64,000 nucleotides of DNA from Deltaproteobacteria bacterium (GTDB taxonomy: Bacteria; Desulfobacterota; RBG-13-43-22), in the NCBI GenBank assembly GCA_016219225.1, contig JACRBX010000047.1, positions 3,846-67,845 of the forward strand, written 5' to 3'. The number at the start of each line of letters is the position of its first letter. Within the stretch, counting starts at the first letter, position 1. Shown one piece after another: positions 1-64,000 of the stretch. Both the position numbers and the translations under genes were made by a program. Below the pieces are notes generated by a model. That model had not been told where the DNA came from, searched no databases, and was given only the letters and a program-made list of their open reading frames with translations.

Positions 1-12
1 CCGGGTCGAAAA

Positions 13-960
13 GTGGCCTACCCCTCCCCGGACGACTTTGTAGACCACTTTAAAAAGGTCAGTCAGGCCATCCGGCAGGTGCAGCCCAAGGCCCAAATCG
101 GGCTCCCTATCTCCGAGACCCCCTTATGGGGAACCTATCTCCTGAGTAAGGCAGCCGGATATTATGATTTTGTGACCGGTCACTATTATGCCGTCTCCCA
201 GGCCCACCGCCGAAAGTTTGAAGCCGTTGCCTTAACTGAAAACTTCAAGATCCTGGATAAAATAATCCGCATCAATGAACTGATCAAGGCCTATAATCCT
301 GGGAAAGAGGTCTACCAACTGGATACCGAATGGGGAATGCACAGTGGAGGGCCGAACAATGAAGCGGCCGACTTTGTAACCCGAAACGCCAACATCTTCG
401 GGCTCCTTCATCGGGCCGTACGCCTGATCTATTATGCCCGGGAGGGGATCCTCCGAGGTGCCGGCTCCTGGAATTTATTGTCCAATCTGGATGCCCCCGG
501 GTTTGCCGTCCTTTCTTCTCAAGCCCCGGGGGAAAAGACTCTTTTGTATTGGCTTTATTATTATTTTAATCGCCATTTAGGAGACTGGGTTCTCGATATG
601 AAGGGGACGGCTCCTTACTATATTCCAGTTTCAGGAGAGGACCCGCTGACCAAATCAGGTGAATTTCCAGGCCCTTTAACTCCGGTCCTAACCACCATGA
701 GTAAGGACGGAAAGGCCCTTTTTTTTGTTATCGCCAATGGATCATGGCATAAGGAGGTCCCTTGCCTGGTGACTATTTTAAATCATCATTCCAGTCAGGC
801 GGAGGCTGTTTTGCTTACCCATCATGATTCTAACGGAAGACCCTTTTTGGATAGAAAGGAAGATGCTGTTTCCCGATTGCCGGTTTCGATCCAGAAACAG
901 GAACTGCGATGCAATATTCCGCCTCATTCGGTGGTTTTTATTACCGTGCGGGGGAAATAA
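13..960 (+). CDS. hypothetical protein, probably 5'-truncated at the window edge
   Basis: ORF open from the first in-frame codon of the window; no start context visible; no motif I can assign confidently. Confidence 0.35.
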   Translation: MAYPSPDDFVDHFKKVSQAIRQVQPKAQIGLPISETPLWGTYLLSKAAGYYDFVTGHYYAVSQAHRRKFEAVALTENFKILDKIIRINELIKAYNPGKEVYQLDTEWGMHSGGPNNEAADFVTRNANIFGLLHRAVRLIYYAREGILRGAGSWNLLSNLDAPGFAVLSSQAPGEKTLLYWLYYYFNRHLGDWVLDMKGTAPYYIPVSGEDPLTKSGEFPGPLTPVLTTMSKDGKALFFVIANGSWHKEVPCLVTILNHHSSQAEAVLLTHHDSNGRPFLDRKEDAVSRLPVSIQKQELRCNIPPHSVVFITVRGK

Positions 961-1014
961 GTCTCTCTCCTCTTTGCCCTGCACCTAGGGAAGCAATACA
1001 AGAGAAGAATTAAC

Positions 1015-2388
1015 ATGGGTCGTTCAAAAGCCATCTGGATCATCCTGATAATCTGTCTTGTCAGCCGGTTGATTTTCTTCCTGGCCGTTAAACCCTGGGA
1101 TCAACGGGTTAGAGACGGGATCCTTCTTAAAGAGGATGCCTTAGAGTACCACCAATTGGCCATCACCATGGCCCAAGACCATCAGTTTGCCTATGAAAAG
1201 GATGGACCTACAGATACCTTCAGAACCCCTCTATATCCTTTGTTCGTCAGTCTGATTTATTTTTTTCAAGACCAACCCAGGCCATGGACGGTTCTCTTAG
1301 TCCAAATATTGATTGATACGGCCTCCTGTTTTTTACTCTTTTTATTAATCGTTAAATTTTTAAATAAACGGATAGCGTTTTATGCCTCTCTTTTTTATGC
1401 CGTAGATCCGTTCTTTATTTTGTACTCGGTCACCCTCCTAAGTGATATCCTTTTTGTATTTTTATGCATCCTGGGGGCCATCTTTTTGGCCGTGCCCTTG
1501 GCCAGAGAATTCAAGGAAAGGAGCAGCGTCTGGATCGCCCTATCCGCCCTGACCTTCGGCCTGGCCACTCTGGTCAGACCGGTCTCCCAATTTATTCCTT
1601 TTATCATTTTTTTCTTTCTGCTCTATATCTTGAGGGAAAAATTGAAGAAAGGAATAGGGTTGATGTTGTTATTTTTTCTTTTCTTTCTATTAACCCTTTC
1701 CCCTTGGATGATAAGAAATCTGGTCCGTTTCGATACACCTTCTTTGTCAACTGTAGGGAGTTATGATATCGTCATCCTATATATTCAACCCATGGAGATC
1801 GAGCGCAGGGGACAACCCTTCGAGGATGTTCGAAAGGCCCTCCTCAAGGAGGCGGACCAGCTTATGATCCAAGATGGTAAAGATCCTCAGAGGATGAATG
1901 AATTCCAAAAAGACCCATACTGGAGAAGACTGGCCTTCCGCTATATCGCCCAATATCCTTTCTCTTTTTTAAAGCATTTTTTATTCGGTATTTTACATAC
2001 CATGGGAAATCTGGCCACCGGTCCTTATGCCGAGTTGCTCCAGCTTTCAAATAAAACGGGGAATTTTCAAATCAAAGGCCATTCCGGCTTGATCGCTTTA
2101 ATAAAAGGATGGTTTAGTCAAAAATCCAGGGTAGAAATAGGAATCGGCCTGACCATTGCTTTGTATTTAATGGGTAGTTATTTTTTGTGGGCTTTAGGTC
2201 TGATTATTTTTTGGAAAAGTTGGCGTCATCAGCCTTTTTTGTGGTTCAGCCTTTTGATAGCCTTATATTTTATTTTCATTACCGGTTCAGCGGGATTGGC
2301 CAGGTATAAACTTCCTGCCGTTCCCTTTTATTTGGTTTTTGTCGGGTTGGGCCTCCATTATATCTTGTGCCGGGACAAAAGGGAATAG
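1015..2388 (+). CDS. polytopic membrane glycosyltransferase, GT-C fold (GT39/GT83, ArnT/PMT-like)
   Basis: ~12 predicted TM helices; N-terminal periplasmic-loop motif KEDALEYHQLA resembling the DEAxY acidic motif of the ArnT/PMT family; clustered with GT2 and aminosugar genes. Confidence 0.55.
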   Translation: MGRSKAIWIILIICLVSRLIFFLAVKPWDQRVRDGILLKEDALEYHQLAITMAQDHQFAYEKDGPTDTFRTPLYPLFVSLIYFFQDQPRPWTVLLVQILIDTASCFLLFLLIVKFLNKRIAFYASLFYAVDPFFILYSVTLLSDILFVFLCILGAIFLAVPLAREFKERSSVWIALSALTFGLATLVRPVSQFIPFIIFFFLLYILREKLKKGIGLMLLFFLFFLLTLSPWMIRNLVRFDTPSLSTVGSYDIVILYIQPMEIERRGQPFEDVRKALLKEADQLMIQDGKDPQRMNEFQKDPYWRRLAFRYIAQYPFSFLKHFLFGILHTMGNLATGPYAELLQLSNKTGNFQIKGHSGLIALIKGWFSQKSRVEIGIGLTIALYLMGSYFLWALGLIIFWKSWRHQPFLWFSLLIALYFIFITGSAGLARYKLPAVPFYLVFVGLGLHYILCRDKRE

Positions 2389-2392
2389 GGAC

Positions 2393-3742
2393 ATGAAATG
2401 GTTTAAAAAGACTCCGTTTTCATTATGGGCCATTATATTAGGATATGGCTTGCTTAATATTCCTTTTTTGTTCTCAGGATTTGGAGAACCGGATGGTTGG
2501 AGAAATGGATTGGCCGCCCTGGGTTGGGCACAAGATTTGGGTTATATACCCTCCAGATTTCCGGGCTTCCCGGTGGTCGAATTGGCTTACGGTGTAGCGG
2601 CCAAGCTTTTTCCATGGGAGTCGTTTTGGATTTATACCAATTTGGTGACTCTATTCATAACGATGATCGGGATTTATTTTTTCTTTCAGATAGCGCATTA
2701 CCACAAGATATCCCAACTTCTGACAACTGTTTTACTCCTCTTTTTTATACCGGTCGTCTTTATTAACGCTTCCTCATCTATGGATTACCTCTGGACCGCA
2801 ACCTTTATCTTGATTTCCTACTGGGCCTTATTACAAAATAAAGCGATTATAGGAGGTCTTTCCCTTGGTTTGGCCATCGGAGCCCGGTTAACCACAGGCA
2901 TTTTTTTGCCCGCATTTTTACTATTTCTGGTATGGAATGAGAAAGTTTTTACTAAAAAGACTGTCCTTCGGGGAACTCTGCTGTTCGTTTGCGCGACCCT
3001 GTTCATTTCCTTGGGCGCCTATTTCCCCTTGCTCTGGCGATATCATCTTAATTTTCTGGAAACCCTATACCCGCCTCGTGATTTTATCCGGAGCGGCTAT
3101 TATGTCATGCAATGGATTTTCGGATTGCCGGGGTGGATATTTTTTCTATTCTGGGTATTCAAGAAAAGAAAAGGGTTTATGCAATGGAATTGGGAGTTTT
3201 ACTTGTGGGGGTTCATCATTGCCGCTTATCTTGTTTTGTTTCTGGTTAAACCAGAAAAAGTGGAATACCTGATCCCCATGTTCCCTTTTGCGGTCCTCTG
3301 GATCGCTCGATGGCTCAATGGGAAACACTTGACTATCTTGACCTGCCTGGTTATTGGGAATAATTTAATATCCTTCCTGGTGTTCCAACCCGGTCCCCAA
3401 GGATTGAAAATGGAATGGGTCGACAAAGGGACCGCCTTTCAGAAGTACGCCGCCTACAAGCAGTATATCGGAGATAATCGTTTTCTTGTTCGATATCCTT
3501 ATTTGCCTAATTCAGTAGTGGTTGTGGGCTGGTATGAACCTGGCATTGAATATTTCTTAGAGCTTCCTGCCAATCAGACCAGAAAGAATGAGTTGTTAAA
3601 AAACAGGATCCAATTTTCTCATAATTCCGGTTGCGCCTGGCGAAAAAACACTTATTTAGTGGAGGGACCGAGTCGGGAAAAAGAGGGAGATCCTGCTTTA
3701 GTTAATGCCCAGGTTATTCGTCTCCCCTCAATGTCCAAATAA
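2393..3742 (+). CDS. polytopic membrane protein, putative GT-C glycosyltransferase
   Basis: Many hydrophobic segments; start moved to ATG 2393 (MKWFKK) just after the upstream stop at 2386-2388; operon context with ArnT-like and GT2 genes. Confidence 0.45.
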   Translation: MKWFKKTPFSLWAIILGYGLLNIPFLFSGFGEPDGWRNGLAALGWAQDLGYIPSRFPGFPVVELAYGVAAKLFPWESFWIYTNLVTLFITMIGIYFFFQIAHYHKISQLLTTVLLLFFIPVVFINASSSMDYLWTATFILISYWALLQNKAIIGGLSLGLAIGARLTTGIFLPAFLLFLVWNEKVFTKKTVLRGTLLFVCATLFISLGAYFPLLWRYHLNFLETLYPPRDFIRSGYYVMQWIFGLPGWIFFLFWVFKKRKGFMQWNWEFYLWGFIIAAYLVLFLVKPEKVEYLIPMFPFAVLWIARWLNGKHLTILTCLVIGNNLISFLVFQPGPQGLKMEWVDKGTAFQKYAAYKQYIGDNRFLVRYPYLPNSVVVVGWYEPGIEYFLELPANQTRKNELLKNRIQFSHNSGCAWRKNTYLVEGPSREKEGDPALVNAQVIRLPSMSK

Positions 3743-4536
3743 TGGAAGGAAGGCCCATGGTACTTGGTAAAAAAGTAGTCGTAGTTATGCCGGCTTATAA
3801 TGCCGCGCAGACCTTAGAGAAAACCTATAGTGAGATGCCTCATGAAGTAGTGGATGATGTGATTTTAGTCGATGATTTCAGTCATGATCGGACGACTGAA
3901 TTGGCCCGGTCTTTGGGGATCAAAGTTTTTCTCCATGAGAGTAACTATGGGTATGGAAGAAACCAAAAAACTTGCTATGCCGAGGCGTTGAAAGTGGATG
4001 CCGATATCATTGTTATGCTCCATCCGGATTATCAATATACACCCAGGCTGGTTCTACCTATGGCTGCTATGATTGCCGGAGGGGAATATGATGTGGTTTT
4101 AGCCTCCCGGATCATTGGTGGGGGCGCCTTAAGTGGGGGAATGCCCTATTATAAATATATTTTTAATCGCTTTCTTACCGCTTTCCAAAACCTATTGATG
4201 GGTTCAAAACTCTCTGAATTTCATACCGGCTATCGGGCTTTTTCACGGAAGGTTTTGGAAACACTTCCTCTATTGGAAAATTCAGATGATTTTGTTTTTG
4301 ATAACCAGATGTTGGCCCAAACCTTGATTTTCGGATTTAAGATCGGAGAACTCTCCTGTCCGACCAAATATTTCCCCGAAGCCTCATCGATTAATTTTTG
4401 GAGAAGTTCTCGATATGGGATCGGGGTAATCCTGACCAGCCTGACGTTTCGGCTGCAAAAATTGCGATTCGTGCACTCCCGGTTATTTAGCTCCAAAGGC
4501 CAACGTTTGGGGGAAGGTTATTATAAAAAATATTAA
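3742..4536 (+). CDS. glycosyltransferase family 2, polyprenyl-phosphate sugar synthase-like (DPM1/ArnC-like)
   Basis: VVVMPAYNAAQTL...VILVDDFSHDRT GT2 nucleotide-binding and DxD region; start overlaps upstream stop (TAATG). Confidence 0.7.
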   Translation: MEGRPMVLGKKVVVVMPAYNAAQTLEKTYSEMPHEVVDDVILVDDFSHDRTTELARSLGIKVFLHESNYGYGRNQKTCYAEALKVDADIIVMLHPDYQYTPRLVLPMAAMIAGGEYDVVLASRIIGGGALSGGMPYYKYIFNRFLTAFQNLLMGSKLSEFHTGYRAFSRKVLETLPLLENSDDFVFDNQMLAQTLIFGFKIGELSCPTKYFPEASSINFWRSSRYGIGVILTSLTFRLQKLRFVHSRLFSSKGQRLGEGYYKKY

Positions 4537-4716
4537 TTTTTATACTATTTTATCCTTGATAGAGTTTTTTTTATCCTTTATTCTTTCTGAAGATAATAAA
4601 AGAGATTAGGAAATAATCAATCTCAGTCAAAACACGCTAAAAACGATGGTAAGAGATAGGGAGATCAGGGGATAACCTCAAAATAATTGTAGCTAAGAAA
4701 AAACGAGAGGATAAAT

Positions 4717-5196
4717 ATGCCGATAGCATCAGATGTTAAATTGGGGAAAGGGGTCTGCTTCCATCATCCCGAATTAATCAATCTCTATGGGTGCAGTATC
4801 GGTGATGAGACCAAGATCGGTGCCTTTGTGGAGATCCAAAAAAATGCCCAAATAGGTGCCCGTTGCAAGATTTCCTCTCATGGTTTTATCTGTGAAGGGG
4901 TAACGATTGAGGATGAGGTCTTTATAGGGCATGGGGTGATCTTTATTAATGATCGGTATCCTCGGGCAACAAGGGATGGTTATTTACAGGATGATAGCGA
5001 TTGGGAGGTCGTCCCCACAAAGGTTAAACGCGGGGCTTCTATCGGTAGCGGGGCGTTGATCCTTTGTGGCGTAACTATTGGAGAGAAGGCCATGGTGGGT
5101 GCAGGAGCCGTGGTCACTCAGGATGTACCCGACTGGGCCATAGTTGCAGGGACGCCAGCCAGATTCATTAGGAATATCAATGAAAAAGAGCAATAG
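4717..5196 (+). CDS. sugar N-acetyltransferase, left-handed beta-helix (hexapeptide repeat) family
   Basis: Repeated [LIV]G-x4 hexapeptide pattern (IGAFVEI, IGARCKI, IGHGVIF, IGSGALI, VGAGAVV); WbpD/QdtC-like size. Confidence 0.7.
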   Translation: MPIASDVKLGKGVCFHHPELINLYGCSIGDETKIGAFVEIQKNAQIGARCKISSHGFICEGVTIEDEVFIGHGVIFINDRYPRATRDGYLQDDSDWEVVPTKVKRGASIGSGALILCGVTIGEKAMVGAGAVVTQDVPDWAIVAGTPARFIRNINEKEQ

Positions 5197-5199
5197 GAA

Positions 5200-5574
5200 T
5201 TGACTGTTTCTGGTCTGATATTGGTGATTTTCAGCGCTTTATTGACTGTGGCGGCTAATCTCCTAATGAGAGCGGGGATTTTGCGGGCCGGTGGATTTCA
5301 TCTTGGATTAAATACGATCCGTGAACCCATCCTGTCCCTCCTTCAGCAACCCATGTTTCTGATAGGAGTTATTTTATATGGAGCTGCTGCGGTTGTCTGG
5401 TTTCGCGTCCTTTCTTTTGAAAATCTCAGCAATAGTTATCCCTTACTGGTGAGTCTGACTTTTGCCTTGGTTACTTTGGGTGCGGCTTTATTTTTTCACG
5501 AACAAATCACTTTGCAGAAGATAGTGGGGTTGTTGGTAATCTTAGTGGGTATTATATTAGTGGCTTCAAATTGA
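5200..5574 (+). CDS. small 4-TM DMT/SMR-type protein, ArnE/ArnF-like undecaprenyl-phosphate-aminosugar flippase subunit
   Basis: 124 aa, four hydrophobic helices, TTG start; sits between the acetyltransferase and oxidoreductase genes. Confidence 0.5.
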   Translation: MTVSGLILVIFSALLTVAANLLMRAGILRAGGFHLGLNTIREPILSLLQQPMFLIGVILYGAAAVVWFRVLSFENLSNSYPLLVSLTFALVTLGAALFFHEQITLQKIVGLLVILVGIILVASN

Positions 5575-5584
5575 GGAAAATTAA

Positions 5585-6601
5585 ATGATCCAAGTAGGTG
5601 TGATTGGTTATGGGTATTGGGGGCCCAACTTGGTCCGTAATTTTTTGGAGGTCCCTGGGTGCCGGGTAGTAATGGTGAGTGATTTGCGCCCTGAACGGTT
5701 GGCCTTAGTACAACAACGTTATCCAGGGATAAGGATAACCGTTGATTATCATGATTTGATTTCCGACCCGGCTATAGATGCCATAGCTATCGCCACCCCT
5801 GTTCATACCCATTTTAGCTTAGCTCTTGAGGCCCTACGGTTAGGAAAGCATGTGTTGGTAGAGAAGCCCTTGGCCGATACCTCTGATCATTGTCTTCAGC
5901 TTATTGAAGAAGCGGCCGGGCGAAATAAGGTATTGATGGTGGACCACACCTTTGTTTATACCGGGGCCGTGCGAAAAATCAGAGAATTGGTTGAGGGCGA
6001 TAGTCTGGGTGACCTTTACTACTATGATTCGGTGAGAATAAATCTCGGGTTATTTCATAATGACGTCAATGTGATCTGGGACTTGGCGGTACATGATCTT
6101 TCCATTATGGATTTTGTCATGTCGTCACGACCAATTGCTGTATCCGCAACGGGTATCCGCCACATTCAGGAACAACCTGAAAATATTGCCTATCTTACTT
6201 TATTTTTTAATAACTTTTTGATCGCCCATTTACATGTTAATTGGCTTGCTCCTGTTAAAATACGTCGGACGTTACTTGGGGGAAGCCAAAGAATGGTTGT
6301 CTACGATGACTTAGAGTTTAGTGAAAAGGTTAAGGTCTATGATAAGGGAGTCACGGTTAATAGCACTGTCGATAGCCTTTACCAGGTGCTGGTTGGTTAT
6401 CGTACCGGCGACATGTGGGCACCCCAATTATCTACGACTGAGGCCTTGTTAATGGAATCTCAACACTTTATCTCCTGCATTGAGAAAGGCGAGCACCCGG
6501 TTACGGACGGACAAGCTGGTTTGCGGGTGGTGCGTATCATCGAAGCAGCTACCCAGTCCATGGCTCAGCGTGGGCGGCCGATGGATTTGAGCAAGGACTA
6601 A
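5585..6601 (+). CDS. Gfo/Idh/MocA family NAD(P)-dependent sugar oxidoreductase (WbpB-like)
   Basis: N-terminal Rossmann MIQVGVIGYGYWGPNLV; EKPLA motif typical of the family. Confidence 0.75.
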   Translation: MIQVGVIGYGYWGPNLVRNFLEVPGCRVVMVSDLRPERLALVQQRYPGIRITVDYHDLISDPAIDAIAIATPVHTHFSLALEALRLGKHVLVEKPLADTSDHCLQLIEEAAGRNKVLMVDHTFVYTGAVRKIRELVEGDSLGDLYYYDSVRINLGLFHNDVNVIWDLAVHDLSIMDFVMSSRPIAVSATGIRHIQEQPENIAYLTLFFNNFLIAHLHVNWLAPVKIRRTLLGGSQRMVVYDDLEFSEKVKVYDKGVTVNSTVDSLYQVLVGYRTGDMWAPQLSTTEALLMESQHFISCIEKGEHPVTDGQAGLRVVRIIEAATQSMAQRGRPMDLSKD

Positions 6602-6603
6602 CG

Positions 6604-7698
6604 ATGATCCCATTCGTCGATTTGAAAGCCCAGTATTTAAGTCTTAAGGAAGAGATTGACACCGCTGTGGCTAAAATTTTTGAAAGTTGCCAGTTTATCT
6701 TGGGAGATGAAGTTTCGGCCTTTGAAAAGGAATTCGCCGCTTATACCGGAACACGGTTCGGAATCGCCGTAAATTCAGGGACCAGTGCTTTGCATTTGGC
6801 TTTATTGGCAGCCGGAATAGGCTTGGGTGATGAAGTGATCACCGTCCCGTTCACCTTTGTGGCCACCGTAGCGGCTATTGAATATGTAGGAGCCCGCCCG
6901 GTCTTTGTTGACATCGAGCCCGGATCCTATACCATGAATGCAAAACAAATTGAGGAAAAAATCACTGAACACACCAAGGCCATTCTTCCCGTCCATTTGT
7001 ATGGCCAACCCGCCGATATGGATCCAATTCAAGAAATTGCCCGAAGGAATGGTCTGGTCATCGTCGAAGACGCCGCTCAAGCCCATGGAGCCGAGTACAA
7101 GGGGCAAAGAGTCGGAGGGATCGGTCACTTGGGATGTTTCAGCTTTTATCCGGGGAAAAACCTGGGGGCCTATGGTGAGGGTGGAATGGTGGTCACCAAC
7201 AATCCTGAATATGATCGTTTGATTCGTATGCTGCGTGATTGGGGGCAGGACCGGAAATACTCCCATGTATTAAAAGGGTTTAATTTTCGTATGGAAGGGC
7301 TGCAAGGGGCTATTCTGCGAGTCAAATTACGGCATCTCGAAGCTTGGACGGAGTCTCGGAGGACTCATGCGGACGAGTATCGTAACAGGCTAATAGGATG
7401 TGATTTGCAGCTACCGGAGGAGATGCCCTATGCCCATCACGTCTATCATGTTTTTACCGTTCGTTTTTCCCGAAGAAATGTTCTTCAGGAAAAATTAACC
7501 GCCGAAGGGATACAAACAGGGATCCATTATCCTTTGCCGGTGCATTTACAAATGGCTTATTCTAATTTGGGTTATCAGAGAGGTGATTTCCCATTTTCAG
7601 AAAGTGCAGCAGAAGAAGTTCTTTCTCTGCCTTTGTATCCCGAAATGAATGAAACTCAAATAGAAAGAGTCTGCAAGGTCATAAAGCAAAATGGATAA
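6604..7698 (+). CDS. DegT/DnrJ/EryC1/StrS family PLP-dependent sugar aminotransferase
   Basis: Conserved SFYPGKNLGAYGEGG and DAAQAHG motifs of the DegT family. Confidence 0.8.
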   Translation: MIPFVDLKAQYLSLKEEIDTAVAKIFESCQFILGDEVSAFEKEFAAYTGTRFGIAVNSGTSALHLALLAAGIGLGDEVITVPFTFVATVAAIEYVGARPVFVDIEPGSYTMNAKQIEEKITEHTKAILPVHLYGQPADMDPIQEIARRNGLVIVEDAAQAHGAEYKGQRVGGIGHLGCFSFYPGKNLGAYGEGGMVVTNNPEYDRLIRMLRDWGQDRKYSHVLKGFNFRMEGLQGAILRVKLRHLEAWTESRRTHADEYRNRLIGCDLQLPEEMPYAHHVYHVFTVRFSRRNVLQEKLTAEGIQTGIHYPLPVHLQMAYSNLGYQRGDFPFSESAAEEVLSLPLYPEMNETQIERVCKVIKQNG

Positions 7699-7952
7699 AC
7701 CTCCTATGGAATATTATAACGCGAAAATGCTGTTCGTCGTTTACCTTTCGGGGAAATAAATTCTTAAGATTCAAGATGCTCAATGAAGCAGATTTGCGAG
7801 TTTAAAAAGGATTCCTTTGAAAAAATGAAAGTTTATAATAAAGGGTTAACCCTTATCGATAACCCTGAGAATCGTTTTTAGATGATGACCGGCTACAGGC
7901 AGAAGGGATATGTGGGCTCCTCCTTCGGATATCAACGAAGCCTTATGGAAAA

Positions 7953-9569
7953 TTGATGTCGGATAATACCTTTCTGAGGCCTCACCTCGCAAACCCAAAG
8001 CTCATTTTAATATTATTAATCTTATTGGCATGGTCTTGCCGACTCATCCTTGTCTTCCATGGCGGTCAATTGTTTTGGCCGGATGAGATGCGATACTTCC
8101 GGACATGGAAATTACTTTACTATATTTCCAACGGAAATATAGGGGAGGCTGTGGACGCTCTTATCCCAGATTCTTATGTGAATGGAGGATTTATTTTCCT
8201 ATCCACCATTCCTGCTTTTTTTCAATATGGAATAATTCTTTTAAAAAATCTCCCTCTTACTTTAGCATCGGTTGGGGATACGAGTTGGGTGCCTGCCCTA
8301 TTTCTGTCGACTGCCTCCGTAGCCAGTATTGGATTAATCTATGCTGTTTCTCGAAAGAAAGGTGCCGGTGAAACAGAGAGTCTGCTGGCAGCATTCTTGA
8401 TGGCCATCTCGGTGAGTATGTTGTATTATTCTCGTCATCTGTTTTCTTACGACCTTGCCATGGCTTTAGGCCTACTGGCTTTGTGGCTAGGATTGAATCA
8501 GCACTGGAATATTCGACAATCGGTCCTGTGCGGTCTTTTGGCCTTTTCAACTTTTTGGGTTTATAATGGATATTGGTTATTTGCCTTGACATCTCTGGTT
8601 TTTCACACATTATCCGGTAAGCCGCCGAAACGGGACATGATTAAACGAGGGGTAGTCAGCGGATTTGGATTCATCTTACCCATAGCCCTGCTAACCCTTT
8701 GGACTTTTTACCGAGGCACAACTCCGTTTATCACTAAATTGGTCAGGAGTAGCCAAGTCATAACACAAGGTGATTTTTCTGAAGGTTGGTCTTTACCCTG
8801 GGTCTATCTTTGGCAGGCTGAACACGGTCTGCTATTTCTATGGGGAATAGGCATTGGAATAGTCCTTTGGCTGTCTTTTAGGGACCGGCACCCGGCCCGT
8901 GAGCGGGGTTTGGTCTGGGTAGGAGCCGTAGCCGGAATTTATTTGTTTCTTTTCTTTTTTTCTTCTGTCCTTGAAAAAATGGTCGTCTATGGGCGTCTGG
9001 CCCGACAAATGGTGCCTTTTTTATGCCTATCAGCTTCTTGCGGCCTTACCTATTTTGTGGAAAGATATTGGCCTAAAGGTAAAAATTGGATGCTAATCAT
9101 CTTTATCCTTATTTTGATCCAAACAGCGATTAACTTTGCCCAACCTTTCAACCAGCGTTTCCCGGTTGACATTCAGCGTCGGGTAAAGGATCATTATGGA
9201 GAAGTAGCTCTGGATTTATCGATTAAGTGCCCCCCGGCCTTATGTGAAAAGGAGAAAAAGATGTTTTTGATTAAACGTCAGTTAGAAGCCATCTACGGAG
9301 AAAAGGCCCGAAACCTAATTATGAAGGAATCATCGGCAGAGGATGGAAAGGGGGAAAGGTGTCCCTCGCCATATGTTTTAGTAAATGCTCAATATCTCTA
9401 CCCAGTCTGGGGATCCAAGACCATATCGACCGGTGAGACTTTGTTAAGCTTTAACCATCCGTTGCAGTATCTTCCCTATCAGTATGAAGGGTATACCCCC
9501 AAAGAACGCTCAATTCTCAGATCTACGGATATTTCCATGCGTCTGATAGATACCAGAACCACCCGATAA
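7953..9569 (+). CDS. polytopic membrane protein, putative GT-C glycosyltransferase
   Basis: Multiple TM helices; early loop motif FWPDEMRYF (acidic DE..Y motif as in GT-C transferases). Confidence 0.4.
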   Translation: MMSDNTFLRPHLANPKLILILLILLAWSCRLILVFHGGQLFWPDEMRYFRTWKLLYYISNGNIGEAVDALIPDSYVNGGFIFLSTIPAFFQYGIILLKNLPLTLASVGDTSWVPALFLSTASVASIGLIYAVSRKKGAGETESLLAAFLMAISVSMLYYSRHLFSYDLAMALGLLALWLGLNQHWNIRQSVLCGLLAFSTFWVYNGYWLFALTSLVFHTLSGKPPKRDMIKRGVVSGFGFILPIALLTLWTFYRGTTPFITKLVRSSQVITQGDFSEGWSLPWVYLWQAEHGLLFLWGIGIGIVLWLSFRDRHPARERGLVWVGAVAGIYLFLFFFSSVLEKMVVYGRLARQMVPFLCLSASCGLTYFVERYWPKGKNWMLIIFILILIQTAINFAQPFNQRFPVDIQRRVKDHYGEVALDLSIKCPPALCEKEKKMFLIKRQLEAIYGEKARNLIMKESSAEDGKGERCPSPYVLVNAQYLYPVWGSKTISTGETLLSFNHPLQYLPYQYEGYTPKERSILRSTDISMRLIDTRTTR

Positions 9570-9673
9570 AGAATGAATAAGATAGGGATAGGAAACTCAA
9601 GTTTGGCAAATTTTTTATGTTACCAGTGCTTCTGCTCTTCCAGGCAGGTTGCGGATATAAAGGAAAATGACTA

Positions 9674-10447
9674 TTGACTGATCCGATTGGAAAAATAAAA
9701 AAATTTTGGGATGATCGGGCACTAAATGACGATTTGTCGGAAGATCTACTTACTCATCGTGACAAAAATCAGAGAATGTTGGAGATTGAGACCCTATCGT
9801 CCCACCTTCCATACAACCAACATATCCTGGATATCGGTTGTGGAAATGGCTTTTCAACGGCCTTATTCTCCAAACAGGCCCAAAAAATTGTTGGTCTTGA
9901 CTATTCCGGGGCTATGATTGAGCGGGCCAAAAACAATTTTGGACATCTTCCTAATATTGAATTCAAGGTTCAAGATGTGCTCAATTTGGATTTCCCGGAG
10001 TGTCATTTCGATGTTGTTATTTCTCAGCGATGTCTGATTAATCTTGGAACCTGGGAAAATCAACAAAAGGCCTTGCTGAACATTAAAAAGGTTTTAAAGC
10101 CCGGCGGTTTTTTCCTCCTTCAGGAAGGGACACGGCAAGGGCGGGAAAAATTAAATCAAACGAGGGAAATTTTCGGCTTGGACCGCATGCCGGAGGTGTC
10201 TTTTAATCTTGATTTTGATGAAGACAAACTCTGGCCTTTCATCCGGCAGCATTTTGATATTGTCGAAATTCGCCGGTTTGGGCTTTATGATTTGATTTCA
10301 CGGGTGGTGCATCCTCTTTTGGTCAGTCCCGCCAAACCCGAATACGATGCCGAAATAAATAAGATTGCCCGGCGCCTTTCCCGGTTAAGGGGAATGGAAG
10401 AGTTGAGTCGAGAGTTCAGCGCCTTTTTGCGTCGCTTGGACGAGTGA
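9674..10447 (+). CDS. class I SAM-dependent methyltransferase
   Basis: Motif I ILDIGCGNGFST; TTG start as given by the ORF track. Confidence 0.65.
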   Translation: MTDPIGKIKKFWDDRALNDDLSEDLLTHRDKNQRMLEIETLSSHLPYNQHILDIGCGNGFSTALFSKQAQKIVGLDYSGAMIERAKNNFGHLPNIEFKVQDVLNLDFPECHFDVVISQRCLINLGTWENQQKALLNIKKVLKPGGFFLLQEGTRQGREKLNQTREIFGLDRMPEVSFNLDFDEDKLWPFIRQHFDIVEIRRFGLYDLISRVVHPLLVSPAKPEYDAEINKIARRLSRLRGMEELSREFSAFLRRLDE

Positions 10448-11472
10448 CGGGAAAAAGGCACAAAAATACAAAAAGATTGAGTGGCGGGAAGGAATTAGAA
10501 TTGAGATTAGAAAAAAGCAGGGTATTGATTACCGGGGGAGCCGGATTAGTCGGGTCCCATATCGTTGACCATTTAGAAGGAATGGGGCTGGCGGAAATTG
10601 TTATTCTTGACAACTTTGGTCGCGGCCGACGTGAGAATCTATCTTTGGCCATGGCCCGTAGCCCTCTAAACATCATCGAAGGCGATATAAGAGACCGAAA
10701 ATTGTTGGCTGAGGCGATGAAAGGGATTGACGTTGTTTTTCATCAAGCAGCCATCCGTATTACCCAATGTGCCGAAGAACCGCGCTTGGCTCTTGAGGTA
10801 ATGGCCGATGGAACTTTCAATGTTTTGGACGCGGCGGTCCGGGCGGGCGTAAAAAAAGTTGTGGCCGCCTCTTCTGCCTCGGTTTACGGTCTGGCTGACA
10901 CCTTCCCCACCCCTGAGTCCCATCATCCTTATTATAACCGTACTCTTTATGGTGCAACTAAGGTGTTTAATGAGGGTTTGCTGCGGTCTTTTAATGACAT
11001 GTATGGTCTCGACTATCTCGGTTTGAGATACTTTAATATTTATGGACCTCGCATGGATATTTATGGCGCTTATACGGAGGTCTTGATTCGATGGATGGAA
11101 CGGATTGTTAAGGGAGAACCGCCTCTTATTTTCGGGGATGGCACCCAGACCATGGATTTTATTTATATAGAGGACGTGGCCAGGGCCAACATCTTAGCGG
11201 CCGAGGCTGAAGTTACCGATGAAATTCTAAATATAGCCAGTGGGAAAGAGACGAGCCTCAATGAATTGGCCCAGGCCTTATTAAAAACCATGGGATCGGA
11301 TTTGTCTGTCCAGCATGGTCCTGAACGAAAAGTAAATCCCGTTTCAAGACGCCTGGCTGATGTGAGTAGAGCCCGGAAACTGATAGGCTTCGAAGCCCAA
11401 ACCTCTTTGGAGCAGGGATTGGGTCTTTTGGTTGATTGGTGGCGGACGCAAAAGAAGGATGTTGATCGATGA
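10444..11472 (+). CDS. NAD-dependent epimerase/dehydratase family protein (nucleotide-sugar)
   Basis: VLITGGAGLVGSHIVDHL Rossmann motif; YxxxK region (YGATK); GTG start overlapping the upstream TGA, start uncertain. Confidence 0.7.
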   Translation: MTGKRHKNTKRLSGGKELELRLEKSRVLITGGAGLVGSHIVDHLEGMGLAEIVILDNFGRGRRENLSLAMARSPLNIIEGDIRDRKLLAEAMKGIDVVFHQAAIRITQCAEEPRLALEVMADGTFNVLDAAVRAGVKKVVAASSASVYGLADTFPTPESHHPYYNRTLYGATKVFNEGLLRSFNDMYGLDYLGLRYFNIYGPRMDIYGAYTEVLIRWMERIVKGEPPLIFGDGTQTMDFIYIEDVARANILAAEAEVTDEILNIASGKETSLNELAQALLKTMGSDLSVQHGPERKVNPVSRRLADVSRARKLIGFEAQTSLEQGLGLLVDWWRTQKKDVDR

Positions 11473-12653
11473 TTCCGATTATCAAACCCATCATGGACCA
11501 AACGGAGGTCGAGGCCGTAGAACGTGTAATTTTGAGCGGGTGGGTTACCCAGGGACCGGAAGTGGCTGCTTTTGAACAAGCCTTCGCTTCACAAGTAAAG
11601 GCGGAACATGCCTGTGCCGTTTCAAGTTGTACTGCCGCCCTGCATCTGGCCTTGCTGGCTGTGGGGGTTAAACCGGGAGATGAAATCATCACGGTAACCC
11701 ATTCTTTTATTGCCACGGCCAATAGCATCCGTTATTGCGGAGCAATACCGATTTTTGTAGATATACAGCCGGGAACCTATAATATGGATCCCTCTCTTAT
11801 TGAAGAGGCCATTTCAAGCCGAACCCGGGCCATTTTATGTGTGCATCAGATGGGTATGCCTTGCGATCTCAATAAAATCATCAATGTGGCCCGGAGGCAT
11901 TCTCTGCTGGTAATTGAGGATGCAGCCTGTGCCATAGGGAGTGAAATTCTCCGGAAGGGGAAATGGGAAAGGATCGGTAAACCCCATGGCGATATAGCCT
12001 CTTTTTCCTTCCATCCCCGCAAAATTATCACTACCGGAGATGGAGGAATGATTACCACGGCCAACCCGGAATGGGATAAGAAAGTGCGTCTTCTTCGACA
12101 ACATGGAATGAGCGTTCCCGATACGGTGCGACACGGTGCCCAGCAGGTAATTTTTGAGTCTTATCCGATATTGGGATACAATTATCGTCTGACCGATATT
12201 CAAGCAGCGATCGGAAAAGAACAACTCCAAAGACTGTCGAAAATTATAGGGCGACGGCGACAATTAGCCTCTAACTATTTGAGGTTGATGGCCGATTGGC
12301 CTGGTTTTGGATTGCCGGTGGAGCCTTCCTGGGCCAGAAGTAATTGGCAAAGTTTCTGCGTCCGCCTTCCAGATAACTGCGACCAGCGAGAAACCATGCA
12401 ATCTTTGTTGAAGGCCGGGGTTGCCACACGACGGGGGATTATGTGCGCTCATCGGGAGAAAGCCTATGACCGGGGAGATTGGTCCTGTGGCCCCTCCTCG
12501 GAGAAATGTGATTGCCCCCCCAAGACCTGTTTCCGTCTTAAACAAAGTGAACAGGCGCAAGACCGAACCATCATTTTACCTCTTTACCATCAAATGACTG
12601 ATGATGAACAGGAAAAGGTCGTCAAAAGCCTTAAAATGGCCTGCGGGGTTTAA
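11469..12653 (+). CDS. DegT/DnrJ/EryC1/StrS family aminotransferase
   Basis: Family motifs (DAACAIGS, SFHPRKIITTGDGG); ATGA overlap with upstream gene. Confidence 0.75.
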   Translation: MIPIIKPIMDQTEVEAVERVILSGWVTQGPEVAAFEQAFASQVKAEHACAVSSCTAALHLALLAVGVKPGDEIITVTHSFIATANSIRYCGAIPIFVDIQPGTYNMDPSLIEEAISSRTRAILCVHQMGMPCDLNKIINVARRHSLLVIEDAACAIGSEILRKGKWERIGKPHGDIASFSFHPRKIITTGDGGMITTANPEWDKKVRLLRQHGMSVPDTVRHGAQQVIFESYPILGYNYRLTDIQAAIGKEQLQRLSKIIGRRRQLASNYLRLMADWPGFGLPVEPSWARSNWQSFCVRLPDNCDQRETMQSLLKAGVATRRGIMCAHREKAYDRGDWSCGPSSEKCDCPPKTCFRLKQSEQAQDRTIILPLYHQMTDDEQEKVVKSLKMACGV

Positions 12654-12819
12654 GAAAAAACACTCTTCGTCGTTGTGTGATTCGTCGTTCGGCGAAACCG
12701 ATTTTATACTTCAAGGTGCCTCTGGGGGCATGAGGGTGCGAGAAAAAAATAAAGATCGGAGTTCGAAGAAAACCATTTTTATATTGCCTTCTTACCGTTT
12801 CAGGGCATAAGGGTTAATA

Positions 12820-13806
12820 ATGGAAAAAACTTTTCTTTCTCTGGTAACTCCGGCGTTTAACGAAGCAGAGAATTTGCCAGTTTTATATGATCGGTTATCG
12901 AAAATCCTCAAAGCTTTAAACTTGGAATGGGAATGGCTAATAATTGATGATCATTCTGCAGATGATACCTTTGGGGTGATAACCTATTTGGCTAAACAGG
13001 ATACACGGGTTCACGGAATTCGCTTGTCCAGAAATTTCGGTTCTCATATGGCTATAACCTGCGGACTCCAACGGGCCAAAGGGACTGGTGTGATTATTAT
13101 GGCGGCCGATTTACAAGACCCTCCTGAAACACTGCCGGCCCTTTTGGAAAAATGGCGTAATGGTGCCCAGGTTGTTTGGGCCGTTCGACGGTTACGGGAA
13201 GGGGAGAAAAGTTCTAAAGTCGGCTTTTCTCGTCTATATTATTTCTTGATGCGGCGGATTACGGGAATAAAAGATATCCCGGCTACCGGAGCCGATTTTT
13301 TTTTAGTTGATCGTACTGTCGTTAATGCCTTCCGGGAATTCAGCGAGCGAAATGTTAGTATCATGGCTCTGATAACCTGGATGGGTTTTCGGCAGGATTA
13401 CATTTATTACGATAAACAAGCCCGAAAATTCGGTCGTTCGGGATGGGATCTCAGGAAAAAACTAAAATTGGTTGTAGATTCAATGACCTCGTTCACCTAT
13501 TTACCCGTCCGTCTCATGTCATACCTCGGCTTTTTCGTTGCTTTAATGGGACTGGTTTATGCCGCAGTGGTCATCATTAACGCTTTGAGAGGAAACCCGG
13601 TACAGGGCTGGTCTTCTCTCATGTTGGTCGTACTGGTAATCGGCGGTTTTCAAATGATTATGATGGGAATCTTAGGGGAATACCTCTGGCGGTCTTTGGA
13701 TGAATCCAGGCGACGCCCCCCCTATCTGATTGAGGCTGTTACAGATTTTCGATCCAATTCCAGTGATACCGATAATAAAACCGATCGAGAAATCGGAAAC
13801 ATTTGA
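12820..13806 (+). CDS. GT2 polyprenyl-phosphate glycosyltransferase with C-terminal TM helices (GtrB/ArnC-like)
   Basis: LSLVTPAFNEAENL...LIIDDHSADDT GT2 motifs plus two C-terminal hydrophobic helices. Confidence 0.75.
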   Translation: MEKTFLSLVTPAFNEAENLPVLYDRLSKILKALNLEWEWLIIDDHSADDTFGVITYLAKQDTRVHGIRLSRNFGSHMAITCGLQRAKGTGVIIMAADLQDPPETLPALLEKWRNGAQVVWAVRRLREGEKSSKVGFSRLYYFLMRRITGIKDIPATGADFFLVDRTVVNAFREFSERNVSIMALITWMGFRQDYIYYDKQARKFGRSGWDLRKKLKLVVDSMTSFTYLPVRLMSYLGFFVALMGLVYAAVVIINALRGNPVQGWSSLMLVVLVIGGFQMIMMGILGEYLWRSLDESRRRPPYLIEAVTDFRSNSSDTDNKTDREIGNI

Positions 13807-13868
13807 GATGGTGTTCCATTTCGAACCCTGAGAGGACAGTCAGGGGAAAAATTTTTTGAGGTTAAAAG

Positions 13869-14981
13869 ATGGCAACTGAAATTTCTAAAGAAGCCCGTAT
13901 TTATGTGGCCGGGCATGGCGGGCTGGTGGGTTCGGCCGTCCTCCGCCGATTAAGGCAGGAAGGCTTTTCCAATATTTTGACCGCCACCAGGGAACAATTG
14001 GATCTGCGGGATCAGGCGGCGGTCAATTACTGGTTCCGGGCCAACCGGCCGGAATTTGTTTTTCTGGTGGCCGGAACGGTCGGGGGGATCCTGGCCAATG
14101 CCACCCGGCCGGCGGAATTCATCTATGACAACATGATGATCCATGCTACCGTGGTCCATGCGGCCTATATTTTTAAGGTCAATAAACTCCTTTATCTGGG
14201 CAGCTCCTGTATCTACCCCCGGGAATGCCCCCAGCCCATTAAGGAGGAATATCTCCTGACTGATGTGCTTGAACCGACCAATGAAGCCTATGCCATTGCC
14301 AAGATCGCCGGGATTAAACTCTGTCAGGCTTACCACCGCCAGTACGGCTGCAATTTTATTTCCGGTATGCCGACCAATCTATACGGCCCTCATGACAATT
14401 TCGATTTACAGAGTTCCCATGTGCTCCCGGCCCTGATTCGGAAATTTCATCTGGCCAAATTAGCCGCTCAGGGGAAATGGGAAGAAATTGAAGCCGACGA
14501 AAAGATATTCGGTCCCCTGCCGGAAGACTTGCGCCTTTCCCTGGGACTTTCCAATCGGATCCGGCCACTGGCCGGCGGCACACCGCAATCGGTGATTATC
14601 TGGGGTTCCGGGGCCCCCAGACGGGAGTTCCTTTATGTGGATGACCTGGCCGATGCCTGCCTATTTATTATGCGCCACTATGAACCTTATCTCGAACCTG
14701 GGCCTATAGTCCAAAGGAATGTAATCGACCATCTCAACATCGGAACCGGCGTGGACCAGACCATTCGGGAACTGGCCGAAGCCGTGCAAAAGATCGTCTA
14801 TCCGGAGGCCAACCTGATCTTTGATCACACCAAACCGGATGGGACCCCCCAGAAGCTATTGGATATCTGTAAATTGAAAGATTTGCAGTGGCGTCCCAGG
14901 ATCGGTTTGGAAGAAGGGATTGCCCAAACCTATGACTGGTATGTCAAAGAAACCGAAAGATTAAGAGGGCAGGGGGGATAA
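13869..14981 (+). CDS. fcl: GDP-L-fucose synthase (GDP-4-keto-6-deoxy-D-mannose 3,5-epimerase/4-reductase)
   Basis: Strong similarity to E. coli Fcl throughout ([61 protein letters not shown]); contains an internal ~40-aa insertion. Confidence 0.85.
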
Positions 14982-15000
14982 GCTCTAACCGAAGCTATTT

Positions 15001-15195
15001 GAAATTTCGTATCAGTTTAGCTTTTGGAAAACGGCGATAACCCCTCTGTCATTCCGGTGAAAACCGGAATCCAGGTGTTATGTTGAGACGAAAAGAACCT
15101 GGATTCCGGTTTTCACCGGAATGACGTTTGAGAAAGTCAGGATTTTCATGTAAAAGTTTCAAGTTTTTCAAAAGGCTAAATTGTTACGAAATTTC
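15001..15195. repeat. MITE-like palindromic element, copy 1 (terminal inverted repeats plus a 27-bp perfect inner inverted repeat)
   Basis: The ends gaaatttcgtatcagtttagc and gctaaattgttacgaaatttc are inverted; the core cattccggtgaaaaccggaatccaggt is mirrored around a 22-nt spacer; second copy near 19.0-19.2 kb. Confidence 0.7.
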
Positions 15196-15217
15196 TCTGT
15201 TTTTCGTTTTTAGGAGT

Positions 15218-15260
15218 AACCAGCATCCAGCATCCAGTAACGAGTAACCAGTAACCCGCA
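15218..15260. repeat. 7-nt-period tandem repeat array (CCAGCAT / CCAGTAA units)
   Basis: ccagcatccagcatccagtaacgagtaaccagtaacc read directly. Confidence 0.7.
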
Positions 15261-17213
15261 TCAAATATCCGTTCTCATTTTCTGGAGAACAATAACCAGG
15301 ACCACCAATCCCAGACCGATGGCATCATAAAGCCACGAAGAATAAACCAGCATCAAGCCGCCGGCGGCCAGGAAAATACGTTCCATCCCATTGGCCCTTT
15401 TTAAAAACCAGGCATCCACGCCACCGGCCAGGGCGGCAATGCCGATCATGGAAGTGAAGGAGGTCCAGAGGATCTTGGGCCAGGGGCCGGACAAAAGCAG
15501 GCCGACCCCATCGGGATGCAAGGTGAACATGAATGGGACGATGAAGGCCGGCAGGGTGTATTTCCAGGCCATCATGGTGGTTTTAAAAGGGTTCCCACCG
15601 GTCAGGGCCGCCGCGGCAAAGGGGGAGAGGGCCGTGGGCGGAGAAACTTCGGATAAAACGGCATAGTAGAAAATAAACATGTGGGCCGCATAATCCGGAA
15701 CCTTGAGCATGATCAGGGCCGGGGCGGCAATAACCGCGCCGATGATATAAGAGGCTGTTACCGGGACCGCCAGACCGATAACCCACATCAATATCCCCGT
15801 AAATACACAAGTCAGGAATAAATTACCTCCGGCATAGCTGATGACGATAGAACTGAATTTCAGCCCCAATCCGGTCAGGGTCACCACCCCGACAATGATG
15901 CCGGCGCTGGCGCAGGTGGCGGCCACCCCTAATACGCCGATAGAACCGGATCGCAGGGCGGCAATTAATTTTTTGGGTTTTAAGGCCGTTTCGGATCTGA
16001 AAAAGCTCACCCCAAAGGCGATCAGGGTGGCATAAAAGACCCCCATAATGGGCGTAAAACCCACGACCATCAGGACCACGATGGCAATCAAAGAGGTAAA
16101 ATGAAACCAATAGCGCCAGGTTAATTGCTTTAGGCTATAGGTCTCATCGATGGAGACTCGTTGGGCGCCGAATTTTTTGGCGTCAAACTCGACCATCAGA
16201 AAGATGGATAAGTAATAGAGGAGGGTGGGCATTACCGCCATACGCAGGACATCGAGGTAGGAGATTTTTAAAATCTCGGCAATCAGAAAGGCGGCCGCTC
16301 CCAGGACCGGCGGCGAAATGATGGCCCCTATCCCCCCGGCCGAAAGCAATCCACCGGCCGATTCCTTGTCATATCCGGCTTTGGCCAGCATGGGATAGGC
16401 CACAGATCCCAAGGTAACGGTCGTAGCCACCCCGCTGCCCGAAGGCCCACCTAAAAGAAAGGAGGCTAAAGTCACGGTCCGGCCGGCACCGGTAGGTTTC
16501 CGGCCCATAGCGGCAAAGGAAAAATCGATAAAGAATTTACCGGCCCCGGAATATTCCAGAAAGGCTCCATAAATGGTAAATAGAATTATAAAGGTGGCGG
16601 AGACATCGATCGGGACGCCAAAGATCCCTTCCAGGGTCATATACATGTGGCCGACGATGCGTTCCACATCATAGCCGCGATGGGTCCAGGGGGACGGCAA
16701 TTGAGGGCCCATATAGGCATAGATCAAAAAAAGAATACTGATAAAGGGCATAATCCAGCCGGTGGCCCGTCGGACGACCTCCAGGACCAGCAAGATAAAA
16801 ATGATCCCAAAGGCCTTATCCCAGAAAGTGGGTGTCACCGCCCGGTAGATGAATTCTTCAAAGTCAACTAACATATAGACGATGGTGGCTACTCCCAGGA
16901 AGGCCAGACCGATGTCATACCAGGCGATGCGATTTTTTAGTCTTTTTAAGGGGGGAAAGACCAGGAAGCCTAAAAAGAAGACAAAAGCTACATGTACTCC
17001 CCGAAGGATCTGGGTGGTCACCGTCCCCACCGCGGCATAGAGGTGATATAGGGACATGGCTACGGCCATAATAGTGATAAAGGTTTCGAAAGGTCCCGAA
17101 AGCCTTCGGGTGACCCCTTCTTCTTCTTCAATATATTTTTCTGCTTCCTTTATCCGCTCTTCATTGATCAAAGGTTCCGAAGATTCCTGGTCCCCTCTTG
17201 GTTCTGAATCCAT
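15261..17213 (-). CDS. TRAP transporter fused permease subunit (TAXI-type DctQ/DctM fusion)
   Basis: 650 aa, ~16 TM helices; operon with a DUF1850 protein and a TAXI binding protein. Confidence 0.8.
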   Translation of the reverse strand: MDSEPRGDQESSEPLINEERIKEAEKYIEEEEGVTRRLSGPFETFITIMAVAMSLYHLYAAVGTVTTQILRGVHVAFVFFLGFLVFPPLKRLKNRIAWYDIGLAFLGVATIVYMLVDFEEFIYRAVTPTFWDKAFGIIFILLVLEVVRRATGWIMPFISILFLIYAYMGPQLPSPWTHRGYDVERIVGHMYMTLEGIFGVPIDVSATFIILFTIYGAFLEYSGAGKFFIDFSFAAMGRKPTGAGRTVTLASFLLGGPSGSGVATTVTLGSVAYPMLAKAGYDKESAGGLLSAGGIGAIISPPVLGAAAFLIAEILKISYLDVLRMAVMPTLLYYLSIFLMVEFDAKKFGAQRVSIDETYSLKQLTWRYWFHFTSLIAIVVLMVVGFTPIMGVFYATLIAFGVSFFRSETALKPKKLIAALRSGSIGVLGVAATCASAGIIVGVVTLTGLGLKFSSIVISYAGGNLFLTCVFTGILMWVIGLAVPVTASYIIGAVIAAPALIMLKVPDYAAHMFIFYYAVLSEVSPPTALSPFAAAALTGGNPFKTTMMAWKYTLPAFIVPFMFTLHPDGVGLLLSGPWPKILWTSFTSMIGIAALAGGVDAWFLKRANGMERIFLAAGGLMLVYSSWLYDAIGLGLVVLVIVLQKMRTDI

Positions 17214-17264
17214 AGATCATCCTTTTTCCCCTGATACTCTCCGGGAAGTTCATAGTATAGGAAT

Positions 17265-17723
17265 TTAATGGGTTCGTATTTCTATCAGAGTGCCTTCCGG
17301 CAATAAGGTGGATAGGGATATTTTTTCTGTTCCCCATTCTAACCGGACTTCCCCGATAGGAGATATCAGCATCGGGATCTTGCCGATTTTTCTGGAGAGC
17401 CTGACCCAGTCAGAGGTAGATTCTTCAAGGCCATAATATTCCAGGACCGCCGGGCTGCCGGTTTTTATCCTGTCCAGCCAGATTGAACCTTCTGAATCGA
17501 TTAAAAAAGCTTCCCAAACCCAGGTGTCGTAAATCGAATTGCGATGAATCAGGAAGAACTGATCCCCCGGGATAATCGGTCTTTCCCAATAGACCCGGCC
17601 GGCATCCCTTAATACCACTTGAAGCAAAGTGGTCGTGTGAGCTGGTAAAGGCAACAGGACCCACAACAGGATCAGGAGAATGGCCGGCAGGCGTTTTTTT
17701 CTTTTTCGATCCCTGGGTTCCAT
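17265..17723 (-). CDS. DUF1850 domain protein (TAXI-TRAP associated)
   Basis: 152 aa, N-terminal TM helix; position between the TAXI binding protein and the fused permease is typical. Confidence 0.6.
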   Translation of the reverse strand: MEPRDRKRKKRLPAILLILLWVLLPLPAHTTTLLQVVLRDAGRVYWERPIIPGDQFFLIHRNSIYDTWVWEAFLIDSEGSIWLDRIKTGSPAVLEYYGLEESTSDWVRLSRKIGKIPMLISPIGEVRLEWGTEKISLSTLLPEGTLIEIRTH

Positions 17724-17868
17724 TAGGCGCTTAGTACCGATACCTCGACAAAGTTTTGTTGATCAAGGGGCGAACTTCCTCATTTTGCTTCGTCGGTGCC
17801 CACGTCAGGTGGGTATGATGGTTTAACACGCCAATATGAATAATAAATATCGAATTATGAATTTTTTT

Positions 17869-17932
17869 CCTTCCTTCGATATTCATTATTCGATATTTGA
17901 TATTTTCATGTTTCGTAGTGCCCCATAGTGGC
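17869..17932. repeat. Repeat related to the hdrL leader repeat (acgaaacatgaaaat ... atcgaat motif), inverted orientation
   Basis: The reverse complement matches 41325-41385 (cacgaaacatgaaaatNNgaatatcgaat..atgaatatcgaagga). Confidence 0.55.
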
Positions 17933-17944
17933 AAGAGGGGTTTG

Positions 17945-18937
17945 TTAGATTTTTGCCCCTTTTTCCTTATAATACTTGACCGCTCCCGGATGGTAAGGAA
18001 TAGGGGTGCCATGCACCGCCCCTTCCAGGGTCAGGTGGTTGGCCTCTTTATGAACGGCCACCAGTTCCGGTTTATGGGCAAACAAGGTTTTTAAGATATT
18101 ATAAGCCAGGGCGGCATCCAGTTTTTCATGGCAGATCAAGATATTGGCGACGGCGGCCACATGGGTGTCCGAAGCAATTCCAGGGTAGGTGTTTTTGGGG
18201 ATGTTTCCTTTGAAATAGACCGGTCCGTATTTGGCCACCATTTTGGCTACACCATCCTCGTGGCCGATCAGTTTAATTTTGATCCCCGGCGTAGCGGCGA
18301 TATCCAGGATGGAAGCGGTCGGCAGCCCTCCGTCCCAGAAATAGGCATCGATCTTATTATCTTTCAAGGCCCCGGCCGATTCGCTGGCCCCCAGCCGATC
18401 CCGGGTAATATCCTTGTCGGGATTAATACCATAAGCCTCCAAAACCCGTAAGGCCTTAACTTCCGTCCCTGATCCCGGGGCACCGGTCGATATTTTTTTC
18501 CCTTTCAGGTCGGAGACTTTATTGATGCCTTTTCCATCCAAGGCCACGACATGCATAAAGTTGGAATAGAGTACGGCCAGATTGCGGATGGGGAGTTTAT
18601 CCTTGAATTTCCCGGTCCCCATATAGGCATCATAAGCCACATCACCCATGACAAAACCCAGATCGGCCTTTTGGGCGGCCACCAATTTGCAGTTGTCCAC
18701 CGAGGCGGCGGTGACTTCGGCCGTTACCTCCACCCCAGGCAAATATTTGGTCAGGACTGCGGCCATCCCTCCCCCATAGGGGTAATAGACCCCCCCGGTC
18801 CCCCCGGTAACGACGGATAGCCGGACTTTGGTTTGGGCTAAAACCTGGTCCGGGGAATAAATCAGGATTCCCAATCCGACAGCACTGGAAATTTTTAGAA
18901 AATCCCTGCGATTCAAATAATGACTTTTCCTCTCCAT
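17945..18937 (-). CDS. TAXI family TRAP transporter solute-binding subunit (Tat signal)
   Basis: N-terminal RRDFLK twin-arginine motif; TAXI/Imp-like periplasmic binding protein pattern. Confidence 0.8.
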   Translation of the reverse strand: MERKSHYLNRRDFLKISSAVGLGILIYSPDQVLAQTKVRLSVVTGGTGGVYYPYGGGMAAVLTKYLPGVEVTAEVTAASVDNCKLVAAQKADLGFVMGDVAYDAYMGTGKFKDKLPIRNLAVLYSNFMHVVALDGKGINKVSDLKGKKISTGAPGSGTEVKALRVLEAYGINPDKDITRDRLGASESAGALKDNKIDAYFWDGGLPTASILDIAATPGIKIKLIGHEDGVAKMVAKYGPVYFKGNIPKNTYPGIASDTHVAAVANILICHEKLDAALAYNILKTLFAHKPELVAVHKEANHLTLEGAVHGTPIPYHPGAVKYYKEKGAKI

Positions 18938-19018
18938 AAGTAGCCTCCTAAAATAGTTATGCGTTGATCGGGATTATTCCCTTATTTCAAACCATCTAAC
19001 CGGCCAAACTTTAAAAAA

Positions 19019-19240
19019 TTGTTATCAGTTTAGCCTTTTGAAAAATTAGAAGCTTTTACTTGAAAATTCTGACCTGCTTGCCCCGTCATTCCGGATTCCG
19101 TCCCGGAGGGACTACACCCCGGAGGGTGAAAACGGGAATCCAGATGTCATGCTGAGCCGAAAAGAACCTGGATTCCCGTTTTCACGGGAATGACGAAGAG
19201 GTTATCGGCGTTTTTTAAAAAGTAAAACTGATACGATCAA
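19019..19240. repeat. MITE-like palindromic element, copy 2 (inverted relative to copy 1, with a ~30-nt insertion in the core)
   Basis: The arms ttgttatcagtttagccttttgaaaa and gttatcggcgttttttaaaaagtaaaactgatacgatc match the copy-1 arms in reverse orientation; core gtcattcc...ggaatgacg. Confidence 0.7.
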
Positions 19241-20856
19241 TGCACCTTTTTATCATATTTATCCCAGAAGGGATCACGCAAACCCTTTTTATAGAGTTTT
19301 CCTGATCCGGTCCGGGGTAAATGATCGAGAAAGGTTATCGACTTCGGGGCCTTATAATGGGCCAGGTTTGTTTTACAAAACCGGATAATTTCCTCCTCGG
19401 AGGCTTGTTGTCCTTCTTTCAATACCACGGCGGCGTGCACGGCTTCCCCCCATTTTGCATCCGGGACACCGAAGACCGCGGCCTCAAGGGTCTTGGGAAA
19501 CTGGTATAAGATATTTTCCACTTCAGTGGAATAGACATTTTCTCCTCCGGTCAAGATCATATCCTTTTTCCGGTCGACGATATTCACATACCCCTCTCCA
19601 TCGATGACCGCCAGGTCCCCGGTATGAAGCCAGCCGTTTTGGATGGCCTTTTCGGTTTCTTCCGGCAGCTTCCAATAACCCTTGGTGATCGTGTCCCCCC
19701 GGACAATAATTTCACCCACCTCCTGATCATCCGGCCGGACCTCTTCCCCGTTCTCCCGGACTACCTTCAGAGAAACGCCGATAAAGGCCCTGCCGGTCTT
19801 GGCCTTGTAGACGAATTGTTCTTCAGGGGGCAATTGTTTCAGATGTCCCTTCAATAGGGAAAGGGTCAGATAGGGGCTGGTTTCCGTCATGCCGTAGGTC
19901 TGAATGTAATCGCAGCCGAACCCCTGCATAATTTTCCGAACCACCTCCGGGGCGATGGGTGCCCCGCCGCTTAACAACACCCGAAGATCCGGGAAGATAT
20001 AGCCCGAAAAATCCGGATGATGGATCAGCAGATTCAACATGGTGGGGATCATGTTGGAAATCGTCACCTTTTCCCGGACCATGGACTCCAGAACCGCTTT
20101 GGGTTCAAATTCCCTAACCAGAACATGGGTGCCGCCCACCCAGGTAATGGCCCAGGTGGCCCAGGCATCGGCCAGATGGAAAAGGGGAGCCACATGGATC
20201 CAGACGTCGGAATCCGTCAACTGCAGTTCGGCAATAGTCCCCAGGGCATGGAGGTAGCCATTTTTGTGGCTCAGCATGACCCCCTTGGGTCTCCCGGTCG
20301 TTCCGCTGGTGTAATAAATCTGGGCCGTAGCCTCATCACCGGGTCCCCAATCCTGGAGCGGGTCTGAAGAGGATGTCCTTAACGCCTCTTCGTAATCTAA
20401 CCCTCGAGACCGGGTCTGGTCATTTGGATCCACCCAGAGGGTGGTTTTAAGCGAAGGGGTTAAAGACCCAAGGCCTTCGATCTTAGGGAAAAAATCAGAA
20501 TGGGCGATTAATAATCGGGATTCCGAATCCTTGAGAATAAATTCTATTTCCCGGGTGGATAAACGATAATTGAGGGGGACGAGAATGGCTCCGATCAGGG
20601 CGGTGGCAAAATAGGCCTCCAGAAAAACATGACAGTTGTAATGCAAAATGGCCACCGCCCGGCCCGGTCCCAATCCCTGGGCTTTCAGAAAATGGGCCAG
20701 CCGACCGATCCGTTCAAAAAACTGTTCATAGCTCCAAGTTGCCTGATGGCAGCGAATAGCCTCTTTTTGAGGATAGGCCCGGGCCGCTTTAAATAAAAGT
20801 TCGGCTAAGTGAATGGAAACCCCTCCTTTCTCAATTCCGCTTATGGTACTTTCCAA
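19237..20856 (-). CDS. AMP-dependent acyl-CoA synthetase/ligase
   Basis: YTSGTTGRPKGV AMP-binding motif; C-terminal GKLYKKGLRD. Confidence 0.85.
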   Translation of the reverse strand: MESTISGIEKGGVSIHLAELLFKAARAYPQKEAIRCHQATWSYEQFFERIGRLAHFLKAQGLGPGRAVAILHYNCHVFLEAYFATALIGAILVPLNYRLSTREIEFILKDSESRLLIAHSDFFPKIEGLGSLTPSLKTTLWVDPNDQTRSRGLDYEEALRTSSSDPLQDWGPGDEATAQIYYTSGTTGRPKGVMLSHKNGYLHALGTIAELQLTDSDVWIHVAPLFHLADAWATWAITWVGGTHVLVREFEPKAVLESMVREKVTISNMIPTMLNLLIHHPDFSGYIFPDLRVLLSGGAPIAPEVVRKIMQGFGCDYIQTYGMTETSPYLTLSLLKGHLKQLPPEEQFVYKAKTGRAFIGVSLKVVRENGEEVRPDDQEVGEIIVRGDTITKGYWKLPEETEKAIQNGWLHTGDLAVIDGEGYVNIVDRKKDMILTGGENVYSTEVENILYQFPKTLEAAVFGVPDAKWGEAVHAAVVLKEGQQASEEEIIRFCKTNLAHYKAPKSITFLDHLPRTGSGKLYKKGLRDPFWDKYDKKVH

Positions 20857-20901
20857 GCTTTAATAGAGAGTCGGAAAAAATTCAACCAAAATTTTTGTTT
20901 T

Positions 20902-21669
20902 TCAAATAAACTTTTTAGATAGAGGGGCCGGTTTAATCCCTGATTTTTTTAATTCCTTGTTGAGGATCCTGGCCACCTTCCAGGCCCCGGGTGTGTCGCC
21001 ATGAATGCAGAGGGTATCCGCTTTCAGTGTAATTTCCTTTCCTTCCAGACTGGTTATGGTCCCGAAGGAAATGAGTTTAACGATCCTTTCTTTGACCCGG
21101 TCTGGGTCATGGATCACCGCCCCGGCCATGATCCTGGGTGCCAGTCGGCCGTCTTTTAAATAGGCCCGGTCCGGAAATACCTCCTGGGCTACCTTTAGCC
21201 CGGAGGCGGCGGCTAATTGGGCACCCTTCGACCCGGCTAAGAGCACCAGAATTATTTCCGGATCAAAGGCCTTAACGGCTTCGATCACTTCTCGGGCCGT
21301 TTTTTCATCCTGGGCGGCCAGATTATATAAGGCCCCGTGGGGTTTTACATGCTGGAGGGAAAGGCCGCAGGCCTTGGCCAGGGCTTTCAAGGCCCCTATC
21401 TGATAAAGGAGATAATTTTTGATTTCTCCGGGGAAGGTCTGCAAGTTTCGTCGGCCGAATCCCAATAAATCCGGGTATCCGGGATGGGCTCCCACGGCCA
21501 CACCGTGCTTTTTGGCCATTTCCAAGGTTTGGGCCATGACCATGGGGTCTCCGGCGTGATAACCGCAGGAGATGTTGGCCGATGTAATATAGGGGATAAT
21601 CTTTTCGTCTTCGCCGATTTTATAAGAACCGAAACTTTCCCCCATATCGCAGTTGATATCGATCTGCAT
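20902..21669 (-). CDS. pxpA: 5-oxoprolinase subunit A (LamB/YcsF family)
   Basis: MQIDINCDMGESFG N-terminus characteristic of the LamB/YcsF family. Confidence 0.8.
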   Translation of the reverse strand: MQIDINCDMGESFGSYKIGEDEKIIPYITSANISCGYHAGDPMVMAQTLEMAKKHGVAVGAHPGYPDLLGFGRRNLQTFPGEIKNYLLYQIGALKALAKACGLSLQHVKPHGALYNLAAQDEKTAREVIEAVKAFDPEIILVLLAGSKGAQLAAASGLKVAQEVFPDRAYLKDGRLAPRIMAGAVIHDPDRVKERIVKLISFGTITSLEGKEITLKADTLCIHGDTPGAWKVARILNKELKKSGIKPAPLSKKFI

Positions 21670-21725
21670 ATATTCCTACCTTTCCCTAACGGAATCGAGT
21701 CTGACCTTTTCCCGGATCCCTTTAT

Positions 21726-22511
21726 TCACGTTACGGCCAGGGTTTCATTCTTGATATCGGTGATGAACATGTGTCCTGGGGCATGGGTGATACAAACCTC
21801 CGACTTGGCCGATAAGGCCGCCAGGGCGGAAGTGACCCCGCAGGCCCAGAAGACCGGCGTCTCCCCTTTTTGGATGGTCACCGGGTCCCCGAAATCCGGT
21901 TTTCCAAGATCTTTTATCCCCAACTTTTTTTCATTCCCTATATGAACAGGCGCACCGTGCACCAAGGCATAACGGGCGGTGACCTGTACGGCCCGGGGGA
22001 CCAGCTCCTCCTGGATGGGCCTCATGGAGACCACCAAGGGAGCGGAAAAAGGCCCGGCCGGATCGCATTTCCGGTTGGTGATATACATGGAGACGTTTTT
22101 GTTTTCGTCGATGTTTCGGATGGGAATGCCCGCCCCAATCAGGGCCTCTTCAAAAGAAAAGCTGCAACCCATTAAGAAGGAAACCAGGCCGGGATTAAAA
22201 AAAGAAGAAATTTCCCGAACCTCCTCTTTCAGCTTCCCCCTTTCCCAAATCCGGTACAAGGGAAGATCGGTCATTAGGTCCGCTCCCGGAGCGGTCCTTC
22301 GGGGTTCAATCTGACCCGGTTCGATGACCTCCAGGACAGGACAGGGCTTGGAGTTTCTTTGGCAGAAAAGGAGGAAGTCAAAGGCATAGTTCCGATCCAG
22401 GATGACCAAATTGGCCTGGGCATAGCCCGGAGCCAAACCGCTGGTAGGTTTGGCCCAAAGGCCCTTCCGGATTTTTTGTCTGATCTGACATGGGAAATCG
22501 ATCTTTTTCAT
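21726..22511 (-). CDS. DUF1445 (YcsI-like) putative hydro-lyase
   Basis: Size and location between pxpA and pxpC, as in the Bacillus ycsF-ycsI-kipIA arrangement; weak motif-level recognition. Confidence 0.5.
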   Translation of the reverse strand: MKKIDFPCQIRQKIRKGLWAKPTSGLAPGYAQANLVILDRNYAFDFLLFCQRNSKPCPVLEVIEPGQIEPRRTAPGADLMTDLPLYRIWERGKLKEEVREISSFFNPGLVSFLMGCSFSFEEALIGAGIPIRNIDENKNVSMYITNRKCDPAGPFSAPLVVSMRPIQEELVPRAVQVTARYALVHGAPVHIGNEKKLGIKDLGKPDFGDPVTIQKGETPVFWACGVTSALAALSAKSEVCITHAPGHMFITDIKNETLAVT

Positions 22512-22563
22512 GACAACTCCTTTTATTAGATTCTAACGCTCTATATCTGAGGATTTATCCTCT

Positions 22564-23505
22564 TTAAAACCATAGAGCAATCTGCTTTTCTTTTTTGATG
22601 TAAAGCTCCTGGGCTTCCTCTATTCCGATGGCCTTAAATTGAACCCGATAACCAGGGAAGGCTTGGGCGATGAGGGGCAGATCAACGGTAGCCACGGTGG
22701 CAATCTTGACATACCCCCCGATGGTCTGACGGTCGGCCATGAGGATGATCGGTTGGCCGCTTCCGGGAATCTGGATGGAACCGAAGGCCATGGCGTCGGA
22801 GAGGATGTCCGGCCCGGTTTTGTGCCTTATGGGGGGGCCGGCCAAAAGACAGCCCATCCGGTCGCTCCGTTGGGTGACGCTATAATCAGCCGTTAAGAAG
22901 GTGGCCAGCCCTTCTGCGGTAATCGCATCGTCCTGGGGGCCCAGGACCACCCGCAGGATGGGTTCACGACTATAGATGGGAATAAATTCCGCCGGCAAGG
23001 ATGAAAAAATTCCCGGACGGATCGGTGGGCCTGATTCCAGGACATCTCCTTTGCGTAAAGCCCGTCCAGCCAATCCTCCGAACCCGCCGCGCAGATAAGT
23101 GGACCGGCTTCCCATGACCAAGGGAACCTCAAACCCTCCGGCCACGGCTAAGTACCAACGGGCGCCTTTTCGCCCAAAGACCAAAGAAAGGACATCCCCC
23201 TTGGCCGCCTGATGAGCGGTCCAGGTAGGTATGATTTTGTTGTTCAGGCGGGCTTCCTGCTCGGCACCGGTTACGGCAAACCAGGTGTCCCTTAAAAACA
23301 CGGCGGTGAATCCGCCCAAGGTGATCTCCAGAGAGGCGTCCTTTCCCGAATTGCCGGCCAAAAGGTTGCCGAGACGATAGGCGGTCTGATCCATGGCCCC
23401 GGATACGGGCACGCCCCGGTCCTGGAAACCATAACGGCCCTGATCCTGGACCGTAGTCAGCGGTCCGGGACGTATGATCCTAATGGTGTTCAAATTCTTC
23501 TTCAC
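22564..23505 (-). CDS. pxpC: 5-oxoprolinase subunit C (KipA / allophanate hydrolase subunit 2-like carboxyltransferase)
   Basis: IRPGPLTTVQDQGRYG N-terminal motif. Confidence 0.8.
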   Translation of the reverse strand: MKKNLNTIRIIRPGPLTTVQDQGRYGFQDRGVPVSGAMDQTAYRLGNLLAGNSGKDASLEITLGGFTAVFLRDTWFAVTGAEQEARLNNKIIPTWTAHQAAKGDVLSLVFGRKGARWYLAVAGGFEVPLVMGSRSTYLRGGFGGLAGRALRKGDVLESGPPIRPGIFSSLPAEFIPIYSREPILRVVLGPQDDAITAEGLATFLTADYSVTQRSDRMGCLLAGPPIRHKTGPDILSDAMAFGSIQIPGSGQPIILMADRQTIGGYVKIATVATVDLPLIAQAFPGYRVQFKAIGIEEAQELYIKKEKQIALWF

Positions 23506-24154
23506 TTATGGGGTTAAATTTCACCCGGTCCCCGGGCTTCAGATAAAAGACCTCTTCCCGGTCCAGGTCAAAAAGCTTGATCGGGGTCCGTCCGATCAAC
23601 TGCCAGCCCCCGGGACTGTCGATGGGATAGATCCCGGTCTGTTGGTCGGCAATACCAACCGTGCCGGCCGGGACTAATTCCCTGGGAACTTTTTTCCGAG
23701 GCGCAAACAACCGGGGGTCCAATCCCCCCAGGTAAGGAAAGCCCGGGGTAAACCCGATCATGTAAACCTGATAAACGGCCTTCGAATGGATTTCAATAAT
23801 CTCCTCTTCGGTTAAATGAAGGTAGTCAGCCACCACCTTAAGATCCGGCCCATAGGCGTTCCCATAACAAACCGGGATCTCGACCAGACGGCCCACGGTT
23901 TCGGCAGCGCCTCCCGATAATTCGCTAAAGGAGAAGACGATTTTTTGAAGGTCTTTAAAGGATAACACGGTTGGATCGTATTGGACCAGGAGGGAGCGAT
24001 AGGTGGGGATTAAATCGATGAGTCCTAATGGCGGCTCAGCCTTCAGCTTATTAAATAAAGCATAGACCTCACGGTTTATCAACGGATCGATGACGGATCC
24101 GAATTCGACGGCTACGGCTGAATCGCCGCAGGGAAGGATTTTGGGATGACCCAT
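23480..24154 (-). CDS. pxpB: 5-oxoprolinase subunit B (KipI / allophanate hydrolase subunit 1-like)
   Basis: ILPCGDSAVAVEFG motif; overlaps the pxpC start. Confidence 0.8.
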   Translation of the reverse strand: MGHPKILPCGDSAVAVEFGSVIDPLINREVYALFNKLKAEPPLGLIDLIPTYRSLLVQYDPTVLSFKDLQKIVFSFSELSGGAAETVGRLVEIPVCYGNAYGPDLKVVADYLHLTEEEIIEIHSKAVYQVYMIGFTPGFPYLGGLDPRLFAPRKKVPRELVPAGTVGIADQQTGIYPIDSPGGWQLIGRTPIKLFDLDREEVFYLKPGDRVKFNPISEEEFEHH

Positions 24155-24171
24155 GGAGAAAGCCTTTTAAT

Positions 24172-24882
24172 TTAGAGGCCCAGAAAGGCCTTTTGGACGG
24201 CATCGCTTTTCAGAAGTTCTTCTCCCGGGCCTTCCAGGATCGTTCGACCCGTTTGCAGGATATAGCCGTGATCACAAATTTCCAGGGCCTCGCGCACATT
24301 TTGTTCCACCAGTAGGATGGTCATGCCCTGACTTTTTAGTTGATCGATGACCCGAAAGACTTCATCCACCAGGATGGGGGCCAAGCCCAGGGAGGGTTCA
24401 TCCAGGAGCAATAGCTTGGGATCGGACATGAGACCCCGGCCGATGGCTAGCATCTGTTGTTCTCCCCCGGAAAGGGTGGCTGCGGCCTGAAGGCGTCTCT
24501 CTCCCAAGCGGGGGAAAAGGGTATAGACCCGACTTAAAAGCTCATCGATGCGCACCTTGTCCTTGAGGACATAGGCTCCCAGAAAAAGATTTTCCTCCAC
24601 CGAAAGGGGCCGGAATAATTTTCGATCCTCCGGTATGCAGACGATGCCTTTGCGGACGATTTCAGCGGTCTTTAACCCTATCAGGCCGATCCCGTTAAAC
24701 GTCATCTGACCTTGGGTCGGACGCAGAACCCCCATGACGGCCTTGAAAAGGGTGGTCTTCCCGGCCCCGTTCCCGCCGACCACAGAGACCAGCTCCCCCT
24801 GATCCACGCGGAGGGAGATGTCCTGGATGACCGGGAGCCCGGTGTAACGGACTTCGATGCGCTTTATGTCCAACATGCCCAA
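24172..24882 (-). CDS. branched-chain amino acid-type ABC transporter ATP-binding protein (LivF-like)
   Basis: Walker A GGNGAGKTT, signature LSGGEQQM, Walker B LLLLDEPS. Confidence 0.85.
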   Translation of the reverse strand: MGMLDIKRIEVRYTGLPVIQDISLRVDQGELVSVVGGNGAGKTTLFKAVMGVLRPTQGQMTFNGIGLIGLKTAEIVRKGIVCIPEDRKLFRPLSVEENLFLGAYVLKDKVRIDELLSRVYTLFPRLGERRLQAAATLSGGEQQMLAIGRGLMSDPKLLLLDEPSLGLAPILVDEVFRVIDQLKSQGMTILLVEQNVREALEICDHGYILQTGRTILEGPGEELLKSDAVQKAFLGL

Positions 24883-24883
24883 G

Positions 24884-25633
24884 TTATGCCTTATCCTTTT
24901 CCTGCCGATGTTTTAAAAAACTCTCTCCCAGATAGGCCCTGATCACTTCCTCATCCTGGATTACCTTCCGGGGTTCACCTTCTGCGATCTTTTTACCGCT
25001 TTCCAAGACCACCACTTTTTTGCTTAAGCGCATCACCAGTTCCATGACGTGCTCGGTCAAAAGGAGGGTGATCTTCATTTCCTGATTAATTCGTAAAAGA
25101 AGGGCGATCAGCTCCTCGATCTCCGAAGGGTTCAGACCGGCGGCCACCTCATCCAAAAGGATCATTTTCGGCCCTGTGGCCAAGGCCGTGGCCAGGGTGA
25201 CCCTTTTTTGGGCGGCCACCGGGATTTCGGTCATCCGGTTTTTCTCCTGAGCCCTCAGGCCCATAAAGTCCATCACTTCATGGGACCGCTCCTGGGCCTT
25301 TTTTCTGGAAGGGGTTTTTAAAAAAGCCCCGATCATGATATTTTCCAGGACATTGAGGTCACCGGAAGCGGCATAGACCTGAAAGGTCCGGGCCAAACCC
25401 ATTCGGGAGATCTCAAAATCTTTCAGGAAGGTGATGTCCCGGCCATGGAAAAAAACCCGTCCGGAGGTTACCGGGTAATACCCGGCGATACAGTTAAAAA
25501 GGGTGGTCTTACCGGCCCCATTGGGACCGATGAGTCCCACAATTTCCCCTTCTTCCACATCGAAAGAGATTTGCTGGTTGGCCACCAGCCCCCCAAAATA
25601 TTTGGAAACTTCCTGGACCTTGAGGAGGCTCAT
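24884..25633 (-). CDS. branched-chain amino acid-type ABC transporter ATP-binding protein (LivG-like)
   Basis: Walker A GPNGAGKTT; C-terminal extension typical of LivG. Confidence 0.85.
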   Translation of the reverse strand: MSLLKVQEVSKYFGGLVANQQISFDVEEGEIVGLIGPNGAGKTTLFNCIAGYYPVTSGRVFFHGRDITFLKDFEISRMGLARTFQVYAASGDLNVLENIMIGAFLKTPSRKKAQERSHEVMDFMGLRAQEKNRMTEIPVAAQKRVTLATALATGPKMILLDEVAAGLNPSEIEELIALLLRINQEMKITLLLTEHVMELVMRLSKKVVVLESGKKIAEGEPRKVIQDEEVIRAYLGESFLKHRQEKDKA

Positions 25634-26643
25634 GGGTATTTTCTCCTCTTAAGCCGGACCTTTTCCACGATCCCCCAGATTCCCCGGGGCTCAAAGGCGG
25701 CCACGGCCATGATGATGGCGCTGTAAATGATCAGGTCTATCCCGACCAGGCCGGCCGAGGCCCCCAACCATTCTTTGAGATAGCTCTTCAAAGGGATAAG
25801 GATGGCCGCACCGATGATCGGGCCCCAGAGGGAACCGGCCCCGCCGAGCATGGCCATTAAGGCGATCAAAACCGAGATGTCCAAACTCATGGTATCTTCC
25901 GGTTCGATGTTTTTGATGTAACAGGCATGAAAAGAGCCGACCGCGCTGACAAAGGCCGTGGCCACGGCATAGGTCTTGATTTTGGCCCAGTGGACGTCGA
26001 TGCCCAAGGAGCGGGCCACTTCTTCATTGTCTTTGATGGAGCGGAGCTGGAACCCCAGCCTGGACTTGCGAAACCAGTTCATATAAAAAAGGCCGATAAA
26101 AAAGAACCCCAGGATCAGGTAATAGTAATAGACGTCCTCCTTGAAGATGAGACGGAAAAAATCGGGTGGTGCATATTTGATGGGCGATATTTCCAGGCCC
26201 CGGGCGGCCCCGACAAAATTCCAGACCTCAAAAATATCCTTGAGCACCAGGGAAGTGGCGATGGTGGCGATGGCAAAATAATGCCCCTTTAGACGGAACA
26301 GCGGGTAGCCGAGGATAAAGGACCAGCCCACGGCCAGGGCCATACCCAGCGGCATGGAAAACCAAAAGGGGATATCCCAGCGGATCAAAAGCACGGCCGT
26401 GGTATAGGCCCCGATGCCGACGTACTGGGCCTTGCCCAGATCGACCTGACCCCCATAGCCGCCGATGGTGTTCCAGCCCATGCCGTAGACACTGAACATC
26501 AAAAACTGGATCAGGGTGGCCAGGGCAAAATTGGAGTGGGAAAACAGAGGGAAGCTGATCAGGAAAAGGCCTACCAGAGCGGCTATGGTCCGATCAAACC
26601 GGGTGAAATCCGAAAAATCCAGGGCGTTTTTTATTGCTTCCAT
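25630..26643 (-). CDS. ABC transporter permease (LivM-like)
   Basis: Polytopic; LivM-family length; overlapping stop/start with neighbours. Confidence 0.75.
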   Translation of the reverse strand: MEAIKNALDFSDFTRFDRTIAALVGLFLISFPLFSHSNFALATLIQFLMFSVYGMGWNTIGGYGGQVDLGKAQYVGIGAYTTAVLLIRWDIPFWFSMPLGMALAVGWSFILGYPLFRLKGHYFAIATIATSLVLKDIFEVWNFVGAARGLEISPIKYAPPDFFRLIFKEDVYYYYLILGFFFIGLFYMNWFRKSRLGFQLRSIKDNEEVARSLGIDVHWAKIKTYAVATAFVSAVGSFHACYIKNIEPEDTMSLDISVLIALMAMLGGAGSLWGPIIGAAILIPLKSYLKEWLGASAGLVGIDLIIYSAIIMAVAAFEPRGIWGIVEKVRLKRRKYP

Positions 26644-27545
26644 CCGAACAGACCTCGGGGCCGCAAGACCATGATTAGGAAGTAGACCAAATAAACCAGG
26701 GTATATTTAAAAGAGGTCATGGGGACCTGCTCCATCCACTTAATATGAAACGTATAGGTAAAAAAATCCCAGATCCCCGGGAATTCGGTAATGATGCCCA
26801 CCACCAGACCGGCCAAAAAGGCCCCGGGAACGCTCCCGAAGCCCCCTAATGCCACGATGGTAAAGGCGATCATGGTAAATAAAAGGCCCGCAAAGGGATT
26901 GACCGACCAGAAGTTGACCAGCAAGGCCCCGGCGATGGTGGCCGTGGCTCCGCCCAAACCCCAGGCCAGGGCATTCATCCTTTCGGTCCGGATGCCCATA
27001 TAGCGGGCCCCTTCGGCGTTCAAGGCCGTAGCCGTCAGGGCCCTGCCTATTTTGGAGCGGTTCATGAGCAGCCAGATGGCTAAAAAGGCGGCTACGGATA
27101 AAAAAGCCGCAGCCAACTTGGTGGCCGGAAGGACCACGCCCATGCCGATTTCAAAACTCTTGCCCACCAGGATCCCTTTATTGACGGCCCGGTCTTCGGA
27201 GCCCATGAGCAGCAAGGCCAGGTTTCTCAAAAAAAGCATGAGCCCGAAGGTGCCCAGGAGCTGAGCCACCATGGGCCCCCGCAACAGATATTTGGCCAGG
27301 CCGTAATAACAGAGGAGCCCTAAAAGAAAGCCGAACAAAGCGGCGGCCGGGATGCTGAATAAAGGGTCCAGACCCGTGACCTGGGCAATCAATAGACCGG
27401 CATACATGCCGATCATCAGATATTCGCCGTGGGCGAAATTGACCATATCCATCACACCGAAGATAATGGTCAGTCCCAAGGCCACGATGGCTAATACCAT
27501 CCCCAATAACAAACCGGATACGATGGCGCTCAGTAAGATTTCCAT
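26631..27545 (-). CDS. ABC transporter permease (LivH-like)
   Basis: Polytopic, ~300 aa, first permease of a Liv-type operon. Confidence 0.75.
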   Translation of the reverse strand: MEILLSAIVSGLLLGMVLAIVALGLTIIFGVMDMVNFAHGEYLMIGMYAGLLIAQVTGLDPLFSIPAAALFGFLLGLLCYYGLAKYLLRGPMVAQLLGTFGLMLFLRNLALLLMGSEDRAVNKGILVGKSFEIGMGVVLPATKLAAAFLSVAAFLAIWLLMNRSKIGRALTATALNAEGARYMGIRTERMNALAWGLGGATATIAGALLVNFWSVNPFAGLLFTMIAFTIVALGGFGSVPGAFLAGLVVGIITEFPGIWDFFTYTFHIKWMEQVPMTSFKYTLVYLVYFLIMVLRPRGLFGWKQ

Positions 27546-27705
27546 TAACCGTGTTCTCTTAAGAAAAGGCCCAAGGCGCAGGGTTCAAGGTTCAAGGAAA
27601 ACCGAGGGCCGGGGCGGGTTTAAAACCCACCCCTACAAAGGTTGAGGACTATTCATAGGTTTTCGAACCGAACTCCGAACTCTTAACTCCGAACTTTCTA
27701 TCGGG

Positions 27706-29010
27706 TTAAAAACCCTTAAAAGGAAAAATCAGGTTCGCGCTGGCCACGTCAAAAGGATAGGCGATTTCCAGGGTGATATTTCCATCCTTGTCTTTCTGAT
27801 ACTGGCCGATCATACCGGACCCCAAGGCATTCTGACCCAGATCCGGCCCACTGGTATTGAATTTGATCCCGGCCCAGGGGACAATGAGTTGATTGCCGGG
27901 GATATGGATCGTGTTGGCCCCCTTCTGAATATCGGCCGGTTTGGTCGATCCGGCCTTTTCCAGAACCTCCACCCAGGTCTGAACACCGGTAAAGGCCCTG
28001 GCCGAGGCCCCGCTTAAATCATGGCCGGTTTTTTTCTTATAAAATTCATTAACCTGTCCGGCCACCTTTTTGACCGTGGCCACTTTGGGTAAAAAAACCG
28101 TCCGGGTCAGGACCCCGACAATGTCATCGCCAAGGGTGTTTTTGAATTCCGGAGCCTCAAATCCGGCATCCTGTCCCCAAACGATCTTGGGTTGAGCCTT
28201 TTGGGCCTTGAGGGTCTTCATCATTAAGATGGCGTCCGAGGCATAAGAGGCAAAGAGCATGGCGTCGGGTTTAACGGCCTTCAGCGAGCCCACTTCACTG
28301 GAAAGATCCACGGATTTGCCGGCATAGAGTATGGACTTTTTAACGGTAAAGCCGTATTCTTTGGAAAAAGTTTCGATCAATTTAGAAACACTTGACCCCC
28401 ACTCGGTTTTTTCACAAGCCGAGGCCAAATTGGCGATCTCCGCCTTGGGAACGGCCTTTACTCCCTTGGCTTTGCCTTCGGTCAGGCCTTTTAAAAATTC
28501 GAAGAGGTCTTTGGTAAAGGTCACATCATGGGGGGTGGTCCGCCAGAACCATTTGAACCCCCGATCGGTCAAATCCGGGGAGGTGGAGGAATCGTTGATC
28601 ATGGGGGTACCGTATTGTTCACAGACGGCGCTGACCGTTTTGGTTACAGCACTGTGATAGCAACCCATGATACCCACGACCTTATCATCCAAAATCAACT
28701 TCTTGGCCAAGTCGGCCCCCAAGGTCGGGTTGCCTTCATGATCTTTGAAGATCAATTCGATCTTGGCCCCATCCAGTCTTTTGATTCCTGAATTTTTGGC
28801 CATGGTCATGGCCATGTTGGGATAAACATTATTGGCTATTTCTTGGGCCAGCTCGGCCCCGGCCCGGAGCTCCCGCCCTTCGGCTGCGGCCCCGCCGGTC
28901 AGGGGATAGATAACCCCTATCTTGACCGTATTGGCGGCCAAGGCCGTTCCCATTCCCATAACCAAAGCAACTAAGACCAACATCCCCGAAATTCCCCATT
29001 GCTTTTTCAT
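27706..29010 (-). CDS. ABC transporter periplasmic substrate-binding protein (type I PBP, Liv-like)
   Basis: Signal peptide MKKQWGISGMLVLVALVMGMGTALA followed by the PBP1 fold pattern. Confidence 0.75.
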   Translation of the reverse strand: MKKQWGISGMLVLVALVMGMGTALAANTVKIGVIYPLTGGAAAEGRELRAGAELAQEIANNVYPNMAMTMAKNSGIKRLDGAKIELIFKDHEGNPTLGADLAKKLILDDKVVGIMGCYHSAVTKTVSAVCEQYGTPMINDSSTSPDLTDRGFKWFWRTTPHDVTFTKDLFEFLKGLTEGKAKGVKAVPKAEIANLASACEKTEWGSSVSKLIETFSKEYGFTVKKSILYAGKSVDLSSEVGSLKAVKPDAMLFASYASDAILMMKTLKAQKAQPKIVWGQDAGFEAPEFKNTLGDDIVGVLTRTVFLPKVATVKKVAGQVNEFYKKKTGHDLSGASARAFTGVQTWVEVLEKAGSTKPADIQKGANTIHIPGNQLIVPWAGIKFNTSGPDLGQNALGSGMIGQYQKDKDGNITLEIAYPFDVASANLIFPFKGF

Positions 29011-29459
29011 AAGTTCCTCCTCGTCTTTTTGGGTTTAGTACACTATTCAATGAATATTCTTGCCCTGCTTCACTCCCTTGTTTCTGATGAGTTTATTTTT
29101 CTGTTTTTTTTAACACTATTTTGGGGATTCTTCTATTAAATAAAATCAAACAGATCCCTGTCGGGAATGATGACATCCGCCGGTGTGTCGCCGCCTCTGG
29201 CCTCCGGGCCGTAGGATTGGGATTGGACCGTGTTCAAGCCCTTATGGAGCACTAAGTGGGGGGCTTTTCTATGCAAAAAATATCTTGTAAATATTATTAT
29301 GTCAATAAAATAAATATATTAAAAAAATATTTTGTAAATATTTTTATTAATTTATTATTTGACATTGGAAATGGGTGGCGATACACTTGACCAAACTAAT
29401 AATTTGTTATATAAAAACAACTTGTTATTAAATGAATACCCTTCAAGAGGCAACTTTCT

Positions 29460-30152
29460 ATGGCTAAAATTGAAAAAGCGCCCAAGATTCCCATGGGCAT
29501 TCAAGCCTACCATCTTATTCATAAGAAAATCATTACTCTCGATCTGGAGCCGGGGCAGCATCTGGACGAGAAACAATTGGTCCACCAATTAGGGATCGGA
29601 CGCACCCCTATCCGGGAGGCCTTACTGCGGTTAGCTTCAGAGTTTTTAGTCGAGACCCAGCCGAGCAAAGGGTTTATTGTCAGGCCCTTAACGGTTCAGA
29701 ACGTCAAAGCCATGTTTGAGGCTATGCATATCATGGAGATGGGAGTAGTTTCTTTAGCCATACGTCAAGATCCATCCAAGTATCTGCCCATGATGGAAGA
29801 ATCTCAGAAGCGTTTTGAGAAAGCTATTGAGACTAACGACGTCCTGGAGATGGTCTTGTCCAACCATAGTTTTCACATGCACTTCGCGCAATGCTCGGCC
29901 AATGAATACCTGATTCGGGCTTTAAAAGATGTCCGTAACGAGGTCAACCGATTGTCCTATCTCTCGTTCGGCAGCAGAATGGATATTACAGATGATATCC
30001 GTCAGCACTACAAATCCGTCGATCAGGATCATTTGCAAATGATGGATTGTTTGATAAAAAAGGACCAGGATTTGTTGCAAAAGACCGTTGAGGAACATAA
30101 CAAAGCCTTCCAGCGGCGCGTCATTTTTTACCTGACCAGTTCGAAACTCTGA
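29460..30152 (+). CDS. GntR family transcriptional regulator (FadR/FCD-type C-terminal domain)
   Basis: N-terminal winged HTH (GQHLDEKQLVHQLGIGRTPIREAL) and C-terminal all-helical FCD-like region. Confidence 0.8.
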   Translation: MAKIEKAPKIPMGIQAYHLIHKKIITLDLEPGQHLDEKQLVHQLGIGRTPIREALLRLASEFLVETQPSKGFIVRPLTVQNVKAMFEAMHIMEMGVVSLAIRQDPSKYLPMMEESQKRFEKAIETNDVLEMVLSNHSFHMHFAQCSANEYLIRALKDVRNEVNRLSYLSFGSRMDITDDIRQHYKSVDQDHLQMMDCLIKKDQDLLQKTVEEHNKAFQRRVIFYLTSSKL

Positions 30153-30379
30153 GTGAGCCGGATCAGGCCTGAACCCCTAGGAAGTCAAAGAGTTTCATCC
30201 CCTATCCAAATCCCCTATCCAAAATAATCAACGAAAAAATTGAGTCTTCCGAAGAGAATTTTAATTCAAACAAGTGGAAGTCCTTCCCTGCCGTTTTTGA
30301 TAACAGCCGAGGGATTGAAAATCCCTAGACATTGCCATACAAAACAAATACATTCGCCCAATTTAGAGGAGAATAGCCG

Positions 30380-30694
30380 ATGGCCCAAAATGAAGCCCCA
30401 GAAGATGAAATGCAGAACTTATTGGAAGTCAAGGATGAGATTTTGGAAGTCTTGAACCAGCTTCGAGAGACTTCCGAGCGGCTGCAAAAGGGTTTAGAAG
30501 TCCCTTATGATAAGGTCAATTCCCTGTTAGCCCGGGGGGAAGCCCTGGCCCAAAAAATTGGTTCCCTGCCGGGAATGGGGCAGGCCGGAGAGGACTTTTC
30601 AGTCCATATCAACAAAATAGGCCAGGCCATAAAAGACCTTCAGAACTTTGATGCCTTAAAAAAAGAAAATCTCATTACAGGCGTTAAATTTTAA
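30380..30694 (+). CDS. hypothetical small acidic coiled-coil protein
   Basis: Good Shine-Dalgarno (gaggag 8 nt upstream of the ATG); no recognisable domain. Confidence 0.4.
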   Translation: MAQNEAPEDEMQNLLEVKDEILEVLNQLRETSERLQKGLEVPYDKVNSLLARGEALAQKIGSLPGMGQAGEDFSVHINKIGQAIKDLQNFDALKKENLITGVKF

Positions 30695-30848
30695 TTTTGT
30701 TTCCATAAATTTTTTGGGTTGCATTTATTGAAAAGATATGATACCTAATCAAGGTAAGTGTGGTCATCCCCTTATAAATCAGAGTAGCGCATGGGCAGCC
30801 GAGTACTCTAAGGCCGCGTACACCAGTATAGAAAAGAAAGGGTGGGGA

Positions 30849-32705
30849 ATGAGTGGAATTGATTGGTTGAAGGTATGTTGGCTGTTTATAATATGTCTGA
30901 TTGCTGTTCCTTCAAATTCGTATGCGTTGGCGCCTCCCAACCCCACAGCTTTCAAATCCCCTCCCGTTCCTGAATTAATACCCACACCAACAGCCAAAAA
31001 TCCCAACCTTTCATCGTCACCTTCAGAAACTTTTGAATTGATCCCTCCGGTCCTGGTGGATGAAGAGGCTCTTGATGTTGTGGCCAATGATCTTCCTCCA
31101 ATCATCAAACCTTCTCATGAAGAAATCAAAGAAAAGGTTATTTTAGAATTAAAAGAACTCGAAAAGGGAAGAGAACCCAAAATAAAGGCCTCTTTCGATT
31201 TTCCTATTGTGATTAATGACCAGGTGGAATACTTTATCGACTATTTCCAGACCAGACTCCGTAACCGTTTTTCCCTTTGGATGGCCCGGTCCAGCCGTTA
31301 TATACCGATGATGAAAAAGATTTTAAACGAACACGCCTTGCCGGAGGATTTAGTCTATCTGGCCATGATCGAAAGCGGCTTCAGCACCAAGGCCTATTCC
31401 AGGGCCCATGCCGTAGGGCCTTGGCAATTCATCCGGGAGACCGGAGAGCGATACGGCCTTCGAGTCAATTCCTGGGTGGATGAACGGAAAGACCCCATTA
31501 AATCCACTAGGGCAGCAGCCAAGCATCTGTCCGATCTTTTTAATCGCTTTGGTTCCTGGTATCTGGCGGCCGCCGGCTATAATGCCGGTGAAGGAAAGAT
31601 TTCCAGGGCCCTGGCCCTTTATAACGCCCAGAATTTCTGGGAAATCACGGCCGACCATTGTCATTATATAAAAGAAGAAACCAAACAATATGTTCCCAAG
31701 ATGATTGCGGCCGCCCTGATTGCCAAAGAACCCGAAAAGTACGGATTTGATAATATTCCCTACTTCCCGCCTCTTTCCTTTGAAGAAGCCACCGTTCCGG
31801 GAAATGTGGAATTAAAAGATGTCGCCACCGCCTGCGGGGTGGACCTGGAGACCATTGTCGATTTGAACCCGGAATTAAAGCGATGGATTACGCCACCGGG
31901 AGTTTCCAGCTATGCCCTTCGTATTCCCAATGGAACCAAAGAAAAACTCCTGGAAAATTATGCCCAGTTAGTAAAACCAAAACCGGTGGTTACCTATGCT
32001 GAACACCGGGTCAGGAAAGGGGAGCGCCTGGCTTCCATTGCCAGGAGATACGGGGTCAAAGCCAGCCTGATCGCCCGGGTTAACCGGATTAAGGGCAAAG
32101 GCCAGCTTAATGCCGGCCTGGTGTTATTAATTCCCCAAAAAGGGGGGTCTTCCGGATCTGCACCTGATGTTGATTTAATCGACCGTGAAAACCAGTTCGA
32201 TAAAACCGCATCCCTTCGGGCATCCCGAACCTCCAGGGGGAAAAAGGTTTCTTTCGTTGCCCATAATGAAAATGAAAAAGAGGACCAGATTCGTCGCATC
32301 CAATACAAGGTTAAAAAGGGAGATTCCCTTTCTTCTATTGCCGAAAAATTTGATGTTAAGATTGCTATGATTAAAAAATGGAATCCTAAAGGAGGCAAAA
32401 AAGTCCAGGCAGGAAGCACCTTGACCTTGTTTGTTCCCAAGGGTAATTCCGATCGAGAAGGAAAGAAAGAAAACGGGAAACCCGGCAAGTTAAATCAGAA
32501 AAAATTCAAAGCCGAAGGGAAGAGTGGCATTAAACTTGTGACTTATACGGTTAAAAAAGGAGACAACCTGTCGGAAATCGCCGAAAAATTTAATACGACC
32601 CCTGATCAAATCCGGGCCTGGAACAGGCTTTCCTCGAAAGGTCTGATTAAACCCGGAGATAAACTGAGTCTCAAATCCCTTAAACTCCCGGCCGAAAATA
32701 TTTAA
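30849..32705 (+). CDS. membrane-bound lytic murein transglycosylase D-like protein with three LysM domains
   Basis: Signal peptide; SLT catalytic motif LAMIESGFS...GPWQF; three YxVKKGDxLSxIAxKF LysM repeats; start set at the internal ATG 30849 preceding the signal peptide. Confidence 0.8.
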   Translation: MSGIDWLKVCWLFIICLIAVPSNSYALAPPNPTAFKSPPVPELIPTPTAKNPNLSSSPSETFELIPPVLVDEEALDVVANDLPPIIKPSHEEIKEKVILELKELEKGREPKIKASFDFPIVINDQVEYFIDYFQTRLRNRFSLWMARSSRYIPMMKKILNEHALPEDLVYLAMIESGFSTKAYSRAHAVGPWQFIRETGERYGLRVNSWVDERKDPIKSTRAAAKHLSDLFNRFGSWYLAAAGYNAGEGKISRALALYNAQNFWEITADHCHYIKEETKQYVPKMIAAALIAKEPEKYGFDNIPYFPPLSFEEATVPGNVELKDVATACGVDLETIVDLNPELKRWITPPGVSSYALRIPNGTKEKLLENYAQLVKPKPVVTYAEHRVRKGERLASIARRYGVKASLIARVNRIKGKGQLNAGLVLLIPQKGGSSGSAPDVDLIDRENQFDKTASLRASRTSRGKKVSFVAHNENEKEDQIRRIQYKVKKGDSLSSIAEKFDVKIAMIKKWNPKGGKKVQAGSTLTLFVPKGNSDREGKKENGKPGKLNQKKFKAEGKSGIKLVTYTVKKGDNLSEIAEKFNTTPDQIRAWNRLSSKGLIKPGDKLSLKSLKLPAENI

Positions 32706-32744
32706 TCCCCCTTCCCAAGCCCCTTTCATTCTTTCATTCTAAAT

Positions 32745-32764
32745 CCCCAGGCCTTTGCCTGGGG
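32745..32764. terminator. GC hairpin between convergent genes (possible bidirectional terminator)
   Basis: ccccaggc-cttt-gcctgggg perfect 8-bp stem; lacks a strong U-tract on the + strand. Confidence 0.35.
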
Positions 32765-32840
32765 GGGAACGAATCAGGAAAATATATTAAAAAAGGGCTA
32801 TAGACCAGGAGCTGTAGGTTAAACGATTTCAAGTTTTTCT

Positions 32841-32874
32841 TCGCCCATAGCCCATAGCCTATTGCCCATAGCCC
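32841..32874. repeat. 7-nt-period tandem array (GCCCATA units) overlapping the 3' end of the hydrolase gene
   Basis: gcccatagcccatagcctattgcccatagccc. Confidence 0.65.
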
Positions 32875-33683
32875 TTTTGAGGTATTCTCCACTTGAAACT
32901 TGCATCTTGCATCCTGAAATTTAACAGGACGAAATCCCGAACAGCCTGATTGACCTCTTTGTGTTTTTCCAACATCACCAGGTGTCCTGCTCCGGGAATC
33001 AGGATGAGCCGGGAGGAAGCTATCTTTTTTTGAAGAAAGTGAGAAGAGGCCGGTGGAGTCATGACATCTTGATCTCCGACCAGGATCAGCGTTGGGATTT
33101 TGATAGTTGAGACTTCTTCCTGTCGATCGAAATGATCACAGGCCTGAAAATCTCCCTGAATAACGGGGATCGGGGTTTGCTCCATTAACTGGATGGATTG
33201 CCTGATAAGCTGGGGGGGAGTCCCCTGGGCAAAGCTCCCTTGAATGATCTTGGCCAGGGTTTCGTCCGGCTGTTTCTTTAATCCGGATACTATCTTGGGA
33301 GAAACTCCCAAAGTGGCCCCGGTGGCAATCAAAATCAAACCTTGGATTTTCTCCTGAAATCGCAGGCCAATCTCCAGAGCGATAGCCCCGCCCATAGAAT
33401 GACCGCCGAGGAAAAAGGTGTCGAAGAAAGGCCCCGTCAGGGTTTCGTGAACCCATTGGGCGTAAGAGGAAATGGAGGTCCTCCCCGGACCCGTAGTATT
33501 TCCATGACCGGGGAGTTCCAGGGTCAGTATGTTTAAAAAACGATCCAAGCCCCTCAGTTGCGGCAGAAAAGACTGGGAACTTCCGCCGGCCCCGTGAATC
33601 AGGACCAGGGTGGGTCTCTTAGGGAGCAAGCCGGAGTCGCCTGTCCGGAAACCTACATCAGCCGGCAGACCGTAACGTTGCAT
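32859..33683 (-). CDS. alpha/beta fold hydrolase
   Basis: HGAGGS oxyanion region and GHSMGG nucleophile elbow. Confidence 0.75.
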   Translation of the reverse strand: MQRYGLPADVGFRTGDSGLLPKRPTLVLIHGAGGSSQSFLPQLRGLDRFLNILTLELPGHGNTTGPGRTSISSYAQWVHETLTGPFFDTFFLGGHSMGGAIALEIGLRFQEKIQGLILIATGATLGVSPKIVSGLKKQPDETLAKIIQGSFAQGTPPQLIRQSIQLMEQTPIPVIQGDFQACDHFDRQEEVSTIKIPTLILVGDQDVMTPPASSHFLQKKIASSRLILIPGAGHLVMLEKHKEVNQAVRDFVLLNFRMQDASFKWRIPQKGYGQ

Positions 33684-33790
33684 GGTATGGAAATTTTGAG
33701 GAAGTTTTTTCAGACAGGATTTACAGGATGGACCGGATAACTTGTTGACCTTAAATCCTGTTTGTCCTGTCTGAAAAAAAGTTTGTCTTT

Positions 33791-34774
33791 TTACATGATC
33801 TTTTTAAATTCTTCTTCGAGAACCGGAACCACCTCAAAAAGATCGCCGACGATCCCATAATCGGCCTTCTGGAAAATCGGGGCGTCCGCGTCTTTGTTGA
33901 CGGCCACGATAACCTTGGATGATCCCATACCGGCCAGATGCTGAATCGCCCCAGAAATACCGCAGGCGATATAAAGATTGGGATTGACGACCTTGCCCGT
34001 TTGTCCCACTTGATCGGTGTGGGGACGCCAGCCGGCATCTACGGCTGAACGGGAGGCGCCGACACTGGCCCCGATGATCGCAGCCAGTTTTTCCAGAATG
34101 ATGAAGTTCTCGGAACCCTTCATGCCGCGGCCGCCGGAAACGATACAAGTGGCCTCGGTAAGATCTACTTTGCCGCTTTGATCGGCAAGCTCTTCCACCA
34201 GGGTGGTCCGCAGATCTTCCGGCTTAAGAGAGACCGGAACCGGAACAGTCTCAGCGGTGCGGTTGGTATCGGGCTCAAGAATGGCAAAGACATTCGGGCG
34301 GGCTGTTACCATCTGGGGCCTGGCGGTCTCACAAACCACCTCGGCATAGATTTTACCGGCGTACATGGGCCGTTTGGCGACCAATAATCCGTCTTCCAAA
34401 CGGAGGCCGACGCAGTCCATGGCCAAACCGGTTGAAAGTCTGGCCGCTAACTTGGCCGCCAACTCCTTGCCTTGTTGACTGGCCCCCCCTAAAACGATAT
34501 CCGGTTCGTTGGCCTTGATGAGTTCGGCCAGGACCGCCGTATAGGCTTCCGGGGTATAGGCCGCCAGTTCAGGGGCATCGGCAATATAAATAGTCTCCGC
34601 TCCATAGGCGGCTAATTTTTTGGCTTCCTCGCCGATTTGATGGCCTATAACGATTGCCGCCAGGGGCTGTCCCGATTGATCGGCCAAACGCCTTCCTTCA
34701 CTAACCAATTCAAACGATATCTTGCGCAGGGTTCCCCCTCTTTGTTCCGCAATAATCCATATTCCTTTTGCCAT
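33791..34774 (-). CDS. etfA: electron transfer flavoprotein subunit alpha
   Basis: C-terminal FAD-binding motif region (PNLYIACGISGAIQHLAGM); paired with etfB. Confidence 0.85.
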   Translation of the reverse strand: MAKGIWIIAEQRGGTLRKISFELVSEGRRLADQSGQPLAAIVIGHQIGEEAKKLAAYGAETIYIADAPELAAYTPEAYTAVLAELIKANEPDIVLGGASQQGKELAAKLAARLSTGLAMDCVGLRLEDGLLVAKRPMYAGKIYAEVVCETARPQMVTARPNVFAILEPDTNRTAETVPVPVSLKPEDLRTTLVEELADQSGKVDLTEATCIVSGGRGMKGSENFIILEKLAAIIGASVGASRSAVDAGWRPHTDQVGQTGKVVNPNLYIACGISGAIQHLAGMGSSKVIVAVNKDADAPIFQKADYGIVGDLFEVVPVLEEEFKKIM

Positions 34775-34790
34775 AACCTCTTCTCCTTCA

Positions 34791-35585
34791 CTAAATAATT
34801 TTGGCTTCTTCTCGTAATAACTTGACCAGTAACAATCCTTTCTCTTGAATCGTTTCTCCTTCGACGATTTTACCGGGTTGGCGTTCGGGAGGCGGGGTTA
34901 AGGATCTGATCTTTAACTTGGAGCCCGCTTCCCCGACCTGGTCCGGAGAAAGGCCTAAGTCACCGAGCTTCTTGGCCGTCAGGGGTTTTTTCTTGGCCTT
35001 CATGATCCCTGGCAAAGAAGCATAACGAGGTTCGTTCAAGCCTTTTTGGGTAGTAATAAGAGCCGGCAAGGAGGTTTCAAGGACCCAGGTGGCCCCTTCC
35101 ACCGGACGATGAACCTTAACTTTGGTCTTGTCCTCTGAAATTTCCACCTTGGTAATAACCGACAATAAAGGGATCTGTAACTGTTCCGACAAGGCGGCGC
35201 CCACTTGGGCATTGTCGTCATCCACAGCGCGCTGGCCGCAGAAAATAAGATCAAAGGGCACTCCCTTTACCGCCGCGGCCAGGACCCGGGCCATGGCCAG
35301 GGCATCCCCTCCATCGGCTGCCGGATCATCGACGTGAATAGCCTCATCGGCCCCCATGGCCAGGGCCGTACGCAAGGATTCTACGACCCGTTGAGGCCCG
35401 ACGCCGATCACAGTCACCTTACCCCCTGTTTTTTCCTTAATACGCAGGGCTTCTTCCACTCCAAATTCATCATAAGGGTTCATCACCCATTTAATGTCAG
35501 CGGTTTGAATCCCTTTTCCCCCGGAATCGATTTTAATTTGCGTTTCGGTATCCGGAACTTGTTTGATACAGGTTAATATATTCAC
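34791..35585 (-). CDS. etfB: electron transfer flavoprotein subunit beta
   Basis: MNILTCIKQVPDTE N-terminus typical of EtfB/FixA. Confidence 0.85.
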   Translation of the reverse strand: MNILTCIKQVPDTETQIKIDSGGKGIQTADIKWVMNPYDEFGVEEALRIKEKTGGKVTVIGVGPQRVVESLRTALAMGADEAIHVDDPAADGGDALAMARVLAAAVKGVPFDLIFCGQRAVDDDNAQVGAALSEQLQIPLLSVITKVEISEDKTKVKVHRPVEGATWVLETSLPALITTQKGLNEPRYASLPGIMKAKKKPLTAKKLGDLGLSPDQVGEAGSKLKIRSLTPPPERQPGKIVEGETIQEKGLLLVKLLREEAKII

Positions 35586-35652
35586 CTTTTCCTCCTTTTC
35601 CGCCCATCCCCGTTCGATCGGAAGGGCCGGTATTTTTTTGATTGTACAATAA

Positions 35653-36234
35653 TCAGGCCGTTAATCCTTTTAAGAAAAAGTCACTGATCTGTTTGGCCGC
35701 CGTGGGGATCGAATATTTTTTTTGAGGCGCCAGGACCCAAAGTCTGGACAATTCATCCAGAGCGCCAAAAAAGGCCCGTTTGGCGATCCCGGGATTAATG
35801 TCCTGGCGGAAGACTTTTTGGGATTGTCCTTCAATAATGATCTCCGAAATTAAATCCAAATATTGGGCGAATTTGCGATTGTCATATTCTTTCATAAATT
35901 TACTGCTTTGCCGGGTCTCCACCTGAATAACCTCAGCTAACGCTCTATCCTTTTTAACCATTCCCATATGGATCCTGGCAAATTTTTCAATTTTTTTCCG
36001 GGGATCCGTTTCCTTGGCGATCTGAGAGCGCATTTCATCGATAATCCTGGTCATGGCCTCTTCAAAAAGGCTGATCAAGATATCATCTTTATTGTGAAAA
36101 TAGAGATAAATGGTCCCGTCCGCCACATTGGCGGTTTCGGCAATCTCGGAAACTTTGGATTGATAGAAGCCTTTCCGGGCAAATACACTGACGGCTGCTC
36201 GTAATATTTTTTCTCGTTTATTGAGATCGCGCAT
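35653..36234 (-). CDS. TetR/AcrR family transcriptional regulator
   Basis: N-terminal HTH (KREKILRAAVSVFARKGFYQSKVSEIAETANVADGTIYLYF). Confidence 0.85.
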   Translation of the reverse strand: MRDLNKREKILRAAVSVFARKGFYQSKVSEIAETANVADGTIYLYFHNKDDILISLFEEAMTRIIDEMRSQIAKETDPRKKIEKFARIHMGMVKKDRALAEVIQVETRQSSKFMKEYDNRKFAQYLDLISEIIIEGQSQKVFRQDINPGIAKRAFFGALDELSRLWVLAPQKKYSIPTAAKQISDFFLKGLTA

Positions 36235-36244
36235 AGGACTTCTG

Positions 36245-36264
36245 TGAATGATGTCTCATTCACT
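36245..36264. promoter_or_regulatory. Perfect palindrome GTGAATGA-tgtc-TCATTCAC just upstream of the TetR start; candidate TetR operator
   Basis: Read directly; lies 11 nt upstream of the tetR start codon, in the divergent region shared with the ABC transporter operon. Confidence 0.4.
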
Positions 36265-36592
36265 ATATAACCAAGGTATTTTGGAGTGTCAAGTTTTTAT
36301 TTTTGATGTGATAGCAAAGAGATGAATTAAGGTTGACAAAAGATGCGTTGTCTATCAATATCAGCACCAGGGATTAAAAATCCGGTTCGATGGATCTCCG
36401 TTAATTAAATCTCTTGACAGGATAACCAGGTAATAATATAGCTATTTAAAAGTCATTATCCCTTGGAGGTCTTCGAAAACCAGACAGAAGGGAGGGGGGG
36501 AAGAACTTCATAACAACAGGAAACGGAAAGCATTTCTTAACAAACTTAAATGAAGCCTTTAATCTTTTTTGAGGAGAAAGGGGAGAAACGTT

Positions 36593-37798
36593 ATGAAAAA
36601 ATTATATTGGATCTTTCTGGGTGCCATCCTGTTAACCTTTAGCCTGGCCGGCCTCCTGATGGCGGCTGAACCCATCAAAATCGGATTCATTGCCTCCATC
36701 ACCGGTCCAGCCTCCTTCCTCGGTGAACCGGAAAAAAACACTGCCCTGTTGATTCAGGATTGGATCAATAAAGAAGGGGGAATCAAAGGGACTCCGGTGG
36801 AAATTATCATCGAAGATTCCAAAAGCGAAGAGAGCCAGGCGGTTCTGGCGACTAAAAAGCTGATCGAAAGGGAAAAAGTGGTCGCAGTGGTCGGATCTTC
36901 CACCACCGGCGAATCCATGGCCATGGCCCCCATTTGCGAAAAGGCTCAGATCCCGATGATTTCCATGGCTGCAGCTTTGCAAATCGTCACACCGGCCGAT
37001 GAATATAAGCGGATCGTTGAAAGCCCCAAGGCGGCTTTTGAGGTTCCCAAAACCCAACGTCCCTGGATTTTTAAGACGCCTCAAACCGACACCCAGGCCG
37101 TCGAAGCGATTTACAATTACCTGAAGAAAAAAGGGATCAGTAAAGTCGGGATCATCAGTGTCAGTGCAGCCTTTGGTGATTCAGGACGGAAGGAACTTAA
37201 ACGGTTGGCTCCCAAATTCGGTATTACCCTTACCGCCGATGAAGTCTACGGACCTAAGGATTCAGACATGACTGCCCAGTTGACGCGGGTTAAAGCCAGC
37301 GGGGCCCAGGGGGTCATCAACTGGTCTGTCGGCCCGGTCCAGGTGGTGGTGACCAAAAACTGGAAGGCCCTGGCCATGGGGATTCCCTTGTATCAAAGCC
37401 ATGGTTTTGGGAGCAAGAAAAATATCGAATTGGCCGGCGGTGCGGCCGAAGGGGTCATCTCTCCTTTGGGGCGACTGGTGGTCTGGGATAAACTGCCCAA
37501 AAATCATCCGCAATATACGGTTCTTTCCAAGTATGCCCAGGAATTTGAAAAAAAGTATAAGGCCGAGGTTTCCACCTTCGGAGGCCATGGTTATGATGCC
37601 TTAATGATGCTGATTGAAACGATTAAAAATGTGGGGACCGATAAAACCAAGATCCGGGATTATATTGAAAACCATATTAAAAAGTGGCCTGGGACCGGCG
37701 GGGTCTTTAACATGTCTCCTACGGACCATACCGGGTTGGATCATACCGCTTTTGAAATGATTCAAGTGGTCAAAGGCGATTGGGAATTTGCCAAATAA
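36593..37798 (+). CDS. ABC transporter substrate-binding protein (type I PBP, Liv-like)
   Basis: Signal peptide; start chosen at ATG 36593, the in-frame Met that begins the signal peptide (MKKLYWIFLG); PBP1 pattern. Confidence 0.75.
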   Translation: MKKLYWIFLGAILLTFSLAGLLMAAEPIKIGFIASITGPASFLGEPEKNTALLIQDWINKEGGIKGTPVEIIIEDSKSEESQAVLATKKLIEREKVVAVVGSSTTGESMAMAPICEKAQIPMISMAAALQIVTPADEYKRIVESPKAAFEVPKTQRPWIFKTPQTDTQAVEAIYNYLKKKGISKVGIISVSAAFGDSGRKELKRLAPKFGITLTADEVYGPKDSDMTAQLTRVKASGAQGVINWSVGPVQVVVTKNWKALAMGIPLYQSHGFGSKKNIELAGGAAEGVISPLGRLVVWDKLPKNHPQYTVLSKYAQEFEKKYKAEVSTFGGHGYDALMMLIETIKNVGTDKTKIRDYIENHIKKWPGTGGVFNMSPTDHTGLDHTAFEMIQVVKGDWEFAK

Positions 37799-37811
37799 GT
37801 GAATAAGCATA

Positions 37812-37890
37812 GGGTTCGGAGTTCGGAGTTGGGAGTTTGTAGACGGACTATACTATAAACCTTATACTCCGAACTCTAAACTCCGAACTT
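37812..37890. repeat. Inverted pair of 7-nt-period arrays (GTTCGGA)n ... (TCCGAAC)n, potential long hairpin
   Basis: gggttcggagttcggagttgggagttt ... actccgaactctaaactccgaactt. Confidence 0.7.
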
Positions 37891-37929
37891 GCCCCCCTTT
37901 TGTTAATTGTTTCAGAGTGAAGGCGCAAA

Positions 37930-38823
37930 ATGGACCTCCAGAGTCAGATTATTCAATATTTAGTGACTGGATTGACCGTTGGCAGCATCTATGCCATGGT
38001 CGGGTTGGGGTTTACCATCATCTATAACGCCACCGGCATCATCAATCTGGCCCAGGGAGAATTTGTCATGTTCGGGGGTCTGGTTATGGTTTTTTTGACC
38101 GTTACCCTGAAGATTCCCATGTTTTTTTCCTTTCTCATCACTCTGGTCCTGATTACCCTGGTGGGGGTTTTTTATGAGCGGTTTTTTATCAACCCTTTGA
38201 AAAATGCCCCGTTAATGACCCTGCTGATTATCACCGTGGCCGTGTCGATTTTTTTCCGGGGAATTGCCATGTTTATCTGGGGGAAAGACCCTTACAGCCT
38301 TCCCCCCTTTTCTTCCGGTCAGCCCCTGATTGTGGCCGGCGCAGCTATTTTGCCTCAGATCTTCTGGGTCCTGGGCCTTTCATTGCTGGCCGTTATTGGG
38401 ATGAATCTTTTTTTTAATCGAACCATTACCGGCAAGGCCATGAGTGCCTGCTCAGGAAATCGTCTGGCTGCCAGTTTAGTAGGGATCAATGTCTCCAAGA
38501 TGGTCCTGCTTTCTTTTGCCCTGAGCGCTACTTTGGGAGCGGTAGCCGGAGCCAGCATCACCCCCATTGCCCTCATGGAATACGATCGGGGGCCTCTTCT
38601 GGCCCTAAAAGGGTTTTGCGCGGCCGTGCTGGGCGGTCTGGGTATGGGAACAGGGGCTGTAGTTGCCGGGTTTATCATCGGGGTGATAGAATCCTTTTCG
38701 GCGGGGTTTATCTCATCCGGTTTCAAGGATGCCATTGCCTTAATTATCCTGATCCTGGTCCTCTTTATCAAACCCAGTGGCATATTCGGCAGTGCGGAAG
38801 TCGGGAAGATTAAAAAAATTTAG
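37930..38823 (+). CDS. ABC transporter permease (LivH-like)
   Basis: Polytopic; family length. Confidence 0.75.
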   Translation: MDLQSQIIQYLVTGLTVGSIYAMVGLGFTIIYNATGIINLAQGEFVMFGGLVMVFLTVTLKIPMFFSFLITLVLITLVGVFYERFFINPLKNAPLMTLLIITVAVSIFFRGIAMFIWGKDPYSLPPFSSGQPLIVAGAAILPQIFWVLGLSLLAVIGMNLFFNRTITGKAMSACSGNRLAASLVGINVSKMVLLSFALSATLGAVAGASITPIALMEYDRGPLLALKGFCAAVLGGLGMGTGAVVAGFIIGVIESFSAGFISSGFKDAIALIILILVLFIKPSGIFGSAEVGKIKKI

Positions 38824-38837
38824 GGGCTGGCACAGGG

Positions 38838-39788
38838 ATGGGCAAACAAAACTACCTTAAACTCCTCGGACTCACCTTTCTGGTTATCCTGATCCCTTTA
38901 TTTATCAGAGGGGATTATTACCTGAGTGTTCTGGTTTTTATGGGTATCAATAGTTTGGTGGTTATGGGTCTTAGCCTCCTGATGGGCTATGCCGGCCAGA
39001 TATCCTTAGGGCATGCCGCTTTTTATGGTATCGGAGCCTACTGCACCGGGGTTCTGGCAGCCAAATACGGATTATCCATCTACCTGGCCTTCTTGTCAGG
39101 GATCTTTCTTTCGATTGTAGTGGCCATTATCATCGGCATACCGGCCCTGCGGTTGAAGGGCCATTATCTGGCCGTGGCCACCTTAGGGATAGGAGAAATT
39201 GTCTTTATATTTTTTAATGAACTGATGGAATTGACCGGAGGGCCATCAGGGCTTTCCAATATTCCAGGGGTCCACATCGGTGGTTTTCAATTCAACTCCA
39301 GTTTCCGCTTCTATTATCTGGTCTGGGGGATTGTCCTTTTAGCCCTGTGGTTCTCTCTTAACCTGCTCCATTCCCGAGTGGGGCGGGCCCTGCGTTCCAT
39401 GCATGGTAGTGAAGTTGCGGCCAATGCCATGGGGGTCAACCTTTCTCTGTATAAAATCCAGGTTTTTGTTCTGAGTGCTATTTATGCCTCCATCGCCGGC
39501 AGCCTCTATGCCCATTTTGTTAATTTTATCGCACCTAATAATTTCGGGCTCATGACTTCCATCCTGTTCCTTATGATGGGGGTTATCGGGGGCATCCAAA
39601 ATATCTGGGGTTCTATCCTGGGAGCGGCCCTCTTAACCTTTTTGCCGGAATATCTCAGGGTCTTCGAACAATACGACATCCTGGTCTATGGGGCCATTCT
39701 TCTGGCCATCTTGTTATTCATGCCGGAAGGGTTCTTGGAAGGCACTCCTGTTTTAATCCGAAAACTGTTCAGGCGGGGGAAAAACTGA
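38838..39788 (+). CDS. ABC transporter permease (LivM-like)
   Basis: Polytopic; family length. Confidence 0.75.
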   Translation: MGKQNYLKLLGLTFLVILIPLFIRGDYYLSVLVFMGINSLVVMGLSLLMGYAGQISLGHAAFYGIGAYCTGVLAAKYGLSIYLAFLSGIFLSIVVAIIIGIPALRLKGHYLAVATLGIGEIVFIFFNELMELTGGPSGLSNIPGVHIGGFQFNSSFRFYYLVWGIVLLALWFSLNLLHSRVGRALRSMHGSEVAANAMGVNLSLYKIQVFVLSAIYASIAGSLYAHFVNFIAPNNFGLMTSILFLMMGVIGGIQNIWGSILGAALLTFLPEYLRVFEQYDILVYGAILLAILLFMPEGFLEGTPVLIRKLFRRGKN

Positions 39789-39790
39789 TC

Positions 39791-40567
39791 TTGGCAGAAC
39801 CTCTTTTACGGATTGAAGGCTTAAAAAAGGCCTTTGGTGGCTTGATGGCCATTGTCGATTTGTCTTTTGAGGTCCGTCCCGGGCAGATCAAATCGATCAT
39901 CGGTCCCAATGGGGCCGGGAAAACCACCCTTTTCAACCTGATTACCGGAGTGTATCCGGTCTCCGAAGGGCGCATCTTTTTCCAGGGCGGAGATATTACC
40001 GGCCAGAAGCCCTATCTGATTGCCGGGTTGGGGATCTCCCGGACGTTTCAGACCGTTGAACTGTTTGGAAACATGACCGTTCTGGAAAATATCATGGTGG
40101 GTTGTCACTGTCGGTTTAACAGCGGCTTGCTGGCTTCCGGCCTTCGTCTACCCCGCATGAAAAAGCAGGAGACCGAGATCCTTCAAAATTCCCTCAACTT
40201 ATTGGAGATGGCCGGGCTTTCTGCCAAAGCCCACCTCCCCTCGACCAGCCTTCCCTTAGGGGAACAAAAAACCCTGGAAGTCCTTCGCGCCCTGGCCACC
40301 GAACCGACCCTGATCCTGCTGGATGAACCGGCTGCCGGACTCAATGAATCGGAAACCCAGAGGATGTCGGAACTGATTTATGCTATCCGGGACAGCGGGA
40401 AAACTATTCTGCTGGTTGAACATGATATGAGTCTGGTGATGAAGGTTTCCGACGAAATCGTGGCGATTAATTACGGCCAGAAGATTGCCGAAGGACCGCC
40501 GGAATTTATTCAGAACGATTCCAAAGTGATTGAGGCTTACTTGGGCGGAGAGATGGAATATGCTTGA
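39791..40567 (+). CDS. ABC transporter ATP-binding protein (LivG-like)
   Basis: GPNGAGKTT Walker A. Confidence 0.85.
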   Translation: MAEPLLRIEGLKKAFGGLMAIVDLSFEVRPGQIKSIIGPNGAGKTTLFNLITGVYPVSEGRIFFQGGDITGQKPYLIAGLGISRTFQTVELFGNMTVLENIMVGCHCRFNSGLLASGLRLPRMKKQETEILQNSLNLLEMAGLSAKAHLPSTSLPLGEQKTLEVLRALATEPTLILLDEPAAGLNESETQRMSELIYAIRDSGKTILLVEHDMSLVMKVSDEIVAINYGQKIAEGPPEFIQNDSKVIEAYLGGEMEYA

Positions 40568-41273
40568 TCTGAAGGGGGTTAATGCGTTCTATGGAACGAT
40601 TCAAGCCTTAAAAAACGTCTCCATCAAAGTGGGGGACGGAGATATTGTTACCATCATCGGAGCCAATGGGGCCGGGAAAACCACATTACTGAAAGCCATA
40701 TCGGGGGTGATTCAAAACAGGAGCGGAACGATACGCTATCAGGATATTAATATCATCCACCATTCCCCGGTAAAAATTGTTGCCCTGGGGATTTCCCAGG
40801 TCCCGGAAGGCCGTCAGTTGTTTGCCCACTTGACCGTATTGGACAATTTGCATCTGGGGGCCTATCTGTATCATAATCGGAAATTCAAGAACGAGATCGA
40901 AGAAAAACTGGATTGGGTGTTTAATTTATTCCCCGTTCTGAAGAAGCGGGCCAAGCAATTGGCTGGAACCATGAGCGGAGGGGAACAACAGATGGTGGCT
41001 ATTGCCCGGGCCTTGATGTCCCGTCCAAAACTCCTCCTTCTGGATGAACCCTCCATGGGCCTGGCCCCTCTGGTGGTACACGAAATTTTTAAAGTCATCC
41101 GGCGACTGAATGAGCAAGGAACGACTATCCTGCTGGTGGAGCAAAATGCCCGGGCTGCTTTACAGATCGCCGGATACGGTTATGTCCTGGAAACCGGCAC
41201 CGTAGCCCTGGAAGGCCCGGCCCAGGAACTTCTGGCTGATGAAAAAGTCCGTCATGCGTATCTGGGGAAATAG
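40560..41273 (+). CDS. ABC transporter ATP-binding protein (LivF-like)
   Basis: GANGAGKTT Walker A, MSGGEQQM signature; start chosen at the ATGCTTGA overlap (MLDLKG). Confidence 0.85.
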   Translation: MLDLKGVNAFYGTIQALKNVSIKVGDGDIVTIIGANGAGKTTLLKAISGVIQNRSGTIRYQDINIIHHSPVKIVALGISQVPEGRQLFAHLTVLDNLHLGAYLYHNRKFKNEIEEKLDWVFNLFPVLKKRAKQLAGTMSGGEQQMVAIARALMSRPKLLLLDEPSMGLAPLVVHEIFKVIRRLNEQGTTILLVEQNARAALQIAGYGYVLETGTVALEGPAQELLADEKVRHAYLGK

Positions 41274-41305
41274 ACTCCCCTGAGAAACATCACGGTGTAA
41301 GCCCT

Positions 41306-41544
41306 CATGCCCGCACGAACACCACGAAACATGAAAATGCGAATATCGAATATCGAATATCGAATCATGAATATCGAAGGAGAGTTTCCTTTTAATTCCG
41401 AAATCCGAAATCTAAAATCCGAAATCGGAATATATTTTCGTACTAAGCCCCCATGCCTGTTTTGTAGGCCACGAACAATGAAAATGGGTTTCGCCGAACG
41501 CCGAACGCTTAACGCCGAACGTTTTTTTCGTACTAACTCCCATG
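41306..41544. repeat. Tandemly duplicated ~100-150-nt leader unit with three different embedded 7-mer arrays (ATCGAAT, TCCGAAA, GCCGAAC); the hdrL ATG lies inside the unit's terminal motif
   Basis: Each unit runs catgccYg ... cacgaaNcaNtgaaaatgNg ... 7-mer array ... tttcgtactaaScccatg; the second unit ends with the hdrL start codon. Confidence 0.6.
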
Positions 41545-44500
41545 AATCAAACCGTAGACCATAAAATTGGAGCCGTATTAATTGCCGGGGCCGGTATATC
41601 CGGCATGCAATCGGCCCTGGATCTGGCCAATGCGGGCTTTAAGGTCTATCTGGTAGAGAAGAACATCAGCATTGGCGGGGTTATGGCCCAGTTGGACAAG
41701 ACCTTTCCGACCAACGACTGTTCCACTTGTATGATTTCCCCTAAATTGATCGAAGTAGCCGGTAACCCCAATATCGAAATTATAACCCGGACCCGGATAA
41801 AAGGGATCGAGGGAGAACCGGGGAATTTTACCGTTGCTTTATATCGGGAACCCCGATTGATCAAGGAAGAGGCCTGCACCGGATGCGGAGAATGTATTAA
41901 GGCCTGTCCCGTCGAAGTCCCGGCCGATTTTAATCTTGGGCTCAACCGCCGGAAGGCCATTTACCGACATTTTCCACAAGCCGTACCTTCGGCCTTTGCC
42001 ATCGACCGGCGGGGTACCTCTCCCTGCAAGGCCGCCTGCCCGGCTCACATCAGCGTCCAGGGCTATGTGGCCCTGATTGCCCAGGGAAAGTTTGCCGAAG
42101 CCCTGAATCTCATTCGGCAGGAAAACCCCCTGCCTTTTGTCTGCGGTTATGTTTGTACCCATCCCTGCGAAGAAGCCTGTTTGCGACAAGAGGTGGATGC
42201 CTCGGTAGCCATCCGGGACCTCAAGCGCTTTGTGGCCGATTATGAGAGAAATCAAGAACCGGTAAGGCTTCCCCTGGTGGAAGGGAAAAAGCCCCGGAAG
42301 ATAGCCGTTGTTGGCTCCGGGCCGGCCGGGCTGACCTGCGCCTATTATCTAACTTTACAGGGATATTCCGTAGAGGTTTTTGAGGCCTTGCCCGTGGCCG
42401 GGGGCATGTTGACCGTCGGGATTCCCACCTACCGCTTGCCCAAAGAGGTGGTGGCAAGGGAAATTAAGGCCATTGAAGGCCTGGGGGTCCGAATTCATTT
42501 GAATGCACCAATTGGGCCTGATCATACTCTGGCAGATCTCAAAGAGAAGGGATTTGAGGCCGTTTTTATCGGTGTCGGGGCCCATCAAGGGATTCGTTTA
42601 GGGCTTGAAGGGGAAGACCTGGAAGGTGTGGTGGCCGGAGTGGATTTCCTCAGGCGGACAGCCCTGGGTCAACAGAAATCGTTGGGGAAAAAGATAGCCG
42701 TCATAGGCGGCGGCAATGTGGCCATCGATTCCGTACGGACCGCCCTGAGGATGGGGGCCGAAGAGGCCATGGTCCTTTACCGGCGGACCCGGGAGGAAAT
42801 GCCGGCCTACGAAGAAGAAATTGAAGAGGCCCTTGAGGAAGGGGTGTCCATCCATTACCTGACCGCCCCGATGAAATTTATTGGAGATGAAGGGGGCAAG
42901 CTTAAAGCCATTGAATGTCTTAAAATGGAGTTGGGTGATCCGGATGCCTCGGGCCGACGGAGACCGGTACCCATCGAAGGTTCCCTTTTTACGATTCCCG
43001 TAGACGGGGTGATTACGGCCGTCAGCCAACAACCAGAGATGGAAAAGCTGAAGCTTCCAGCAGGCGTTAAGGTTTCTCCCTTTGGGACCCTGGAGGTCGA
43101 TCCGGTTACCTTTCAGACCGACCTTCCCTGGGTTTTTGCCGGTGGAGATGCGGTTTCCGGGCCAAAGACGGTTATCGAGGCCATAGCCGCAGGCAAGGAA
43201 GCGGCTCTTTCCATTGATCGTTTTTTACAAGGGAAGGATCTGGCCGCGGACCGGGAGAAAATTTTCGAACCGGCCCGGCCGGATATTCAGGGTATAGCCA
43301 AATCCCCTCGTTGTAAACCCCGGCGAACCGATCCCAACAGACGCCGGACCCGATTTGAAGAAGTGGTCCAGGTCATGACCGAAGAGGAAGCCCGGACGGA
43401 AGCGGCCCGCTGTCTGGCCTGCGGAATCTGTTCCGAGTGCTATCAATGCCTCGAGGCCTGCAAGCCCGGGGCTATCGATCATGCCATGAAAGGAGAGGAT
43501 ATTTCTCTTCAGGTGGGGGCGGTTATTTTATCTCCCGGGTTTGAAATCTTTGATGCCCGTCTTAAAGGAGAATACGGTTACGGCCGATATCCCAATGTCT
43601 TGACCAGTTTGGAATTCGAACGCCTCCTTTCGGCCTCCGGTCCCTTTATGGGTCATATCCAGCGGCCTTCAGACGCTCAGGAACCCCGGAGGGTGGCCTG
43701 GATCCAGTGTGTCGGCTCCAGGGATGCCTCCATCAACCAGGATTACTGTTCCTATGTCTGCTGTATGGTTGCTACCAAGCAGGCCGTTATTGCCAAAGAA
43801 CATTTGCCTTCTCTGGAACCGACGATTTTTTTTATCGACCTGAGGGCCCAAGGCAAAGGCTTTGACCGTTATTATGAACGGGCCAGGCATGAGCATGGGG
43901 TCCGCTATGTGCGCAGTATGATTTCCCGGGTGGTGGAGCATCCCAAGACCCACGATTTAATCATCTCCTATATTGATGAGAACAATGCTTTCCAGAATGA
44001 GGAATTCGACCTGGTAATCCTTTCGGTAGGCCTCAAGCCCCATTCCGAATCCCGGCAGCTCGCCCGGATATTAGATATCCGGACCGATCGCTTTGGTTTC
44101 AGCCAGGCGCCGCCTTTTAATGCGCTGGGAACTTCTCAACCGGGAATTTTTGCCAGCGGTGTCTTTCAAAACCCCAAGGATATTCCGGAGACGGTAACCC
44201 AGGCCAGCGGTGCAGCCGGGGAAGCGGCCGCCTTGCTCTCGGGGGCCCGGGGCACGAAGATCAGGGAATTGGTCTTTCCGGAAGAACGGACGGTGGCCGG
44301 GGAAGAACCGAAGATCGGGGTGCTGATCTGCCATTGCGGCATCAATATCGCCGGGGTGGTGGATGTGGATCAGGTGACGGAATATGCCAAAACCCTGCCC
44401 CAGGTTGTTTATGCCGATCACTTCCTTTTTACCTGTTCGACGGACAGCCAGGAACGGATGCAGCAAATCATAAAAGAACAGGGCTTGAACCGGGTTATCG

Positions 44501-45963
44501 TGGCCTCCTGTTCCCCCCGGACCCACGAAGGTTTATTTCAAGATACGCTGCGCAAGGCCGGACTGAATAAATACCTCTTTGAGATGGCCAATATCCGTGA
44601 CCAATGCTCCTGGGTCCATCAGAGCGAACCGGGGCTGGCCACGGAAAAGGCCAAGGATCTGGTGCGCATGGCCGTGGCCCGGGCCGGGCGTTTGGAATCC
44701 CTTTATGACCGTCCGCTCGATGTAATCCAAAAGGGCCTGGTCCTAGGCGGGGGTGTGGCCGGGATGACGGCGGCCCTCAACCTGGCCGAACAGGGATTCG
44801 AGACCTGCCTGATCGAACAATCCGATCGGTTGGGTGGCCAGGCTTTGAGACTGCATCAGACCCTGGAAGAAAGGGGTGTGCAGGATTATGTGGGCCGGTT
44901 GATTAAACAGGTAACCGAACATGCCGGGATTCAGGTCTATACCGAAAGCCAGGTCCTGGACATGAAAGGGTCTATCGGCCAATTTACGAGTACTATTGCA
45001 AAAAACGGGGAAAAGGTCTCGATTGACCACGGCGTGGCTATTGTGGCAACCGGGGCCTCGGAGTATCTGCCGAAAGAGTATCTGTTTGGGAAGCATCCCG
45101 GTGTGGTCACCCAACTGGAATTCCAGGACTGGCTTTTTCAGCAACCGGAAAAAATCCAGGGGGCTAAGCAGGTCGTCATGATCCAATGTGTGGGTTCCCG
45201 GGAAGAAGAGCATCCCTACTGCAGTCGGGTTTGTTGTTCCACGGCGGTGGCCAATGCCTTAAGGATCAAGGAAATCAGCCCGAAAACCGAGGTTATTATC
45301 CTGTACCGGGATATGCGGACGTACGGCCGGAAAGAGCTCTATTATAAACAGGCCAGGGAGGCCGGCGTCCGGTTTATCCGCTTTGATTTTGAAGTCAAAC
45401 CCGAAGTCGTGGAAGAAGGAGGCGGCTTGAAGGTCACGGTTATGGACCAAAGCCTTAAAGCCTACCTCATCCTTAGGCCGGATTATCTGGCCCTTTCAGC
45501 GGCCATACGCCCGGCCCCGGAAATTAAAAATCTGGCCACAACGCTGAAACTCCCGCTGGATGCCGATGGTTTTTTCCTGGAGGCTCATATTAAACTGAGA
45601 CCCTTGGACTTTGCCAATGCCGGGATGTTTCTCTGCGGTCTGGGGCACGGCCCTAAATCCCTGGAAGAAAGCATTGTCCAGGCTAAAGGGGCCGCAGCCC
45701 GGTCAGCCACGATCCTGGGCCAGAAACAGATTCAGGTCGGCGGTAAGACGGCTGTGGTGGATGAAGAGTTATGCATCGCTTGTCTGACCTGTGTCCGGGT
45801 GTGTCCTTTTGGGGTTCCCATGATCAATGAACGCCATTTTGCTGAAATGAACCCGGCCGCCTGCCAGGGATGCGGGAACTGCGCCACGGCCTGTCCCCAG
45901 GGGGCCATTCAGGTAGGCCATTCCAAGGACGAACAGTTTATAGCTTTATTGGAGGCGTGTTGA
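41542..45963 (+). CDS. HdrL-type giant flavoprotein: HdrA N-terminus + 2x[4Fe-4S] ferredoxin + GltD/NfnB-like NAD(P)H domain + second HdrA-like module
   Basis: GAGISGMQSALDLA (HdrA FAD site); CxxCxxCxxxCP ferredoxin motifs; KIAVVGSGPAGLTCAYYL...GGMLTVGIPTYRLP (GltD-like); two CVGSRD..CSxVCC Cys clusters; second Rossmann VLGGGVAGMTAAL. Confidence 0.75.
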   Translation: MNQTVDHKIGAVLIAGAGISGMQSALDLANAGFKVYLVEKNISIGGVMAQLDKTFPTNDCSTCMISPKLIEVAGNPNIEIITRTRIKGIEGEPGNFTVALYREPRLIKEEACTGCGECIKACPVEVPADFNLGLNRRKAIYRHFPQAVPSAFAIDRRGTSPCKAACPAHISVQGYVALIAQGKFAEALNLIRQENPLPFVCGYVCTHPCEEACLRQEVDASVAIRDLKRFVADYERNQEPVRLPLVEGKKPRKIAVVGSGPAGLTCAYYLTLQGYSVEVFEALPVAGGMLTVGIPTYRLPKEVVAREIKAIEGLGVRIHLNAPIGPDHTLADLKEKGFEAVFIGVGAHQGIRLGLEGEDLEGVVAGVDFLRRTALGQQKSLGKKIAVIGGGNVAIDSVRTALRMGAEEAMVLYRRTREEMPAYEEEIEEALEEGVSIHYLTAPMKFIGDEGGKLKAIECLKMELGDPDASGRRRPVPIEGSLFTIPVDGVITAVSQQPEMEKLKLPAGVKVSPFGTLEVDPVTFQTDLPWVFAGGDAVSGPKTVIEAIAAGKEAALSIDRFLQGKDLAADREKIFEPARPDIQGIAKSPRCKPRRTDPNRRRTRFEEVVQVMTEEEARTEAARCLACGICSECYQCLEACKPGAIDHAMKGEDISLQVGAVILSPGFEIFDARLKGEYGYGRYPNVLTSLEFERLLSASGPFMGHIQRPSDAQEPRRVAWIQCVGSRDASINQDYCSYVCCMVATKQAVIAKEHLPSLEPTIFFIDLRAQGKGFDRYYERARHEHGVRYVRSMISRVVEHPKTHDLIISYIDENNAFQNEEFDLVILSVGLKPHSESRQLARILDIRTDRFGFSQAPPFNALGTSQPGIFASGVFQNPKDIPETVTQASGAAGEAAALLSGARGTKIRELVFPEERTVAGEEPKIGVLICHCGINIAGVVDVDQVTEYAKTLPQVVYADHFLFTCSTDSQERMQQIIKEQGLNRVIVASCSPRTHEGLFQDTLRKAGLNKYLFEMANIRDQCSWVHQSEPGLATEKAKDLVRMAVARAGRLESLYDRPLDVIQKGLVLGGGVAGMTAALNLAEQGFETCLIEQSDRLGGQALRLHQTLEERGVQDYVGRLIKQVTEHAGIQVYTESQVLDMKGSIGQFTSTIAKNGEKVSIDHGVAIVATGASEYLPKEYLFGKHPGVVTQLEFQDWLFQQPEKIQGAKQVVMIQCVGSREEEHPYCSRVCCSTAVANALRIKEISPKTEVIILYRDMRTYGRKELYYKQAREAGVRFIRFDFEVKPEVVEEGGGLKVTVMDQSLKAYLILRPDYLALSAAIRPAPEIKNLATTLKLPLDADGFFLEAHIKLRPLDFANAGMFLCGLGHGPKSLEESIVQAKGAAARSATILGQKQIQVGGKTAVVDEELCIACLTCVRVCPFGVPMINERHFAEMNPAACQGCGNCATACPQGAIQVGHSKDEQFIALLEAC

Positions 45964-45967
45964 AAGA

Positions 45968-46146
45968 AAGGTGTAAGGTACAAGGTATAAGGTGTAAGGT
46001 AAAACCGTTCGGCGAACATTAAATGTTCAGTGTGCGTCAATCAACCCATTTAAACCTGACATCTTGAACCTGGGCTAACTATTGGGGGAAGGTGTAAGAC
46101 ACACGGTTGGTTTTACCTTGAACCTTGAACCATGTACCTTGCACCG
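45968..46146. repeat. Inverted pair of AAGGTNN 7-mer arrays around a ~100-nt spacer (which contains the palindrome gaacattaaatgttc)
   Basis: aaggtgtaaggtacaaggtataaggtgtaaggtaaaacc ... ggttttaccttgaaccttgaaccatgtaccttgcacc. Confidence 0.7.
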
Positions 46147-46156
46147 TTAATTTATT

Positions 46157-46573
46157 ATGTTTGAATCATTCGAACCTAAAATCATTGCCATGGTCTGTAC
46201 CTATTGTACCTATACGGCGGCTGATATGGCCGGGTCCATGAGATTGCAATATCCCTGGAATGTGCGGATTGTCAAATATCTTTGTACCGGCAAGATCGAT
46301 ATTCAGCACATCTTGAAAGTCTTTGAAAAAGGGGCTGATGCCATCCTGGTCGGCGGCTGAGAAATCGGCGACTGCCATTTCCTGGAAGGAAATCTAAGAG
46401 CCAAAGAACGAGTGGAATATGCTAAAGAACTGTTGAAAGAAATCGGTCTGGAACCCGGGCGACTCGAGATGTTCCACATCGGGGCCTCCGATGCTCCGGC
46501 CTGGGCCAAAGCCGTGACGGAGATGACCAACAGGGCCAGGGATCTGGGGGCGAACCCACTTAAAAGATATTAG
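46157..46573 (+). CDS. mvhD: MvhD-like [2Fe-2S] hydrogenase delta-subunit homolog, selenocysteine-containing (in-frame UGA at 46358-46360)
   Basis: The ORF stops at TGA in GADAILVGG-TGA-EIGDCHF, exactly where MvhD has the conserved Cys of G-C-x-x-GDCHY; translation continues in frame for 70 more codons with the conserved MvhD C-terminus (GNLRAKERVEYAKELLKEIGLEPGRLE) to TAG 46571-46573; hairpin atttcc-tggaa-ggaaat at 46377-46393. Confidence 0.7.
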
Positions 46574-46627
46574 ACAGGATTAACAGGATCCTATTAGATA
46601 ATATTTTTCATAGGTAAAGGATTTTGA

Positions 46628-47311
46628 ATGATCATTGCCAGTCGTAAACCTTTTGAAGAAATCAAAAAGAGTTTAACGCCTTATCAAAATATTCTGGTTG
46701 TGGGTTGCGGGACCTGTGTGGCCGTTTGTCTGGCCGGGGGGAAAAAAGAGGTCGGTCTCTTAGCCAGCCAGCTCAAGATGAGTTTTGGAATAGACCAGAA
46801 AAAGGTGCATATAACGGAAGAAACCCTGGAACGTCAATGTGATCGGGAATTCCTGGAGATGATTCGGGACAAAGTCAAAGACACCGATTGTCTACTTTCT
46901 TTGGCCTGCGGTGCCGGAGTCCAGTTTTTGGCCGAAACCTACTCTGAAAAGGCGGTTTTCCCAGGGGTAAATACAACCTTTATCGGCGTGGCCGAGGCGG
47001 CAGGATTATGGACCGAGCGCTGTCGGGCCTGCGGTGACTGCCTGCTGGCCGTGACCGGCGGGATCTGTCCCCGAACCACCTGCACCAAGGGGCTTAATAA
47101 CGGTCCCTGCGGAGGCATGATCGAGGGAAAATGTGAAGTGGACCCTGAGCGGTCATGTGCCTGGGTTTCCATCTATGATCGGCTGGCCAGGGAAGGACGG
47201 CTCACCCAGATCGAATCCATGCGCCCTCCCGCTGACTTTCGCCGCCGGACCAAACCCGGAAAGGTCCATCATCCGGCTTATCTGAGGAGGTATCATGCCG
47301 GGTCCAAATAA
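46628..47311 (+). CDS. metV: methylene-THF reductase-associated zinc-ribbon/FeS protein (MetV-like)
   Basis: Cys-rich (CGTCVAVC, CRACGDC, CPRTTCTKGLNNGPCGG); directly upstream of and overlapping metF. Confidence 0.65.
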   Translation: MIIASRKPFEEIKKSLTPYQNILVVGCGTCVAVCLAGGKKEVGLLASQLKMSFGIDQKKVHITEETLERQCDREFLEMIRDKVKDTDCLLSLACGAGVQFLAETYSEKAVFPGVNTTFIGVAEAAGLWTERCRACGDCLLAVTGGICPRTTCTKGLNNGPCGGMIEGKCEVDPERSCAWVSIYDRLAREGRLTQIESMRPPADFRRRTKPGKVHHPAYLRRYHAGSK

Positions 47312-48176
47312 GTTTGCCGAAGGATTACGATCCGGGACTTTTATGGTGACCTGCGAGTTGGATCCGCCGAAGGGAACCGATCCAACAAAAGCAAAAAAGA
47401 TAATGGATCTCCTTAAAGACAAGGTACAGGCCGTAGTGGTTTCCGATAATCCGCAGGCCCGAATGCACATGGCCCCCATCGGATTTTGCCGTTATCTCCT
47501 GGATCAGGGCATCGAACCGGTCATGACCATCACCTGCCGGGACCGTAATCGCCTGGCCTTGCAATCCGATCTTTTGGCGGCCGTGGGGCTCGGCATTCAA
47601 AATATATTAGCCGTAACCGGTGATTATATCACCTGGGGCGACCACCCGGAAACCAAACCGGTTTATGATCTGGATTCCGTTCAGTTGATCCGGGCCATTT
47701 CCCTGCTGAATGAAAATAAGAACCTTTCCGGGAATGGGGTTGAAGGGCCATCCCCTTCATTCACCATCGGCGCCGCGGTGACGCTGGCCGGCAACCCGAT
47801 CCTGCCTCAGGTTTTGAAGTTTAGGAAAAAGGTGCAGGCCGGGGCCCATTTTTTTATGAGTCATCCGATTTTTGATCTGGCCGGTGTAGAGGAATTCTTT
47901 AAAGAGAAGAGACCTGACCGGAAAACCCCTTTACTGGCCTCGGTTTGTTTGTTAAATGAGACCCGGATGCGGGAATATGCCCCCGGCAAATACCCCGGTC
48001 TATATATTCCCGAGACTGTTATGAAAAAATTTCGGACCTTAAGTTCGGGAGAATTTCAGGCCGGGATGATGTCCCACACGGTCAGGCTGATTGAAGAGAT
48101 AAAAAAAGACGGCCGCTTCCAGGGGGTCCATTTGATGCTTAACGGCGATGAAGAGCGGATTGTGGAGCTCATTTAA
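47295..48176 (+). CDS. metF: methylenetetrahydrofolate reductase
   Basis: TCELDPPKG N-terminal motif and overall MetF pattern; GGAGG Shine-Dalgarno. Confidence 0.8.
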   Translation: MPGPNKFAEGLRSGTFMVTCELDPPKGTDPTKAKKIMDLLKDKVQAVVVSDNPQARMHMAPIGFCRYLLDQGIEPVMTITCRDRNRLALQSDLLAAVGLGIQNILAVTGDYITWGDHPETKPVYDLDSVQLIRAISLLNENKNLSGNGVEGPSPSFTIGAAVTLAGNPILPQVLKFRKKVQAGAHFFMSHPIFDLAGVEEFFKEKRPDRKTPLLASVCLLNETRMREYAPGKYPGLYIPETVMKKFRTLSSGEFQAGMMSHTVRLIEEIKKDGRFQGVHLMLNGDEERIVELI

Positions 48177-48210
48177 GTTCGGAGTTTTGAGTTCGGAGTT
48201 CGGAGTGAGG
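48177..48210. repeat. GTTCGGA 7-mer array just downstream of metF
   Basis: gttcggagttttgagttcggagttcggagtgagg. Confidence 0.65.
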
Positions 48211-48241
48211 ACTTTGAAATGCAGAAGGAAATAATTACAAG

Positions 48242-49288
48242 GTGAATCCCACTAATTCCAAAGTACTCATCCTCGGCGGCGGCATTGCCGGCCTAACGGC
48301 TGCCCTGGCCCTTGGCCGTTTGAATATACCAGTGGAACTGATCGAAAAATCAGAGGCCCTGGGAGGAATGGCCCGGAATTTTTGTTGTAAGGCCACAGAA
48401 GCCTGCCAGCAATGCGGTGCCTGTCTTATAAATGATGCCCTGGCGGCCTTGACTAAAGAACCCTTTATTGAGATTCATTTGCAAACCGAGTTAACCGCAT
48501 TAAAGATGGAAGCCAAGGAATTTCTCTATACTTATAGCCGCCCTGGGGGGGGCGGCGAGGGAAGGGCCCAGGCCCTTCTCCTGGCAACCGGTTTTACCCC
48601 CTTCAGGGCTGAAGACAAACCCCAGTATCGGTATAAAACCTTGCCCAATGTCCTGACCGGGTTAGATCTGGAAAGACAACTTAAAGACACCGGGAACATC
48701 GTCAGACCATCCGATCGGACCATCCCCCAGTCCATAGCCTTTATTCAATGTGTCGGCAGCAGAGACCTTCATTCAGGACATCCCTATTGTTCTCAGGTTT
48801 GCTGCGGTTATGCCCTGCGCCTGGCCAACCTGATCAAGCATAAGAATCCGGAGATGGCCGTCACTGTTTTTTATATGGACATCCAGACCTTCGGCCAGAA
48901 TTTCCCCCTCTTTATGGAACAAAGCCGAAAGCAAATAACTTTTGTCCGTTCCATTCCCGGCGAAATACAAAAGGGGGAGAACGATCAGGCCGTCTTAACC
49001 TTCCAGAAGGAGACCGGGGCCGGCAGTCAAAAACAAGCCTTTGATCTGGCCGTGCTCTCCATCGGCATCAGACCCGGGCCGGACCATTTGTTTTTAGCGC
49101 AACGATTGGGAATTTCACTAACGCCCGATGGTTTCCTGAGTAAAGACGAAGGGTCTTCCTTCCGGCCGGAAGGGATTTTTTTTGCCGGCACTGTTCAAGG
49201 GCCTAAAGGCATCGAGCGAAGCATTTCCCAGGCCTATCAGGCCGCCGAAGAAGTGGCCGATTATTTGAAAACGAGGTCGAACCAGTGA
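48242..49288 (+). CDS. short HdrA-like FAD-dependent oxidoreductase (lacks the ferredoxin insert)
   Basis: LILGGGIAGLTAA Rossmann motif; FIQCVGSRDLHSGHPYCSQVCC cluster; HdrA C-terminal motif FFAGTVQGPKGIERSISQA. Confidence 0.7.
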   Translation: MNPTNSKVLILGGGIAGLTAALALGRLNIPVELIEKSEALGGMARNFCCKATEACQQCGACLINDALAALTKEPFIEIHLQTELTALKMEAKEFLYTYSRPGGGGEGRAQALLLATGFTPFRAEDKPQYRYKTLPNVLTGLDLERQLKDTGNIVRPSDRTIPQSIAFIQCVGSRDLHSGHPYCSQVCCGYALRLANLIKHKNPEMAVTVFYMDIQTFGQNFPLFMEQSRKQITFVRSIPGEIQKGENDQAVLTFQKETGAGSQKQAFDLAVLSIGIRPGPDHLFLAQRLGISLTPDGFLSKDEGSSFRPEGIFFAGTVQGPKGIERSISQAYQAAEEVADYLKTRSNQ

Positions 49289-50943
49289 TTCCCCTGGAAG
49301 AATTTAAAAAGATTCCCAGGGTGCTCATCCTGGGGAAGGGACTGACGGCCCAGGAAACGGCCGCACAACTGATTTCCTTAGGCTATGAGGTACTGTCGGT
49401 CGATCCCGATGACCAAAGGCCATTGCTGCGGATCGAAGGTTTTGCCGGGGACTTCCAGGTGCAATTTAAATCCGGACAAAAGCAATGGACTGAGGCTGTA
49501 GGCGCCATTGTTTTTGCTCCTGAGTTGGTTGCTGAACCCAAACCAGATGTCTATTCCTTGACCGCTTCCGATCAAATCATAGGTATTGATGGCCTGGTTG
49601 AACTTCTTTCCCCCTCACCTTCACCCCATGGAATGGAAGAATTGGTTCCAGCGGGCCAGTCTCCTTCGGCCTATCCGGCCTTCAGTTCTTCTTCTTATAT
49701 TGCCTTCCTGGTTGGGTTACAGGACGAAGGAAACGTGGCCGAAATGGCCAGGATCTTTTGGCTGGCCTTAAAGATTCGAAAGGAATATCAATCACAAGTT
49801 TATATCTTTTGCCGTCATATCAAGGTGGCCGAAGAGGGGATGGAGAGGCTCTACCAGACTTGCCGGGACGAAGGGGTGATTTTTTTCAAGTTTGATGGGG
49901 CAGGGCCGGAAATGGTCAGGATTGGAGAATCGATCGGCTTGGAATTTGAAGATGCCGTGTTAGGACAGCCTTTTGAATTAAAGCCCGATCTTCTGGTTAT
50001 TGAACCCCTCCAGGTGCTGCCCCGGGAAATCCGGGAATTGGCTGTTTCCGCTCAAATCGGGATGGATGGAATGGGTTTCCTTCAGCCGGCCAATGTTCAC
50101 CTGCTGCCCCAGGCCTCAAAGCGGGAGGGGATATTTATCGCCGGTCCGGGAAAAGGCCCCATGGTCCCTCAAGCCTGTTTGGAAGAAGCCCGGGCCGCGG
50201 CGTTGTCGATCCATCATTTTTTTGAAGGCCGGATTTCAGACCAGATGGACCGGGAGGTTACGGTTGATAAGGGGCTTTGCACCATCTGTCTAACCTGTCT
50301 CCGCTACTGTCCCCATCAGGCCATAGGCTTTACCCACCGGGTTTTTATCCACCCTCTGGCCTGCCGGCGTTGCGGCATCTGTGCCAGTGAATGCCCCATG
50401 GATGCTATACAAATCGCCGGTTTTTCCGATCAGGAGGTGGAGCTGAAATTAGCGGCCCTCCAGGAAAGATGGGAGCAAATGGAAACCGGTCTGGTCAGGA
50501 TGGTTATTTTCGGTTGTCAGCGGTCGGCCGGGAGGGCCTGGGAGGAAGCTCAAAGCTCAAAGCTCAAAGTTCAAAGCGACAACGAAGAGGTGCAAGGTAC
50601 AAGGTATAAGATACAAGGTGAAATCGAATTTATTGCACTGCCCTGTGCCGGAAAGCTGGACCCCGATTATATACTGAAAGCCTTGAGTATGGGGGCCGAT
50701 GGGGTGCTGGTTCTGGCCTGTCCGGAAGAAAATTGTAAATCCTTACACGGGAATACTTACGCCCGGGAGCGTATCCAGGAGGCCCGGCATTATGTGGAAG
50801 AGGCGGGCCTCAATCCGGAAAAGATCCGTTTTAACAATTTATCGAGCAACATGGTTTGGTATTTAAAGGAAATTATCGGGGAATTTATGGATGAACTAAG
50901 CGAATCCAAAATTCCGCAATCCGCAATCCGCAATCCGAAATAG
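49285..50943 (+). CDS. fusion protein: degenerate HdrA-like domain + 2x[4Fe-4S] ferredoxin + MvhD-like domain, with an internal repeat-encoded insertion and repeat-encoded C-terminal tail
   Basis: CTICLTCLRYCP / CRRCGICASECP motifs; MvhD motifs VIFGCQRSAG ... IALPCAGKLD ... GADGVLVLACPEENC; 7-mer arrays at 50546-50616 and 50896-50943 lie in frame. Confidence 0.65.
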   Translation: MIPLEEFKKIPRVLILGKGLTAQETAAQLISLGYEVLSVDPDDQRPLLRIEGFAGDFQVQFKSGQKQWTEAVGAIVFAPELVAEPKPDVYSLTASDQIIGIDGLVELLSPSPSPHGMEELVPAGQSPSAYPAFSSSSYIAFLVGLQDEGNVAEMARIFWLALKIRKEYQSQVYIFCRHIKVAEEGMERLYQTCRDEGVIFFKFDGAGPEMVRIGESIGLEFEDAVLGQPFELKPDLLVIEPLQVLPREIRELAVSAQIGMDGMGFLQPANVHLLPQASKREGIFIAGPGKGPMVPQACLEEARAAALSIHHFFEGRISDQMDREVTVDKGLCTICLTCLRYCPHQAIGFTHRVFIHPLACRRCGICASECPMDAIQIAGFSDQEVELKLAALQERWEQMETGLVRMVIFGCQRSAGRAWEEAQSSKLKVQSDNEEVQGTRYKIQGEIEFIALPCAGKLDPDYILKALSMGADGVLVLACPEENCKSLHGNTYARERIQEARHYVEEAGLNPEKIRFNNLSSNMVWYLKEIIGEFMDELSESKIPQSAIRNPK

Positions 50944-50947
50944 AACG

Positions 50948-51415
50948 ATGGATCGTATTGACCTGAAAAAATTAGACCCCGATTTTAAGCACCGGTTAGC
51001 CCGGGAATTGGGGGGGGAACACATCAAAAAATGTTTTTCCTGCGGGGTCTGCTCGGCCCGCTGCCCCGTAGAAAAAATCGAGCCGGAGTATAACCCGAGA
51101 AAGATCATCCGTATGATCTTGTTAGGCATGGAAGAGGCCTTGCTCAAAGAAGAATTCCTCTGGCACTGTTCGACCTGTTATACCTGTCAGGAATCCTGCC
51201 CCCAGAAGGTTAATTTTACGGAAGTCATCTTCGCCTTGCGCAACCTGGCCGTCCGCAAAGGCCTGGCCCCGCCCGGTATGGGAGCGGCCCGGAATTTACT
51301 CAGTCAGCAGGGTCGGATGTATGAGGTGGGGGATTTTGAAAATGAGAAACGTCAGGAACTGGGGCTGCCGAAGATAATGGGAAACCCGGAGGAATATAAG
51401 AAGCTCTTAGGATAA
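50948..51415 (+). CDS. hdrC: heterodisulfide reductase subunit C-like (2x[4Fe-4S])
   Basis: CFSCGVCSARCPV and CSTCYTCQESCPQKV motifs. Confidence 0.8.
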   Translation: MDRIDLKKLDPDFKHRLARELGGEHIKKCFSCGVCSARCPVEKIEPEYNPRKIIRMILLGMEEALLKEEFLWHCSTCYTCQESCPQKVNFTEVIFALRNLAVRKGLAPPGMGAARNLLSQQGRMYEVGDFENEKRQELGLPKIMGNPEEYKKLLG

Positions 51416-51510
51416 TAATCGAAGTGGTAACGGTTTATTAAAATATCACAGCCGGGGGCGGCTGTGCTACATAAGACTGTGCCCCAAAAGATGGTTGAAT
51501 AAAAACAGGG

Positions 51511-52407
51511 ATGTTTAAATCTGATATGAAATATGCATTCTTTTTAGGCTGTACGGTCCCGGTCCGGAATCTGAATTACGAGCTATCCGCCCGCCTGGTG
51601 GCCCGGAAATTGGGGATGGAGTTGGTCGATCTGGAAGCGTTCCAGTGTTGCGGCTTTCCTCTGAAATCGATCAATTTTTTTGAATCGTTGGTGATTGCTG
51701 CCGCCAATCTGGCCCTGGCCGAGCAGGCCGCTTTGCCGGTCTGCACCTTATGCAGTGCCTGCGGGGGCTCCTTAAGCGAAGCCGATCACCTGCTCAGACA
51801 CAACAGCCCGTTAAAAGAACAGGTTAATGACCGCCTGAAGGTATTGGGTCTGGAATACCAAGGGACCGGGGAAGTCAAACATTTCATCCGCATCCTCTAT
51901 GAGGATCTGGGGCTTGAAAAGATAAAAGAGAAGATCGTACGGCCTTTGACCGGTTTTAGCTTTGCCCCCCATTACGGGTGTCATTATTTCAAACCGGCCG
52001 AGACCGCCGGCGGGATTGACCCGGTGGAAACCCCCCAATCCTTAAGCCGGTTGATCGAGGCAACCGGGGCCGAGGCCCTGGCCTACGAAACCTTGCTTAA
52101 CTGCTGTGGCGGGAGTATTTTAGGGGCCAAGGAAGATCTGGCCAATACCCTGGCCGGGCAGAAGCTGGCGGAGGTGAACCGTTTAGGGGCCACTGGTTTG
52201 GTCTTGATCTGCCCCTTTTGTAATGTCATGTTTGAAGGCCAGCAGAAAAAAATAGAGAAGAAACTGGAACAAAAATTGAAAGTGCCGGTCCTTTACTATC
52301 CCCAGCTTTTAGGGTTGGCCCTGGGGGCCGGGCCGGATGAACTCGGATTTAAGTTGAATCGAATCAAAGACAAGGAATTCTTAAAATATTTTGACAAGGA
52401 GGTCTGA
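51511..52407 (+). CDS. hdrB: heterodisulfide reductase subunit B-like (CCG domains)
   Basis: KYAFFLGCTVP N-terminus; CCG motifs (FQCCGFP, LNCCGGS); true start may be the internal ATG at 51526. Confidence 0.8.
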   Translation: MFKSDMKYAFFLGCTVPVRNLNYELSARLVARKLGMELVDLEAFQCCGFPLKSINFFESLVIAAANLALAEQAALPVCTLCSACGGSLSEADHLLRHNSPLKEQVNDRLKVLGLEYQGTGEVKHFIRILYEDLGLEKIKEKIVRPLTGFSFAPHYGCHYFKPAETAGGIDPVETPQSLSRLIEATGAEALAYETLLNCCGGSILGAKEDLANTLAGQKLAEVNRLGATGLVLICPFCNVMFEGQQKKIEKKLEQKLKVPVLYYPQLLGLALGAGPDELGFKLNRIKDKEFLKYFDKEV

Positions 52408-52408
52408 C

Positions 52409-52840
52409 ATGGAGATCGAAGGCTATTTTTTTCCGGATGATTTATGGTATGATAAAAACCACTTCTGGGCCCGCATCGATGGAGACCAGGTCGTGATGGG
52501 GACAACGGATTTTGCGCAGAAACTGGCCGGTGATATCGGGTATGTGGAAATCCCCGAAGAGGGCCAGAAGGTTCAGCAGGGGAAACCCTTTGGTTCCATC
52601 GAATCCGGGAAATGGGTGGGGCGGATCTACGCTGTTTTTTCCGGAAAGGTGACGGTGGTCAATGAAGCCCTGGAAGATGAGCCGGAATTGATCAATTCAT
52701 CCCCCTATGATCAGGGCTGGATCTGTCAAATCGCTCCGGAAAATCTGGAGGCGGAAAAAGGGAATCTGATGCCGGCTTCGGAATTGAAACCCTTTATTGA
52801 AGCCGAGATGGCCAGGGTTAAGGATTTGATGAACAAATAA
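52409..52840 (+). CDS. glycine cleavage H-protein-like lipoyl-carrier protein
   Basis: GcvH pattern ...FGSIESGKWVGRIYAVFSGKVTVVNEAL with candidate lipoyl-Lys in ESGK; GGAGG Shine-Dalgarno 8 nt upstream; starts 1 nt after the hdrB stop. Confidence 0.65.
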   Translation: MEIEGYFFPDDLWYDKNHFWARIDGDQVVMGTTDFAQKLAGDIGYVEIPEEGQKVQQGKPFGSIESGKWVGRIYAVFSGKVTVVNEALEDEPELINSSPYDQGWICQIAPENLEAEKGNLMPASELKPFIEAEMARVKDLMNK

Positions 52841-52843
52841 AAT

Positions 52844-52926
52844 CAGGCGCAAGGCGCAGGGCACAAGGCGTAAGGTAAAAAAAGAAGAAGATTTTCCTTG
52901 AACCTTGCGCCTTGTGCCTTGCGCCC
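52844..52926. repeat. Inverted pair of AAGGCGN 7-mer arrays (hairpin-forming)
   Basis: caggcgcaaggcgcagggcacaaggcgtaaggtaaaaa ... ttttccttgaaccttgcgccttgtgccttgcgcc. Confidence 0.7.
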
Positions 52927-52945
52927 GCGATAAAGGAGTGCTGTC

Positions 52946-55528
52946 ATGGGATACATTGAAGAGTTAAAGGCCATCGTTGGTGAGGATAATGTCCATACCG
53001 GGAAAATTGATTGTTTCAGTGTCTCCAGGGATCTGTCGGTTCACGAGGGGTTTCCGGAAGCCATCGTTTTCGCCCGTACGACCGAAGAGGTGGTCGGTGT
53101 AGTGCGAATAGCCGGGGCACACAAAATTCCGGTGACGCCCCGGGGGGCCGGGACCAGTGTGACCGGCGCGTCCCTGGCCTCTAAGGGCGGTATCCTGCTG
53201 GACCTTTCCCGGATGAACAAGATCAAAGAGCTCAATAAAAATGACCGGTATGTGATTGTCGAACCGGGGATCGTCTGCAACGCCCTGAATGCCCAATTGG
53301 AACCCACCCACTTTTTCCCTCCCGATCCGGGCAGCGCACCAATCTGCACGGTCGGAGGGATGATCGCCTGTAACGCCAGCGGGGTGCGGGCCGTCAAGTA
53401 CGGGACCACCCGGGACTACGTCATGGGGTTGGAGGTGGTGCTGGCTGACGGCCGGGTTATTCATACCGGCTCCCTGGCGCCGAAGACCGCCGCCGGTTAT
53501 GACCTGACCCATCTGTTCGCCTCTTCCGAGGGGACCCTGGGCATCATCACCGCGGCCACTTTGAAAATCCTGGCCAAGCCGCCTTATATCGCCTTTGCCA
53601 AGGCCACCTTCCCCTCTGTGAAGGCGGCCGGTGATGCCGTGGAAAAGATGCTGACCTCGGGGATCCGCCCGTCTTCCTGCGAAATCCTGGACGACATGTC
53701 GATCGAGGTGGTCAAACAGGCCATGAATCTCGAGTTTGCTCCTGAAGTTAAATGTATTCTGTTCATTGAAATCGACGGCCACAAATTAGAGGTTCAGGAT
53801 TACATTACCCGGATCGACGTCATCTGCCAGGAGGCGGGAGGGCTGGGAAATGAATGGTCCGATGATCCGGCCAAGCGGCTGGTTATGTGGTCCGCCCGAC
53901 AGGGTTTGACGCCCTCCCTGTCGCGGATCAAGCCCGGCTACAGGCTCATGCCTATCGTGGAGGATTTCGGCGTGCCCATCAGCCAGATCCCGGCCACGAT
54001 CGCCGCCATCCAGGAGGTGGGCCGGAAAAATAATATCCCTGTGGCCACCTTCGGTCATATCGGCGACGGTAATCTGCATGCCGTTATCATTATCGATGTG
54101 CGGAAGCAAGAGGAGTGGGAGACCATGCGAAAGGTCGCCCAGGGTTTTGTGGACCTTACCCTGAAATTCAATGGCACTCTGACCGCTGAGCACGGTCTGG
54201 GAATGGCCAAATCGCCTTATATTAAGACCGAGCTGGGCAACAGCCTGGAGGTCATGGAAGGGATCAAGCAGACCCTGGATCCGGGAAATATCCTCAATCC
54301 GGGTAAAATGGGTTTTCAGGACAGTATCCTGGATATCTTCGACCAGTTCGCCTTCGCCCACCTGGTGGAGCACCCGGAAGACCGGCAGAGCTTCGGTGAA
54401 AAAATCGATAATGAGATCCTGGCCTGTATCCAGTGCGGATTCTGCCGGGGCGGCTGTCCAACTTACGGCCAGACCGGCCTCGAATCCATGAATGCCCGGG
54501 GCCGGGTACTGATGGCCTTTAGTCTGATGAGCGGCCGACTGCAACCCTCGGAAGAAATGGCCACCCGTCTTTTTCAATGCACGAACTGCTTGAACTGCAA
54601 GTTCACCTGTCCTTCCAGAGTGGAAGTGGCCGATATCGTCCAGGCGGCCCGTAAACGGTTGGTGGACAGCGGACTTCTTCCGCCGGTATTTCAGAGCAGC
54701 GGGAAGAGCATCGCCCAGTACGGCAACCCCTTCGGGGAGCCCAGGGAGAAAAGGACCGATGTCTTCCCGGCTGGCTTTATACCGGCCCAAAAAGGCGCCG
54801 AGGTCCTGCTCTTCGGCAGCTGTGTGGGGTCTTACCAGGATATCAACCTGATCCCCAATTTGATGACCATCCTGGATAAGGCCGGCATCTCCTATTCGGC
54901 CCTGGGACAGGAAGAAGACTGTTGCGGTTATTTGAGCTACCTGGTGGGGGCCGAGGAAGATTTCAGGAAATGTGTTCAGGCCAATACTCAAAAGTTTGCC
55001 GACCTGGGGGTCAAGGAGATCGTCACCAGTTGTCCTGGCTGTTTCCGGACCCTGTCCAAGCTTTATCCGGCTTACGGCGGGGCAGGGGATATCAAGGTCC
55101 ACCATGTGGTCACTTATCTGAAAGAACTGATGGGCCAGGGGAAGATCCCTTTGAAGGAGAGCAGCCCCATGGTCGTGGCTTATCATGATCCCTGCGATCT
55201 TGGGCGTCACATGCAGGTCTTTGAAGAGCCCCGGGATATCTTAAAACAAATCCCCGGCGTACAACTCAATGAATTTAAGATGAATCGCCTCTTAGCCAAG
55301 TGCTGCGGCAGCGGGGGTGGGGTTAAGGGTTTTGACAACCCCCTTAGTCAGGAGATTGCCTACCAGCGGGTCCTCCAGGCATTGGAAGTCGGTGCTGAGG
55401 TGATCGTTTCCGCCTGCCCCTCCTGCAAGAGCAATTTGACCCAGGGGGCGGCCCGTCTGCGGAAAGAGAAGAAGGGAAAAATCAAAGTTAAGGACATCAC
55501 CGAGGTCATTGCCAATGCCTTGGCCTAA
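52946..55528 (+). CDS. FAD-linked oxidase (GlcD-like) fused to a 4Fe-4S/CCG (GlpC/HdrD-like) domain; D-lactate/2-hydroxyacid dehydrogenase-like
   Basis: FAD-binding PCMH region (RGAGTSVTG); C-terminal CxxCxxC ferredoxin motifs and two CCG motifs (CCGYLS, KCCGSGG). Confidence 0.75.
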   Translation: MGYIEELKAIVGEDNVHTGKIDCFSVSRDLSVHEGFPEAIVFARTTEEVVGVVRIAGAHKIPVTPRGAGTSVTGASLASKGGILLDLSRMNKIKELNKNDRYVIVEPGIVCNALNAQLEPTHFFPPDPGSAPICTVGGMIACNASGVRAVKYGTTRDYVMGLEVVLADGRVIHTGSLAPKTAAGYDLTHLFASSEGTLGIITAATLKILAKPPYIAFAKATFPSVKAAGDAVEKMLTSGIRPSSCEILDDMSIEVVKQAMNLEFAPEVKCILFIEIDGHKLEVQDYITRIDVICQEAGGLGNEWSDDPAKRLVMWSARQGLTPSLSRIKPGYRLMPIVEDFGVPISQIPATIAAIQEVGRKNNIPVATFGHIGDGNLHAVIIIDVRKQEEWETMRKVAQGFVDLTLKFNGTLTAEHGLGMAKSPYIKTELGNSLEVMEGIKQTLDPGNILNPGKMGFQDSILDIFDQFAFAHLVEHPEDRQSFGEKIDNEILACIQCGFCRGGCPTYGQTGLESMNARGRVLMAFSLMSGRLQPSEEMATRLFQCTNCLNCKFTCPSRVEVADIVQAARKRLVDSGLLPPVFQSSGKSIAQYGNPFGEPREKRTDVFPAGFIPAQKGAEVLLFGSCVGSYQDINLIPNLMTILDKAGISYSALGQEEDCCGYLSYLVGAEEDFRKCVQANTQKFADLGVKEIVTSCPGCFRTLSKLYPAYGGAGDIKVHHVVTYLKELMGQGKIPLKESSPMVVAYHDPCDLGRHMQVFEEPRDILKQIPGVQLNEFKMNRLLAKCCGSGGGVKGFDNPLSQEIAYQRVLQALEVGAEVIVSACPSCKSNLTQGAARLRKEKKGKIKVKDITEVIANALA

Positions 55529-55603
55529 AAGCAATTCACTTCTGACAGGATTTACCGGATTAATAAAATCCTGTTAATCCTGTCTAACCCAAAAGGATCA
55601 ACT

Positions 55604-56821
55604 ATGAAAGAATTTCAATCATCCAAACTACTCAAAAAAATCATGGCCGATCATTTTCTGGATATGGATCGGGCCGCCAAAGAGGGAAATCCGAAGATCG
55701 CCTGGTGCACCAGTGTCGGTCCGGCCGAGCTCTTGCGGGGCATGGGTTTTTTGGTTTACTTTCCGGAAAACCACGGGGCCATGCTGGGGGCCACCCGGAT
55801 GGCCACGGATTTTATCCCGTCGACCAATGCCCTCGGCTATTCCCCGGATATTTGTTCGTATCTGACCTGCGATATTGGGTCTTATCTCAAGAAGACGACC
55901 CCCCTACAAAAGGCTTATGGGATACAATCCGTTCCCAAGCCCGATGTGCTGGTTTACAATACCAACCAATGCCGGGACGTGAAGGACTGGTTTTCCTGGT
56001 ATGCCCGGGAACTGAAGGTCCCTTTGATCGGGGTCCATTCTTTTCGAAACATCGGGACCATCACCCAATACGAAATTCAGGATATTGCCGAGCAGATTAA
56101 AGGCTTGATCCCGACCCTGGAAGCAGTCAGCGGCCGGAAATTCGATATGGACCGGTTTAAAGAAACGGTACGGTTATCCAGGGATTGTTCCCGACTCTGG
56201 CGGGCCACCCTGGAAACCGCTGCGGCCGTCCCATCGCCCTGGACCTTTTTTGATGCCACCATCCACATGGCACCGGCGGTTGTGGCCAGAGGCACCCAGG
56301 AGGCGGTGGATTATTATCAGACCTTAATACCCGAATTAAAACAAAGGATCGCAGATGGTGTCGCGGCCGTAGATGGAGAGAGACACCGCCTCTACTGGGA
56401 AGGTATGCCGATCTGGGGAAAACTTCGTCCTTTATCCGAACTGCTGGCCTCGTTGAAAACCTGCGTGGTGGCCTCGACCTATTGCAATAGCTGGATCTTC
56501 GATCAGCTCGACCCCGATGAGCCCTTTGAAAGCATGGGCCGGGCTTATACCGAGCTGTTTATTGTCAGGGACGAGGCTTATAAGGAACGGTATATTGAAA
56601 GCTGTCATCAACTTTTTAAATTCGATGGGATCCTCTTTCACGATGCCAAGACCTGTCCCAACAACTCCAATAATCGGTACGGCATGCCCGAGAGGCTGGC
56701 CAAAAAATTAGGCCTGTCCACCCTGACGATTAACGGAGATTTATGCGATTTGCGTTGTTATTCCGAAGAACAGGCCAAAACCCAGATTGAGGCCTTTATT
56801 GAACAGTTGGAAGAAAGATAA
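55604..56821 (+). CDS. 2-hydroxyacyl-CoA dehydratase family protein (HgdB/BcrB-like), single subunit
   Basis: ~400 aa, conserved Cys positions and family-like motifs; adjacent to an activase-type ATPase. Confidence 0.6.
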   Translation: MKEFQSSKLLKKIMADHFLDMDRAAKEGNPKIAWCTSVGPAELLRGMGFLVYFPENHGAMLGATRMATDFIPSTNALGYSPDICSYLTCDIGSYLKKTTPLQKAYGIQSVPKPDVLVYNTNQCRDVKDWFSWYARELKVPLIGVHSFRNIGTITQYEIQDIAEQIKGLIPTLEAVSGRKFDMDRFKETVRLSRDCSRLWRATLETAAAVPSPWTFFDATIHMAPAVVARGTQEAVDYYQTLIPELKQRIADGVAAVDGERHRLYWEGMPIWGKLRPLSELLASLKTCVVASTYCNSWIFDQLDPDEPFESMGRAYTELFIVRDEAYKERYIESCHQLFKFDGILFHDAKTCPNNSNNRYGMPERLAKKLGLSTLTINGDLCDLRCYSEEQAKTQIEAFIEQLEER

Positions 56822-56825
56822 AAGA

Positions 56826-56908
56826 AAGGTACAAGGCGTAAGGCTCAAGGTAAAAACGGGGAAATTAAAAGGTCTAACCCTTGTGCCTTGTGCCCTGCGC
56901 CTTGCGCC
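56826..56908. repeat. Inverted pair of AAGGNNN 7-mer arrays
   Basis: aaggtacaaggcgtaaggctcaaggtaaaaac ... cccttgtgccttgtgccctgcgccttgcgcc. Confidence 0.7.
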
Positions 56909-56922
56909 AAAAGAGTTTTTAT

Positions 56923-57702
56923 ATGATTTACGCCGGTGTCGATGTAGGCTCGTCTACCACTAAGGTGGTTCTCATGGGCCAGGAGAAAAACCTATTGGGC
57001 TGGTCGGTTCAACGGTCGGGAACCGATTTTGCCGCTGTTGCCGAAGCCTGCCTGAAACAGGCCCTGCGCCAGGCCGGGCTGGCCGTAAACCCAAAAGAGA
57101 TAAAAACCATATCCACCGGATATGGGCGGAAAAATGTCGGTTACACCGACGGAGACAAGACCGAAATCAGTTGTCATGCCCGGGGGTGTTATTATTATTT
57201 TCCGGAAGCCATAACCATAATCGATATCGGGGGCCAGGATAATAAGGTCATTCAATTAGATGAAAAAGGCCGGCGGATCAATTTCAAAATGAATCGAAAA
57301 TGTGCAGCCGGGACCGGTGCTTTTTTGGAAGAGATGGCCTTGCGGCTGAATATCCCTTTGGAAGATTTGAATGATCTGGCCCGGCAATCCCGGGAGGCGG
57401 TTGAGCTGGGGAGTTTTTGCACGGTTTTTACGGCTACCGAGGTTTTGGAAAAGATCCGCCATGGGAAAAAAGTGGCCGATATCGTCAAAGGTTTGTTTTT
57501 GTCGGTCATCAAACGGGTTTTGGAAATGGATCTTTTAAGTGAACACGTTGTGATAACCGGAGGGGTGGTGGCCTATAATCCTTATTTGAAGGTTATATTG
57601 GAAGAGCACCTTCATCGGCCGGTCTGGGTTCCCAGGTATCCACAGCTTACCGGGGCCATCGGGGCCGCTTTGTTTGCCCGGGAAACGTTTACAAACAAGT
57701 AG
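56923..57702 (+). CDS. acyl-CoA dehydratase activase-type ATPase (BadF/BadG/BcrA/BcrD / HgdC family)
   Basis: MIYAGVDVGSSTTKVV (ASKHA N-terminus); two Cys for the bridging [4Fe-4S] (KCAAGTG); start at ATG 56923 rather than the upstream TTG. Confidence 0.75.
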   Translation: MIYAGVDVGSSTTKVVLMGQEKNLLGWSVQRSGTDFAAVAEACLKQALRQAGLAVNPKEIKTISTGYGRKNVGYTDGDKTEISCHARGCYYYFPEAITIIDIGGQDNKVIQLDEKGRRINFKMNRKCAAGTGAFLEEMALRLNIPLEDLNDLARQSREAVELGSFCTVFTATEVLEKIRHGKKVADIVKGLFLSVIKRVLEMDLLSEHVVITGGVVAYNPYLKVILEEHLHRPVWVPRYPQLTGAIGAALFARETFTNK

Positions 57703-57891
57703 TGAACGCGGATAATTAAATAGTATAAAAATTTGTCTTTGGACGCAGATGAACTCGGATCGGCAAAAGGCCGATCGTGCAGATTGCCAAGATTTTGAAT
57801 ATAAAGAACGAATAGAATATTTATTATCTGCGGCTATCGGCGAAAATCGGCGTCCTAATTTATTTTCCCGAAACGAAAAGGAGGAGAGATC

Positions 57892-59475
57892 ATGACCAAA
57901 AGTAACTGGATGCCAATGGGAACGATACTCAAGATGAATGCCATCAACTTTCCGGACAAGCTGGGATGGCAGGATAAATCCAAGGAGTTTACCTTTAAAC
58001 AATGGAACGATCGCTCCTGCCGATTGGCCAACGGTCTTAGAAATCTGGGAGTGCAACCCAAAGACCGTTTCGGGGTCCTGGCTTATAACCGGGGGGAGTG
58101 GATGGATATCTATGCCGGGGCGGCCAAGGGCGGACAGATCGTCGTCCCCCTGATGTTCCGGTTGGCCGGACCGGACATAGAATTTATCGTCAATCATTCG
58201 GAATGTAAAGGGTTGATCGTCGAAGAGCCCTTTGTCGAACTGATCAACGGGATCAAAAACAAACTGGCCATTCCTGAAAATGCCTATGTTTTTTTGGGGG
58301 ATGGTCCTGTGCCGGGCGGGTATGTGGGCTATGAAGACTGGTTGTCCCAATCCTCCCCGGAAGAATCGGATTATCTGGTTGATGCCGCTGATCCCTGGAC
58401 CTTTATGTACACCTCCGGGACCACCGGCCGTCCCAAAGGGGTGGTCCGGTCCCACGAGAGCTATCTGGCCCAGTATTACCTGAACAATATCAACATGGGG
58501 ACCCGGACTACCGACAAGGTGATGCTGGTTATGCCCATGTGCCATGTCAATTCCATTTTCTATTCTTTCCCCTTTACCCTGTTAACGGCCCCGGTTTTTG
58601 TCTACAACATGGTTTCCTTCGACCCGGAGGATCTCCTGCGCACCATTGATCAATACAAGATCACCTTCACCTCTCTGGTGCCTACCCATTACATCATGAT
58701 CCTGTCCCTGCCCGAGGAGATTAAAAAAAGCCTTGATGTCTCATCTATCCGGCAGCTCCTGATTTCTTCGGCTCCGGCCCGGAAAGAACTCAAACTGGCT
58801 ATTATGGAATATTTTAAAAATGCCGAACTGTGGGAAGCCTACGGGTCCACCGAGGGCGGTCTGGTGACCCTGCTCCGACCGGAAGACCAATTCAAAAAAT
58901 TAGGTTCCATCGGCCGTGAAATTTTCGGAACCGACCGGATCCGGATTTTGGATGAAAATCGTCAGCCGGTGCCGGATGGCCAGGTGGGGGAGCTTTTTTA
59001 CCGGACCCCCATGCTTTTCACCGAATACTGGAAGGCACCGGAAAAGACCGAAGAAGCCTTTGACAACGGCTGGTCTTCTGCCGGGGACATGGTCCGTCGC
59101 GATGAAGACGGCTATTACGCCCTGGTGGATCGGAAGGCCAATATGATCATTACCGGAGGAGAGAATGTCTATCCTTCCGAAGTGGAAAATGTGGTGGGCA
59201 GCCACCCGGCGGTGAAGGATGTGGCCGTTATCGGCATACCGGACAAGAAATGGGGTGAGGCCATCAAGGCTATCGTGATCCTCCATGAAGGCTACAAGAG
59301 TTCACCGGATCTGGCCAAGGAGATCATGGATCACTGCAAAGGCAAGATCGCCGGTTTTAAAAAGCCCAAAACCCTGGATTTTATCAGTGATGCCGAAATG
59401 CCCCGCACCGGAACCGGCAAGATCCTGCACCGGATCTTGAGGGAAAAATACGGGAAATGGAGTGACCAGGGATAA
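57892..59475 (+). CDS. AMP-dependent acyl-CoA ligase
   Basis: MYTSGTTGRPKGV motif; C-terminal GKILHRILRE. Confidence 0.85.
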   Translation: MTKSNWMPMGTILKMNAINFPDKLGWQDKSKEFTFKQWNDRSCRLANGLRNLGVQPKDRFGVLAYNRGEWMDIYAGAAKGGQIVVPLMFRLAGPDIEFIVNHSECKGLIVEEPFVELINGIKNKLAIPENAYVFLGDGPVPGGYVGYEDWLSQSSPEESDYLVDAADPWTFMYTSGTTGRPKGVVRSHESYLAQYYLNNINMGTRTTDKVMLVMPMCHVNSIFYSFPFTLLTAPVFVYNMVSFDPEDLLRTIDQYKITFTSLVPTHYIMILSLPEEIKKSLDVSSIRQLLISSAPARKELKLAIMEYFKNAELWEAYGSTEGGLVTLLRPEDQFKKLGSIGREIFGTDRIRILDENRQPVPDGQVGELFYRTPMLFTEYWKAPEKTEEAFDNGWSSAGDMVRRDEDGYYALVDRKANMIITGGENVYPSEVENVVGSHPAVKDVAVIGIPDKKWGEAIKAIVILHEGYKSSPDLAKEIMDHCKGKIAGFKKPKTLDFISDAEMPRTGTGKILHRILREKYGKWSDQG

Positions 59476-59489
59476 GGCAAGCGGGCCGA

Positions 59490-59530
59490 GAGGAATAAGT
59501 AAGGGGAGGTTTGGATGCCCATTCAACCTC
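59490..59530 (+). terminator. Rho-independent terminator downstream of the acyl-CoA ligase
   Basis: ggggaggtt-(loop)-aacctcccc 9-bp GC-rich stem followed by cttgttttt. Confidence 0.7.
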
Positions 59531-59598
59531 CCCCTTGTTTTTAAGAATAAAATCATGGATAAGATTATTGGTAACCCTTTAGGTGAAGCAATAAAGTA

Positions 59599-60498
59599 AT
59601 GTTAAGCCCTGATCTTAAAGGCCTGGATGATCCGGAAGGAGAAACCGTTCCGGAGGGACTCCCAACGGTCATTGATGCCCATGTCCATGTCTTTCCCGAC
59701 AATATATTTTCGGCCATCTGGGCCTGGTTTGATCAAAATGCCTGGCCTATCCGCTACCGGTTGACCACCTCTGGGGTATTGGAAACCCTCCTGTCCCGCG
59801 GTGTGAGTCAGGTAATCGCCCTGCAATATGCCCACAAGCCCGGCATTTCCCTCATGTTGAATCGCTACCTGGTGAAAAAATGTCAGGAGTTCCCCGGCAG
59901 GGTTTCCGGCCTGGCCACGGTCTTTCCCGGGGAAAAGGATGCCGCCCAAATCCTCAAGGAAGCCTTCGATAACGGCTTAAAGGGGGTGAAGCTGCACGCC
60001 CATGTCCAGTGTTTTGACATGGACTCCGAAGCGATGGCGGTGATTTACGATCTATGTGCGTCAGAGGGGAAGCCCCTGGTCATGCATGTCGGCCGGGAGC
60101 CTAAAAGCACGGCCTACCGTTGCGATCCCCATCTAATATGCAGTGCCGAGAAGCTGGAGAGGGTCCTTAAGAATTTTTCCGGATTAAAAATCTGCGTGCC
60201 CCATTTGGGGTTTGATGAGTTCTCCGCTTATAAGAACCTGATTGAGAAATACGACCACCTCTGGCTGGACACGACCATGATCATGGCCGATTATTTCCCT
60301 TTAAAGGACCCGGTTGATCTGAGAGATTTCAGGGTGGATCGGATCATGTACGGATCCGATTTCCCCAACATCCCTTATGCCTGGGACCGGGAGCTCAAGC
60401 ATTTGAAGGCCTCGGGGCTGCCGCCGGATACTCTGGAATGGATCCTGAAAAAAAGCGCCGAAAATTTTTTCGGCTTTCTTCTTGACGATTCTTCTTAA
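59599..60498 (+). CDS. amidohydrolase-2 family metal-dependent hydrolase/decarboxylase (TIM barrel)
   Basis: VIDAHVHVFPD metal-binding motif at the N-terminus; ~300 aa. Confidence 0.7.
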   Translation: MLSPDLKGLDDPEGETVPEGLPTVIDAHVHVFPDNIFSAIWAWFDQNAWPIRYRLTTSGVLETLLSRGVSQVIALQYAHKPGISLMLNRYLVKKCQEFPGRVSGLATVFPGEKDAAQILKEAFDNGLKGVKLHAHVQCFDMDSEAMAVIYDLCASEGKPLVMHVGREPKSTAYRCDPHLICSAEKLERVLKNFSGLKICVPHLGFDEFSAYKNLIEKYDHLWLDTTMIMADYFPLKDPVDLRDFRVDRIMYGSDFPNIPYAWDRELKHLKASGLPPDTLEWILKKSAENFFGFLLDDSS

Positions 60499-60580
60499 TC
60501 CAACTTATATTACCTTATAAAAAACCTCTGCCTTGATCTTCAAGAGGAAAGGGTAATCAACTCTGACCAGAGGATGATTT

Positions 60581-60820
60581 ATGGGAAAGTATTCTTTTGA
60601 GATTTTTTCGGAAAGATGCACCGCCTGTCTTCGCTGCCGGTTGGCCTGTTCCGAGCTTTATACCAAGGCCTTTAATCCTTCCCGGTCCAGGATACGGGTT
60701 GACCTATCCGGAACGGGGTGCACCATTTCGTTCGCCGATGACTGTGAGGGATGCGGGGTTTGTGCGGATCACTGTTATTACGGAGCCATTGAAAAGATCC
60801 GGAAGGAGGTGGCCCCATGA
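60581..60820 (+). CDS. small 4Fe-4S ferredoxin-like protein
   Basis: CTACLRCRLAC and CEGCGVCADHC motifs; ATGA overlap with the downstream AOR. Confidence 0.65.
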   Translation: MGKYSFEIFSERCTACLRCRLACSELYTKAFNPSRSRIRVDLSGTGCTISFADDCEGCGVCADHCYYGAIEKIRKEVAP

Positions 60821-62706
60821 CCAGGGACCGAGGAGGCTTTGCCGGAAAGATCCTGCATGTAGACCTGACCCGGGAAATCATCCATCAGGAACCTTTGGAT
60901 TGGGGCCTGGCCGAGAAGTTCGTCGGCGGTCTGGGTTTAACCATCAAGCTGGCCTATGACAAAATCCAGCCTCGATCAGAGGCCCTTTCCCCCCAAAATC
61001 CCATCCTCCTGGGGGCCGGCCCCCTGGTGGGAACCAATCTTCCATCCGCCTCACGGGTCTACGGGGTCACAAAACTGCCGGCCAGCGGCACCATCGGCTG
61101 GTGTGGCGCGGGCGGGGTGACCTTCGGATACCAGCTCAAGAACGCCGGCTTTGACCACATCATCATAGAAGGCCGGGCGGATAGACCGGTATATCTGAGC
61201 ATCATCGATGAAAACATAGAAATCCGTGATGCCCGCCACCTTTGGGGAAAGGACGTGGAGGAGACCTGTGAAAGCCTCTGGAAAGAGATGCCCTGGCCCG
61301 CCGGGATCCTCAGCATCGGTCAGGCCGGGGAGGCCCTGATCCCCTTTTCCATGGCCTATGTCAACCGCCTGTCCACCTTGGGGCGGGGCGGTTTCGGCGC
61401 CGTCATGGGTTCCAAGAACCTTAAGGCCGTCGTGGTTCAAGGTACGGGCGAGGTAAGGGTGGCCCATAGGAAGGAGTACCAGGGACTTCTAAGGGATTTT
61501 TTAAAATCCATCCGTGAATATCCCTATCTTAAGGAATGGCAAGACCTGGGGTTGATCAAGGCCTTTCCCTTTATTCCCCCGGAAGTCTACCAGAAAATCA
61601 AAGAAAGACGGGTGGCCTGCGTATCCTGCCCAACCGGCTGTAAAGACATCATCAGGATCCAGGATGGGGAGCATCAGGGATTTCTGGCCCATTCCAGCTC
61701 GGCGATCAACCTTTTGACTCCCATGAATTATGGATTCAAGGATTACCGGGAGGCCATCAAGTGCACCGCCACACTGGATCGGTACGGCCTGGACATGTTC
61801 GAATTTTTCGGCCTTATGACCATGGCGCAGGCCCTTGGCGAACAAGGGGTCATCCCTCCTGAAAGCCTGCCGGTCCCGATCCGAACCGGCTCGTTGAATT
61901 CCATGGAAACCTGGGCCGCATTGATTGTTCGAAGGGAAGGCCTGGGTGAAATCCTGGCCGAAGGCTTCAAGGGCCTTCTAAATGCCTTTGGCCAGGATGC
62001 CAGGGCCTGTGCCCCGGCCCTGGTTAAGGGCATGCATCCCTACGCCGGACCGGGGGCTGCCTTGCCCTGGGACCTCTTCGGCACCATGGAGTTGGGTCAG
62101 GTATTGGACCCCCGGGGTCCTCACGTAGGGGCCGGCGGCTCACCGACCTATTTTGCCAAAAGACCCCTGGAGGTCTTTCCCAAGCACCTTACACGCATGG
62201 GGGTCCCTAAAGAAGCCATGGAAAGGATTCTCCCAAGCAAAGGATCGGGAGATTCGGTTAAGGAGATCAAGGTGGGACGGCTTCTTAAATATTCCCACGC
62301 CTGGTTCAGTATCCTGGGTGCCCTCGGCATCTGCGCCAGGGGCCAAATCAACCGTTTTTACAATGCCCCCTTGTGCGCCCGGTTTTATGAAGCGGTCACC
62401 GGCATCGAAACCGATCCGGAGGCCCTTCGGAGAAGAGTGGACCGTTCCTGGACCTTGCTTCGTATGGCCAATGTGCGGGAGGGATTTGGGAGAGATTATG
62501 ATGCCCTGCCCGAACAATGGTTCAAAACACCGGGCTTTAAGGATTATTGCTCCGAACAGCCCTTGACCATTGAAGAAGCAGGGGCCATGATCGAGGATTA
62601 CTATGATGAGCAGGGCTGGGATAGAACAACAGGGATTCCCACCCGGGCCAGGCTCGAAGAATTGGACATTAGGGAATGTTTCGCCTTAGCCCCCGCCGCT
62701 TCTTAG
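60817..62706 (+). CDS. aldehyde:ferredoxin oxidoreductase family protein (tungsten/molybdopterin AOR)
   Basis: N-terminal AOR_N pattern (GGFAGKILHVDLT...), ~630 aa, preceded by a ferredoxin gene. Confidence 0.75.
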   Translation: MTRDRGGFAGKILHVDLTREIIHQEPLDWGLAEKFVGGLGLTIKLAYDKIQPRSEALSPQNPILLGAGPLVGTNLPSASRVYGVTKLPASGTIGWCGAGGVTFGYQLKNAGFDHIIIEGRADRPVYLSIIDENIEIRDARHLWGKDVEETCESLWKEMPWPAGILSIGQAGEALIPFSMAYVNRLSTLGRGGFGAVMGSKNLKAVVVQGTGEVRVAHRKEYQGLLRDFLKSIREYPYLKEWQDLGLIKAFPFIPPEVYQKIKERRVACVSCPTGCKDIIRIQDGEHQGFLAHSSSAINLLTPMNYGFKDYREAIKCTATLDRYGLDMFEFFGLMTMAQALGEQGVIPPESLPVPIRTGSLNSMETWAALIVRREGLGEILAEGFKGLLNAFGQDARACAPALVKGMHPYAGPGAALPWDLFGTMELGQVLDPRGPHVGAGGSPTYFAKRPLEVFPKHLTRMGVPKEAMERILPSKGSGDSVKEIKVGRLLKYSHAWFSILGALGICARGQINRFYNAPLCARFYEAVTGIETDPEALRRRVDRSWTLLRMANVREGFGRDYDALPEQWFKTPGFKDYCSEQPLTIEEAGAMIEDYYDEQGWDRTTGIPTRARLEELDIRECFALAPAAS

Positions 62707-62816
62707 TCTTTTTTGTTGCCACTTGTCACAGACCTTATTGCGGTAAATAAACTGCAACTATCGCCTGCTCCCCAGTCAACCGGGTCCGAAAAACGGGGGA
62801 GGGGGCACTAAGCCCG

Positions 62817-64000
62817 TTACCGGTCGATCTCCAAATCCTGGGTGCGCACGTCGGGCCATTTCAATCTTCCCCCTTCGAAGAGCACCGTAAACACCTGACC
62901 CGGGTCGGCGCTTTCCTGAACGTTGGGAAGGTCCTGCCCGGCATAGCCGGGCGGAACGAAAAAGGTAAAATTCAGGGGAGCCATGTCTTTGTTTCGGACG
63001 GCCTCGACATATTTCTGGGCCGCTTCCGGATCCGGAACACCGCGAAGGGACCCGACGAACCTCCGGCCGTTCTGCCGAAAGTCGGCAAAGGCGCAGACGC
63101 TGCCATAAAGACTGGAAATCCCGATTTTGGCCGGGTACTTCCAGCCGTAGACGATTTGTTTGATATACCGGTCATAGGCCAGAGAATAACTCGGCCACTT
63201 TCCCTTCCCCCACAGTAGACCCGGGAAGAAAGGATCTTCCTGTTTTTTTGCGGACTGAGACATCATCTGGGCCACCACAGCCACCGAGCCGTATACCTGT
63301 TCCCTGGTAAAATGGTGACCCTCGGGATTCCAGCGGGGGTTGGAACATCTCAGGGAAGTGGCCATCAGGGCATAGAAGGCCCGGAAAGATTCCGATTCAT
63401 CGGCCCCCCCTTTGGTGCTCAAGGCCAGTCCCCCTAAAATCATGGTCGGTCCGTAGAGTCCCTTTTTCCCATATTCTTCGTAGGTCACGGTGCCGTCCCT
63501 GGTTTCGTCAAAGGCCTCGAGAAAACCGCTTTTTAAAGAAGACCCCTCTAATTGATCCACGGCCGTGAGGTAAGCGAAAAAAGTCTTCTGCAGGTCCCAG
63601 GGCATCTTATAGATGTCGGAGTAGAGGGCTTTGGTGAAAATCTCCTTAAAGGTATCCCCTTCCACCAATCCAATGCGTCCCCGAAAGGAGGCTAGGGGCA
63701 GACCGGATATCCCGTCCTGGCCGACCGCATAATAAGAACGCTTTCCGAGACCGCGCTTTTCGGCCCGGGCCAAACAGGCATCCCGGCTCAAAGGGGAATC
63801 GTATCCCCCCTGGGTGAGGATGGTCTTGCCGTCGAATACGGGCACCGGAACCGCCTGGGGAAAACGGCCGCCGGCCCCGTCTTCCAGCCCGGTCCCTTCG
63901 GCCTCTTTGAGTCCCACATTGCTGAACATATAGCGGGCGCAGCAAAGGTCCGTGGCTACCGGGTCCAGGCCGGCCATCACCAGGCCGTCCGGCACCTTGA
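62817..64000 (-). CDS. hypothetical protein, N-terminus beyond the window end (possibly DUF362-like: GLDPVATD motif)
   Basis: Long ORF running off the 3' window edge on the minus strand; no confident family assignment. Confidence 0.4.
   Translation of the reverse strand, partial: KVPDGLVMAGLDPVATDLCCARYMFSNVGLKEAEGTGLEDGAGGRFPQAVPVPVFDGKTILTQGGYDSPLSRDACLARAEKRGLGKRSYYAVGQDGISGLPLASFRGRIGLVEGDTFKEIFTKALYSDIYKMPWDLQKTFFAYLTAVDQLEGSSLKSGFLEAFDETRDGTVTYEEYGKKGLYGPTMILGGLALSTKGGADESESFRAFYALMATSLRCSNPRWNPEGHHFTREQVYGSVAVVAQMMSQSAKKQEDPFFPGLLWGKGKWPSYSLAYDRYIKQIVYGWKYPAKIGISSLYGSVCAFADFRQNGRRFVGSLRGVPDPEAAQKYVEAVRNKDMAPLNFTFFVPPGYAGQDLPNVQESADPGQVFTVLFEGGRLKWPDVRTQDLEIDR

Follow-up and report, generated by a model that had tools for sequence, protein, structure and literature searches.

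The gene block considered here occupies positions 1015–14981 of the window (the whole 64-kb stretch of DNA that was analysed) and is quite probably a composite locus of extracytoplasmic (periplasmic-face) glycosylation with two 'three-component' lipid-phosphate-sugar donor modules. The cluster is a variant, with more than one donor and several GT-C enzymes, of the known three-component scheme, whose hallmarks in O-antigen glycosylation are a polyprenyl-phosphate-sugar synthase, a flippase and a GT-C glycosyltransferase acting after export (PMC11127046). Folds, family memberships, transmembrane (TM) layouts and the linkage of genes across phyla were observed or computed and are described first.

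Gene Block and Its Flanks

The block consists of 13 open reading frames (ORFs), all on the + strand, overlapping or separated by no more than 255 bp, and all 13 have a predicted function related to glycans. This agrees with the initial annotation, which described a 14-kb co-directional block for the synthesis, carrier loading and transfer of a sugar. Family assignments were made by Pfam and NCBIfam profile searches of the window ORFs, and every NCBIfam equivalog-level score of the block genes lay below its cut-off. The expected families PMT_2 (g01), GT2 (g03, g12), DegT (g07, g11), Hexapep (g04) and GFO_IDH_MocA (g06) were all found, as were profile matches for the proposed SAM methyltransferase (g09) and Fcl (g13). 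The source of the DNA is a MAG of an uncultured deltaproteobacterium.

The upstream neighbour g00 (13..960, + strand) is truncated by the window start, and the cluster extends upstream of the window. What remains comprises 315 aa at the C-terminus of a conserved protein, ~673–694 aa long, with a weak GH39-like match (Pfam Glyco_hydro_39, E 0.005); weak GH39 and CBM_4_9 matches were obtained with the full-length ortholog. This gene is a conserved partner of the cluster, being 97% identical in the sister cluster L004 and 77–78% identical in loci L085 and L093, where it is located close to g02 homologs. The last gene of the block, g13 (13869..14981, +), encodes Fcl, a GDP-L-fucose synthase-like protein with an insertion of ~40 aa, 98% identical to its L004 counterpart. 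It scored 449 bits with NCBIfam GDPFucSynFcl (cut-off 500) in a match split into two stretches. Convergent TRAP transporter genes follow downstream. No homolog of a UDP-sugar 6-dehydrogenase or Gmd was found in the 64-kb window.

GT-C Transferases

The proteins g01, g02 and g08 are all GT-C glycosyltransferases, as had been proposed earlier: g01 by Pfam, g02 by homologs, profile and predicted fold, and g08 by non-Pfam evidence. g01 (1015..2388, +; 457 aa; ~9 hydrophobic segments) is of the PMT_2 (GT39/GT83, ArnT-like) type, with 38.9 bits against PF13231 (gathering cut-off 26.1). Nearly all its homologs with a precomputed Pfam match are PMT_2 proteins, named 'ArnT-like' or 'GT39' in their sources.

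No Pfam match of their own was obtained for g02 and g08. g02 (2393..3742, +; 449 aa), the ORF of which is open from TTG 2339 with ATG 2393 as the likely start, is a divergent GT87/GT22/GT50-like GT-C. PF09594/GT87 is present in its homologs, its family profile matches GPI mannosyltransferase 1 (PIG-M; E 4.3e-5), and its AF2 model (pLDDT 84.7) resembles ALG9, ArnT and ALG12 in Foldseek comparisons. g08 (7956..9569, +; 537 aa) belongs to a family without a Pfam model and with a conserved C-terminal periplasmic domain. Its fold resembles STT3/AglB/Pmt4, ArnT and ALG12 scoring equally well, and a weak Agl23 match was found in NCBIfam. We consider g08 a candidate for the enzyme that transfers the aminated sugar from its donor.

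Acidic DE..Y loop motifs had been claimed for all three proteins. Acidic motifs do follow TM1 in g01 (E40-D41..E44-Y45) and g08 (D43-E44..Y47), while that of g02, E32-x-D34, is not literally DE..Y. D34 is invariant in the g02 family; in the g08 family D43 is invariant, and E44 and Y47 are at least 90% conserved. Both families thus have an invariant Asp just past TM1, and an Asp directly after TM1 is the proposed catalytic residue of GT-C enzymes (PMC11127046). An hhalign comparison of g02 with g08 gave a probability of only 87%, over the N-terminal 150 columns, and judging by such similarities the three proteins appear to represent mutually remote GT-C families.

Probable Lipid-Carrier Loading and Flipping

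Two GT2s of the polyprenyl-phosphate type had been anticipated, and both were recognised. The membrane-anchored g12 (12820..13806, +) is ArnC/GtrB/PgfS-like, with 85 bits against PF00535 and two C-terminal TM segments. In NCBIfam it aligned over its full length, TM hairpin included, with PgfS (203 bits) and ArnC (164 bits), neither score reaching the equivalog cut-off. Genes of this type adjoin homologs of g08 in several loci, Opitutaceae among them, and g12 is a candidate polyprenyl-phosphate glycosyltransferase. The second GT2, g03 (3742..4536, +), is DPM1/AglJ/PpgS-like (PF00535, 72 bits; AglJ 64 bits and PpgS 57 bits in NCBIfam, both under cut-off) and soluble, a search for TM segments having found none. 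It directly follows g02 in the window and in loci L001 and L087 (85% identical in L087) and is a candidate synthase of a second donor, polyprenyl-P-hexose or polyprenyl-P-HexNAc.

An ArnE/F-like 4-TM protein had likewise been reported correctly: g05 (5200..5574, +; 124 aa; DMT/SMR-type) has four hydrophobic segments, a weak EamA match and sub-cut-off matches to ArnF (55 bits, E 9e-15, cut-off 99 bits) and ArnE (35 bits). It is a candidate flippase for the lipid-linked sugar. The gene is missing from the otherwise syntenic sister cluster L004; therefore, a dedicated flippase is not obligatory.

These membrane proteins bear on another possible explanation, a cluster for O-antigen or EPS of the conventional Wzx/Wzy-dependent type, in which the polytopic proteins would be Wzy, WaaL or Wzx and the GT2s ordinary cytoplasmic enzymes. 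Nucleotide-sugar genes such as the WbpB/E/D-like set and Fcl are typical of O-antigen clusters, and the GC content of the block is below that of the flanking DNA. However, Wzx (Polysacc_synt), Wzy (Wzy_C) and phosphoglycosyl transferase profiles had no match in the 14 ORFs scanned (positions 13–14981), the polytopic transferase candidates are GT-C proteins with, in the g02 and g08 families, invariant acidic residues past TM1, and the alignment of g12 with ArnC and PgfS covers the entire protein. In our opinion, this explanation is highly improbable.

Predicted Biosynthesis of the Aminated Sugar

Three genes are considered to form a C3 branch. g06 (5585..6601, +) is a Gfo/Idh/MocA oxidoreductase (Pfam GFO_IDH_MocA), the best NCBIfam match of which is the archaeal UDP-GlcNAc 3-dehydrogenase (171 bits, cut-off 450). 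Among its listed PDB matches at E<=1e-15, all are weak; one of them, 7bvj (67 bits), we take to be the UDP-GlcNAc 3-dehydrogenase GnnA. It is thus a candidate UDP-GlcNAc 3-dehydrogenase. g07 (6604..7698, +; PF01041, 416 bits) is a DegT-family C3 sugar aminotransferase. Its nearest named solved relatives are the C3-aminotransferases DesV (2oga), QdtB and WbpE (285 bits), and the top structure match overall is 7b0d (433 bits), deposited as glutamine--scyllo-inositol transaminase. g04 (4717..5196, +; 159 aa; Hexapep, 68.5 bits) is a left-handed beta-helix N-acetyltransferase of the WlbB/QdtC/FdtD type, with 4mzu, WlbB (3mqg), 7s43 and QdtC as the nearest solved structures. The putative substrates of g04 are, by homology, 3-amino sugars, and the three enzymes together are predicted to produce UDP-GlcNAc3NAc.

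The C4 branch comprises g10, g11 and g09. g11 (11469..12653, +) is a DegT-family C4 sugar aminotransferase of the ArnB/PseC/Per-like type (PF01041, 362 bits; PseC 318 bits and ArnB 266 bits in NCBIfam, both below cut-off), and among solved structures it is closest to ArnB and perosamine synthase. The earlier 'epimerase/dehydratase' label of g10 (10444..11472, +) was right in that it is an Epimerase-family extended SDR, but its motif and relatives are UDP-HexNAc 4-epimerase-like. The motif SSASVYG lacks the Glu that dehydratases and decarboxylases have at this site, and the nearest solved relatives include 4zrm (deposited as UDP-glucose 4-epimerase), WbpP and WbgU, together with 6dnt and 6wjb, deposited merely as 'NAD-dependent epimerase/dehydratase' and presumably UDP-GlcNAc 4-epimerases. 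The g10 counterparts in L004, L018 and L038 are LegB-like and have the motif SSSEVYG/STSEVYG. With g10 being 4-epimerase-like, no gene recognisable as a source of the 4-keto substrate required by g11 was found in the window.

g09 (9674..10447, +), overlapping g10 by 4 nt, is a class-I SAM methyltransferase (Methyltransf_25/11) and, from its position, a candidate N-methyltransferase for the 4-amino group; a homolog with 44% identity is situated in the same slot of the Planctomycetales locus L018. In this slot, beside the C4 aminotransferase gene (DegT2), the window and L018 have a methyltransferase, L038 a formyltransferase and L004 a hexapeptide acyltransferase, as would be expected if a 4-amino group were N-tailored in alternative ways.

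Related Loci in Other Genomes

The cassette of g08, the C3 branch, the C4 branch and an ArnC-like GT2 recurs in Planctomycetota, Verrucomicrobiota and Chloroflexota, and linked g08-homolog loci span these phyla and Thermodesulfobacteriota. Among 80 g08-homolog loci, the GFO gene was found in 11, the g04-type acetyltransferase in 9 (adjacent to GFO in other phyla, 56–73% identical), DegT2 in 7, the SDR in 7 and the g12-type GT2 in 12, and about 60 of the 80 had none of the linked genes within 10 kb. The compact loci L038 and L019 contain both branches and a single detected GT2, which favours the view that g08 is paired with one donor carrying several amino groups. In L038 the order is g08-GFO-Hexapep-formyltransferase-DegT2-SDR-GT2b-DegT1.

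Other genes of related loci point to polysaccharide. A Wzy_C ligase/polymerase-family gene lies between GT-C genes in L018 and L038, L032 carries YfhO, and L084 and L085 carry GT4s, a heparinase-like protein and sulfotransferases. This context argues against the possibility that the PMT-like g01 and the STT3/AglB/Pmt4-like g08 use polyprenyl-P sugars for O- or N-glycosylation of secreted or S-layer proteins. There are precedents for such a process in the actinobacterial Ppm1/Pmt, streptococcal Pgf and archaeal Agl systems; g01 does belong to PMT_2, the best NCBIfam matches of g12 and g03 are PgfS and AglJ, and the weak Agl23 match of g08 points the same way. Nevertheless, likeness of a GT-C fold is silent on the acceptor, given the equal ArnT and ALG12 scores, and neither the STT3 C-terminal domain nor a WWDYG-type motif was detected, so that protein glycosylation is considered improbable.

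The number of GT-C genes in some loci is also of interest. L063 and L067 have several GT-C-like genes, and L084, where the GT2/GT-C pairing is unclean, has two PMT_2 proteins, a g02 homolog and four proteins of 431–611 aa without a Pfam match. These extra genes, along with three distinct GT-Cs and two donor synthases in one operon-like block, would be consistent with de novo assembly of a periplasmic glycan, the three GT-Cs acting sequentially on one chain from monosaccharide-P-lipid donors instead of decorating several sites. Mycobacterial arabinan/LAM synthesis and the ER-lumenal ALG steps are models of this kind, and cytoplasmic GT1/GT4 and an initiating phosphoglycosyl transferase are absent from the part of the cluster inside the window. 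However, part of the cluster lies before the first position of the window, and backbone genes may be located there; the upstream genes scanned on the sister contig had no GT-family match, and a primer or acceptor lipid is without support. We regard such assembly as rather unlikely.

Comparison with Known Systems

The Arn/Gtr-like working logic suggested initially (synthesis, Und-P-type loading, flippase, GT-C transfer) is supported, also by the ArnA-N-like formyltransferase located, in related cassettes of other phyla such as L038, beside an ArnB-like aminotransferase and an ArnC-like GT2. The parallel with arn and gtr concerns this logic; the block is not a member of either system, since ArnA, ArnD and GtrA are absent from the window cluster by Pfam and NCBIfam scans and equivalog scores are below cut-off. 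Arn (arnBCADTEF, L-Ara4N on lipid A) shares with the block the succession of SDR, C4 aminotransferase (g11) and N-tailoring, the Und-P-loading membrane GT2 (g12), the 4-TM flippase (g05) and the PMT_2-type GT-C (g01). Such likeness, with the L038 formyltransferase and the UDP-sugar 6-dehydrogenase adjoining a decarboxylase/dehydratase-type SDR and DegT2 in L032, could indicate Arn-type modification of lipid A or core. A 4-amino sugar, kept cationic by N-methylation in place of N-acetylation, would be attached to lipid A phosphates or to the core by an ArnT-like GT-C, with decreased surface charge and resistance to cationic peptides. Unlike Arn, the block lacks the ArnA decarboxylase/formyltransferase and the ArnD deformylase, its SDR is epimerase-like and its Arn scores fall far under the cut-offs, and it adds the C3 amination/acetylation branch, the methyltransferase, a second GT2 and two more GT-Cs. 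Furthermore, N-acetylation in the C3 branch gives bulk, not charge, and g08 homologs with the linked cassette occur in Chloroflexota, which, to our knowledge, are generally held to lack LPS. Thus, Arn-type modification of lipid A or core seems unlikely.

The synthase, flippase and GT-C set is likewise found in Gtr (GtrA/GtrB/Gtr*) and its pentofuranose variant (PMC11127046), whereas the block has no GtrA-family (PF04138) protein, has two synthases and three GT-Cs, and is predicted to use donor sugars with two or three amino groups instead of Glc, Gal or pentofuranoses.

The WbpB/WbpE/WbpD (WlbA/C/B) and archaeal/GnnA-type pathways share with the block a Gfo/Idh/MocA 3-dehydrogenase, a C3 aminotransferase and an LbH N-acetyltransferase. 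In contrast to the WbpB/E/D pathway, the UDP-GlcNAc 6-dehydrogenase (WbpA) is absent from the window, and the highest score of g06 is that with the non-uronic enzyme of archaea. In the 2,3-diacetamido sugar pathways known to us, the product goes to cytoplasmic glycosyltransferases and not to Und-P loading for a GT-C. Mycobacteria have PpgS/Rv3779, a polyprenyl-P-GalNAc system, and the Ppm1/PimE (GT87) system; streptococcal Pgf consists of one GT2 (PgfS), an epimerase and two GT-C proteins. The PpgS/DPM1-like g03 and the GT87 domain of g02 relatives recall the former, and the PgfS match of g12 and the combination of GT2, epimerase and GT-C recall the latter, but phyla, acceptors and sugars differ, and the similarity is at the family level, with scores below cut-off.

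In the rgtA-D/rgtE system, one lipid-P-sugar synthase reportedly serves several GT-Cs, paralogous or distinct, at different acceptor positions. The three GT-Cs of the block are present as claimed, although their number is less unusual than was believed: rgtA-D/rgtE of Rhizobium leguminosarum, which galacturonosylate lipid A and the LPS core (Brown et al. 2012), are cited in PMC9393093, and multi-GT-C systems are also noted in PMC11127046. Rgt is a precedent for many GT-Cs per system, but its donor is GalA, not an amino sugar, and its GT-Cs are all ArnT-like, not of three remote families. Several acceptor sites, as once suggested, are one option only, and two separate donor/GT-C modules fit the data better.

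Proposed Pathway and Significance

From these data we infer the identities of substrates, the pairing of GT2s with GT-Cs, flipping by g05 and the acceptor. In module 1, UDP-GlcNAc would be oxidised at C3 by g06, aminated at C3 by g07 and then acetylated by g04, with UDP-2,3-diacetamido-2,3-dideoxyhexose as the predicted product. g10, g11 and g09 would introduce a 4-(N-methyl)amino group into this sugar or provide a separate second 4-amino sugar. Undecaprenyl phosphate would be loaded with the module 1 sugar by g12, the lipid-linked sugar flipped by g05 and the sugar transferred to a periplasmic acceptor by g08. In module 2, the soluble g03 may form polyprenyl-P-hexose or polyprenyl-P-HexNAc for transfer by g02 and/or g01. 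Most likely, the sugars are attached to a surface polysaccharide, LPS or EPS, that has already been assembled and for which g13 may supply GDP-fucose, unless g13 is a passenger.

Summarizing, the block may be regarded as a more elaborate, uncharacterised version of a known bacterial route of surface decoration.

Organization of the Gene Cluster

Thirteen open reading frames (g01–g13), all on the plus strand and either overlapping by 1-4 nt or separated by no more than 255 bp, make up the block at 1015-14981, in which the GC content is 43-48% versus 49-57% over most of the remaining window. The window is part of a MAG of an uncultured deltaproteobacterium, and public proteins identical to its ORFs carry HY879_ locus tags. 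The genes on the 3' side are convergent, encode TRAP and ABC transporters and anaerobic redox enzymes and have no relation to glycans, so the 3' border is placed at about 14981. On the 5' side the cluster runs out of the window, whose first ORF (g00, 13-960) encodes the C-terminal part of a protein of about 675 aa. Scans of positions 1-15400 for promoters and terminators gave no excess over shuffles and did not define operon boundaries, and an Rfam scan of the window gave no matches. All conclusions derive from similarity, structure prediction and the linkage of genes.

Nearly all of the domains named in the initial annotation were recovered by Pfam and NCBIfam scans. The product of g01 (1015-2388) contains PMT_2 (Pfam); matches of the other genes to Pfam/NCBIfam models identify two GT2 glycosyltransferases (g03, 3742-4536, and g12, 12820-13806), a hexapeptide acyltransferase (g04), an ArnF/ArnE-like protein of 124 aa (g05), a Gfo/Idh/MocA oxidoreductase (g06), two DegT aminotransferases (g07 and g11), a class-I SAM methyltransferase (g09), an extended SDR (g10) and an Fcl-like GDP-fucose synthase (g13, 13869-14981). 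In g13 the match to the GDP-fucose synthase model is split in two by an insertion of about 40 residues (about 202-240) and scores just below the equivalog cut-off; no gmd gene was found within the 64-kb window.

The g00 protein and its homologs (about 675-694 aa, 77-97% identical) show weak GH39 and CBM_4_9 similarity and recur near GT-C genes of the g02 family, namely in the window (13-960), in the sister cluster L004 (2431-4515) and in the loci L085 (18874-20919) and L093 (9687-10496). It may be a PslG-like hydrolase of the same polysaccharide system. Elsewhere in the window, a protein of 655 aa (30738-32705) combines an SLT lytic transglycosylase domain with three LysM repeats. A fusion protein of 1473 aa (41542-45963) contains Pyr_redox_2, Fer4_20, FAD-binding and 4Fe-4S domains, is HdrA/GltD-like and is followed on its 3' side by FlpD/MvhD-like, FAD-oxidase/CCG, HGD-D and aldehyde:ferredoxin oxidoreductase genes. 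This region belongs to anaerobic metabolism of the electron-bifurcation type and is separate from the glycosylation block.

Three GT-C Membrane Proteins

The assignment of three membrane proteins of the block to GT-C was upheld, for g01 by Pfam and for g02 (2393-3742) and g08 (7956-9569) by AF2 models and Foldseek, with homolog domains and a profile as additional evidence for g02. The g01 protein scores above the PMT_2 gathering threshold, and nearly all of its homologs with a precomputed Pfam match are PMT_2 proteins named in the sources as GT39 or ArnT-like. Neither g02 nor g08 has a Pfam match of its own, and phmmer searches of PDB sequences with g01, g02 and g08, as well as a search with the g08 family profile, gave nothing useful. 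Several g02 homologs contain PF09594 (GT87), and a profile of 19 sequences matches GPI mannosyltransferase 1 (E 4e-5); the AF2 model (pLDDT 84.7, pTM 0.87) has a fold matching ALG9, ArnT, ALG12, EmbB, STT3 and PglB. The model of g08, built with 46 homologs, has pLDDT 89.3 and pTM 0.90 and matches STT3, ALG12, Pmt4, AglB and AftB in Foldseek. The relationship between g02 and g08 is remote (hhalign probability 87% across 150 N-terminal columns).

An Asp just after TM1 is invariant in both families (D34 in g02; D43, followed by E44..Y47, in g08), and the corresponding motif in g01 is E40-D41..E44-Y45. It is this position after TM1 that was proposed for the catalytic Asp of GT-C enzymes (PMC11127046). 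The block encodes GT-C-fold enzymes with an acidic residue in the predicted first extracytoplasmic loop; this loop should be periplasmic, because the N-termini are basic and the positive-inside rule applies. The public gene model of g08 (HY879_03705, 472 aa) places the start 65 codons 3' of the conserved one (window 7956-8150) and therefore lacks TM1 and the D43/E44 loop motif common to all g08 homologs.

The g08 family is large: in a set of 1.84 billion representatives, clustering at 50% identity gave 815 clusters with E<1e-30. A Rosetta-stone search for its fusions to GT2 gave, among the ten longest fusions, only PA14, Acyl_transf_3 or nothing. Among the homologous proteins, P0013 is a paralog in the same MAG, and P0040 and P0017 have unrelated contexts.

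Candidate Enzymes for Charging the Lipid Carrier and Candidate Flippase

Both GT2 enzymes are predicted to be polyprenyl-phosphate charging enzymes of the GtrB/ArnC/DPM1 type. The GT2 protein encoded by g12 (328 aa) can be aligned over its full length with ArnC (164 bits) and PgfS (203 bits) and has two C-terminal hydrophobic segments at 235-285, which is the GtrB/ArnC layout. The second one, g03 (264 aa), is devoid of TM segments and resembles AglJ, PpgS and DPM1/dolichyl-phosphate hexose transferase. The candidate flippase g05 contains four hydrophobic/TM segments in 124 aa and matches ArnF (55 bits, E 9e-15) and ArnE (35 bits), in both cases below the curated cut-offs, as well as EamA and TMEM234. 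In the sister cluster L004 this candidate is missing.

Predicted Biosynthesis of the Amino Sugar

The genes g06, g07 and g04, packed tightly along with g05 inside 4717-7698, are predicted to encode an adjacent 3-dehydrogenase, C3 aminotransferase and 3-N-acetyltransferase, that is, a pathway of the WbpB/E/D type. The best match of g06 is an archaeal UDP-GlcNAc 3-dehydrogenase (171 bits), all of its PDB matches being weak. Among named proteins with solved structures, g07 is closest to the C3 aminotransferases DesV, QdtB and WbpE (285 bits), and g04 to FdtD (4mzu), WlbB and QdtC, which are N-acetyltransferases acting on 3-amino sugars, the names of the latter group coming from the reference list of PMC8040287. 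A tblastn search with the UDP-sugar dehydrogenase of the Chloroflexaceae locus L032 found no UDP-GlcNAc 6-dehydrogenase of the WbpA type in the 64-kb window; the gene for such an enzyme may lie in another part of the genome. The predicted product of this branch is UDP-2,3-diacetamido-2,3-dideoxyhexose in the non-uronic form.

The genes of the C4 branch (g10, g11 and g09; 9674-12653) overlap one another. The aminotransferase g11 most resembles ArnB, perosamine synthase and PseC and, as read from the sequence, keeps the PLP lysine, and g09 is a generic class-I methyltransferase. The C-terminal part of g11 (window 12500-12620) also carries a Cys-rich insertion (…DWSCGPSSEKCDCPPKTCF…). Among the structures nearest to g10 are depositions named UDP-glucose 4-epimerase, WbpP and WbgU, together with the UDP-GlcNAc 4-epimerases 6dnt and PelX (6wjb). 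Its motif SSASVYG is devoid of the Glu of 4,6-dehydratases and decarboxylases. The view of g10 as a 4,6-dehydratase or decarboxylase supplying g11 is therefore unsupported, its motif and nearest structures being of the epimerase type, though a LegB-like dehydratase holds this slot in L004. Gmd or a UDP-sugar dehydrogenase as a source of the keto sugar was also looked for elsewhere in the window and rejected, as none was found. With g10 of the epimerase type, the window has no recognisable gene for supplying the 4-keto substrate of g11.

Comparison with Arn, Gtr and Wzx/Wzy Systems

In three-component systems, a polyprenyl-phosphate charging enzyme, a flippase of the GtrA, SMR/ArnEF or MATE type and a GT-C act on a pre-formed glycoconjugate at the periplasmic face (PMC11127046). 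The block would work in the same way as the Gtr/pentofuranose systems of this kind and as Arn, and the Arn/Gtr parallel drawn in the initial annotation holds as a mode of working, while membership of arn or gtr is ruled out by the missing ArnA, ArnD and GtrA. Among the 14 ORFs at 13-14981, no Formyl_trans domain of ArnA and no domain of the ArnD deformylase (polysaccharide deacetylase family) were found. All equivalog scores are below the cut-offs: g10 matches ArnA at 47 bits (cut-off 777), with SSASVYG in place of STSEVYG, and the scores of g11, g12 and g05 are 266, 164 and 55 against 631, 529 and 99, respectively. The g01 protein matches PMT_2 only and gave no ArnT equivalog match, so that the Arn likeness of g11, g12, g05 and g01 is at the family level only. 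Membership of gtr is rejected because there is no small membrane protein of the GtrA family (PF04138), g05 having no GtrA match.

It had also been considered that the membrane proteins might be of the Wzx/Wzy type. No Polysacc_synt, Wzy_C or initiating phosphoglycosyl transferase (PGT) domains are present in the 14 ORFs at 13-14981, the locus itself extending upstream of the window, and the membrane proteins are very unlikely to be of this type. The number of GT-C enzymes, earlier regarded as unusual, does have precedents, namely rgtA-D/rgtE, according to a reference in PMC9393093, and 'more elaborate systems containing multiple ... GT-Cs' (PMC11127046).

The three-component mechanism itself is already established, and no concept is overturned. 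The predicted donor chemistry appears to be new; in the literature searched, no paper tying GlcNAc3NAc to a polyprenyl donor or to a GT-C was found. Two further features appear to be new: three unrelated GT-C families are found alongside two synthases, and the g08 family, for which there is no domain model, has a cassette shared across phyla.

Related Loci

A Thermodesulfobacteriota MAG contig (L001/L004) contains the same cluster with the same borders, most genes being 78-98% identical and g00 97% identical. The centre of this sister cluster is mosaic (L004 8223-15588 versus window 4717-12653). In addition to g05, the methyltransferase g09 is missing, the first DegT gene is relocated (67% identical), and a 232-aa hexapeptide acyltransferase and a LegB-like SDR of the 4,6-dehydratase type stand in place of g09 and g10. 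This SDR has the motif SSSEVYG, matches LegB at 233 bits and is just 38% identical to g10. The mosaic centre looks like cassette swapping that alters the sugar substituent.

The g02 family is rare (20 matches), and a metagenome scan with its close homologs found only 10 loci. An ortholog of g03 directly follows g02 in the window, L001 and L087 (85% identical), a methyltransferase is often located 5' of g02 homologs (L084, L089, L090, L092, L094), and homologs of g00 (77-78% identical) accompany the family in L085 and L093. The g02 homologs occur in polysaccharide loci with many other GT-C genes, GT4s, a heparinase-like protein or sulfotransferases (L084, L085). One of these loci, L084 (a 37-kb contig of a Pseudomonadota MAG), contains a g02 homolog, two PMT_2 proteins, two GT2s, methyltransferases, sulfotransferases, APS kinase and four ORFs of unknown family with the size of membrane proteins (431-611 aa); its product may be a sulfated, methylated and heavily GT-C-dependent glycan.

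A scan of 185,579 species genomes gave 80 loci with g08 homologs, which belong to Planctomycetota, Verrucomicrobiota (many of them Opitutaceae), Acidobacteriota, Chloroflexota, Gemmatimonadota and others. Most of these loci are orphans when cassette genes are scored within 10 kb, the linkage counts being raw ones, without a formal background. In the Singulisphaera genomes examined, the g08 homolog is present but the cassette is missing. The g04-type acetyltransferases are 56-73% identical between phyla. In Planctomycetales (L018), PMT_2-like and Wzy_C genes and g08 are accompanied by GFO, Hexapep, a methyltransferase (44% identical to g09), the g11-type DegT2 and SDR. The Verrucomicrobia locus L019 contains g08, GFO, a GNAT-like gene, methyltransferase, SDR (64% identical to g10), NTP-transferase, DegT2, the g12-type GT2 and a 473-aa ORF of unknown type, and that of Chloroflexaceae (L032) contains YfhO, Hexapep, GFO, g08, SDR, UDP-sugar 6-dehydrogenase and DegT2. 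In Opitutaceae (L063, L067, L076 and L080), a GT2, g08 (twice in some loci), the g12-type GT2 and more PMT-like GT-C genes were found along with GFO, Hexapep and the g07-type DegT1.

Depending on the locus, the slot adjacent to DegT2 is occupied by a methyl-, formyl- or acyltransferase, a pattern expected of alternative N-tailoring on the 4-amino group. The cassette of a Phycisphaerales MAG (L038) consists of PMT_2-like, Wzy_C, g08, GFO, Hexapep, formyltransferase, DegT2, SDR, g12-type GT2 and DegT1 genes. Its formyltransferase (13278-14552; Formyl_trans_N and Formyl_trans_C) takes the slot of the window methyltransferase, which makes the locus strikingly Arn-like, in close parallel to ArnA-N/ArnB/ArnC. 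Compact loci combine both amination branches with a single detected GT2, of the g12 type, beside g08, which speaks for a single donor with multiple amination that is used by both g12 and g08.

Proposed Mechanism and Significance

The folds, families, TM layouts and linkage of the genes suggest two modules, for which the substrates, pairings, flipping and acceptor would be as follows. In the first one, the C3 branch (g06, g07 and g04) and the C4 branch (g10, g11 and g09) would provide one or more aminated nucleotide sugars; g12 would put the aminated sugar on undecaprenyl phosphate, g05 would flip it and g08 would transfer it. In the second module, g03 would form polyprenyl-P-hexose or polyprenyl-P-HexNAc, and the transfer would be carried out by g02 and/or g01.

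The acceptor is probably a surface polysaccharide, as hinted at by genes for Wzy_C or YfhO lying nearby in related loci and by a gene with weak GH39 likeness lying nearby in the window. Lipid A cannot be the general acceptor for the family and its cassette, because both occur in Chloroflexota, a phylum generally regarded as being without LPS.

A bolder possibility, which we consider rather unlikely as a whole, is that both branches act on one nucleotide sugar. The product would be an undescribed Und-P-linked triamino sugar, namely a 2,3-diacetamido-4-(N-methyl)amino-deoxyhexose or a corresponding -pentose, and would resemble Und-P-Ara4N with extra amino groups. Its delivery would fall to g08 as the founder of an unrecognised GT-C family, and its 4-N substituent (methyl, formyl or acetyl) would be swapped between lineages for surface-charge or antigenic variation. 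A related sugar, 2,3,4-triacetamido-2,3,4-trideoxy-L-arabinose, is known from Psychrobacter (PMC8040287).

The family has no fewer than 800 sequence clusters. Homologs of g08 are known from at least six phyla (Planctomycetota, Verrucomicrobiota, Acidobacteriota, Chloroflexota, Gemmatimonadota and Thermodesulfobacteriota), four of which also showed the sugar cassette linked to it. If the proposal is true, the extracytoplasmic lipid-phosphate donors would extend to di- and tri-aminated sugars, beyond Glc, Gal, GlcNAc, GalN, GalA, Man, Ara4N and pentofuranoses, and a function would be given to a sizeable GT-C family without a Pfam or CAZy-style model. A modular cassette in at least four phyla would then vary the N-substituent via one swapped tailoring gene. 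All this would be of use in the annotation of MAGs, glycoengineering of amino-sugar epitopes and understanding the control of envelope charge in poorly studied phyla.

Follow-up and report, generated by a model that had tools for sequence, protein, structure and literature searches.

The REP, BIME and REPIN repeats of enterobacteria and pseudomonads are inverted hairpin doublets that form mosaics with other motifs and go together with RAYT transposases. Repeats of the REP type are intergenic and in many cases intercistronic; they are able to stabilise or attenuate mRNA. The NIMEs, reportedly described by Parkhill et al. in 2000, are said to be mosaic intergenic repeats that contain dRS3 and are linked to recombination. 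Ssn is a family of small single-domain GIY-YIG nucleases of about 94 amino acid residues (Chenal et al. 2025, PMC11893778). The SRMs are the sites where Ssn binds and cleaves ssDNA; the GTC 5' of the palindrome is required for cutting, the C immediately 3' of it is required for binding, and cleavage occurs 5' of the motif, at a distance of a few nucleotides (PMC11893778). In Neisseria, where the dRS3 hairpins are known targets of phage recombinases, the action of Ssn at the NTS reduces the recombination of incoming DNA (PMC11893778). SRM repeats are also present in Wolbachia pipientis and are cleaved there by its own Ssn, and the analogy of SRMs to REP-type repeats was made in the same paper (PMC11893778).

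The window analysed here is the whole stretch of 64 kb, and its host is a Thermodesulfobacteriota-type MAG. It contains two related palindromic elements in opposite orientation, copy 1 (15001-15195) and copy 2 (about 18987-19238). Both are intergenic, and when each element was compared with the whole window by blastn no third copy was found, which gives 2 elements in 64 kb. Each element has at its core two NTS/SRM hairpins in inverted arrangement, one per strand. The elements are new members of the known class of mosaic hairpin repeats. The two copies are likely to represent a small family of mosaic palindromic repeats with a central SRM pair, which were acquired separately and are not the ends of a cassette.

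Table 1. Features of the two elements and of the neighbouring genes (positions in the window)
Feature	Position	Strand	Remarks
NAD-dependent epimerase/dehydratase (fcl-like)	13869..14981	+	convergent with the permease
Copy 1, composite palindromic element	15001..15195	+	fold, inverted-repeat and alignment data
Copy 1, outer inverted arm A	15001..15031	.	pairs with 15165-15195; 31 nt, 87% complementary
Copy 1, SRM/NTS-type hairpin TGTCATTCCGGTGAAAACCGGAATCCAG	15047..15074	+	matches the published SRM pattern
Copy 1, loop separating the two SRMs	15075..15098	.	24 nt; flipped relative to the arms compared with copy 2 and L076
Copy 1, SRM CGTCATTCCGGTGAAAACCGGAATCCAG on the opposite strand	15099..15126	-	pattern, hairpin fold, NTS comparison
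Copy 1, outer inverted arm B	15165..15195	.	contains the motif TATCAGTTTAGCYTTTKGAAAA
Fused TRAP permease, DctM domain	15261..17213	-	Pfam DctM, 2.7e-70
152-aa ORF	17265..17723	-	no Pfam match; position usual for the small TAXI-TRAP accessory gene
TAXI-family TRAP solute-binding protein	17945..18937	-	NMT1_3, 1.5e-79
Copy 2, insertion unit	18987..19238	-	252 nt; single clean gap against L122; ends ambiguous by ~5 nt
Copy 2, second SRM arm	19085..19143	+	broken by the 32-nt insertion; SRM pattern lost
Copy 2, intact SRM CGTCATTCCCGTGAAAACGGGAATCCAG	19168..19195	-	pattern match; ssDNA hairpin
AMP-binding acyl-CoA ligase	19237..20856	-	opens the module that is conserved in relatives

On the + strand, copy 1 consists of outer arm A, spacer A, the SRM pair, spacer B and outer arm B. 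In copy 2 the palindromic part extends from 19015 to 19236 and the A-to-B order runs on the - strand; the flanks of the two copies could be aligned in inverted orientation only, with 81% identity. The orientation of an element is set by the two different spacers, A and B. Across the family the outer inverted arms have 25-31 nt, and the terminal motif TATCAGTTTAGCYTTTKGAAAA occurred 4 times where 0 occurrences were expected. The inner stem of copy 1 (15048-15076 / 15097-15125) is perfect over 29 bp, and in copy 2 one inner arm is interrupted by an insertion of 32 nt at about 19095-19126. The predicted folds had -93 kcal/mol for copy 1 (z = -11.6) and -78 kcal/mol for copy 2 (z = -5.7), so that the palindromes are far beyond chance. 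An earlier note on this DNA had described two inverted palindromic copies at essentially these positions, in agreement with the repeat, alignment and fold data. Its coordinates hold for copy 1, but the palindrome of copy 2 had been placed at 19019-19240; the perfect inner inverted repeat exists but had been given 27 instead of 29 bp, and the core insertion in copy 2, taken as about 30 nt, was confirmed. The note did not mention the flipped central loop of copy 1, which is identical to the loops of copy 2 and of a copy in another genome (L076) at 8-9/24 positions in the same orientation and at 20/24 when flipped.

The hairpins follow the scheme (C/T)GTC-ATTCC-[stem-loop]-GGAAT-CCAG. With the published degenerate SRM pattern HGTCWYN(0-2)YYVSBRHN(0-5)WNVSBRGN(0-2)RNCYNB, 3 matches were found in the 64-kb window, none of them outside the two elements, compared with an average of 0.35, and never more than 2, over 100 dinucleotide shuffles. 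Folded as ssDNA, each of the three intact arms gives a stem of 8 bp closed by a GAAA loop, with energies between -7.8 and -9.1 kcal/mol and z between -3.3 and -4.4 (-4.4 for 15047..15074), and no significant hairpin was obtained for the broken arm of copy 2 (z = -0.9). Compared with the Neisseria NTS consensus, the arm at 15047..15074 matches at 23/28 positions; the deviations are T in place of C at position 1, within the 5' flank, and two stem pairs with compensatory changes. The - strand arms match at 24-26/28 positions, again with compensatory differences in the stem; in 19168..19195 (26/28) the two mismatches make up one such pair. The compensatory pairs sit at positions 10-19 and 12-17. 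All three intact arms keep the GTC 5' and the C 3' of the palindrome. Ends of this kind also recur in the Wolbachia hairpin WsnRNA46, to which Rfam gives a match below its threshold. Within the elements GTCATTCC points outward and CCAG inward, an arrangement like that of the SRM-ssn-SRM unit, but with the 24-nt loop in place of the ssn gene. It is copy 2, the younger copy, that already has one SRM arm broken.

The NTS and SRMs of Chenal et al. share with the hairpins here the 28-nt motif GTC + ATTCC(C)-stem-loop-(G)GGAAT + CCAG, the intergenic position on both sides of genes, and the same polarity as around ssn. In contrast, the SRMs here form a tight inverted pair within a longer palindrome with arms and spacers of its own, the host is a Thermodesulfobacteriota-type MAG, and an ssn gene is not in view. 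The entire 252-bp element as an inserted unit does not appear in the description of Chenal et al. (PMC11893778). A search with an HMM made from real GIY-YIG proteins (120 sequences of about 95 residues, 93-151 aa) detected no Ssn-like GIY-YIG gene in the window or in the fetched loci of the lineage (best E 2.5). In Desulfococcus, NTS-like hairpins with the polarity seen here lie on either side of a real Ssn-like gene. Loci with the same hairpin pair number at least 120 and are spread over many phyla. Elsewhere, 18 of 74 SRM pairs are embedded in a longer palindrome, more than the 99th percentile of the control. Like the NIMEs, where dRS3 reads ATTCCC-N8-GGGAAT, the elements are mosaic intergenic repeats with a dRS3/NTS hairpin and are clustered around particular genes. 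However, in NIMEs dRS3 flanks RS units of 50-150 bp, whereas the hairpins here are central and other sequences lie outside; the outer sequences of NIMEs show no similarity to the elements.

Three ORFs lie between the copies, coding for the TAXI binding protein, a protein of 152 residues and the fused DctM permease. Copy 1 is located between the stop codons of the convergent fcl-like gene and the permease gene, and the A end of copy 2 is about 3 nt from the ligase stop codon. The TAXI protein and the fused permease had been named correctly in the earlier note, but the label DUF1850 for the small ORF is unconfirmed, because Pfam gave nothing for this ORF with a cutoff as lenient as E <= 10. In relatives an ORF of 155-156 codons, also without a Pfam hit, occupies the equivalent place.

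The history of the two copies was followed in related genomes. In the close relative L122 the gene order is the same and the TAXI protein is 96% identical. Copy 1 is present there at the orthologous site with 99% identity, but copy 2 is absent, and the alignment shows one clean gap of 252 bp that spans the entire element. Copy 2 is also missing from four further related contigs (L123, L150, L151 and L152), and the relatives have a spacer of 46 bp at this site. The empty site reads CATTAATCA|GGGAAT and the filled site CATTGATCG[...]GAAATAA|GGGAAT. At this junction, the single one with an empty site, neither a TA nor another clear target duplication was found; the only candidate is an imperfect overlap of 5 nt. 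The insertion runs about 28-33 nt beyond the B-side inverted arm, and therefore the inverted arms are probably not the termini. The alignments indicate that copy 1 is older than the split from L122, that copy 2 is a lineage-specific insertion of 252 bp without a clear target duplication, and that the two copies were acquired independently.

Within 20 kb, L122 also carries a further SRM element, an unrelated one of outer arms and an SRM pair in its TAXI-small ORF spacer. A third full-length copy with the same arms was found in L076, where the element is opposite to the direction of transcription; with it included, the orientation relative to transcription is not constant. In core, loop and B arm, copy 2 is more similar to L076 than to copy 1, and by this sequence comparison copy 1 and copy 2 belong to different subfamilies. 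The full-length copy in L076 and the gap that comprises all of copy 2 suggest that members of the family move as whole units. A search with an exact 21-mer of the B arm gave no additional copies in the metagenome collection or in viral contigs, and blastn of the whole copy 1 found no match in plasmids or phages.

It had been proposed that the inverted copies act jointly, like a composite transposon, and mobilised the TAXI-TRAP genes as a MITE-flanked cassette of 4 kb. Exactly three transporter ORFs are indeed bracketed by the two copies. However, the synteny of the fcl/TRAP/ligase region gives the cassette no support: L122 holds the operon with copy 1 in place and lacks copy 2, the other four contigs lack copy 2 as well, and the copies come from different subfamilies. 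In the more distant genomes L127 and L128 the module is found in other neighbourhoods and begins with the ligase, which is outside the bracket, and neither end carries an SRM or element. The conserved unit in these genomes comprises ligase, TAXI protein, small ORF and permease, and copy 2 is thus internal to it, occupying a short intercistronic spacer of the module. Since the copies were acquired independently and copy 2 was inserted within the module, the elements neither delimit nor mobilise the transporter genes, and a cassette is hardly credible. As a composite transposon or mobile cassette, the copies and genes would be gained and lost jointly; this fails in L122, L127 and L128 and is refuted in practice.

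The idea of a MITE-like, non-coding palindromic repeat family was borne out by the L076 copy and by the polymorphism of copy 2 among close relatives. A classical MITE in the strict sense, i.e. a deletion derivative of an IS with a DDE transposase (IS630/Tc1, IS5 or similar) that moves by cut-and-paste through its TIRs with the SRM as a passenger, is nevertheless quite improbable. The elements resemble the Correia element and the IS630-derived MITEs in their size of about 200-250 bp, their non-coding nature, the outer inverted arms, the presence or absence of copy 2 between strains and the occurrence of copies in two genomes. On the other hand, the one resolvable junction has no clear target duplication, TA included, the arms do not seem to coincide with the ends of the insertion, the plasmids, phages and viral contigs contained no related sequence, and the 64-kb window encodes no transposase, Y1 and IS110 families included. 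These results, and a core that is an Ssn-related hairpin motif, speak against the IS630 or IS5 type driver suggested in the earlier note, the interpretation of which is thus partly supported. We know of no parent IS for the elements. Somewhat less improbable, but still unlikely, is a REPIN-like doublet that is moved by a RAYT (IS200/IS605-like), or the target or by-product of an IS110-type recombinase, without any connection to Ssn. The two short hairpin repeats in inverted order and the duplication-free insertion next to a small hairpin resemble REPINs and IS200/IS605 biology, and the dRS3 hairpins of Neisseria offer a recombinase parallel. Yet the repeat sequence differs, and the arms conform to the SRM/NTS consensus, including the flanks that Ssn needs, and not to the GTAG-type head of REPs. 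Across phyla there is a statistical association of SRMs with ssn genes; the protein family is GIY-YIG and not the HUH Y1 transposases of the REP systems, and the window has no Y1 or IS110 gene. A main role at the RNA level, as bidirectional terminator, mRNA-stabilising hairpin or WsnRNA46-like small RNA with an incidental likeness to Ssn sites, has about as little in its favour as the classical MITE, or slightly less. The folds are very stable, all three copies have T-runs after the B arm, copy 1 has convergent genes on its two sides, and a promoter-like TTGAAA-18-GAAAAT of weak consensus is conserved in the B arm and directed into the hairpin. The match to the Wolbachia small RNA WsnRNA46 (Rfam RF02625) extends to a long hairpin with arms that begin with GTCAT and end with GGATCCAG, but its 37.3 bits are well under the gathering threshold of 65.3, the arm interiors differ, and the elements here are known from DNA sequence. 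Moreover, promoter-like sites are not more numerous than in shuffles, the element is dispensable because relatives have the 46-bp spacer in place of copy 2, and the L076 copy is opposite to transcription. The exact conservation of the flanks critical for Ssn would be left unexplained.

For the separately acquired mosaic repeats with an SRM pair, we infer the mode of movement and the effect on the expression of the operon as follows. The element would be non-autonomous and the whole unit would be moved or copied by a function encoded elsewhere. A cognate Ssn, which is assumed, would be the only known protein partner of the core. Since Ssn cuts 5' of the motif and this falls within the element, excision or insertion at the outer ends is not explained by Ssn. 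As RNA, the very stable hairpin in the ligase-TAXI transcript probably changes read-through or mRNA stability, for which the RNA-level effects of the REP/BIME elements serve as a model. When the region becomes single-stranded during uptake, conjugation or replication, either strand would carry sites for Ssn both to the left and to the right of the operon. If these sites are active, the precedent of Neisseria suggests that the recombination of incoming DNA would be reduced.

The two palindromic elements beside the transporter operon were compared by alignment, blastn, folding and ORF analysis. Copy 1 has outer inverted arms of 31 nt that are 87% complementary and a perfect inner stem enclosing a 20-nt loop. 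Copy 2 aligned with it in the inverted orientation only, at 81% identity, and one of its inner arms is interrupted by a 32-nt insertion. The terminal motif occurred four times, with none expected. The folds of copy 1 (-93 kcal/mol, z = -11.6) and copy 2 (-78 kcal/mol, z = -5.7) were both far more stable than those of shuffled sequences, and when either element was searched by blastn through the whole window, no further copy came up. Three ORFs lie between them, encoding the TAXI binding protein, a protein of 152 residues and the fused DctM permease. The earlier note was therefore right that two inverted palindromic copies bracket three genes, and also that there is a perfect inner inverted repeat, which in copy 1 measured 29 bp and not 27 bp. 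Its naming of the small ORF as DUF1850 was not confirmed, since the 152-aa ORF had no Pfam match even at E <= 10.

Coordinates of the elements, their parts and the neighbouring features
Feature	Sequence	Coordinates	Strand
Copy 1	window	15001-15195	
Copy 1 inner stem arms	window	15048-15076 / 15097-15125	
Copy 1 loop (24 nt)	window	15075-15098	
SRM-pattern match, copy 1	window	15047-15074	+
SRM-pattern match, copy 1	window	15099-15126	-
SRM-pattern match, copy 2	window	19168-19195	-
Copy 2 palindromic part	window	19015-19236	
Copy 2 32-nt insertion	window	19095-19126	
Copy 2 loop	window	19144-19167	
Gap in L122 (boundaries ambiguous by 5 nt)	window	~18987-19238	
Loop of third copy	L076	5371-5394	
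Promoter-like site, copy 1 B arm	window	15142-15171	-
Promoter-like site, copy 2 B arm	window	19038-19067	+
Heptamer array	window	15215-15256	
Heptamer array	L122	13004-13066	
Permease stop codon	window	15261-15263	
TAXI-small ORF spacer	window	17724-17944	
TAXI-small ORF spacer	L122	10110-10550	
NTSvar-like hairpin, degenerate	window	17795-17820	-
AT-rich inverted repeat	window	17839-17904	
Ligase-TAXI spacer (299 bp)	window	18938-19236	
Ligase-TAXI spacer	L122	9069-9116	
Ligase-TAXI spacer	L150	597-661	
Ligase-TAXI spacer	L151	227-323	
FlpD/MvhD-like ORF	window	46157-46558	
In-frame TGA of this ORF	window	46358-46360	
Ligase-TAXI pair with two small ORFs	L124-L126	10001-11700	
Region of the GIY-YIG gene, hsdR and hsdM	L147	3671-5932	
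Insertion inside SRM mini-hairpin	L147	~4300-4335	

Each arm of the inner stem contains a small palindrome with oriented flanks, reading (C/T)GTC-ATTCCGG-TGAAAA-CCGGAAT-CCAG in copy 1 and CGTC-ATTCCCG-TGAAAA-CGGGAAT-CCAG in copy 2. In Neisseria, the extended dRS3 repeat 'NTS' is CGTCATTCCCGCGMAVGCGGGAATCYRG, which has been generalised to the 'Ssn-related motifs' or SRM (Chenal et al. 2025, PMC11893778). When the window was scanned with the degenerate SRM pattern published there, three matches were found, all of them inside the two elements, against an expectation of 0.35 for the window from shuffles. The fourth SRM arm, in copy 2, is the one that the 32-nt insertion disrupts. Set against the Neisseria NTS consensus, the intact copy 2 arm differed at 2 of 28 positions and the minus strand arm of copy 1 at 4 of 28; the plus strand arm of copy 1 had the same four differences and, in the 5' flank, a T for C at position 1 (5/28). 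All stem differences were compensatory (pairs 10-19 and 12-17). The GTC 5' and the C 3' of the palindrome, which are critical for cutting and binding (PMC11893778), were retained in the window arms. For each intact arm, folding as ssDNA gave a hairpin with a stem of 8 bp closed by a GAAA loop (z = -3.3 to -4.4), and the broken arm yielded no such hairpin. Rfam gave only a sub-threshold match (37 bits, threshold 65) to WsnRNA46, a Wolbachia hairpin with ends of a like kind to the window elements; the SRMs of Wolbachia are cut by the local Ssn (PMC11893778). At the level of sequence and predicted fold, the core of the element is identified as the SRM/NTS motif.

The nuclease Ssn (94 aa, family cd10448) consists of a single GIY-YIG domain; it binds and cuts SRM hairpins, in ssDNA only and on one strand only. 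Across phyla, SRMs show a statistical association with ssn genes; they cluster around genes, and in N. meningitidis an NTS-gene-NTS layout lowers transformation by such DNA (all from PMC11893778). To see whether the lineage has the partner gene family, a GIY-YIG consensus was used solely as bait, and real PF01541 proteins of about 95 aa were recovered in their thousands. The gene of one of them, in the Desulfococcus locus L147, lies between two NTS-like hairpins whose GTCATTCC points outward and whose CCAG points inward, and this is the polarity of the window pairs. Because of the shared polarity, a window pair resembles an SRM-ssn-SRM unit in which the 24-nt loop replaces the gene. The 95-aa Ssn-like gene itself stands between hsdR and hsdM in a type I restriction-modification operon. 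The SRM downstream of it contains, inside its mini-hairpin, an insertion comparable to that of copy 2, which lies inside a mini-hairpin and contains CCCGGAGGG twice; nesting of a hairpin within a hairpin seems to recur.

No Ssn-like ORF was detected in the window or any fetched locus by six-frame search with an HMM of 120 real GIY-YIG proteins (best E 2.5). Likewise, two regular-expression searches for the GIY-YIG motif gave no Ssn-like ORF and returned unrelated matches only, one in locus L045 and two in L022 and L044. When every sizeable ORF of the window was annotated with Pfam, the only functions seen were polysaccharide synthesis, transport and energy metabolism, and no transposase or recombinase turned up. 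A candidate mobilising enzyme is absent from the window. The FlpD/MvhD-like ORF has an in-frame TGA in the context GG-TGA-EIGDCH, after which the frame continues; this is probably a selenocysteine codon and not the mark of a broken gene.

Through homologues of the TAXI protein, the source was identified as a 'Deltaproteobacteria bacterium' MAG, and contigs of its relatives were obtained. The closest relative, L122, has a TAXI protein 96% identical to that of the window and the same gene order (branched-chain ABC transporter, oxoprolinase-like genes, ligase, TAXI, small ORF, permease, epimerase, glycosyltransferase). Copy 1 was present there at the same site with 99% identity, whereas copy 2 was absent and the ligase-TAXI spacer was 46 bp. 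The two sequences differ here by one clean gap of 252 nt that begins about 3 nt past the stop codon of the ligase, and the inserted sequence extends ~28-33 nt past the B-side inverted arm. No clear target duplication was seen at the junction, only an imperfect 5-nt overlap. The empty site, CATTAATCA/GGGAATAATCCCGATC, is a small imperfect hairpin. Copy 2 was also missing from the relatives L123, L150, L151 and L152, in which the spacer measured 46, 65, 97 and 46 bp, respectively. Since the relatives lack it, its absence is ancestral and copy 2 is an insertion in the window lineage. The comparison shows that the two copies were acquired independently and that the whole unit was inserted without clear duplication.

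The earlier note had likened the layout to a composite, MITE-flanked cassette that could reflect past mobilisation of the operon, as the bracketing of exactly these genes may suggest. The synteny comparison it called for found the operon in place in L122 with copy 1 and without copy 2, so the two are not jointly present or absent. In the more distant relatives L127 and L128-L130, ligase, TAXI, small ORF and permease form a tight module with spacers of 41 and 136 bp. The neighbourhoods of this module are of three different kinds, and no SRM was found in these loci. As the module includes the ligase, copy 2 lies inside it and not at its edge. Because the elements do not travel with the transporter genes, the cassette was rejected. 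A repeated, MITE-like element was nevertheless correctly recognised, as the insertion polymorphism of copy 2 and a third copy in another genome show.

Among the relatives, the site directly behind the ligase stop codon is a hotspot of indels, the spacer measuring 46, 65, 97 or 299 bp. At the same point L151 carries 32 additional nt with TCGT at either end, which could represent the footprint of an excision or a further small insertion; this is suggestive only. In one group of relatives, L124-L126, two small ORFs come after the ligase-TAXI pair and the DctM permease is missing; this TAXI, 84% identical, is an orphan binding protein or the remnant of a decayed transporter.

The third full-length copy was found in L076, from the Thermodesulfobacteriota MAG CAZVHO01. 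It shares the outer arms of the window copies and includes both spacers, the SRM pair and the loop. Copy 2 was closer to it than to copy 1 in the intact SRM arm (27/27 against 25/27), the loop (22/24 against 20/24) and the B arm (63/73 against 55/70). Hence neither window copy is a recent duplicate of the other. With the asymmetric arms as reference, the loop of copy 1 runs the opposite way to those of copy 2 and L076: its identity was 8-9/24 as found and 20/24 when flipped. The L122 orthologue shares this inversion, and such a flip is what recombination or template switching between the perfect 29-bp inverted repeats would be expected to leave. Scans of viral contigs gave no match to the loop/stem junction or the B arm, and blastn against plasmids and phages none to copy 1. 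In a metagenome collection, a 21-mer common to the B arm of all three copies hit 15 loci, all chance matches in unrelated coding sequences. Judged from these alignments, the composite element is a family whose whole unit moves together.

Other repeats are found nearby. A 7-bp tandem array (AGTAACC/GCATCCA on the plus, GGTTACT on the minus strand) extends across the permease stop codon and just downstream of it, adjoining copy 1. With 6 units in the window and 9 in L122, it is a variable-number repeat. The spacer between TAXI and the small ORF could not be aligned with that of L122, although the flanking genes are ~96% identical. In the window it contains an inverted repeat rich in A and T, and also a degenerate NTSvar-like hairpin, CATCATACCCACCTGACGTGGGCACC. 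In L122 it has a 294-bp palindrome unrelated to copies 1 and 2, whose 59-nt arms enclose an SRM pair and are partly heptamer arrays similar to the one beside copy 1; the composite architecture is seen again in it. Counting copies 1 and 2 and this spacer, there are three independent hairpin-repeat events within ~4 kb.

Species-representative genomes were scanned with the hairpin-pair pattern GTCATTCC-N8-14-GGAATCCAG-N8-38-CTGGATTCC, and the SRM pair was found in at least 120 loci. The matches listed include Bacteroidota, several classes of Pseudomonadota, Nitrospirota, Chloroflexota, Planctomycetota, Patescibacteria and others. Among them the mini-stem sequence varied with pairing kept, and the two arms of a pair often had different mini-hairpins; the conserved unit is therefore the single SRM per strand and not the long hairpin. 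In 18 of 74 pairs elsewhere among the matches listed, the inverted complementarity of the flanks exceeded the 99th percentile of a between-locus control. About a quarter of the listed pairs in other phyla (L002-L121) thus lay inside a longer palindrome. Several listed contigs (for example L016, L034 and L075) end exactly at SRM pairs, as expected because multi-copy repeats break assemblies.

The element would be non-autonomous and rely on a function encoded elsewhere. To our knowledge, Ssn is the only protein that recognises its core. The Ssn cut falls a few nucleotides 5' of the motif (PMC11893778), within the element and inside its spacers; cutting at the element ends was therefore rejected, and Ssn cutting alone would not explain movement of the 252-bp unit. 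It is conceivable, but in our view unlikely, that SRM-pair composites are active mobile DNA, transpose as ssDNA hairpins without target duplication, preferably into or beside other small hairpins, and depend on the Ssn nuclease for their spread. Candidate cases of hairpin targeting are the GGGA-ATAA-TCCC hairpin after the ligase stop, the insertions within SRM mini-hairpins and the SRM pairs nested in longer palindromes. If this were true, Ssn would be the enzyme behind a new class of transposable element in bacteria, one based on GIY-YIG, and the locus would be a natural before-and-after pair for it.

Each pair carries an SRM on both strands. Whichever strand of the region became single-stranded would thus be cut to either side of the transporter genes, and cutting of this kind reduces recombination of incoming DNA in Neisseria (PMC11893778). 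As RNA, copy 2 would be a hairpin of ~-78 kcal/mol, followed by a U-run, in the intercistronic spacer (46 bp in relatives), and by analogy with REP/BIME elements it should alter read-through or the stability of the upstream message. A terminator orientation in which A to B follows the upstream gene fits both window copies and was rejected because it fails in L076. The B arm has a promoter-like site, TTGAAA-18-GAAAAT, reading inward through the SRM hairpin in all three copies (in L076 by eye). The scan for such sites was overall not above shuffles, and on this weak evidence the sigma-70-like site could drive a small hairpin transcript.

In conclusion, motif content adds the two elements as new members to a known class, the SRM/NTS-containing mosaic hairpin repeats; they are closest in kind to the NIMEs of Neisseria and to BIME/REPINs. 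The attractive but mistaken idea of a transporter cassette gives way to a documented, pan-bacterial class of Ssn-motif hairpins described in 2025. The available part of PMC11893778 does not mention the motif pair as the core of a longer, oriented palindromic unit, the gain or loss of the whole unit between close strains without clear target duplication, or the flipping of the central loop. The useful addition is the matched filled and empty site inside an operon, in the window and L122, which offers a practical start for studying how such repeats spread and how they affect expression and recombination of the adjacent genes.

Follow-up and report, generated by a model that had tools for sequence, protein, structure and literature searches.

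In this study, we found that a 64-kb stretch of DNA from an uncultured, sulfate-reducer-like deltaproteobacterium (64,000 nucleotides, hereafter the window) carries a family of short tandem arrays with a period of 7 nt. These arrays are a new example of heptanucleotide long simple sequence repeats, a class already known, rather than a new kind of element, and their native hosts are a clade of uncultured Desulfobacterota. What the analysis directly supports is that the arrays exist, that they are specific to period 7, where they lie, how they are predicted to fold, and that they are conserved and covary. We lean towards the view that they were born by slippage and are kept as REP-like intercistronic mRNA hairpins, a source and a function that we infer from sequence and modelling. 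To our knowledge, heptanucleotide repeats are over-represented in scattered bacteria, and neither the reason for the number seven nor a function has been established.

Arrays of period 7 in the window

No tandem period other than 7 is enriched in the window. Period 7 accounts for 20 of the 47 rows of the Tandem Repeats Finder output (2.1-6.0 copies apiece). A lag-autocorrelation scan, comparing lags 4 to 15 and requiring at least 17 self-matches out of 21, returned 16 regions at lag 7 in the window, none at the other lags (the harmonic 14 excepted) and about none in 20 dinucleotide shuffles. The nine relatives gave 26 period-7 arrays against 5 arrays summed over the other periods from 5 to 12. 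The sequence-only reading had listed 12 loci with a strict period and a variable unit; all of them were recovered by Tandem Repeats Finder at identical coordinates or within a few nucleotides, the strict period was borne out by both searches, and two sites were added, namely the hairpin of locus B and the second array of locus D (Table 1). Two objections raised at that stage do not hold: a density no higher than in shuffled sequence is contradicted by the shuffles, and an assembly artefact by the arrays present at orthologous positions in independent assemblies from other samples. The arrays consist of 7-nt units placed head to tail, as in heptanucleotide simple sequence repeats and STRR-like repeats, and are short (3-6 units), with sizes clustering around four.

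Table 1. Heptamer loci of the window, with their arrays, predicted fold and gene context
Locus	Position	Strand	Arrays and fold	Gene context
A	15218..15256	-	Single array GGTTACT/GGATGCT (sense strand); no hairpin, fold z = -0.2	Starts a few nt past stop (15261-15263) of DctM-type transporter gene (Pfam)
B	17826..17904	-	Inverted (ATATCGA)n pair, arrays 17826/17875; hairpin, fold z = -3.7	40 nt past stop of TAXI-type binding-protein gene (Pfam); within ~220-nt composite element 17724-17944, homologous to locus F
C	27566..27698	-	Inverted pair 27566/27668, sense strand AGTTCGG arm then CCTTGAA arm; GC-rich inner stem-loop; weak fold z = -1.3, no better than shuffles	10 nt past stop of LivK-like binding-protein gene, ahead of permease gene (Pfam)
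D	32839..32918	-	Two direct arrays 32839/32891 (second, 32891-32918), GATGCAA and TATGGGC (sense strand)	Arrays code for roughly the 20 final residues plus stop codon of alpha/beta hydrolase gene
E	37810..37890	+	Hairpin GTTCGGA x4 / ACTCCGA x3.5, arrays 37810/37866; fold z = -4.6	11 nt past stop of LivK-like binding-protein gene; permease gene 40 nt further
F	41334..41521	+	Three direct arrays CGAATAT, TCCGAAA, CGCCGAA	In 268-nt spacer, livF to hdrA-like gene; two-module composite element homologous to B
G	45966..46145	+	Hairpin AAGGNNN x5 / NNNCCTT x4.4, arrays 45966/46111; loop 105 nt; -71.7 kcal/mol	2 nt past stop of hdrA-like gene; ends 11 nt ahead of mvhD
H	48176..48211	+	Single array AGTTCGG x4.4; fold z = -2.3	Overlaps metF stop codon
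I	50541..50617	+	Direct arrays 50541/50588: AAGCTCA x4.6, AAGGTAC x4.6	Inside ORF 49285-50943; in-frame loop AQSSKLKVQS...QGTRYKIQG of MvhD/FlpD domain
J	50907..50945	+	Single array AATCCGC/A x4	Codes C-terminal tail PQSAIRNPK and stop of ORF 49285-50943; next start codon 6 nt downstream
K	52845..52925	+	Hairpin AAGGCGC x4.4 / GCGCCTT x3.3, arrays 52845/52896; fold z = -6.9; 24 consecutive pairs, -54.8 kcal/mol	4 nt past gcvH-like stop; ends 20 nt ahead of next gene
L	56826..56909	+	Hairpin AAGGNNN x4 / NNNCCTT x4.3, arrays 56826/56878; fold z = -5.4	4 nt past stop of HGD-D-family gene, ahead of BcrAD/BadFG-family ATPase gene

The arrays are mainly non-coding: intergenic DNA makes up 8.2% of the window yet holds 79% of the array bases. 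Within the window, 10 of the 33 spacers that are 40 nt or longer contain arrays, while neither of the two divergent (promoter) spacers does, nor any of the six spacers of a low-GC glycan cluster at 1-15 kb, which is probably foreign. The strong bias towards gene 3' ends, and more precisely the position directly behind stop codons, is borne out within the window, as 9 of the 11 non-internal loci start 2-11 nt past a stop codon or overlap it. Each of the three annotated binding-protein genes has a hairpin behind its stop codon, which is the classical position of REP elements, and in syntenic operons array hairpins separate genes that belong to one pathway and are spaced 65-270 nt apart. Three loci are translated, either as a protein loop (I) or as C-terminal tails (D and J), and distant homologues hold array-derived peptides at the same loop position as locus I.

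The units do differ, as had been noticed, but they are not arbitrary and belong to a few related families (AAGGNNN/NNNCCTT, GGAGTTC/xxxCCGA and ATATCGA), in which 4-nt cores (AAGG, CCGA, GGAG) are constant and the remaining 3 nt vary. Such constant cores, together with a size of about four units, would fit periodic sites for a nucleic-acid-binding protein, either a CsrA-like or cold-shock-type RNA binder recognizing GGA or AAGG, or a DNA-binding regulator; a similar idea has been proposed for TAACTGA repeats (PMC4679880). We consider this quite improbable here. The cores differ among families, the motifs are buried in the stem at half of the loci and no candidate protein was found; moreover, positions outside the core covary from one arm to the other, a sign of base pairing rather than of contact with a protein.

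Hairpins and their conservation in relatives

The arrays had been described as frequently paired in inverted orientation. This is the case for five of the listed loci (C, E, G, K and L) and for the additional locus B, but not for A, H and J, which are single arrays, nor for D, F and I, whose arrays are direct. Fold z-scores of -3.7 to -6.9 were obtained for four hairpins (B, E, K and L), and the fold test predicted no structure for the unpaired arrays of A, D, F, I and J. The structural role suggested by the sequence-only reading is thus supported for the inverted pairs, by the fold z-scores of these four, by conservation and by compensatory changes in relatives; since about half of the loci are unpaired and without predicted structure, a hairpin role would cover only part of the family.

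In nine syntenic contigs of uncultured Desulfobacterota (protein identity 55-93%), heptamer hairpins recur at spacers G and K. At spacer G the hairpin is present in seven relatives, and an eighth (L004) has arrays but a weak fold (-20.6); at spacer K it is present in six, with compensatory changes. At both spacers the position is kept and the units drift in sequence, while the arms stay complementary. In a covariation test at spacer K, made on 6 sequences with a structure derived from the same alignment, 86.8% of cells were paired against 75.5% in shuffles, 17 cells had changed on both sides against 6.6, and the score of 0.41 (against 0.23) was reached by 0 of 500 shuffles, slid controls giving 0.14 at most. 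The sense-strand fold was more stable in 15 of 17 hairpins, with 73 G-U pairs against 48, these hairpins being orthologous and non-independent and the differences small.

The arrays also turn over. Compared with the 96%-identical relative L001, the single close relative available for this comparison, arm 2 of locus G has a 14-nt deletion, which is a whole-unit change in copy number (2 units), locus J has a 15-nt indel, in frame but not of whole units, and the unit of locus H is rewritten to ATTTCGG in L001. Taken together, these indels and this rewritten unit suggest unit slippage. Fast turnover of some arrays would also be expected if they were neutral by-products of a lineage-specific replication or repair bias, in which frequent 7-nt slippage lets functionless arrays pile up at sites where they are not purged by selection and DNA-level template switching (quasi-palindrome correction) keeps the arms complementary. 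This explanation is possible, although we doubt it. It would account for arrays in coding loops, in tails and as structureless orphans, for arrays that abut stop codons as if they had expanded until coding constraint halted them, for their lack in the probably foreign low-GC cluster, and for the heptamer arrays of many unit types that are common in unrelated metagenome contigs. It is less easily reconciled with hairpins persisting at the same two spacers (G and K) down to 55% protein identity, with a K spacer that is 99% identical between L006 and L008 when the flanking genes are 89-93% identical, and with the larger number of G-U pairs found for the sense strand. However, these three observations are all compatible with self-renewal by slippage, and arm complementarity could persist through template switching without selection on RNA.

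Relation to known repeats and elements

Short tandemly repeated repetitive sequences (STRR) were reportedly described in cyanobacteria by Mazel et al. in 1990 (cited via PMC4692102). Like them, the present arrays repeat a heptanucleotide in tandem, comprise several unit types per genome and are mostly intergenic and lineage-specific. Unlike STRR, they are short and often paired, and the host is not a cyanobacterium; a heterocystous cyanobacterial host is ruled out by the Desulfobacterota gene content and by the relatives. The units of STRR1-3 (CCCCAGT, TTGGTCA, CAACAGT) are absent, no three-unit match being found with up to 3 mismatches allowed.

The sequence-only reading had treated the pattern as unclassified, but it matches the described heptanucleotide simple sequence repeat class (PMC4679880, citing Mrazek et al. 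2007; PMC4692102). As summarized in PMC4679880, Mrazek et al. found that period 7 dominates repeats of 5-11 nt in scattered prokaryote lineages and proposed polymerase slippage as the source of heptanucleotide repeats. The dominant period and the proposed source are the same here; in that summary, however, the work describes the class statistically and deals neither with the pairing of arrays into hairpins nor with their retention at orthologous spacers. In Geobacter metallireducens, elements made of four or five heptanucleotides in tandem are known (PMC2700814), and the TAACTGA repeats of Beggiatoaceae sit just upstream of start codons (PMC4679880). Both resemble our arrays as multicopy, mostly intergenic arrays of 2-6 heptamers, but within each of those families the unit is fixed and does not occur here, and no paired arms are reported for the GGACCGG family of G. 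metallireducens (49 copies), unlike the hairpins described above. Geobacter is a member of a neighbouring phylum.

The heptameric repeats of Xanthomonas (GGGAATC) and Nostoc (GGGGA(C/T)T) have been read as G-quadruplexes (Rehm et al. 2015, PMC4692102). Those of Xanthomonas have about 4 units, form inverted pairs, are transcribed, are conserved in position and lie at most 50 bp from a stop codon or overlap it, between co-directional genes (PMC4692102). Our arrays share the period, the size of about 4 units, the many inverted pairs and the placement near or over stop codons; they too favor spacers between co-directional genes over coding DNA and divergent spacers, and their position is conserved among related species while length and sequence vary. 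Xanthomonas and Nostoc, however, each have a single G-rich unit in their genome. The present lineage, a member of the Desulfobacterota, instead combines several families of units that lack G-tracts, and its arms show covariation when relatives are compared. Quadruplex formation, which the common period, size and placement might suggest, appears extremely unlikely, as 21 of the 22 arrays contain no more than two tracts of G3 or C3; the only one with the three or more needed (32839-32874, GCCCATA) has four C3 tracts, that is G3 on the sense strand.

Repeat searches showed no 25-40-nt repeat family with unique spacers of similar length, and the arrays are, as had been stated, neither CRISPR nor classic REP elements. 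They resemble REP/BIME elements and REPINs (PMC3116915) as intergenic hairpins inside operons, classically behind binding-protein genes; however, REPs are palindromes of ~20-40 nt with one conserved sequence, not tandem and spread by RAYT, whereas each arm here is a 7-nt array whose units are specific to the locus. The lineage does have a true REP/RAYT-type hairpin, at 51446-51474, which differs in sequence from the arrays. The arrays might instead be carried by MITE- or REPIN-like miniature mobile elements copied to new sites by a transposase. Indeed, B and F are copies of one ~220-nt composite element in unrelated operons (the element of F was not found at the livF/hdrA-like spacer in relatives), the arms at 27672 and 37866 share 96% identity while their paralogous genes are only ~72% alike, five CCGAA-type arrays have the same altered penultimate unit, and the lineage carries a Y1 (RAYT-like) transposase. 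We nevertheless regard such mobility as unlikely: terminal inverted repeats and target duplications were not found, most arrays occupy stable orthologous positions in relatives, and the B/F motif occurs in none of the 130 loci compared. Moreover, the RAYT-like gene of L008 is flanked by non-heptameric CACAGCC...GGCTGTG hairpins, a hairpin found once in the window, and no RAYT (Y1) transposase flanked by heptamer arrays was found among the L008 gene and the subset of window ORFs screened.

Rho-independent termination, a function suggested earlier, would agree with stable stems directly behind stop codons and with the short T-rich stretches that follow E and L. It is very unlikely, because the hairpins have neither a short loop nor a U-tract and are found within operons, between genes of one pathway. 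Their loops measure 10-105 nt, their stems have no consistent U-tract after them, and a scan for intrinsic terminators (GC-rich stem, 3-8-nt loop, U-tract) placed no array hairpin among the terminator-like sites. The whole window gave no match to Rfam 15 RNA families at gathering score.

Possible role in operon transcripts

REP elements reportedly act as mRNA stabilisers (Newbury et al. 1987). The reading that we favor, and hold to be somewhat probable, gives a comparable role to the heptamer hairpins. Arrays would arise and turn over by unit-wise slippage and would survive only at tolerant sites, namely transcribed spacers that directly follow stop codons, permissive loops of proteins, and C-terminal tails. 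Where arrays are inverted, the operon transcript is predicted to fold into an imperfect hairpin of ~25-40 pairs, and since the period of 7 nt is common to both arms, pairing would persist after gain or loss of a unit in one arm. Such hairpins would most likely serve as intercistronic signals for mRNA stability or processing, as candidate 3'-exonuclease barriers or RNase III-type sites, and might balance expression between adjacent cistrons, such as those of a binding protein and a permease. That the hairpins are transcribed, fold as predicted and affect mRNA is presumed from their position, modelled fold and covariation.

A broader and rather unlikely proposal is that paired heptamer arrays are widespread, selected 'register-tolerant' RNA hairpins, accompanied by a 7-nt copying mechanism, polymerase-linked or dedicated. 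Owing to the shared period, the stem would outlast unit gain or loss and slippage could re-homogenise it. If true, this mechanism would keep writing arrays into genomes, protein loops included. The proposal as a whole would explain the long-noted heptanucleotide excess in scattered bacterial lineages and might account for the altered penultimate unit of five arrays.

To conclude, the present arrays offer a cleaner case than those described before: the units are largely without quadruplex-forming tracts, the arms covary and the positions are REP-like, which suggests that RNA or DNA hairpins, and not quadruplexes, are relevant. For annotators, heptamer arrays shift apparent stop codons and lengthen ORFs. 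The translated arrays indicate that the array-generating mutational process may also supply raw material for protein loops and tails, and loci K, G and E are concrete cases in which intercistronic mRNA control might operate in energy-metabolism operons of Desulfobacterota.

Reality and placement of the arrays

The period-7 arrays are real, and the observation is confirmed. Tandem Repeats Finder assigned period 7 to 20 of 47 rows in the window (2.1-6.0 copies), which covered every locus listed by the sequence-only reading. A lag-autocorrelation scan (at least 17 of 21 self-matches, lags 4 to 15) gave 16 regions at lag 7 in the window and none at the other lags, the harmonic 14 excepted, as against about zero lag-7 regions in 20 dinucleotide-preserving shuffles. 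The hairpin at B and a second array within D (32891-32918) were absent from the original list. An assembly artefact is excluded, since independent assemblies from other samples bear arrays at orthologous positions. In nine distinct syntenic loci of relatives (55-93% protein identity), we found 26 period-7 arrays versus five in total across the remaining periods between 5 and 12, 7 being the only enriched period.

According to Pfam, the window encodes two Liv-type ABC transporter operons, one TAXI/TRAP transporter, a cluster with an HdrA-like gene, MvhD, MetV/MetF, HdrBC-like genes and GcvH, and BcrAD-type and acyl-CoA ligase genes. Its closest relatives are MAG contigs of uncultured Thermodesulfobacteriota/Desulfobacterota (top match, 93% protein identity), and the named matches, Desulfobacca sp. 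and RBG_13_43_22, show about 60% identity. Intergenic sequence makes up 8.2% of the window and, on the curated gene list, 79% of the 733 array bases are intergenic. Of the 33 spacers in the window that are 40 nt or longer, 10 hold arrays, and neither of its two divergent (promoter) spacers does. The proposed bias toward gene 3' ends is borne out, the array starting 2-11 nt past the stop codon or overlapping it at 9/11 non-internal loci. In the low-GC glycan or O-antigen-type cluster, none of six such spacers carries an array, compared with 10/27 elsewhere in the window, which is consistent with recent acquisition of this DNA.

Other elements were observed in the window. A MITE-like palindromic element of about 200 nt is present in two copies of opposite orientation, one of which adjoins array A. 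The motif GACAGGATTNACNGGAT, composed of two ACAGGAT half-sites with about 10 nt between them, recurs in spacers upstream of genes and may be a regulator binding site. In the mvhD-like gene, which appears as two separate calls in the annotations of relatives, codon 68 is an in-frame TGA (GG*EIGDCHF) that probably encodes selenocysteine.

Array loci (A to L) and other features of the window. Fold z-scores compare the RNA fold with 200 dinucleotide shuffles.
Feature	Position	Strand	Unit family	Fold z-score	Remarks
A	15218-15256	-		-0.2	single or direct
B	17826-17904	-	ATATCGA	-3.7	inverted pair
C	27566-27698	-	AAGGNNN; GGAGTTC	-1.3	inverted pair
D	32839-32918	-		-1.4	single or direct; translated, tail and stop of hydrolase
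E	37810-37890	+	GGAGTTC	-4.6	inverted pair
F	41334-41521	+	GGAGTTC (two arrays); ATATCGA
G	45966-46145	+	AAGGNNN		inverted pair; fold energy -71.7 kcal/mol
H	48176-48211	+	GGAGTTC	-2.3	single or direct
I	50541-50617	+	AAGGNNN (coding array at 50588)		translated, in-frame loop of MvhD/FlpD domain
J	50907-50945	+	GGAGTTC		translated, tail (PQSAIRNPK) and stop of same ORF as I
K	52845-52925	+	AAGGNNN	-6.9	inverted pair
L	56826-56909	+	AAGGNNN	-5.4	inverted pair
ORF with I and J	49285-50943
Altered penultimate unit	27668-27696; 37866-37890; 41398-41426; 41494-41521; 48175-48203				CCGAA-type arrays
REP-like hairpin	51446-51474				solo; between hdrC-like and CCG-domain genes
Low-GC cluster	1-15000				GC 0.43-0.48; GT2, DegT aminotransferases, epimerases
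MITE-like element	15001-15195; 19015-19226				perfect 29-bp inverted repeat at 15048-15125
GACAGGATTNACNGGAT motif	33709-33729; 46569-46596; 55540-55587				also as inverted copy at 55540-55587
mvhD-like gene	46157-46573

Unit families and translated arrays

The unit sequences are not arbitrary but form a small number of related families, each combining an invariant core with variable positions: AAGGNNN paired with NNNCCTT, GGAGTTC paired with xxxCCGA (ACTCCGA, AATCCGA and ACGCCGA in two arrays of F and J), and ATATCGA. A single composite element, about 220 nt long, has copies at B and F, in unrelated operons, and was absent from every other fetched locus. In five CCGAA-type arrays the penultimate unit is altered (CG to TT, TA or AA), the remaining 2-3 unit positions differing from locus to locus; the same pattern (AATCCAA AATCCAA AATCTAA AATCCAA) was seen on an unrelated metagenome contig (L065, 10191-10233).

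Three loci in the window are translated. Homologues of the ORF that carries I and J, down to about 60% identity, have array-type peptides at both sites: the loop peptides ESSKLKAQSN and YKVQGE correspond to three AAGCTCA units and to CAAGGTN repeats, and tails such as NPQSAIRNPKWK to an AATCCGN array. These loops and tails can only derive from the same heptamer arrays. HdrA-like/MvhD fusion homologues across the clade thus carry array-translated loops and tails, and the repeat process therefore supplies protein sequence variation. An exact look-up of the protein encoded by this ORF gave no record, and a protein-based metagenome scan found no relatives.

Hairpins and their conservation in relatives

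The description of the arrays as frequent inverted pairs is correct for roughly half of them, the six loci so marked in the table; the rest are single or direct arrays. Among the paired loci with a z-score, only C folds weakly. Hairpins B, C and E follow the three annotated substrate-binding-protein genes, the position from which REP elements were originally reported in transport operons of enterobacteria. The arrays had been said not to be classic REPs, and this stands, because the true REP/RAYT-type hairpin of the lineage has a different, non-heptameric sequence. A solo REP-like hairpin, CACAGCCGGGGGCGGCTGTGCTACATAA, occurs in the window, and the same spacer of relative L008 holds a Y1-transposase (RAYT-like) gene (12146-12763) flanked by copies of this hairpin (12068-12095 and 12729-12756); the lineage therefore has a separate REP/RAYT system. 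A link between the arrays and this gene was rejected on the same grounds of flanking sequence.

Consensus scans for intrinsic terminators detected no array hairpin in the window. With loops of 10-105 nt and no regular U-tract downstream, none of the hairpins resembles an intrinsic terminator. Rfam gave no match over the whole window. A cross-locus duplex-energy matrix, built from crudely extracted arms, was only partly informative: 9/16 5' arms ranked their own partner first or second, and all AAGG/CCTT arms cross-paired.

In relatives the same spacers are occupied, the units drift and the arms remain complementary. The G spacer, after the hdrA-like gene, bears arrays in eight loci, seven of which fold as heptamer-arm hairpins (L004 folds weakly, -20.6 kcal/mol), and the K spacer, after gcvH, in six, all folding in this way. 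Arm pairs at K include AAGGCGC/GCGCCTT, GTTCAAA/TTTGAAC, AGGCATG/CGTGCCT and AAGGATA/ATCCTCG. RNAalifold on the six aligned K spacers predicted 23 pairs, nine with compensatory changes. Paired cells (86.8% observed, 75.5% shuffled), cells changed on both sides (17 and 6.6) and the covariation score (0.41 and 0.23) were reached in 0/500 shuffles, and slid controls gave a score of 0.14 at most; these values come from only six sequences and a structure derived from that very alignment.

The main rival explanation is that the arrays are a neutral by-product of slippage, their palindromy being upheld by template switching; palindrome homogenisation at the DNA level would give an identical covariation pattern at K. 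The sense fold is more stable than the antisense in 15/17 hairpins, with 73 versus 48 G-U pairs (many of these being non-independent orthologues), which mildly favours a constraint at the RNA level. Two other signs of strandedness were discarded: the purine-rich arm comes first in 6/6 hairpins, an order identical in the reverse complement and hence strand-symmetric, and the sense and antisense energies of F (-52.7 vs -71.3 kcal/mol) differ through base composition.

In comparison with L001, whose genes share about 96% nucleotide identity with those of the window, exactly two units (14 nt) are missing from arm 2 of G, J shows a 15-nt in-frame indel, the H unit AGTTCGG is rewritten to ATTTCGG, and identity falls to 0.77-0.89 in array-containing windows. 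The K spacers of L006 and L008 are 99% identical, with flanking genes at 89-93%. Unit-wise turnover is therefore fast at some loci, and conservation strong at others. Many genes throughout L008 and L010 are broken into short calls, resembling long-read frameshift errors, and their coding identities are therefore underestimates.

Resemblance to known heptamer repeats

Cyanobacterial STRR are heptamers of several unit types. Heptanucleotides are the commonest long simple sequence repeat unit in most prokaryote genomes examined by Mrazek et al. 2007, who proposed polymerase slippage as the cause (as reported in PMC4679880). In Xanthomonas, GGGAATC arrays favour about four units, form 70-75 inverted pairs per genome, are enriched between co-directional genes with the stop codon overlapped or less than 50 bp away, and are mostly transcribed, their positions being conserved while length and sequence vary (Rehm et al. 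2015, PMC4692102). Our arrays are nearly identical in anatomy. Multicopy elements made up of four or five heptamers are present in Geobacter metallireducens (PMC2700814). None of these published units is present in the window, and quadruplex-capable G- or C-tracts occur in only 1/22 arrays (32839-32874, four C3 tracts). For Desulfo- taxa, our searches of the literature yielded nothing relevant on heptamer arrays.

When metagenomes were scanned for five AAGG cores spaced 7 nt apart, at least 120 stretches matched, on contigs with a GC content of 0.37 to 0.72 among the matches listed. Some of them, TTTAGGG runs for instance, probably represent telomere repeats of eukaryotes. Many listed contigs (e.g. 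L014, L033, L043, L065, L086) have several heptamer arrays with differing units, often as inverted pairs; this architecture is therefore not peculiar to the present lineage.

Thus, the window arrays very probably belong to the heptanucleotide SSR or STRR-like class, a phenomenon already described, which is here found in Desulfobacterota with several non-G4 unit families and covarying arms. The interpretation put forward by the sequence-only reading is partly supported. Tentatively, we consider it quite possible that slippage would generate the arrays and that these would then be retained as putative REP-like intercistronic mRNA hairpins. The lineage provides clean hairpin-type test cases for the function of heptamer repeats and for the question of why the period is 7.
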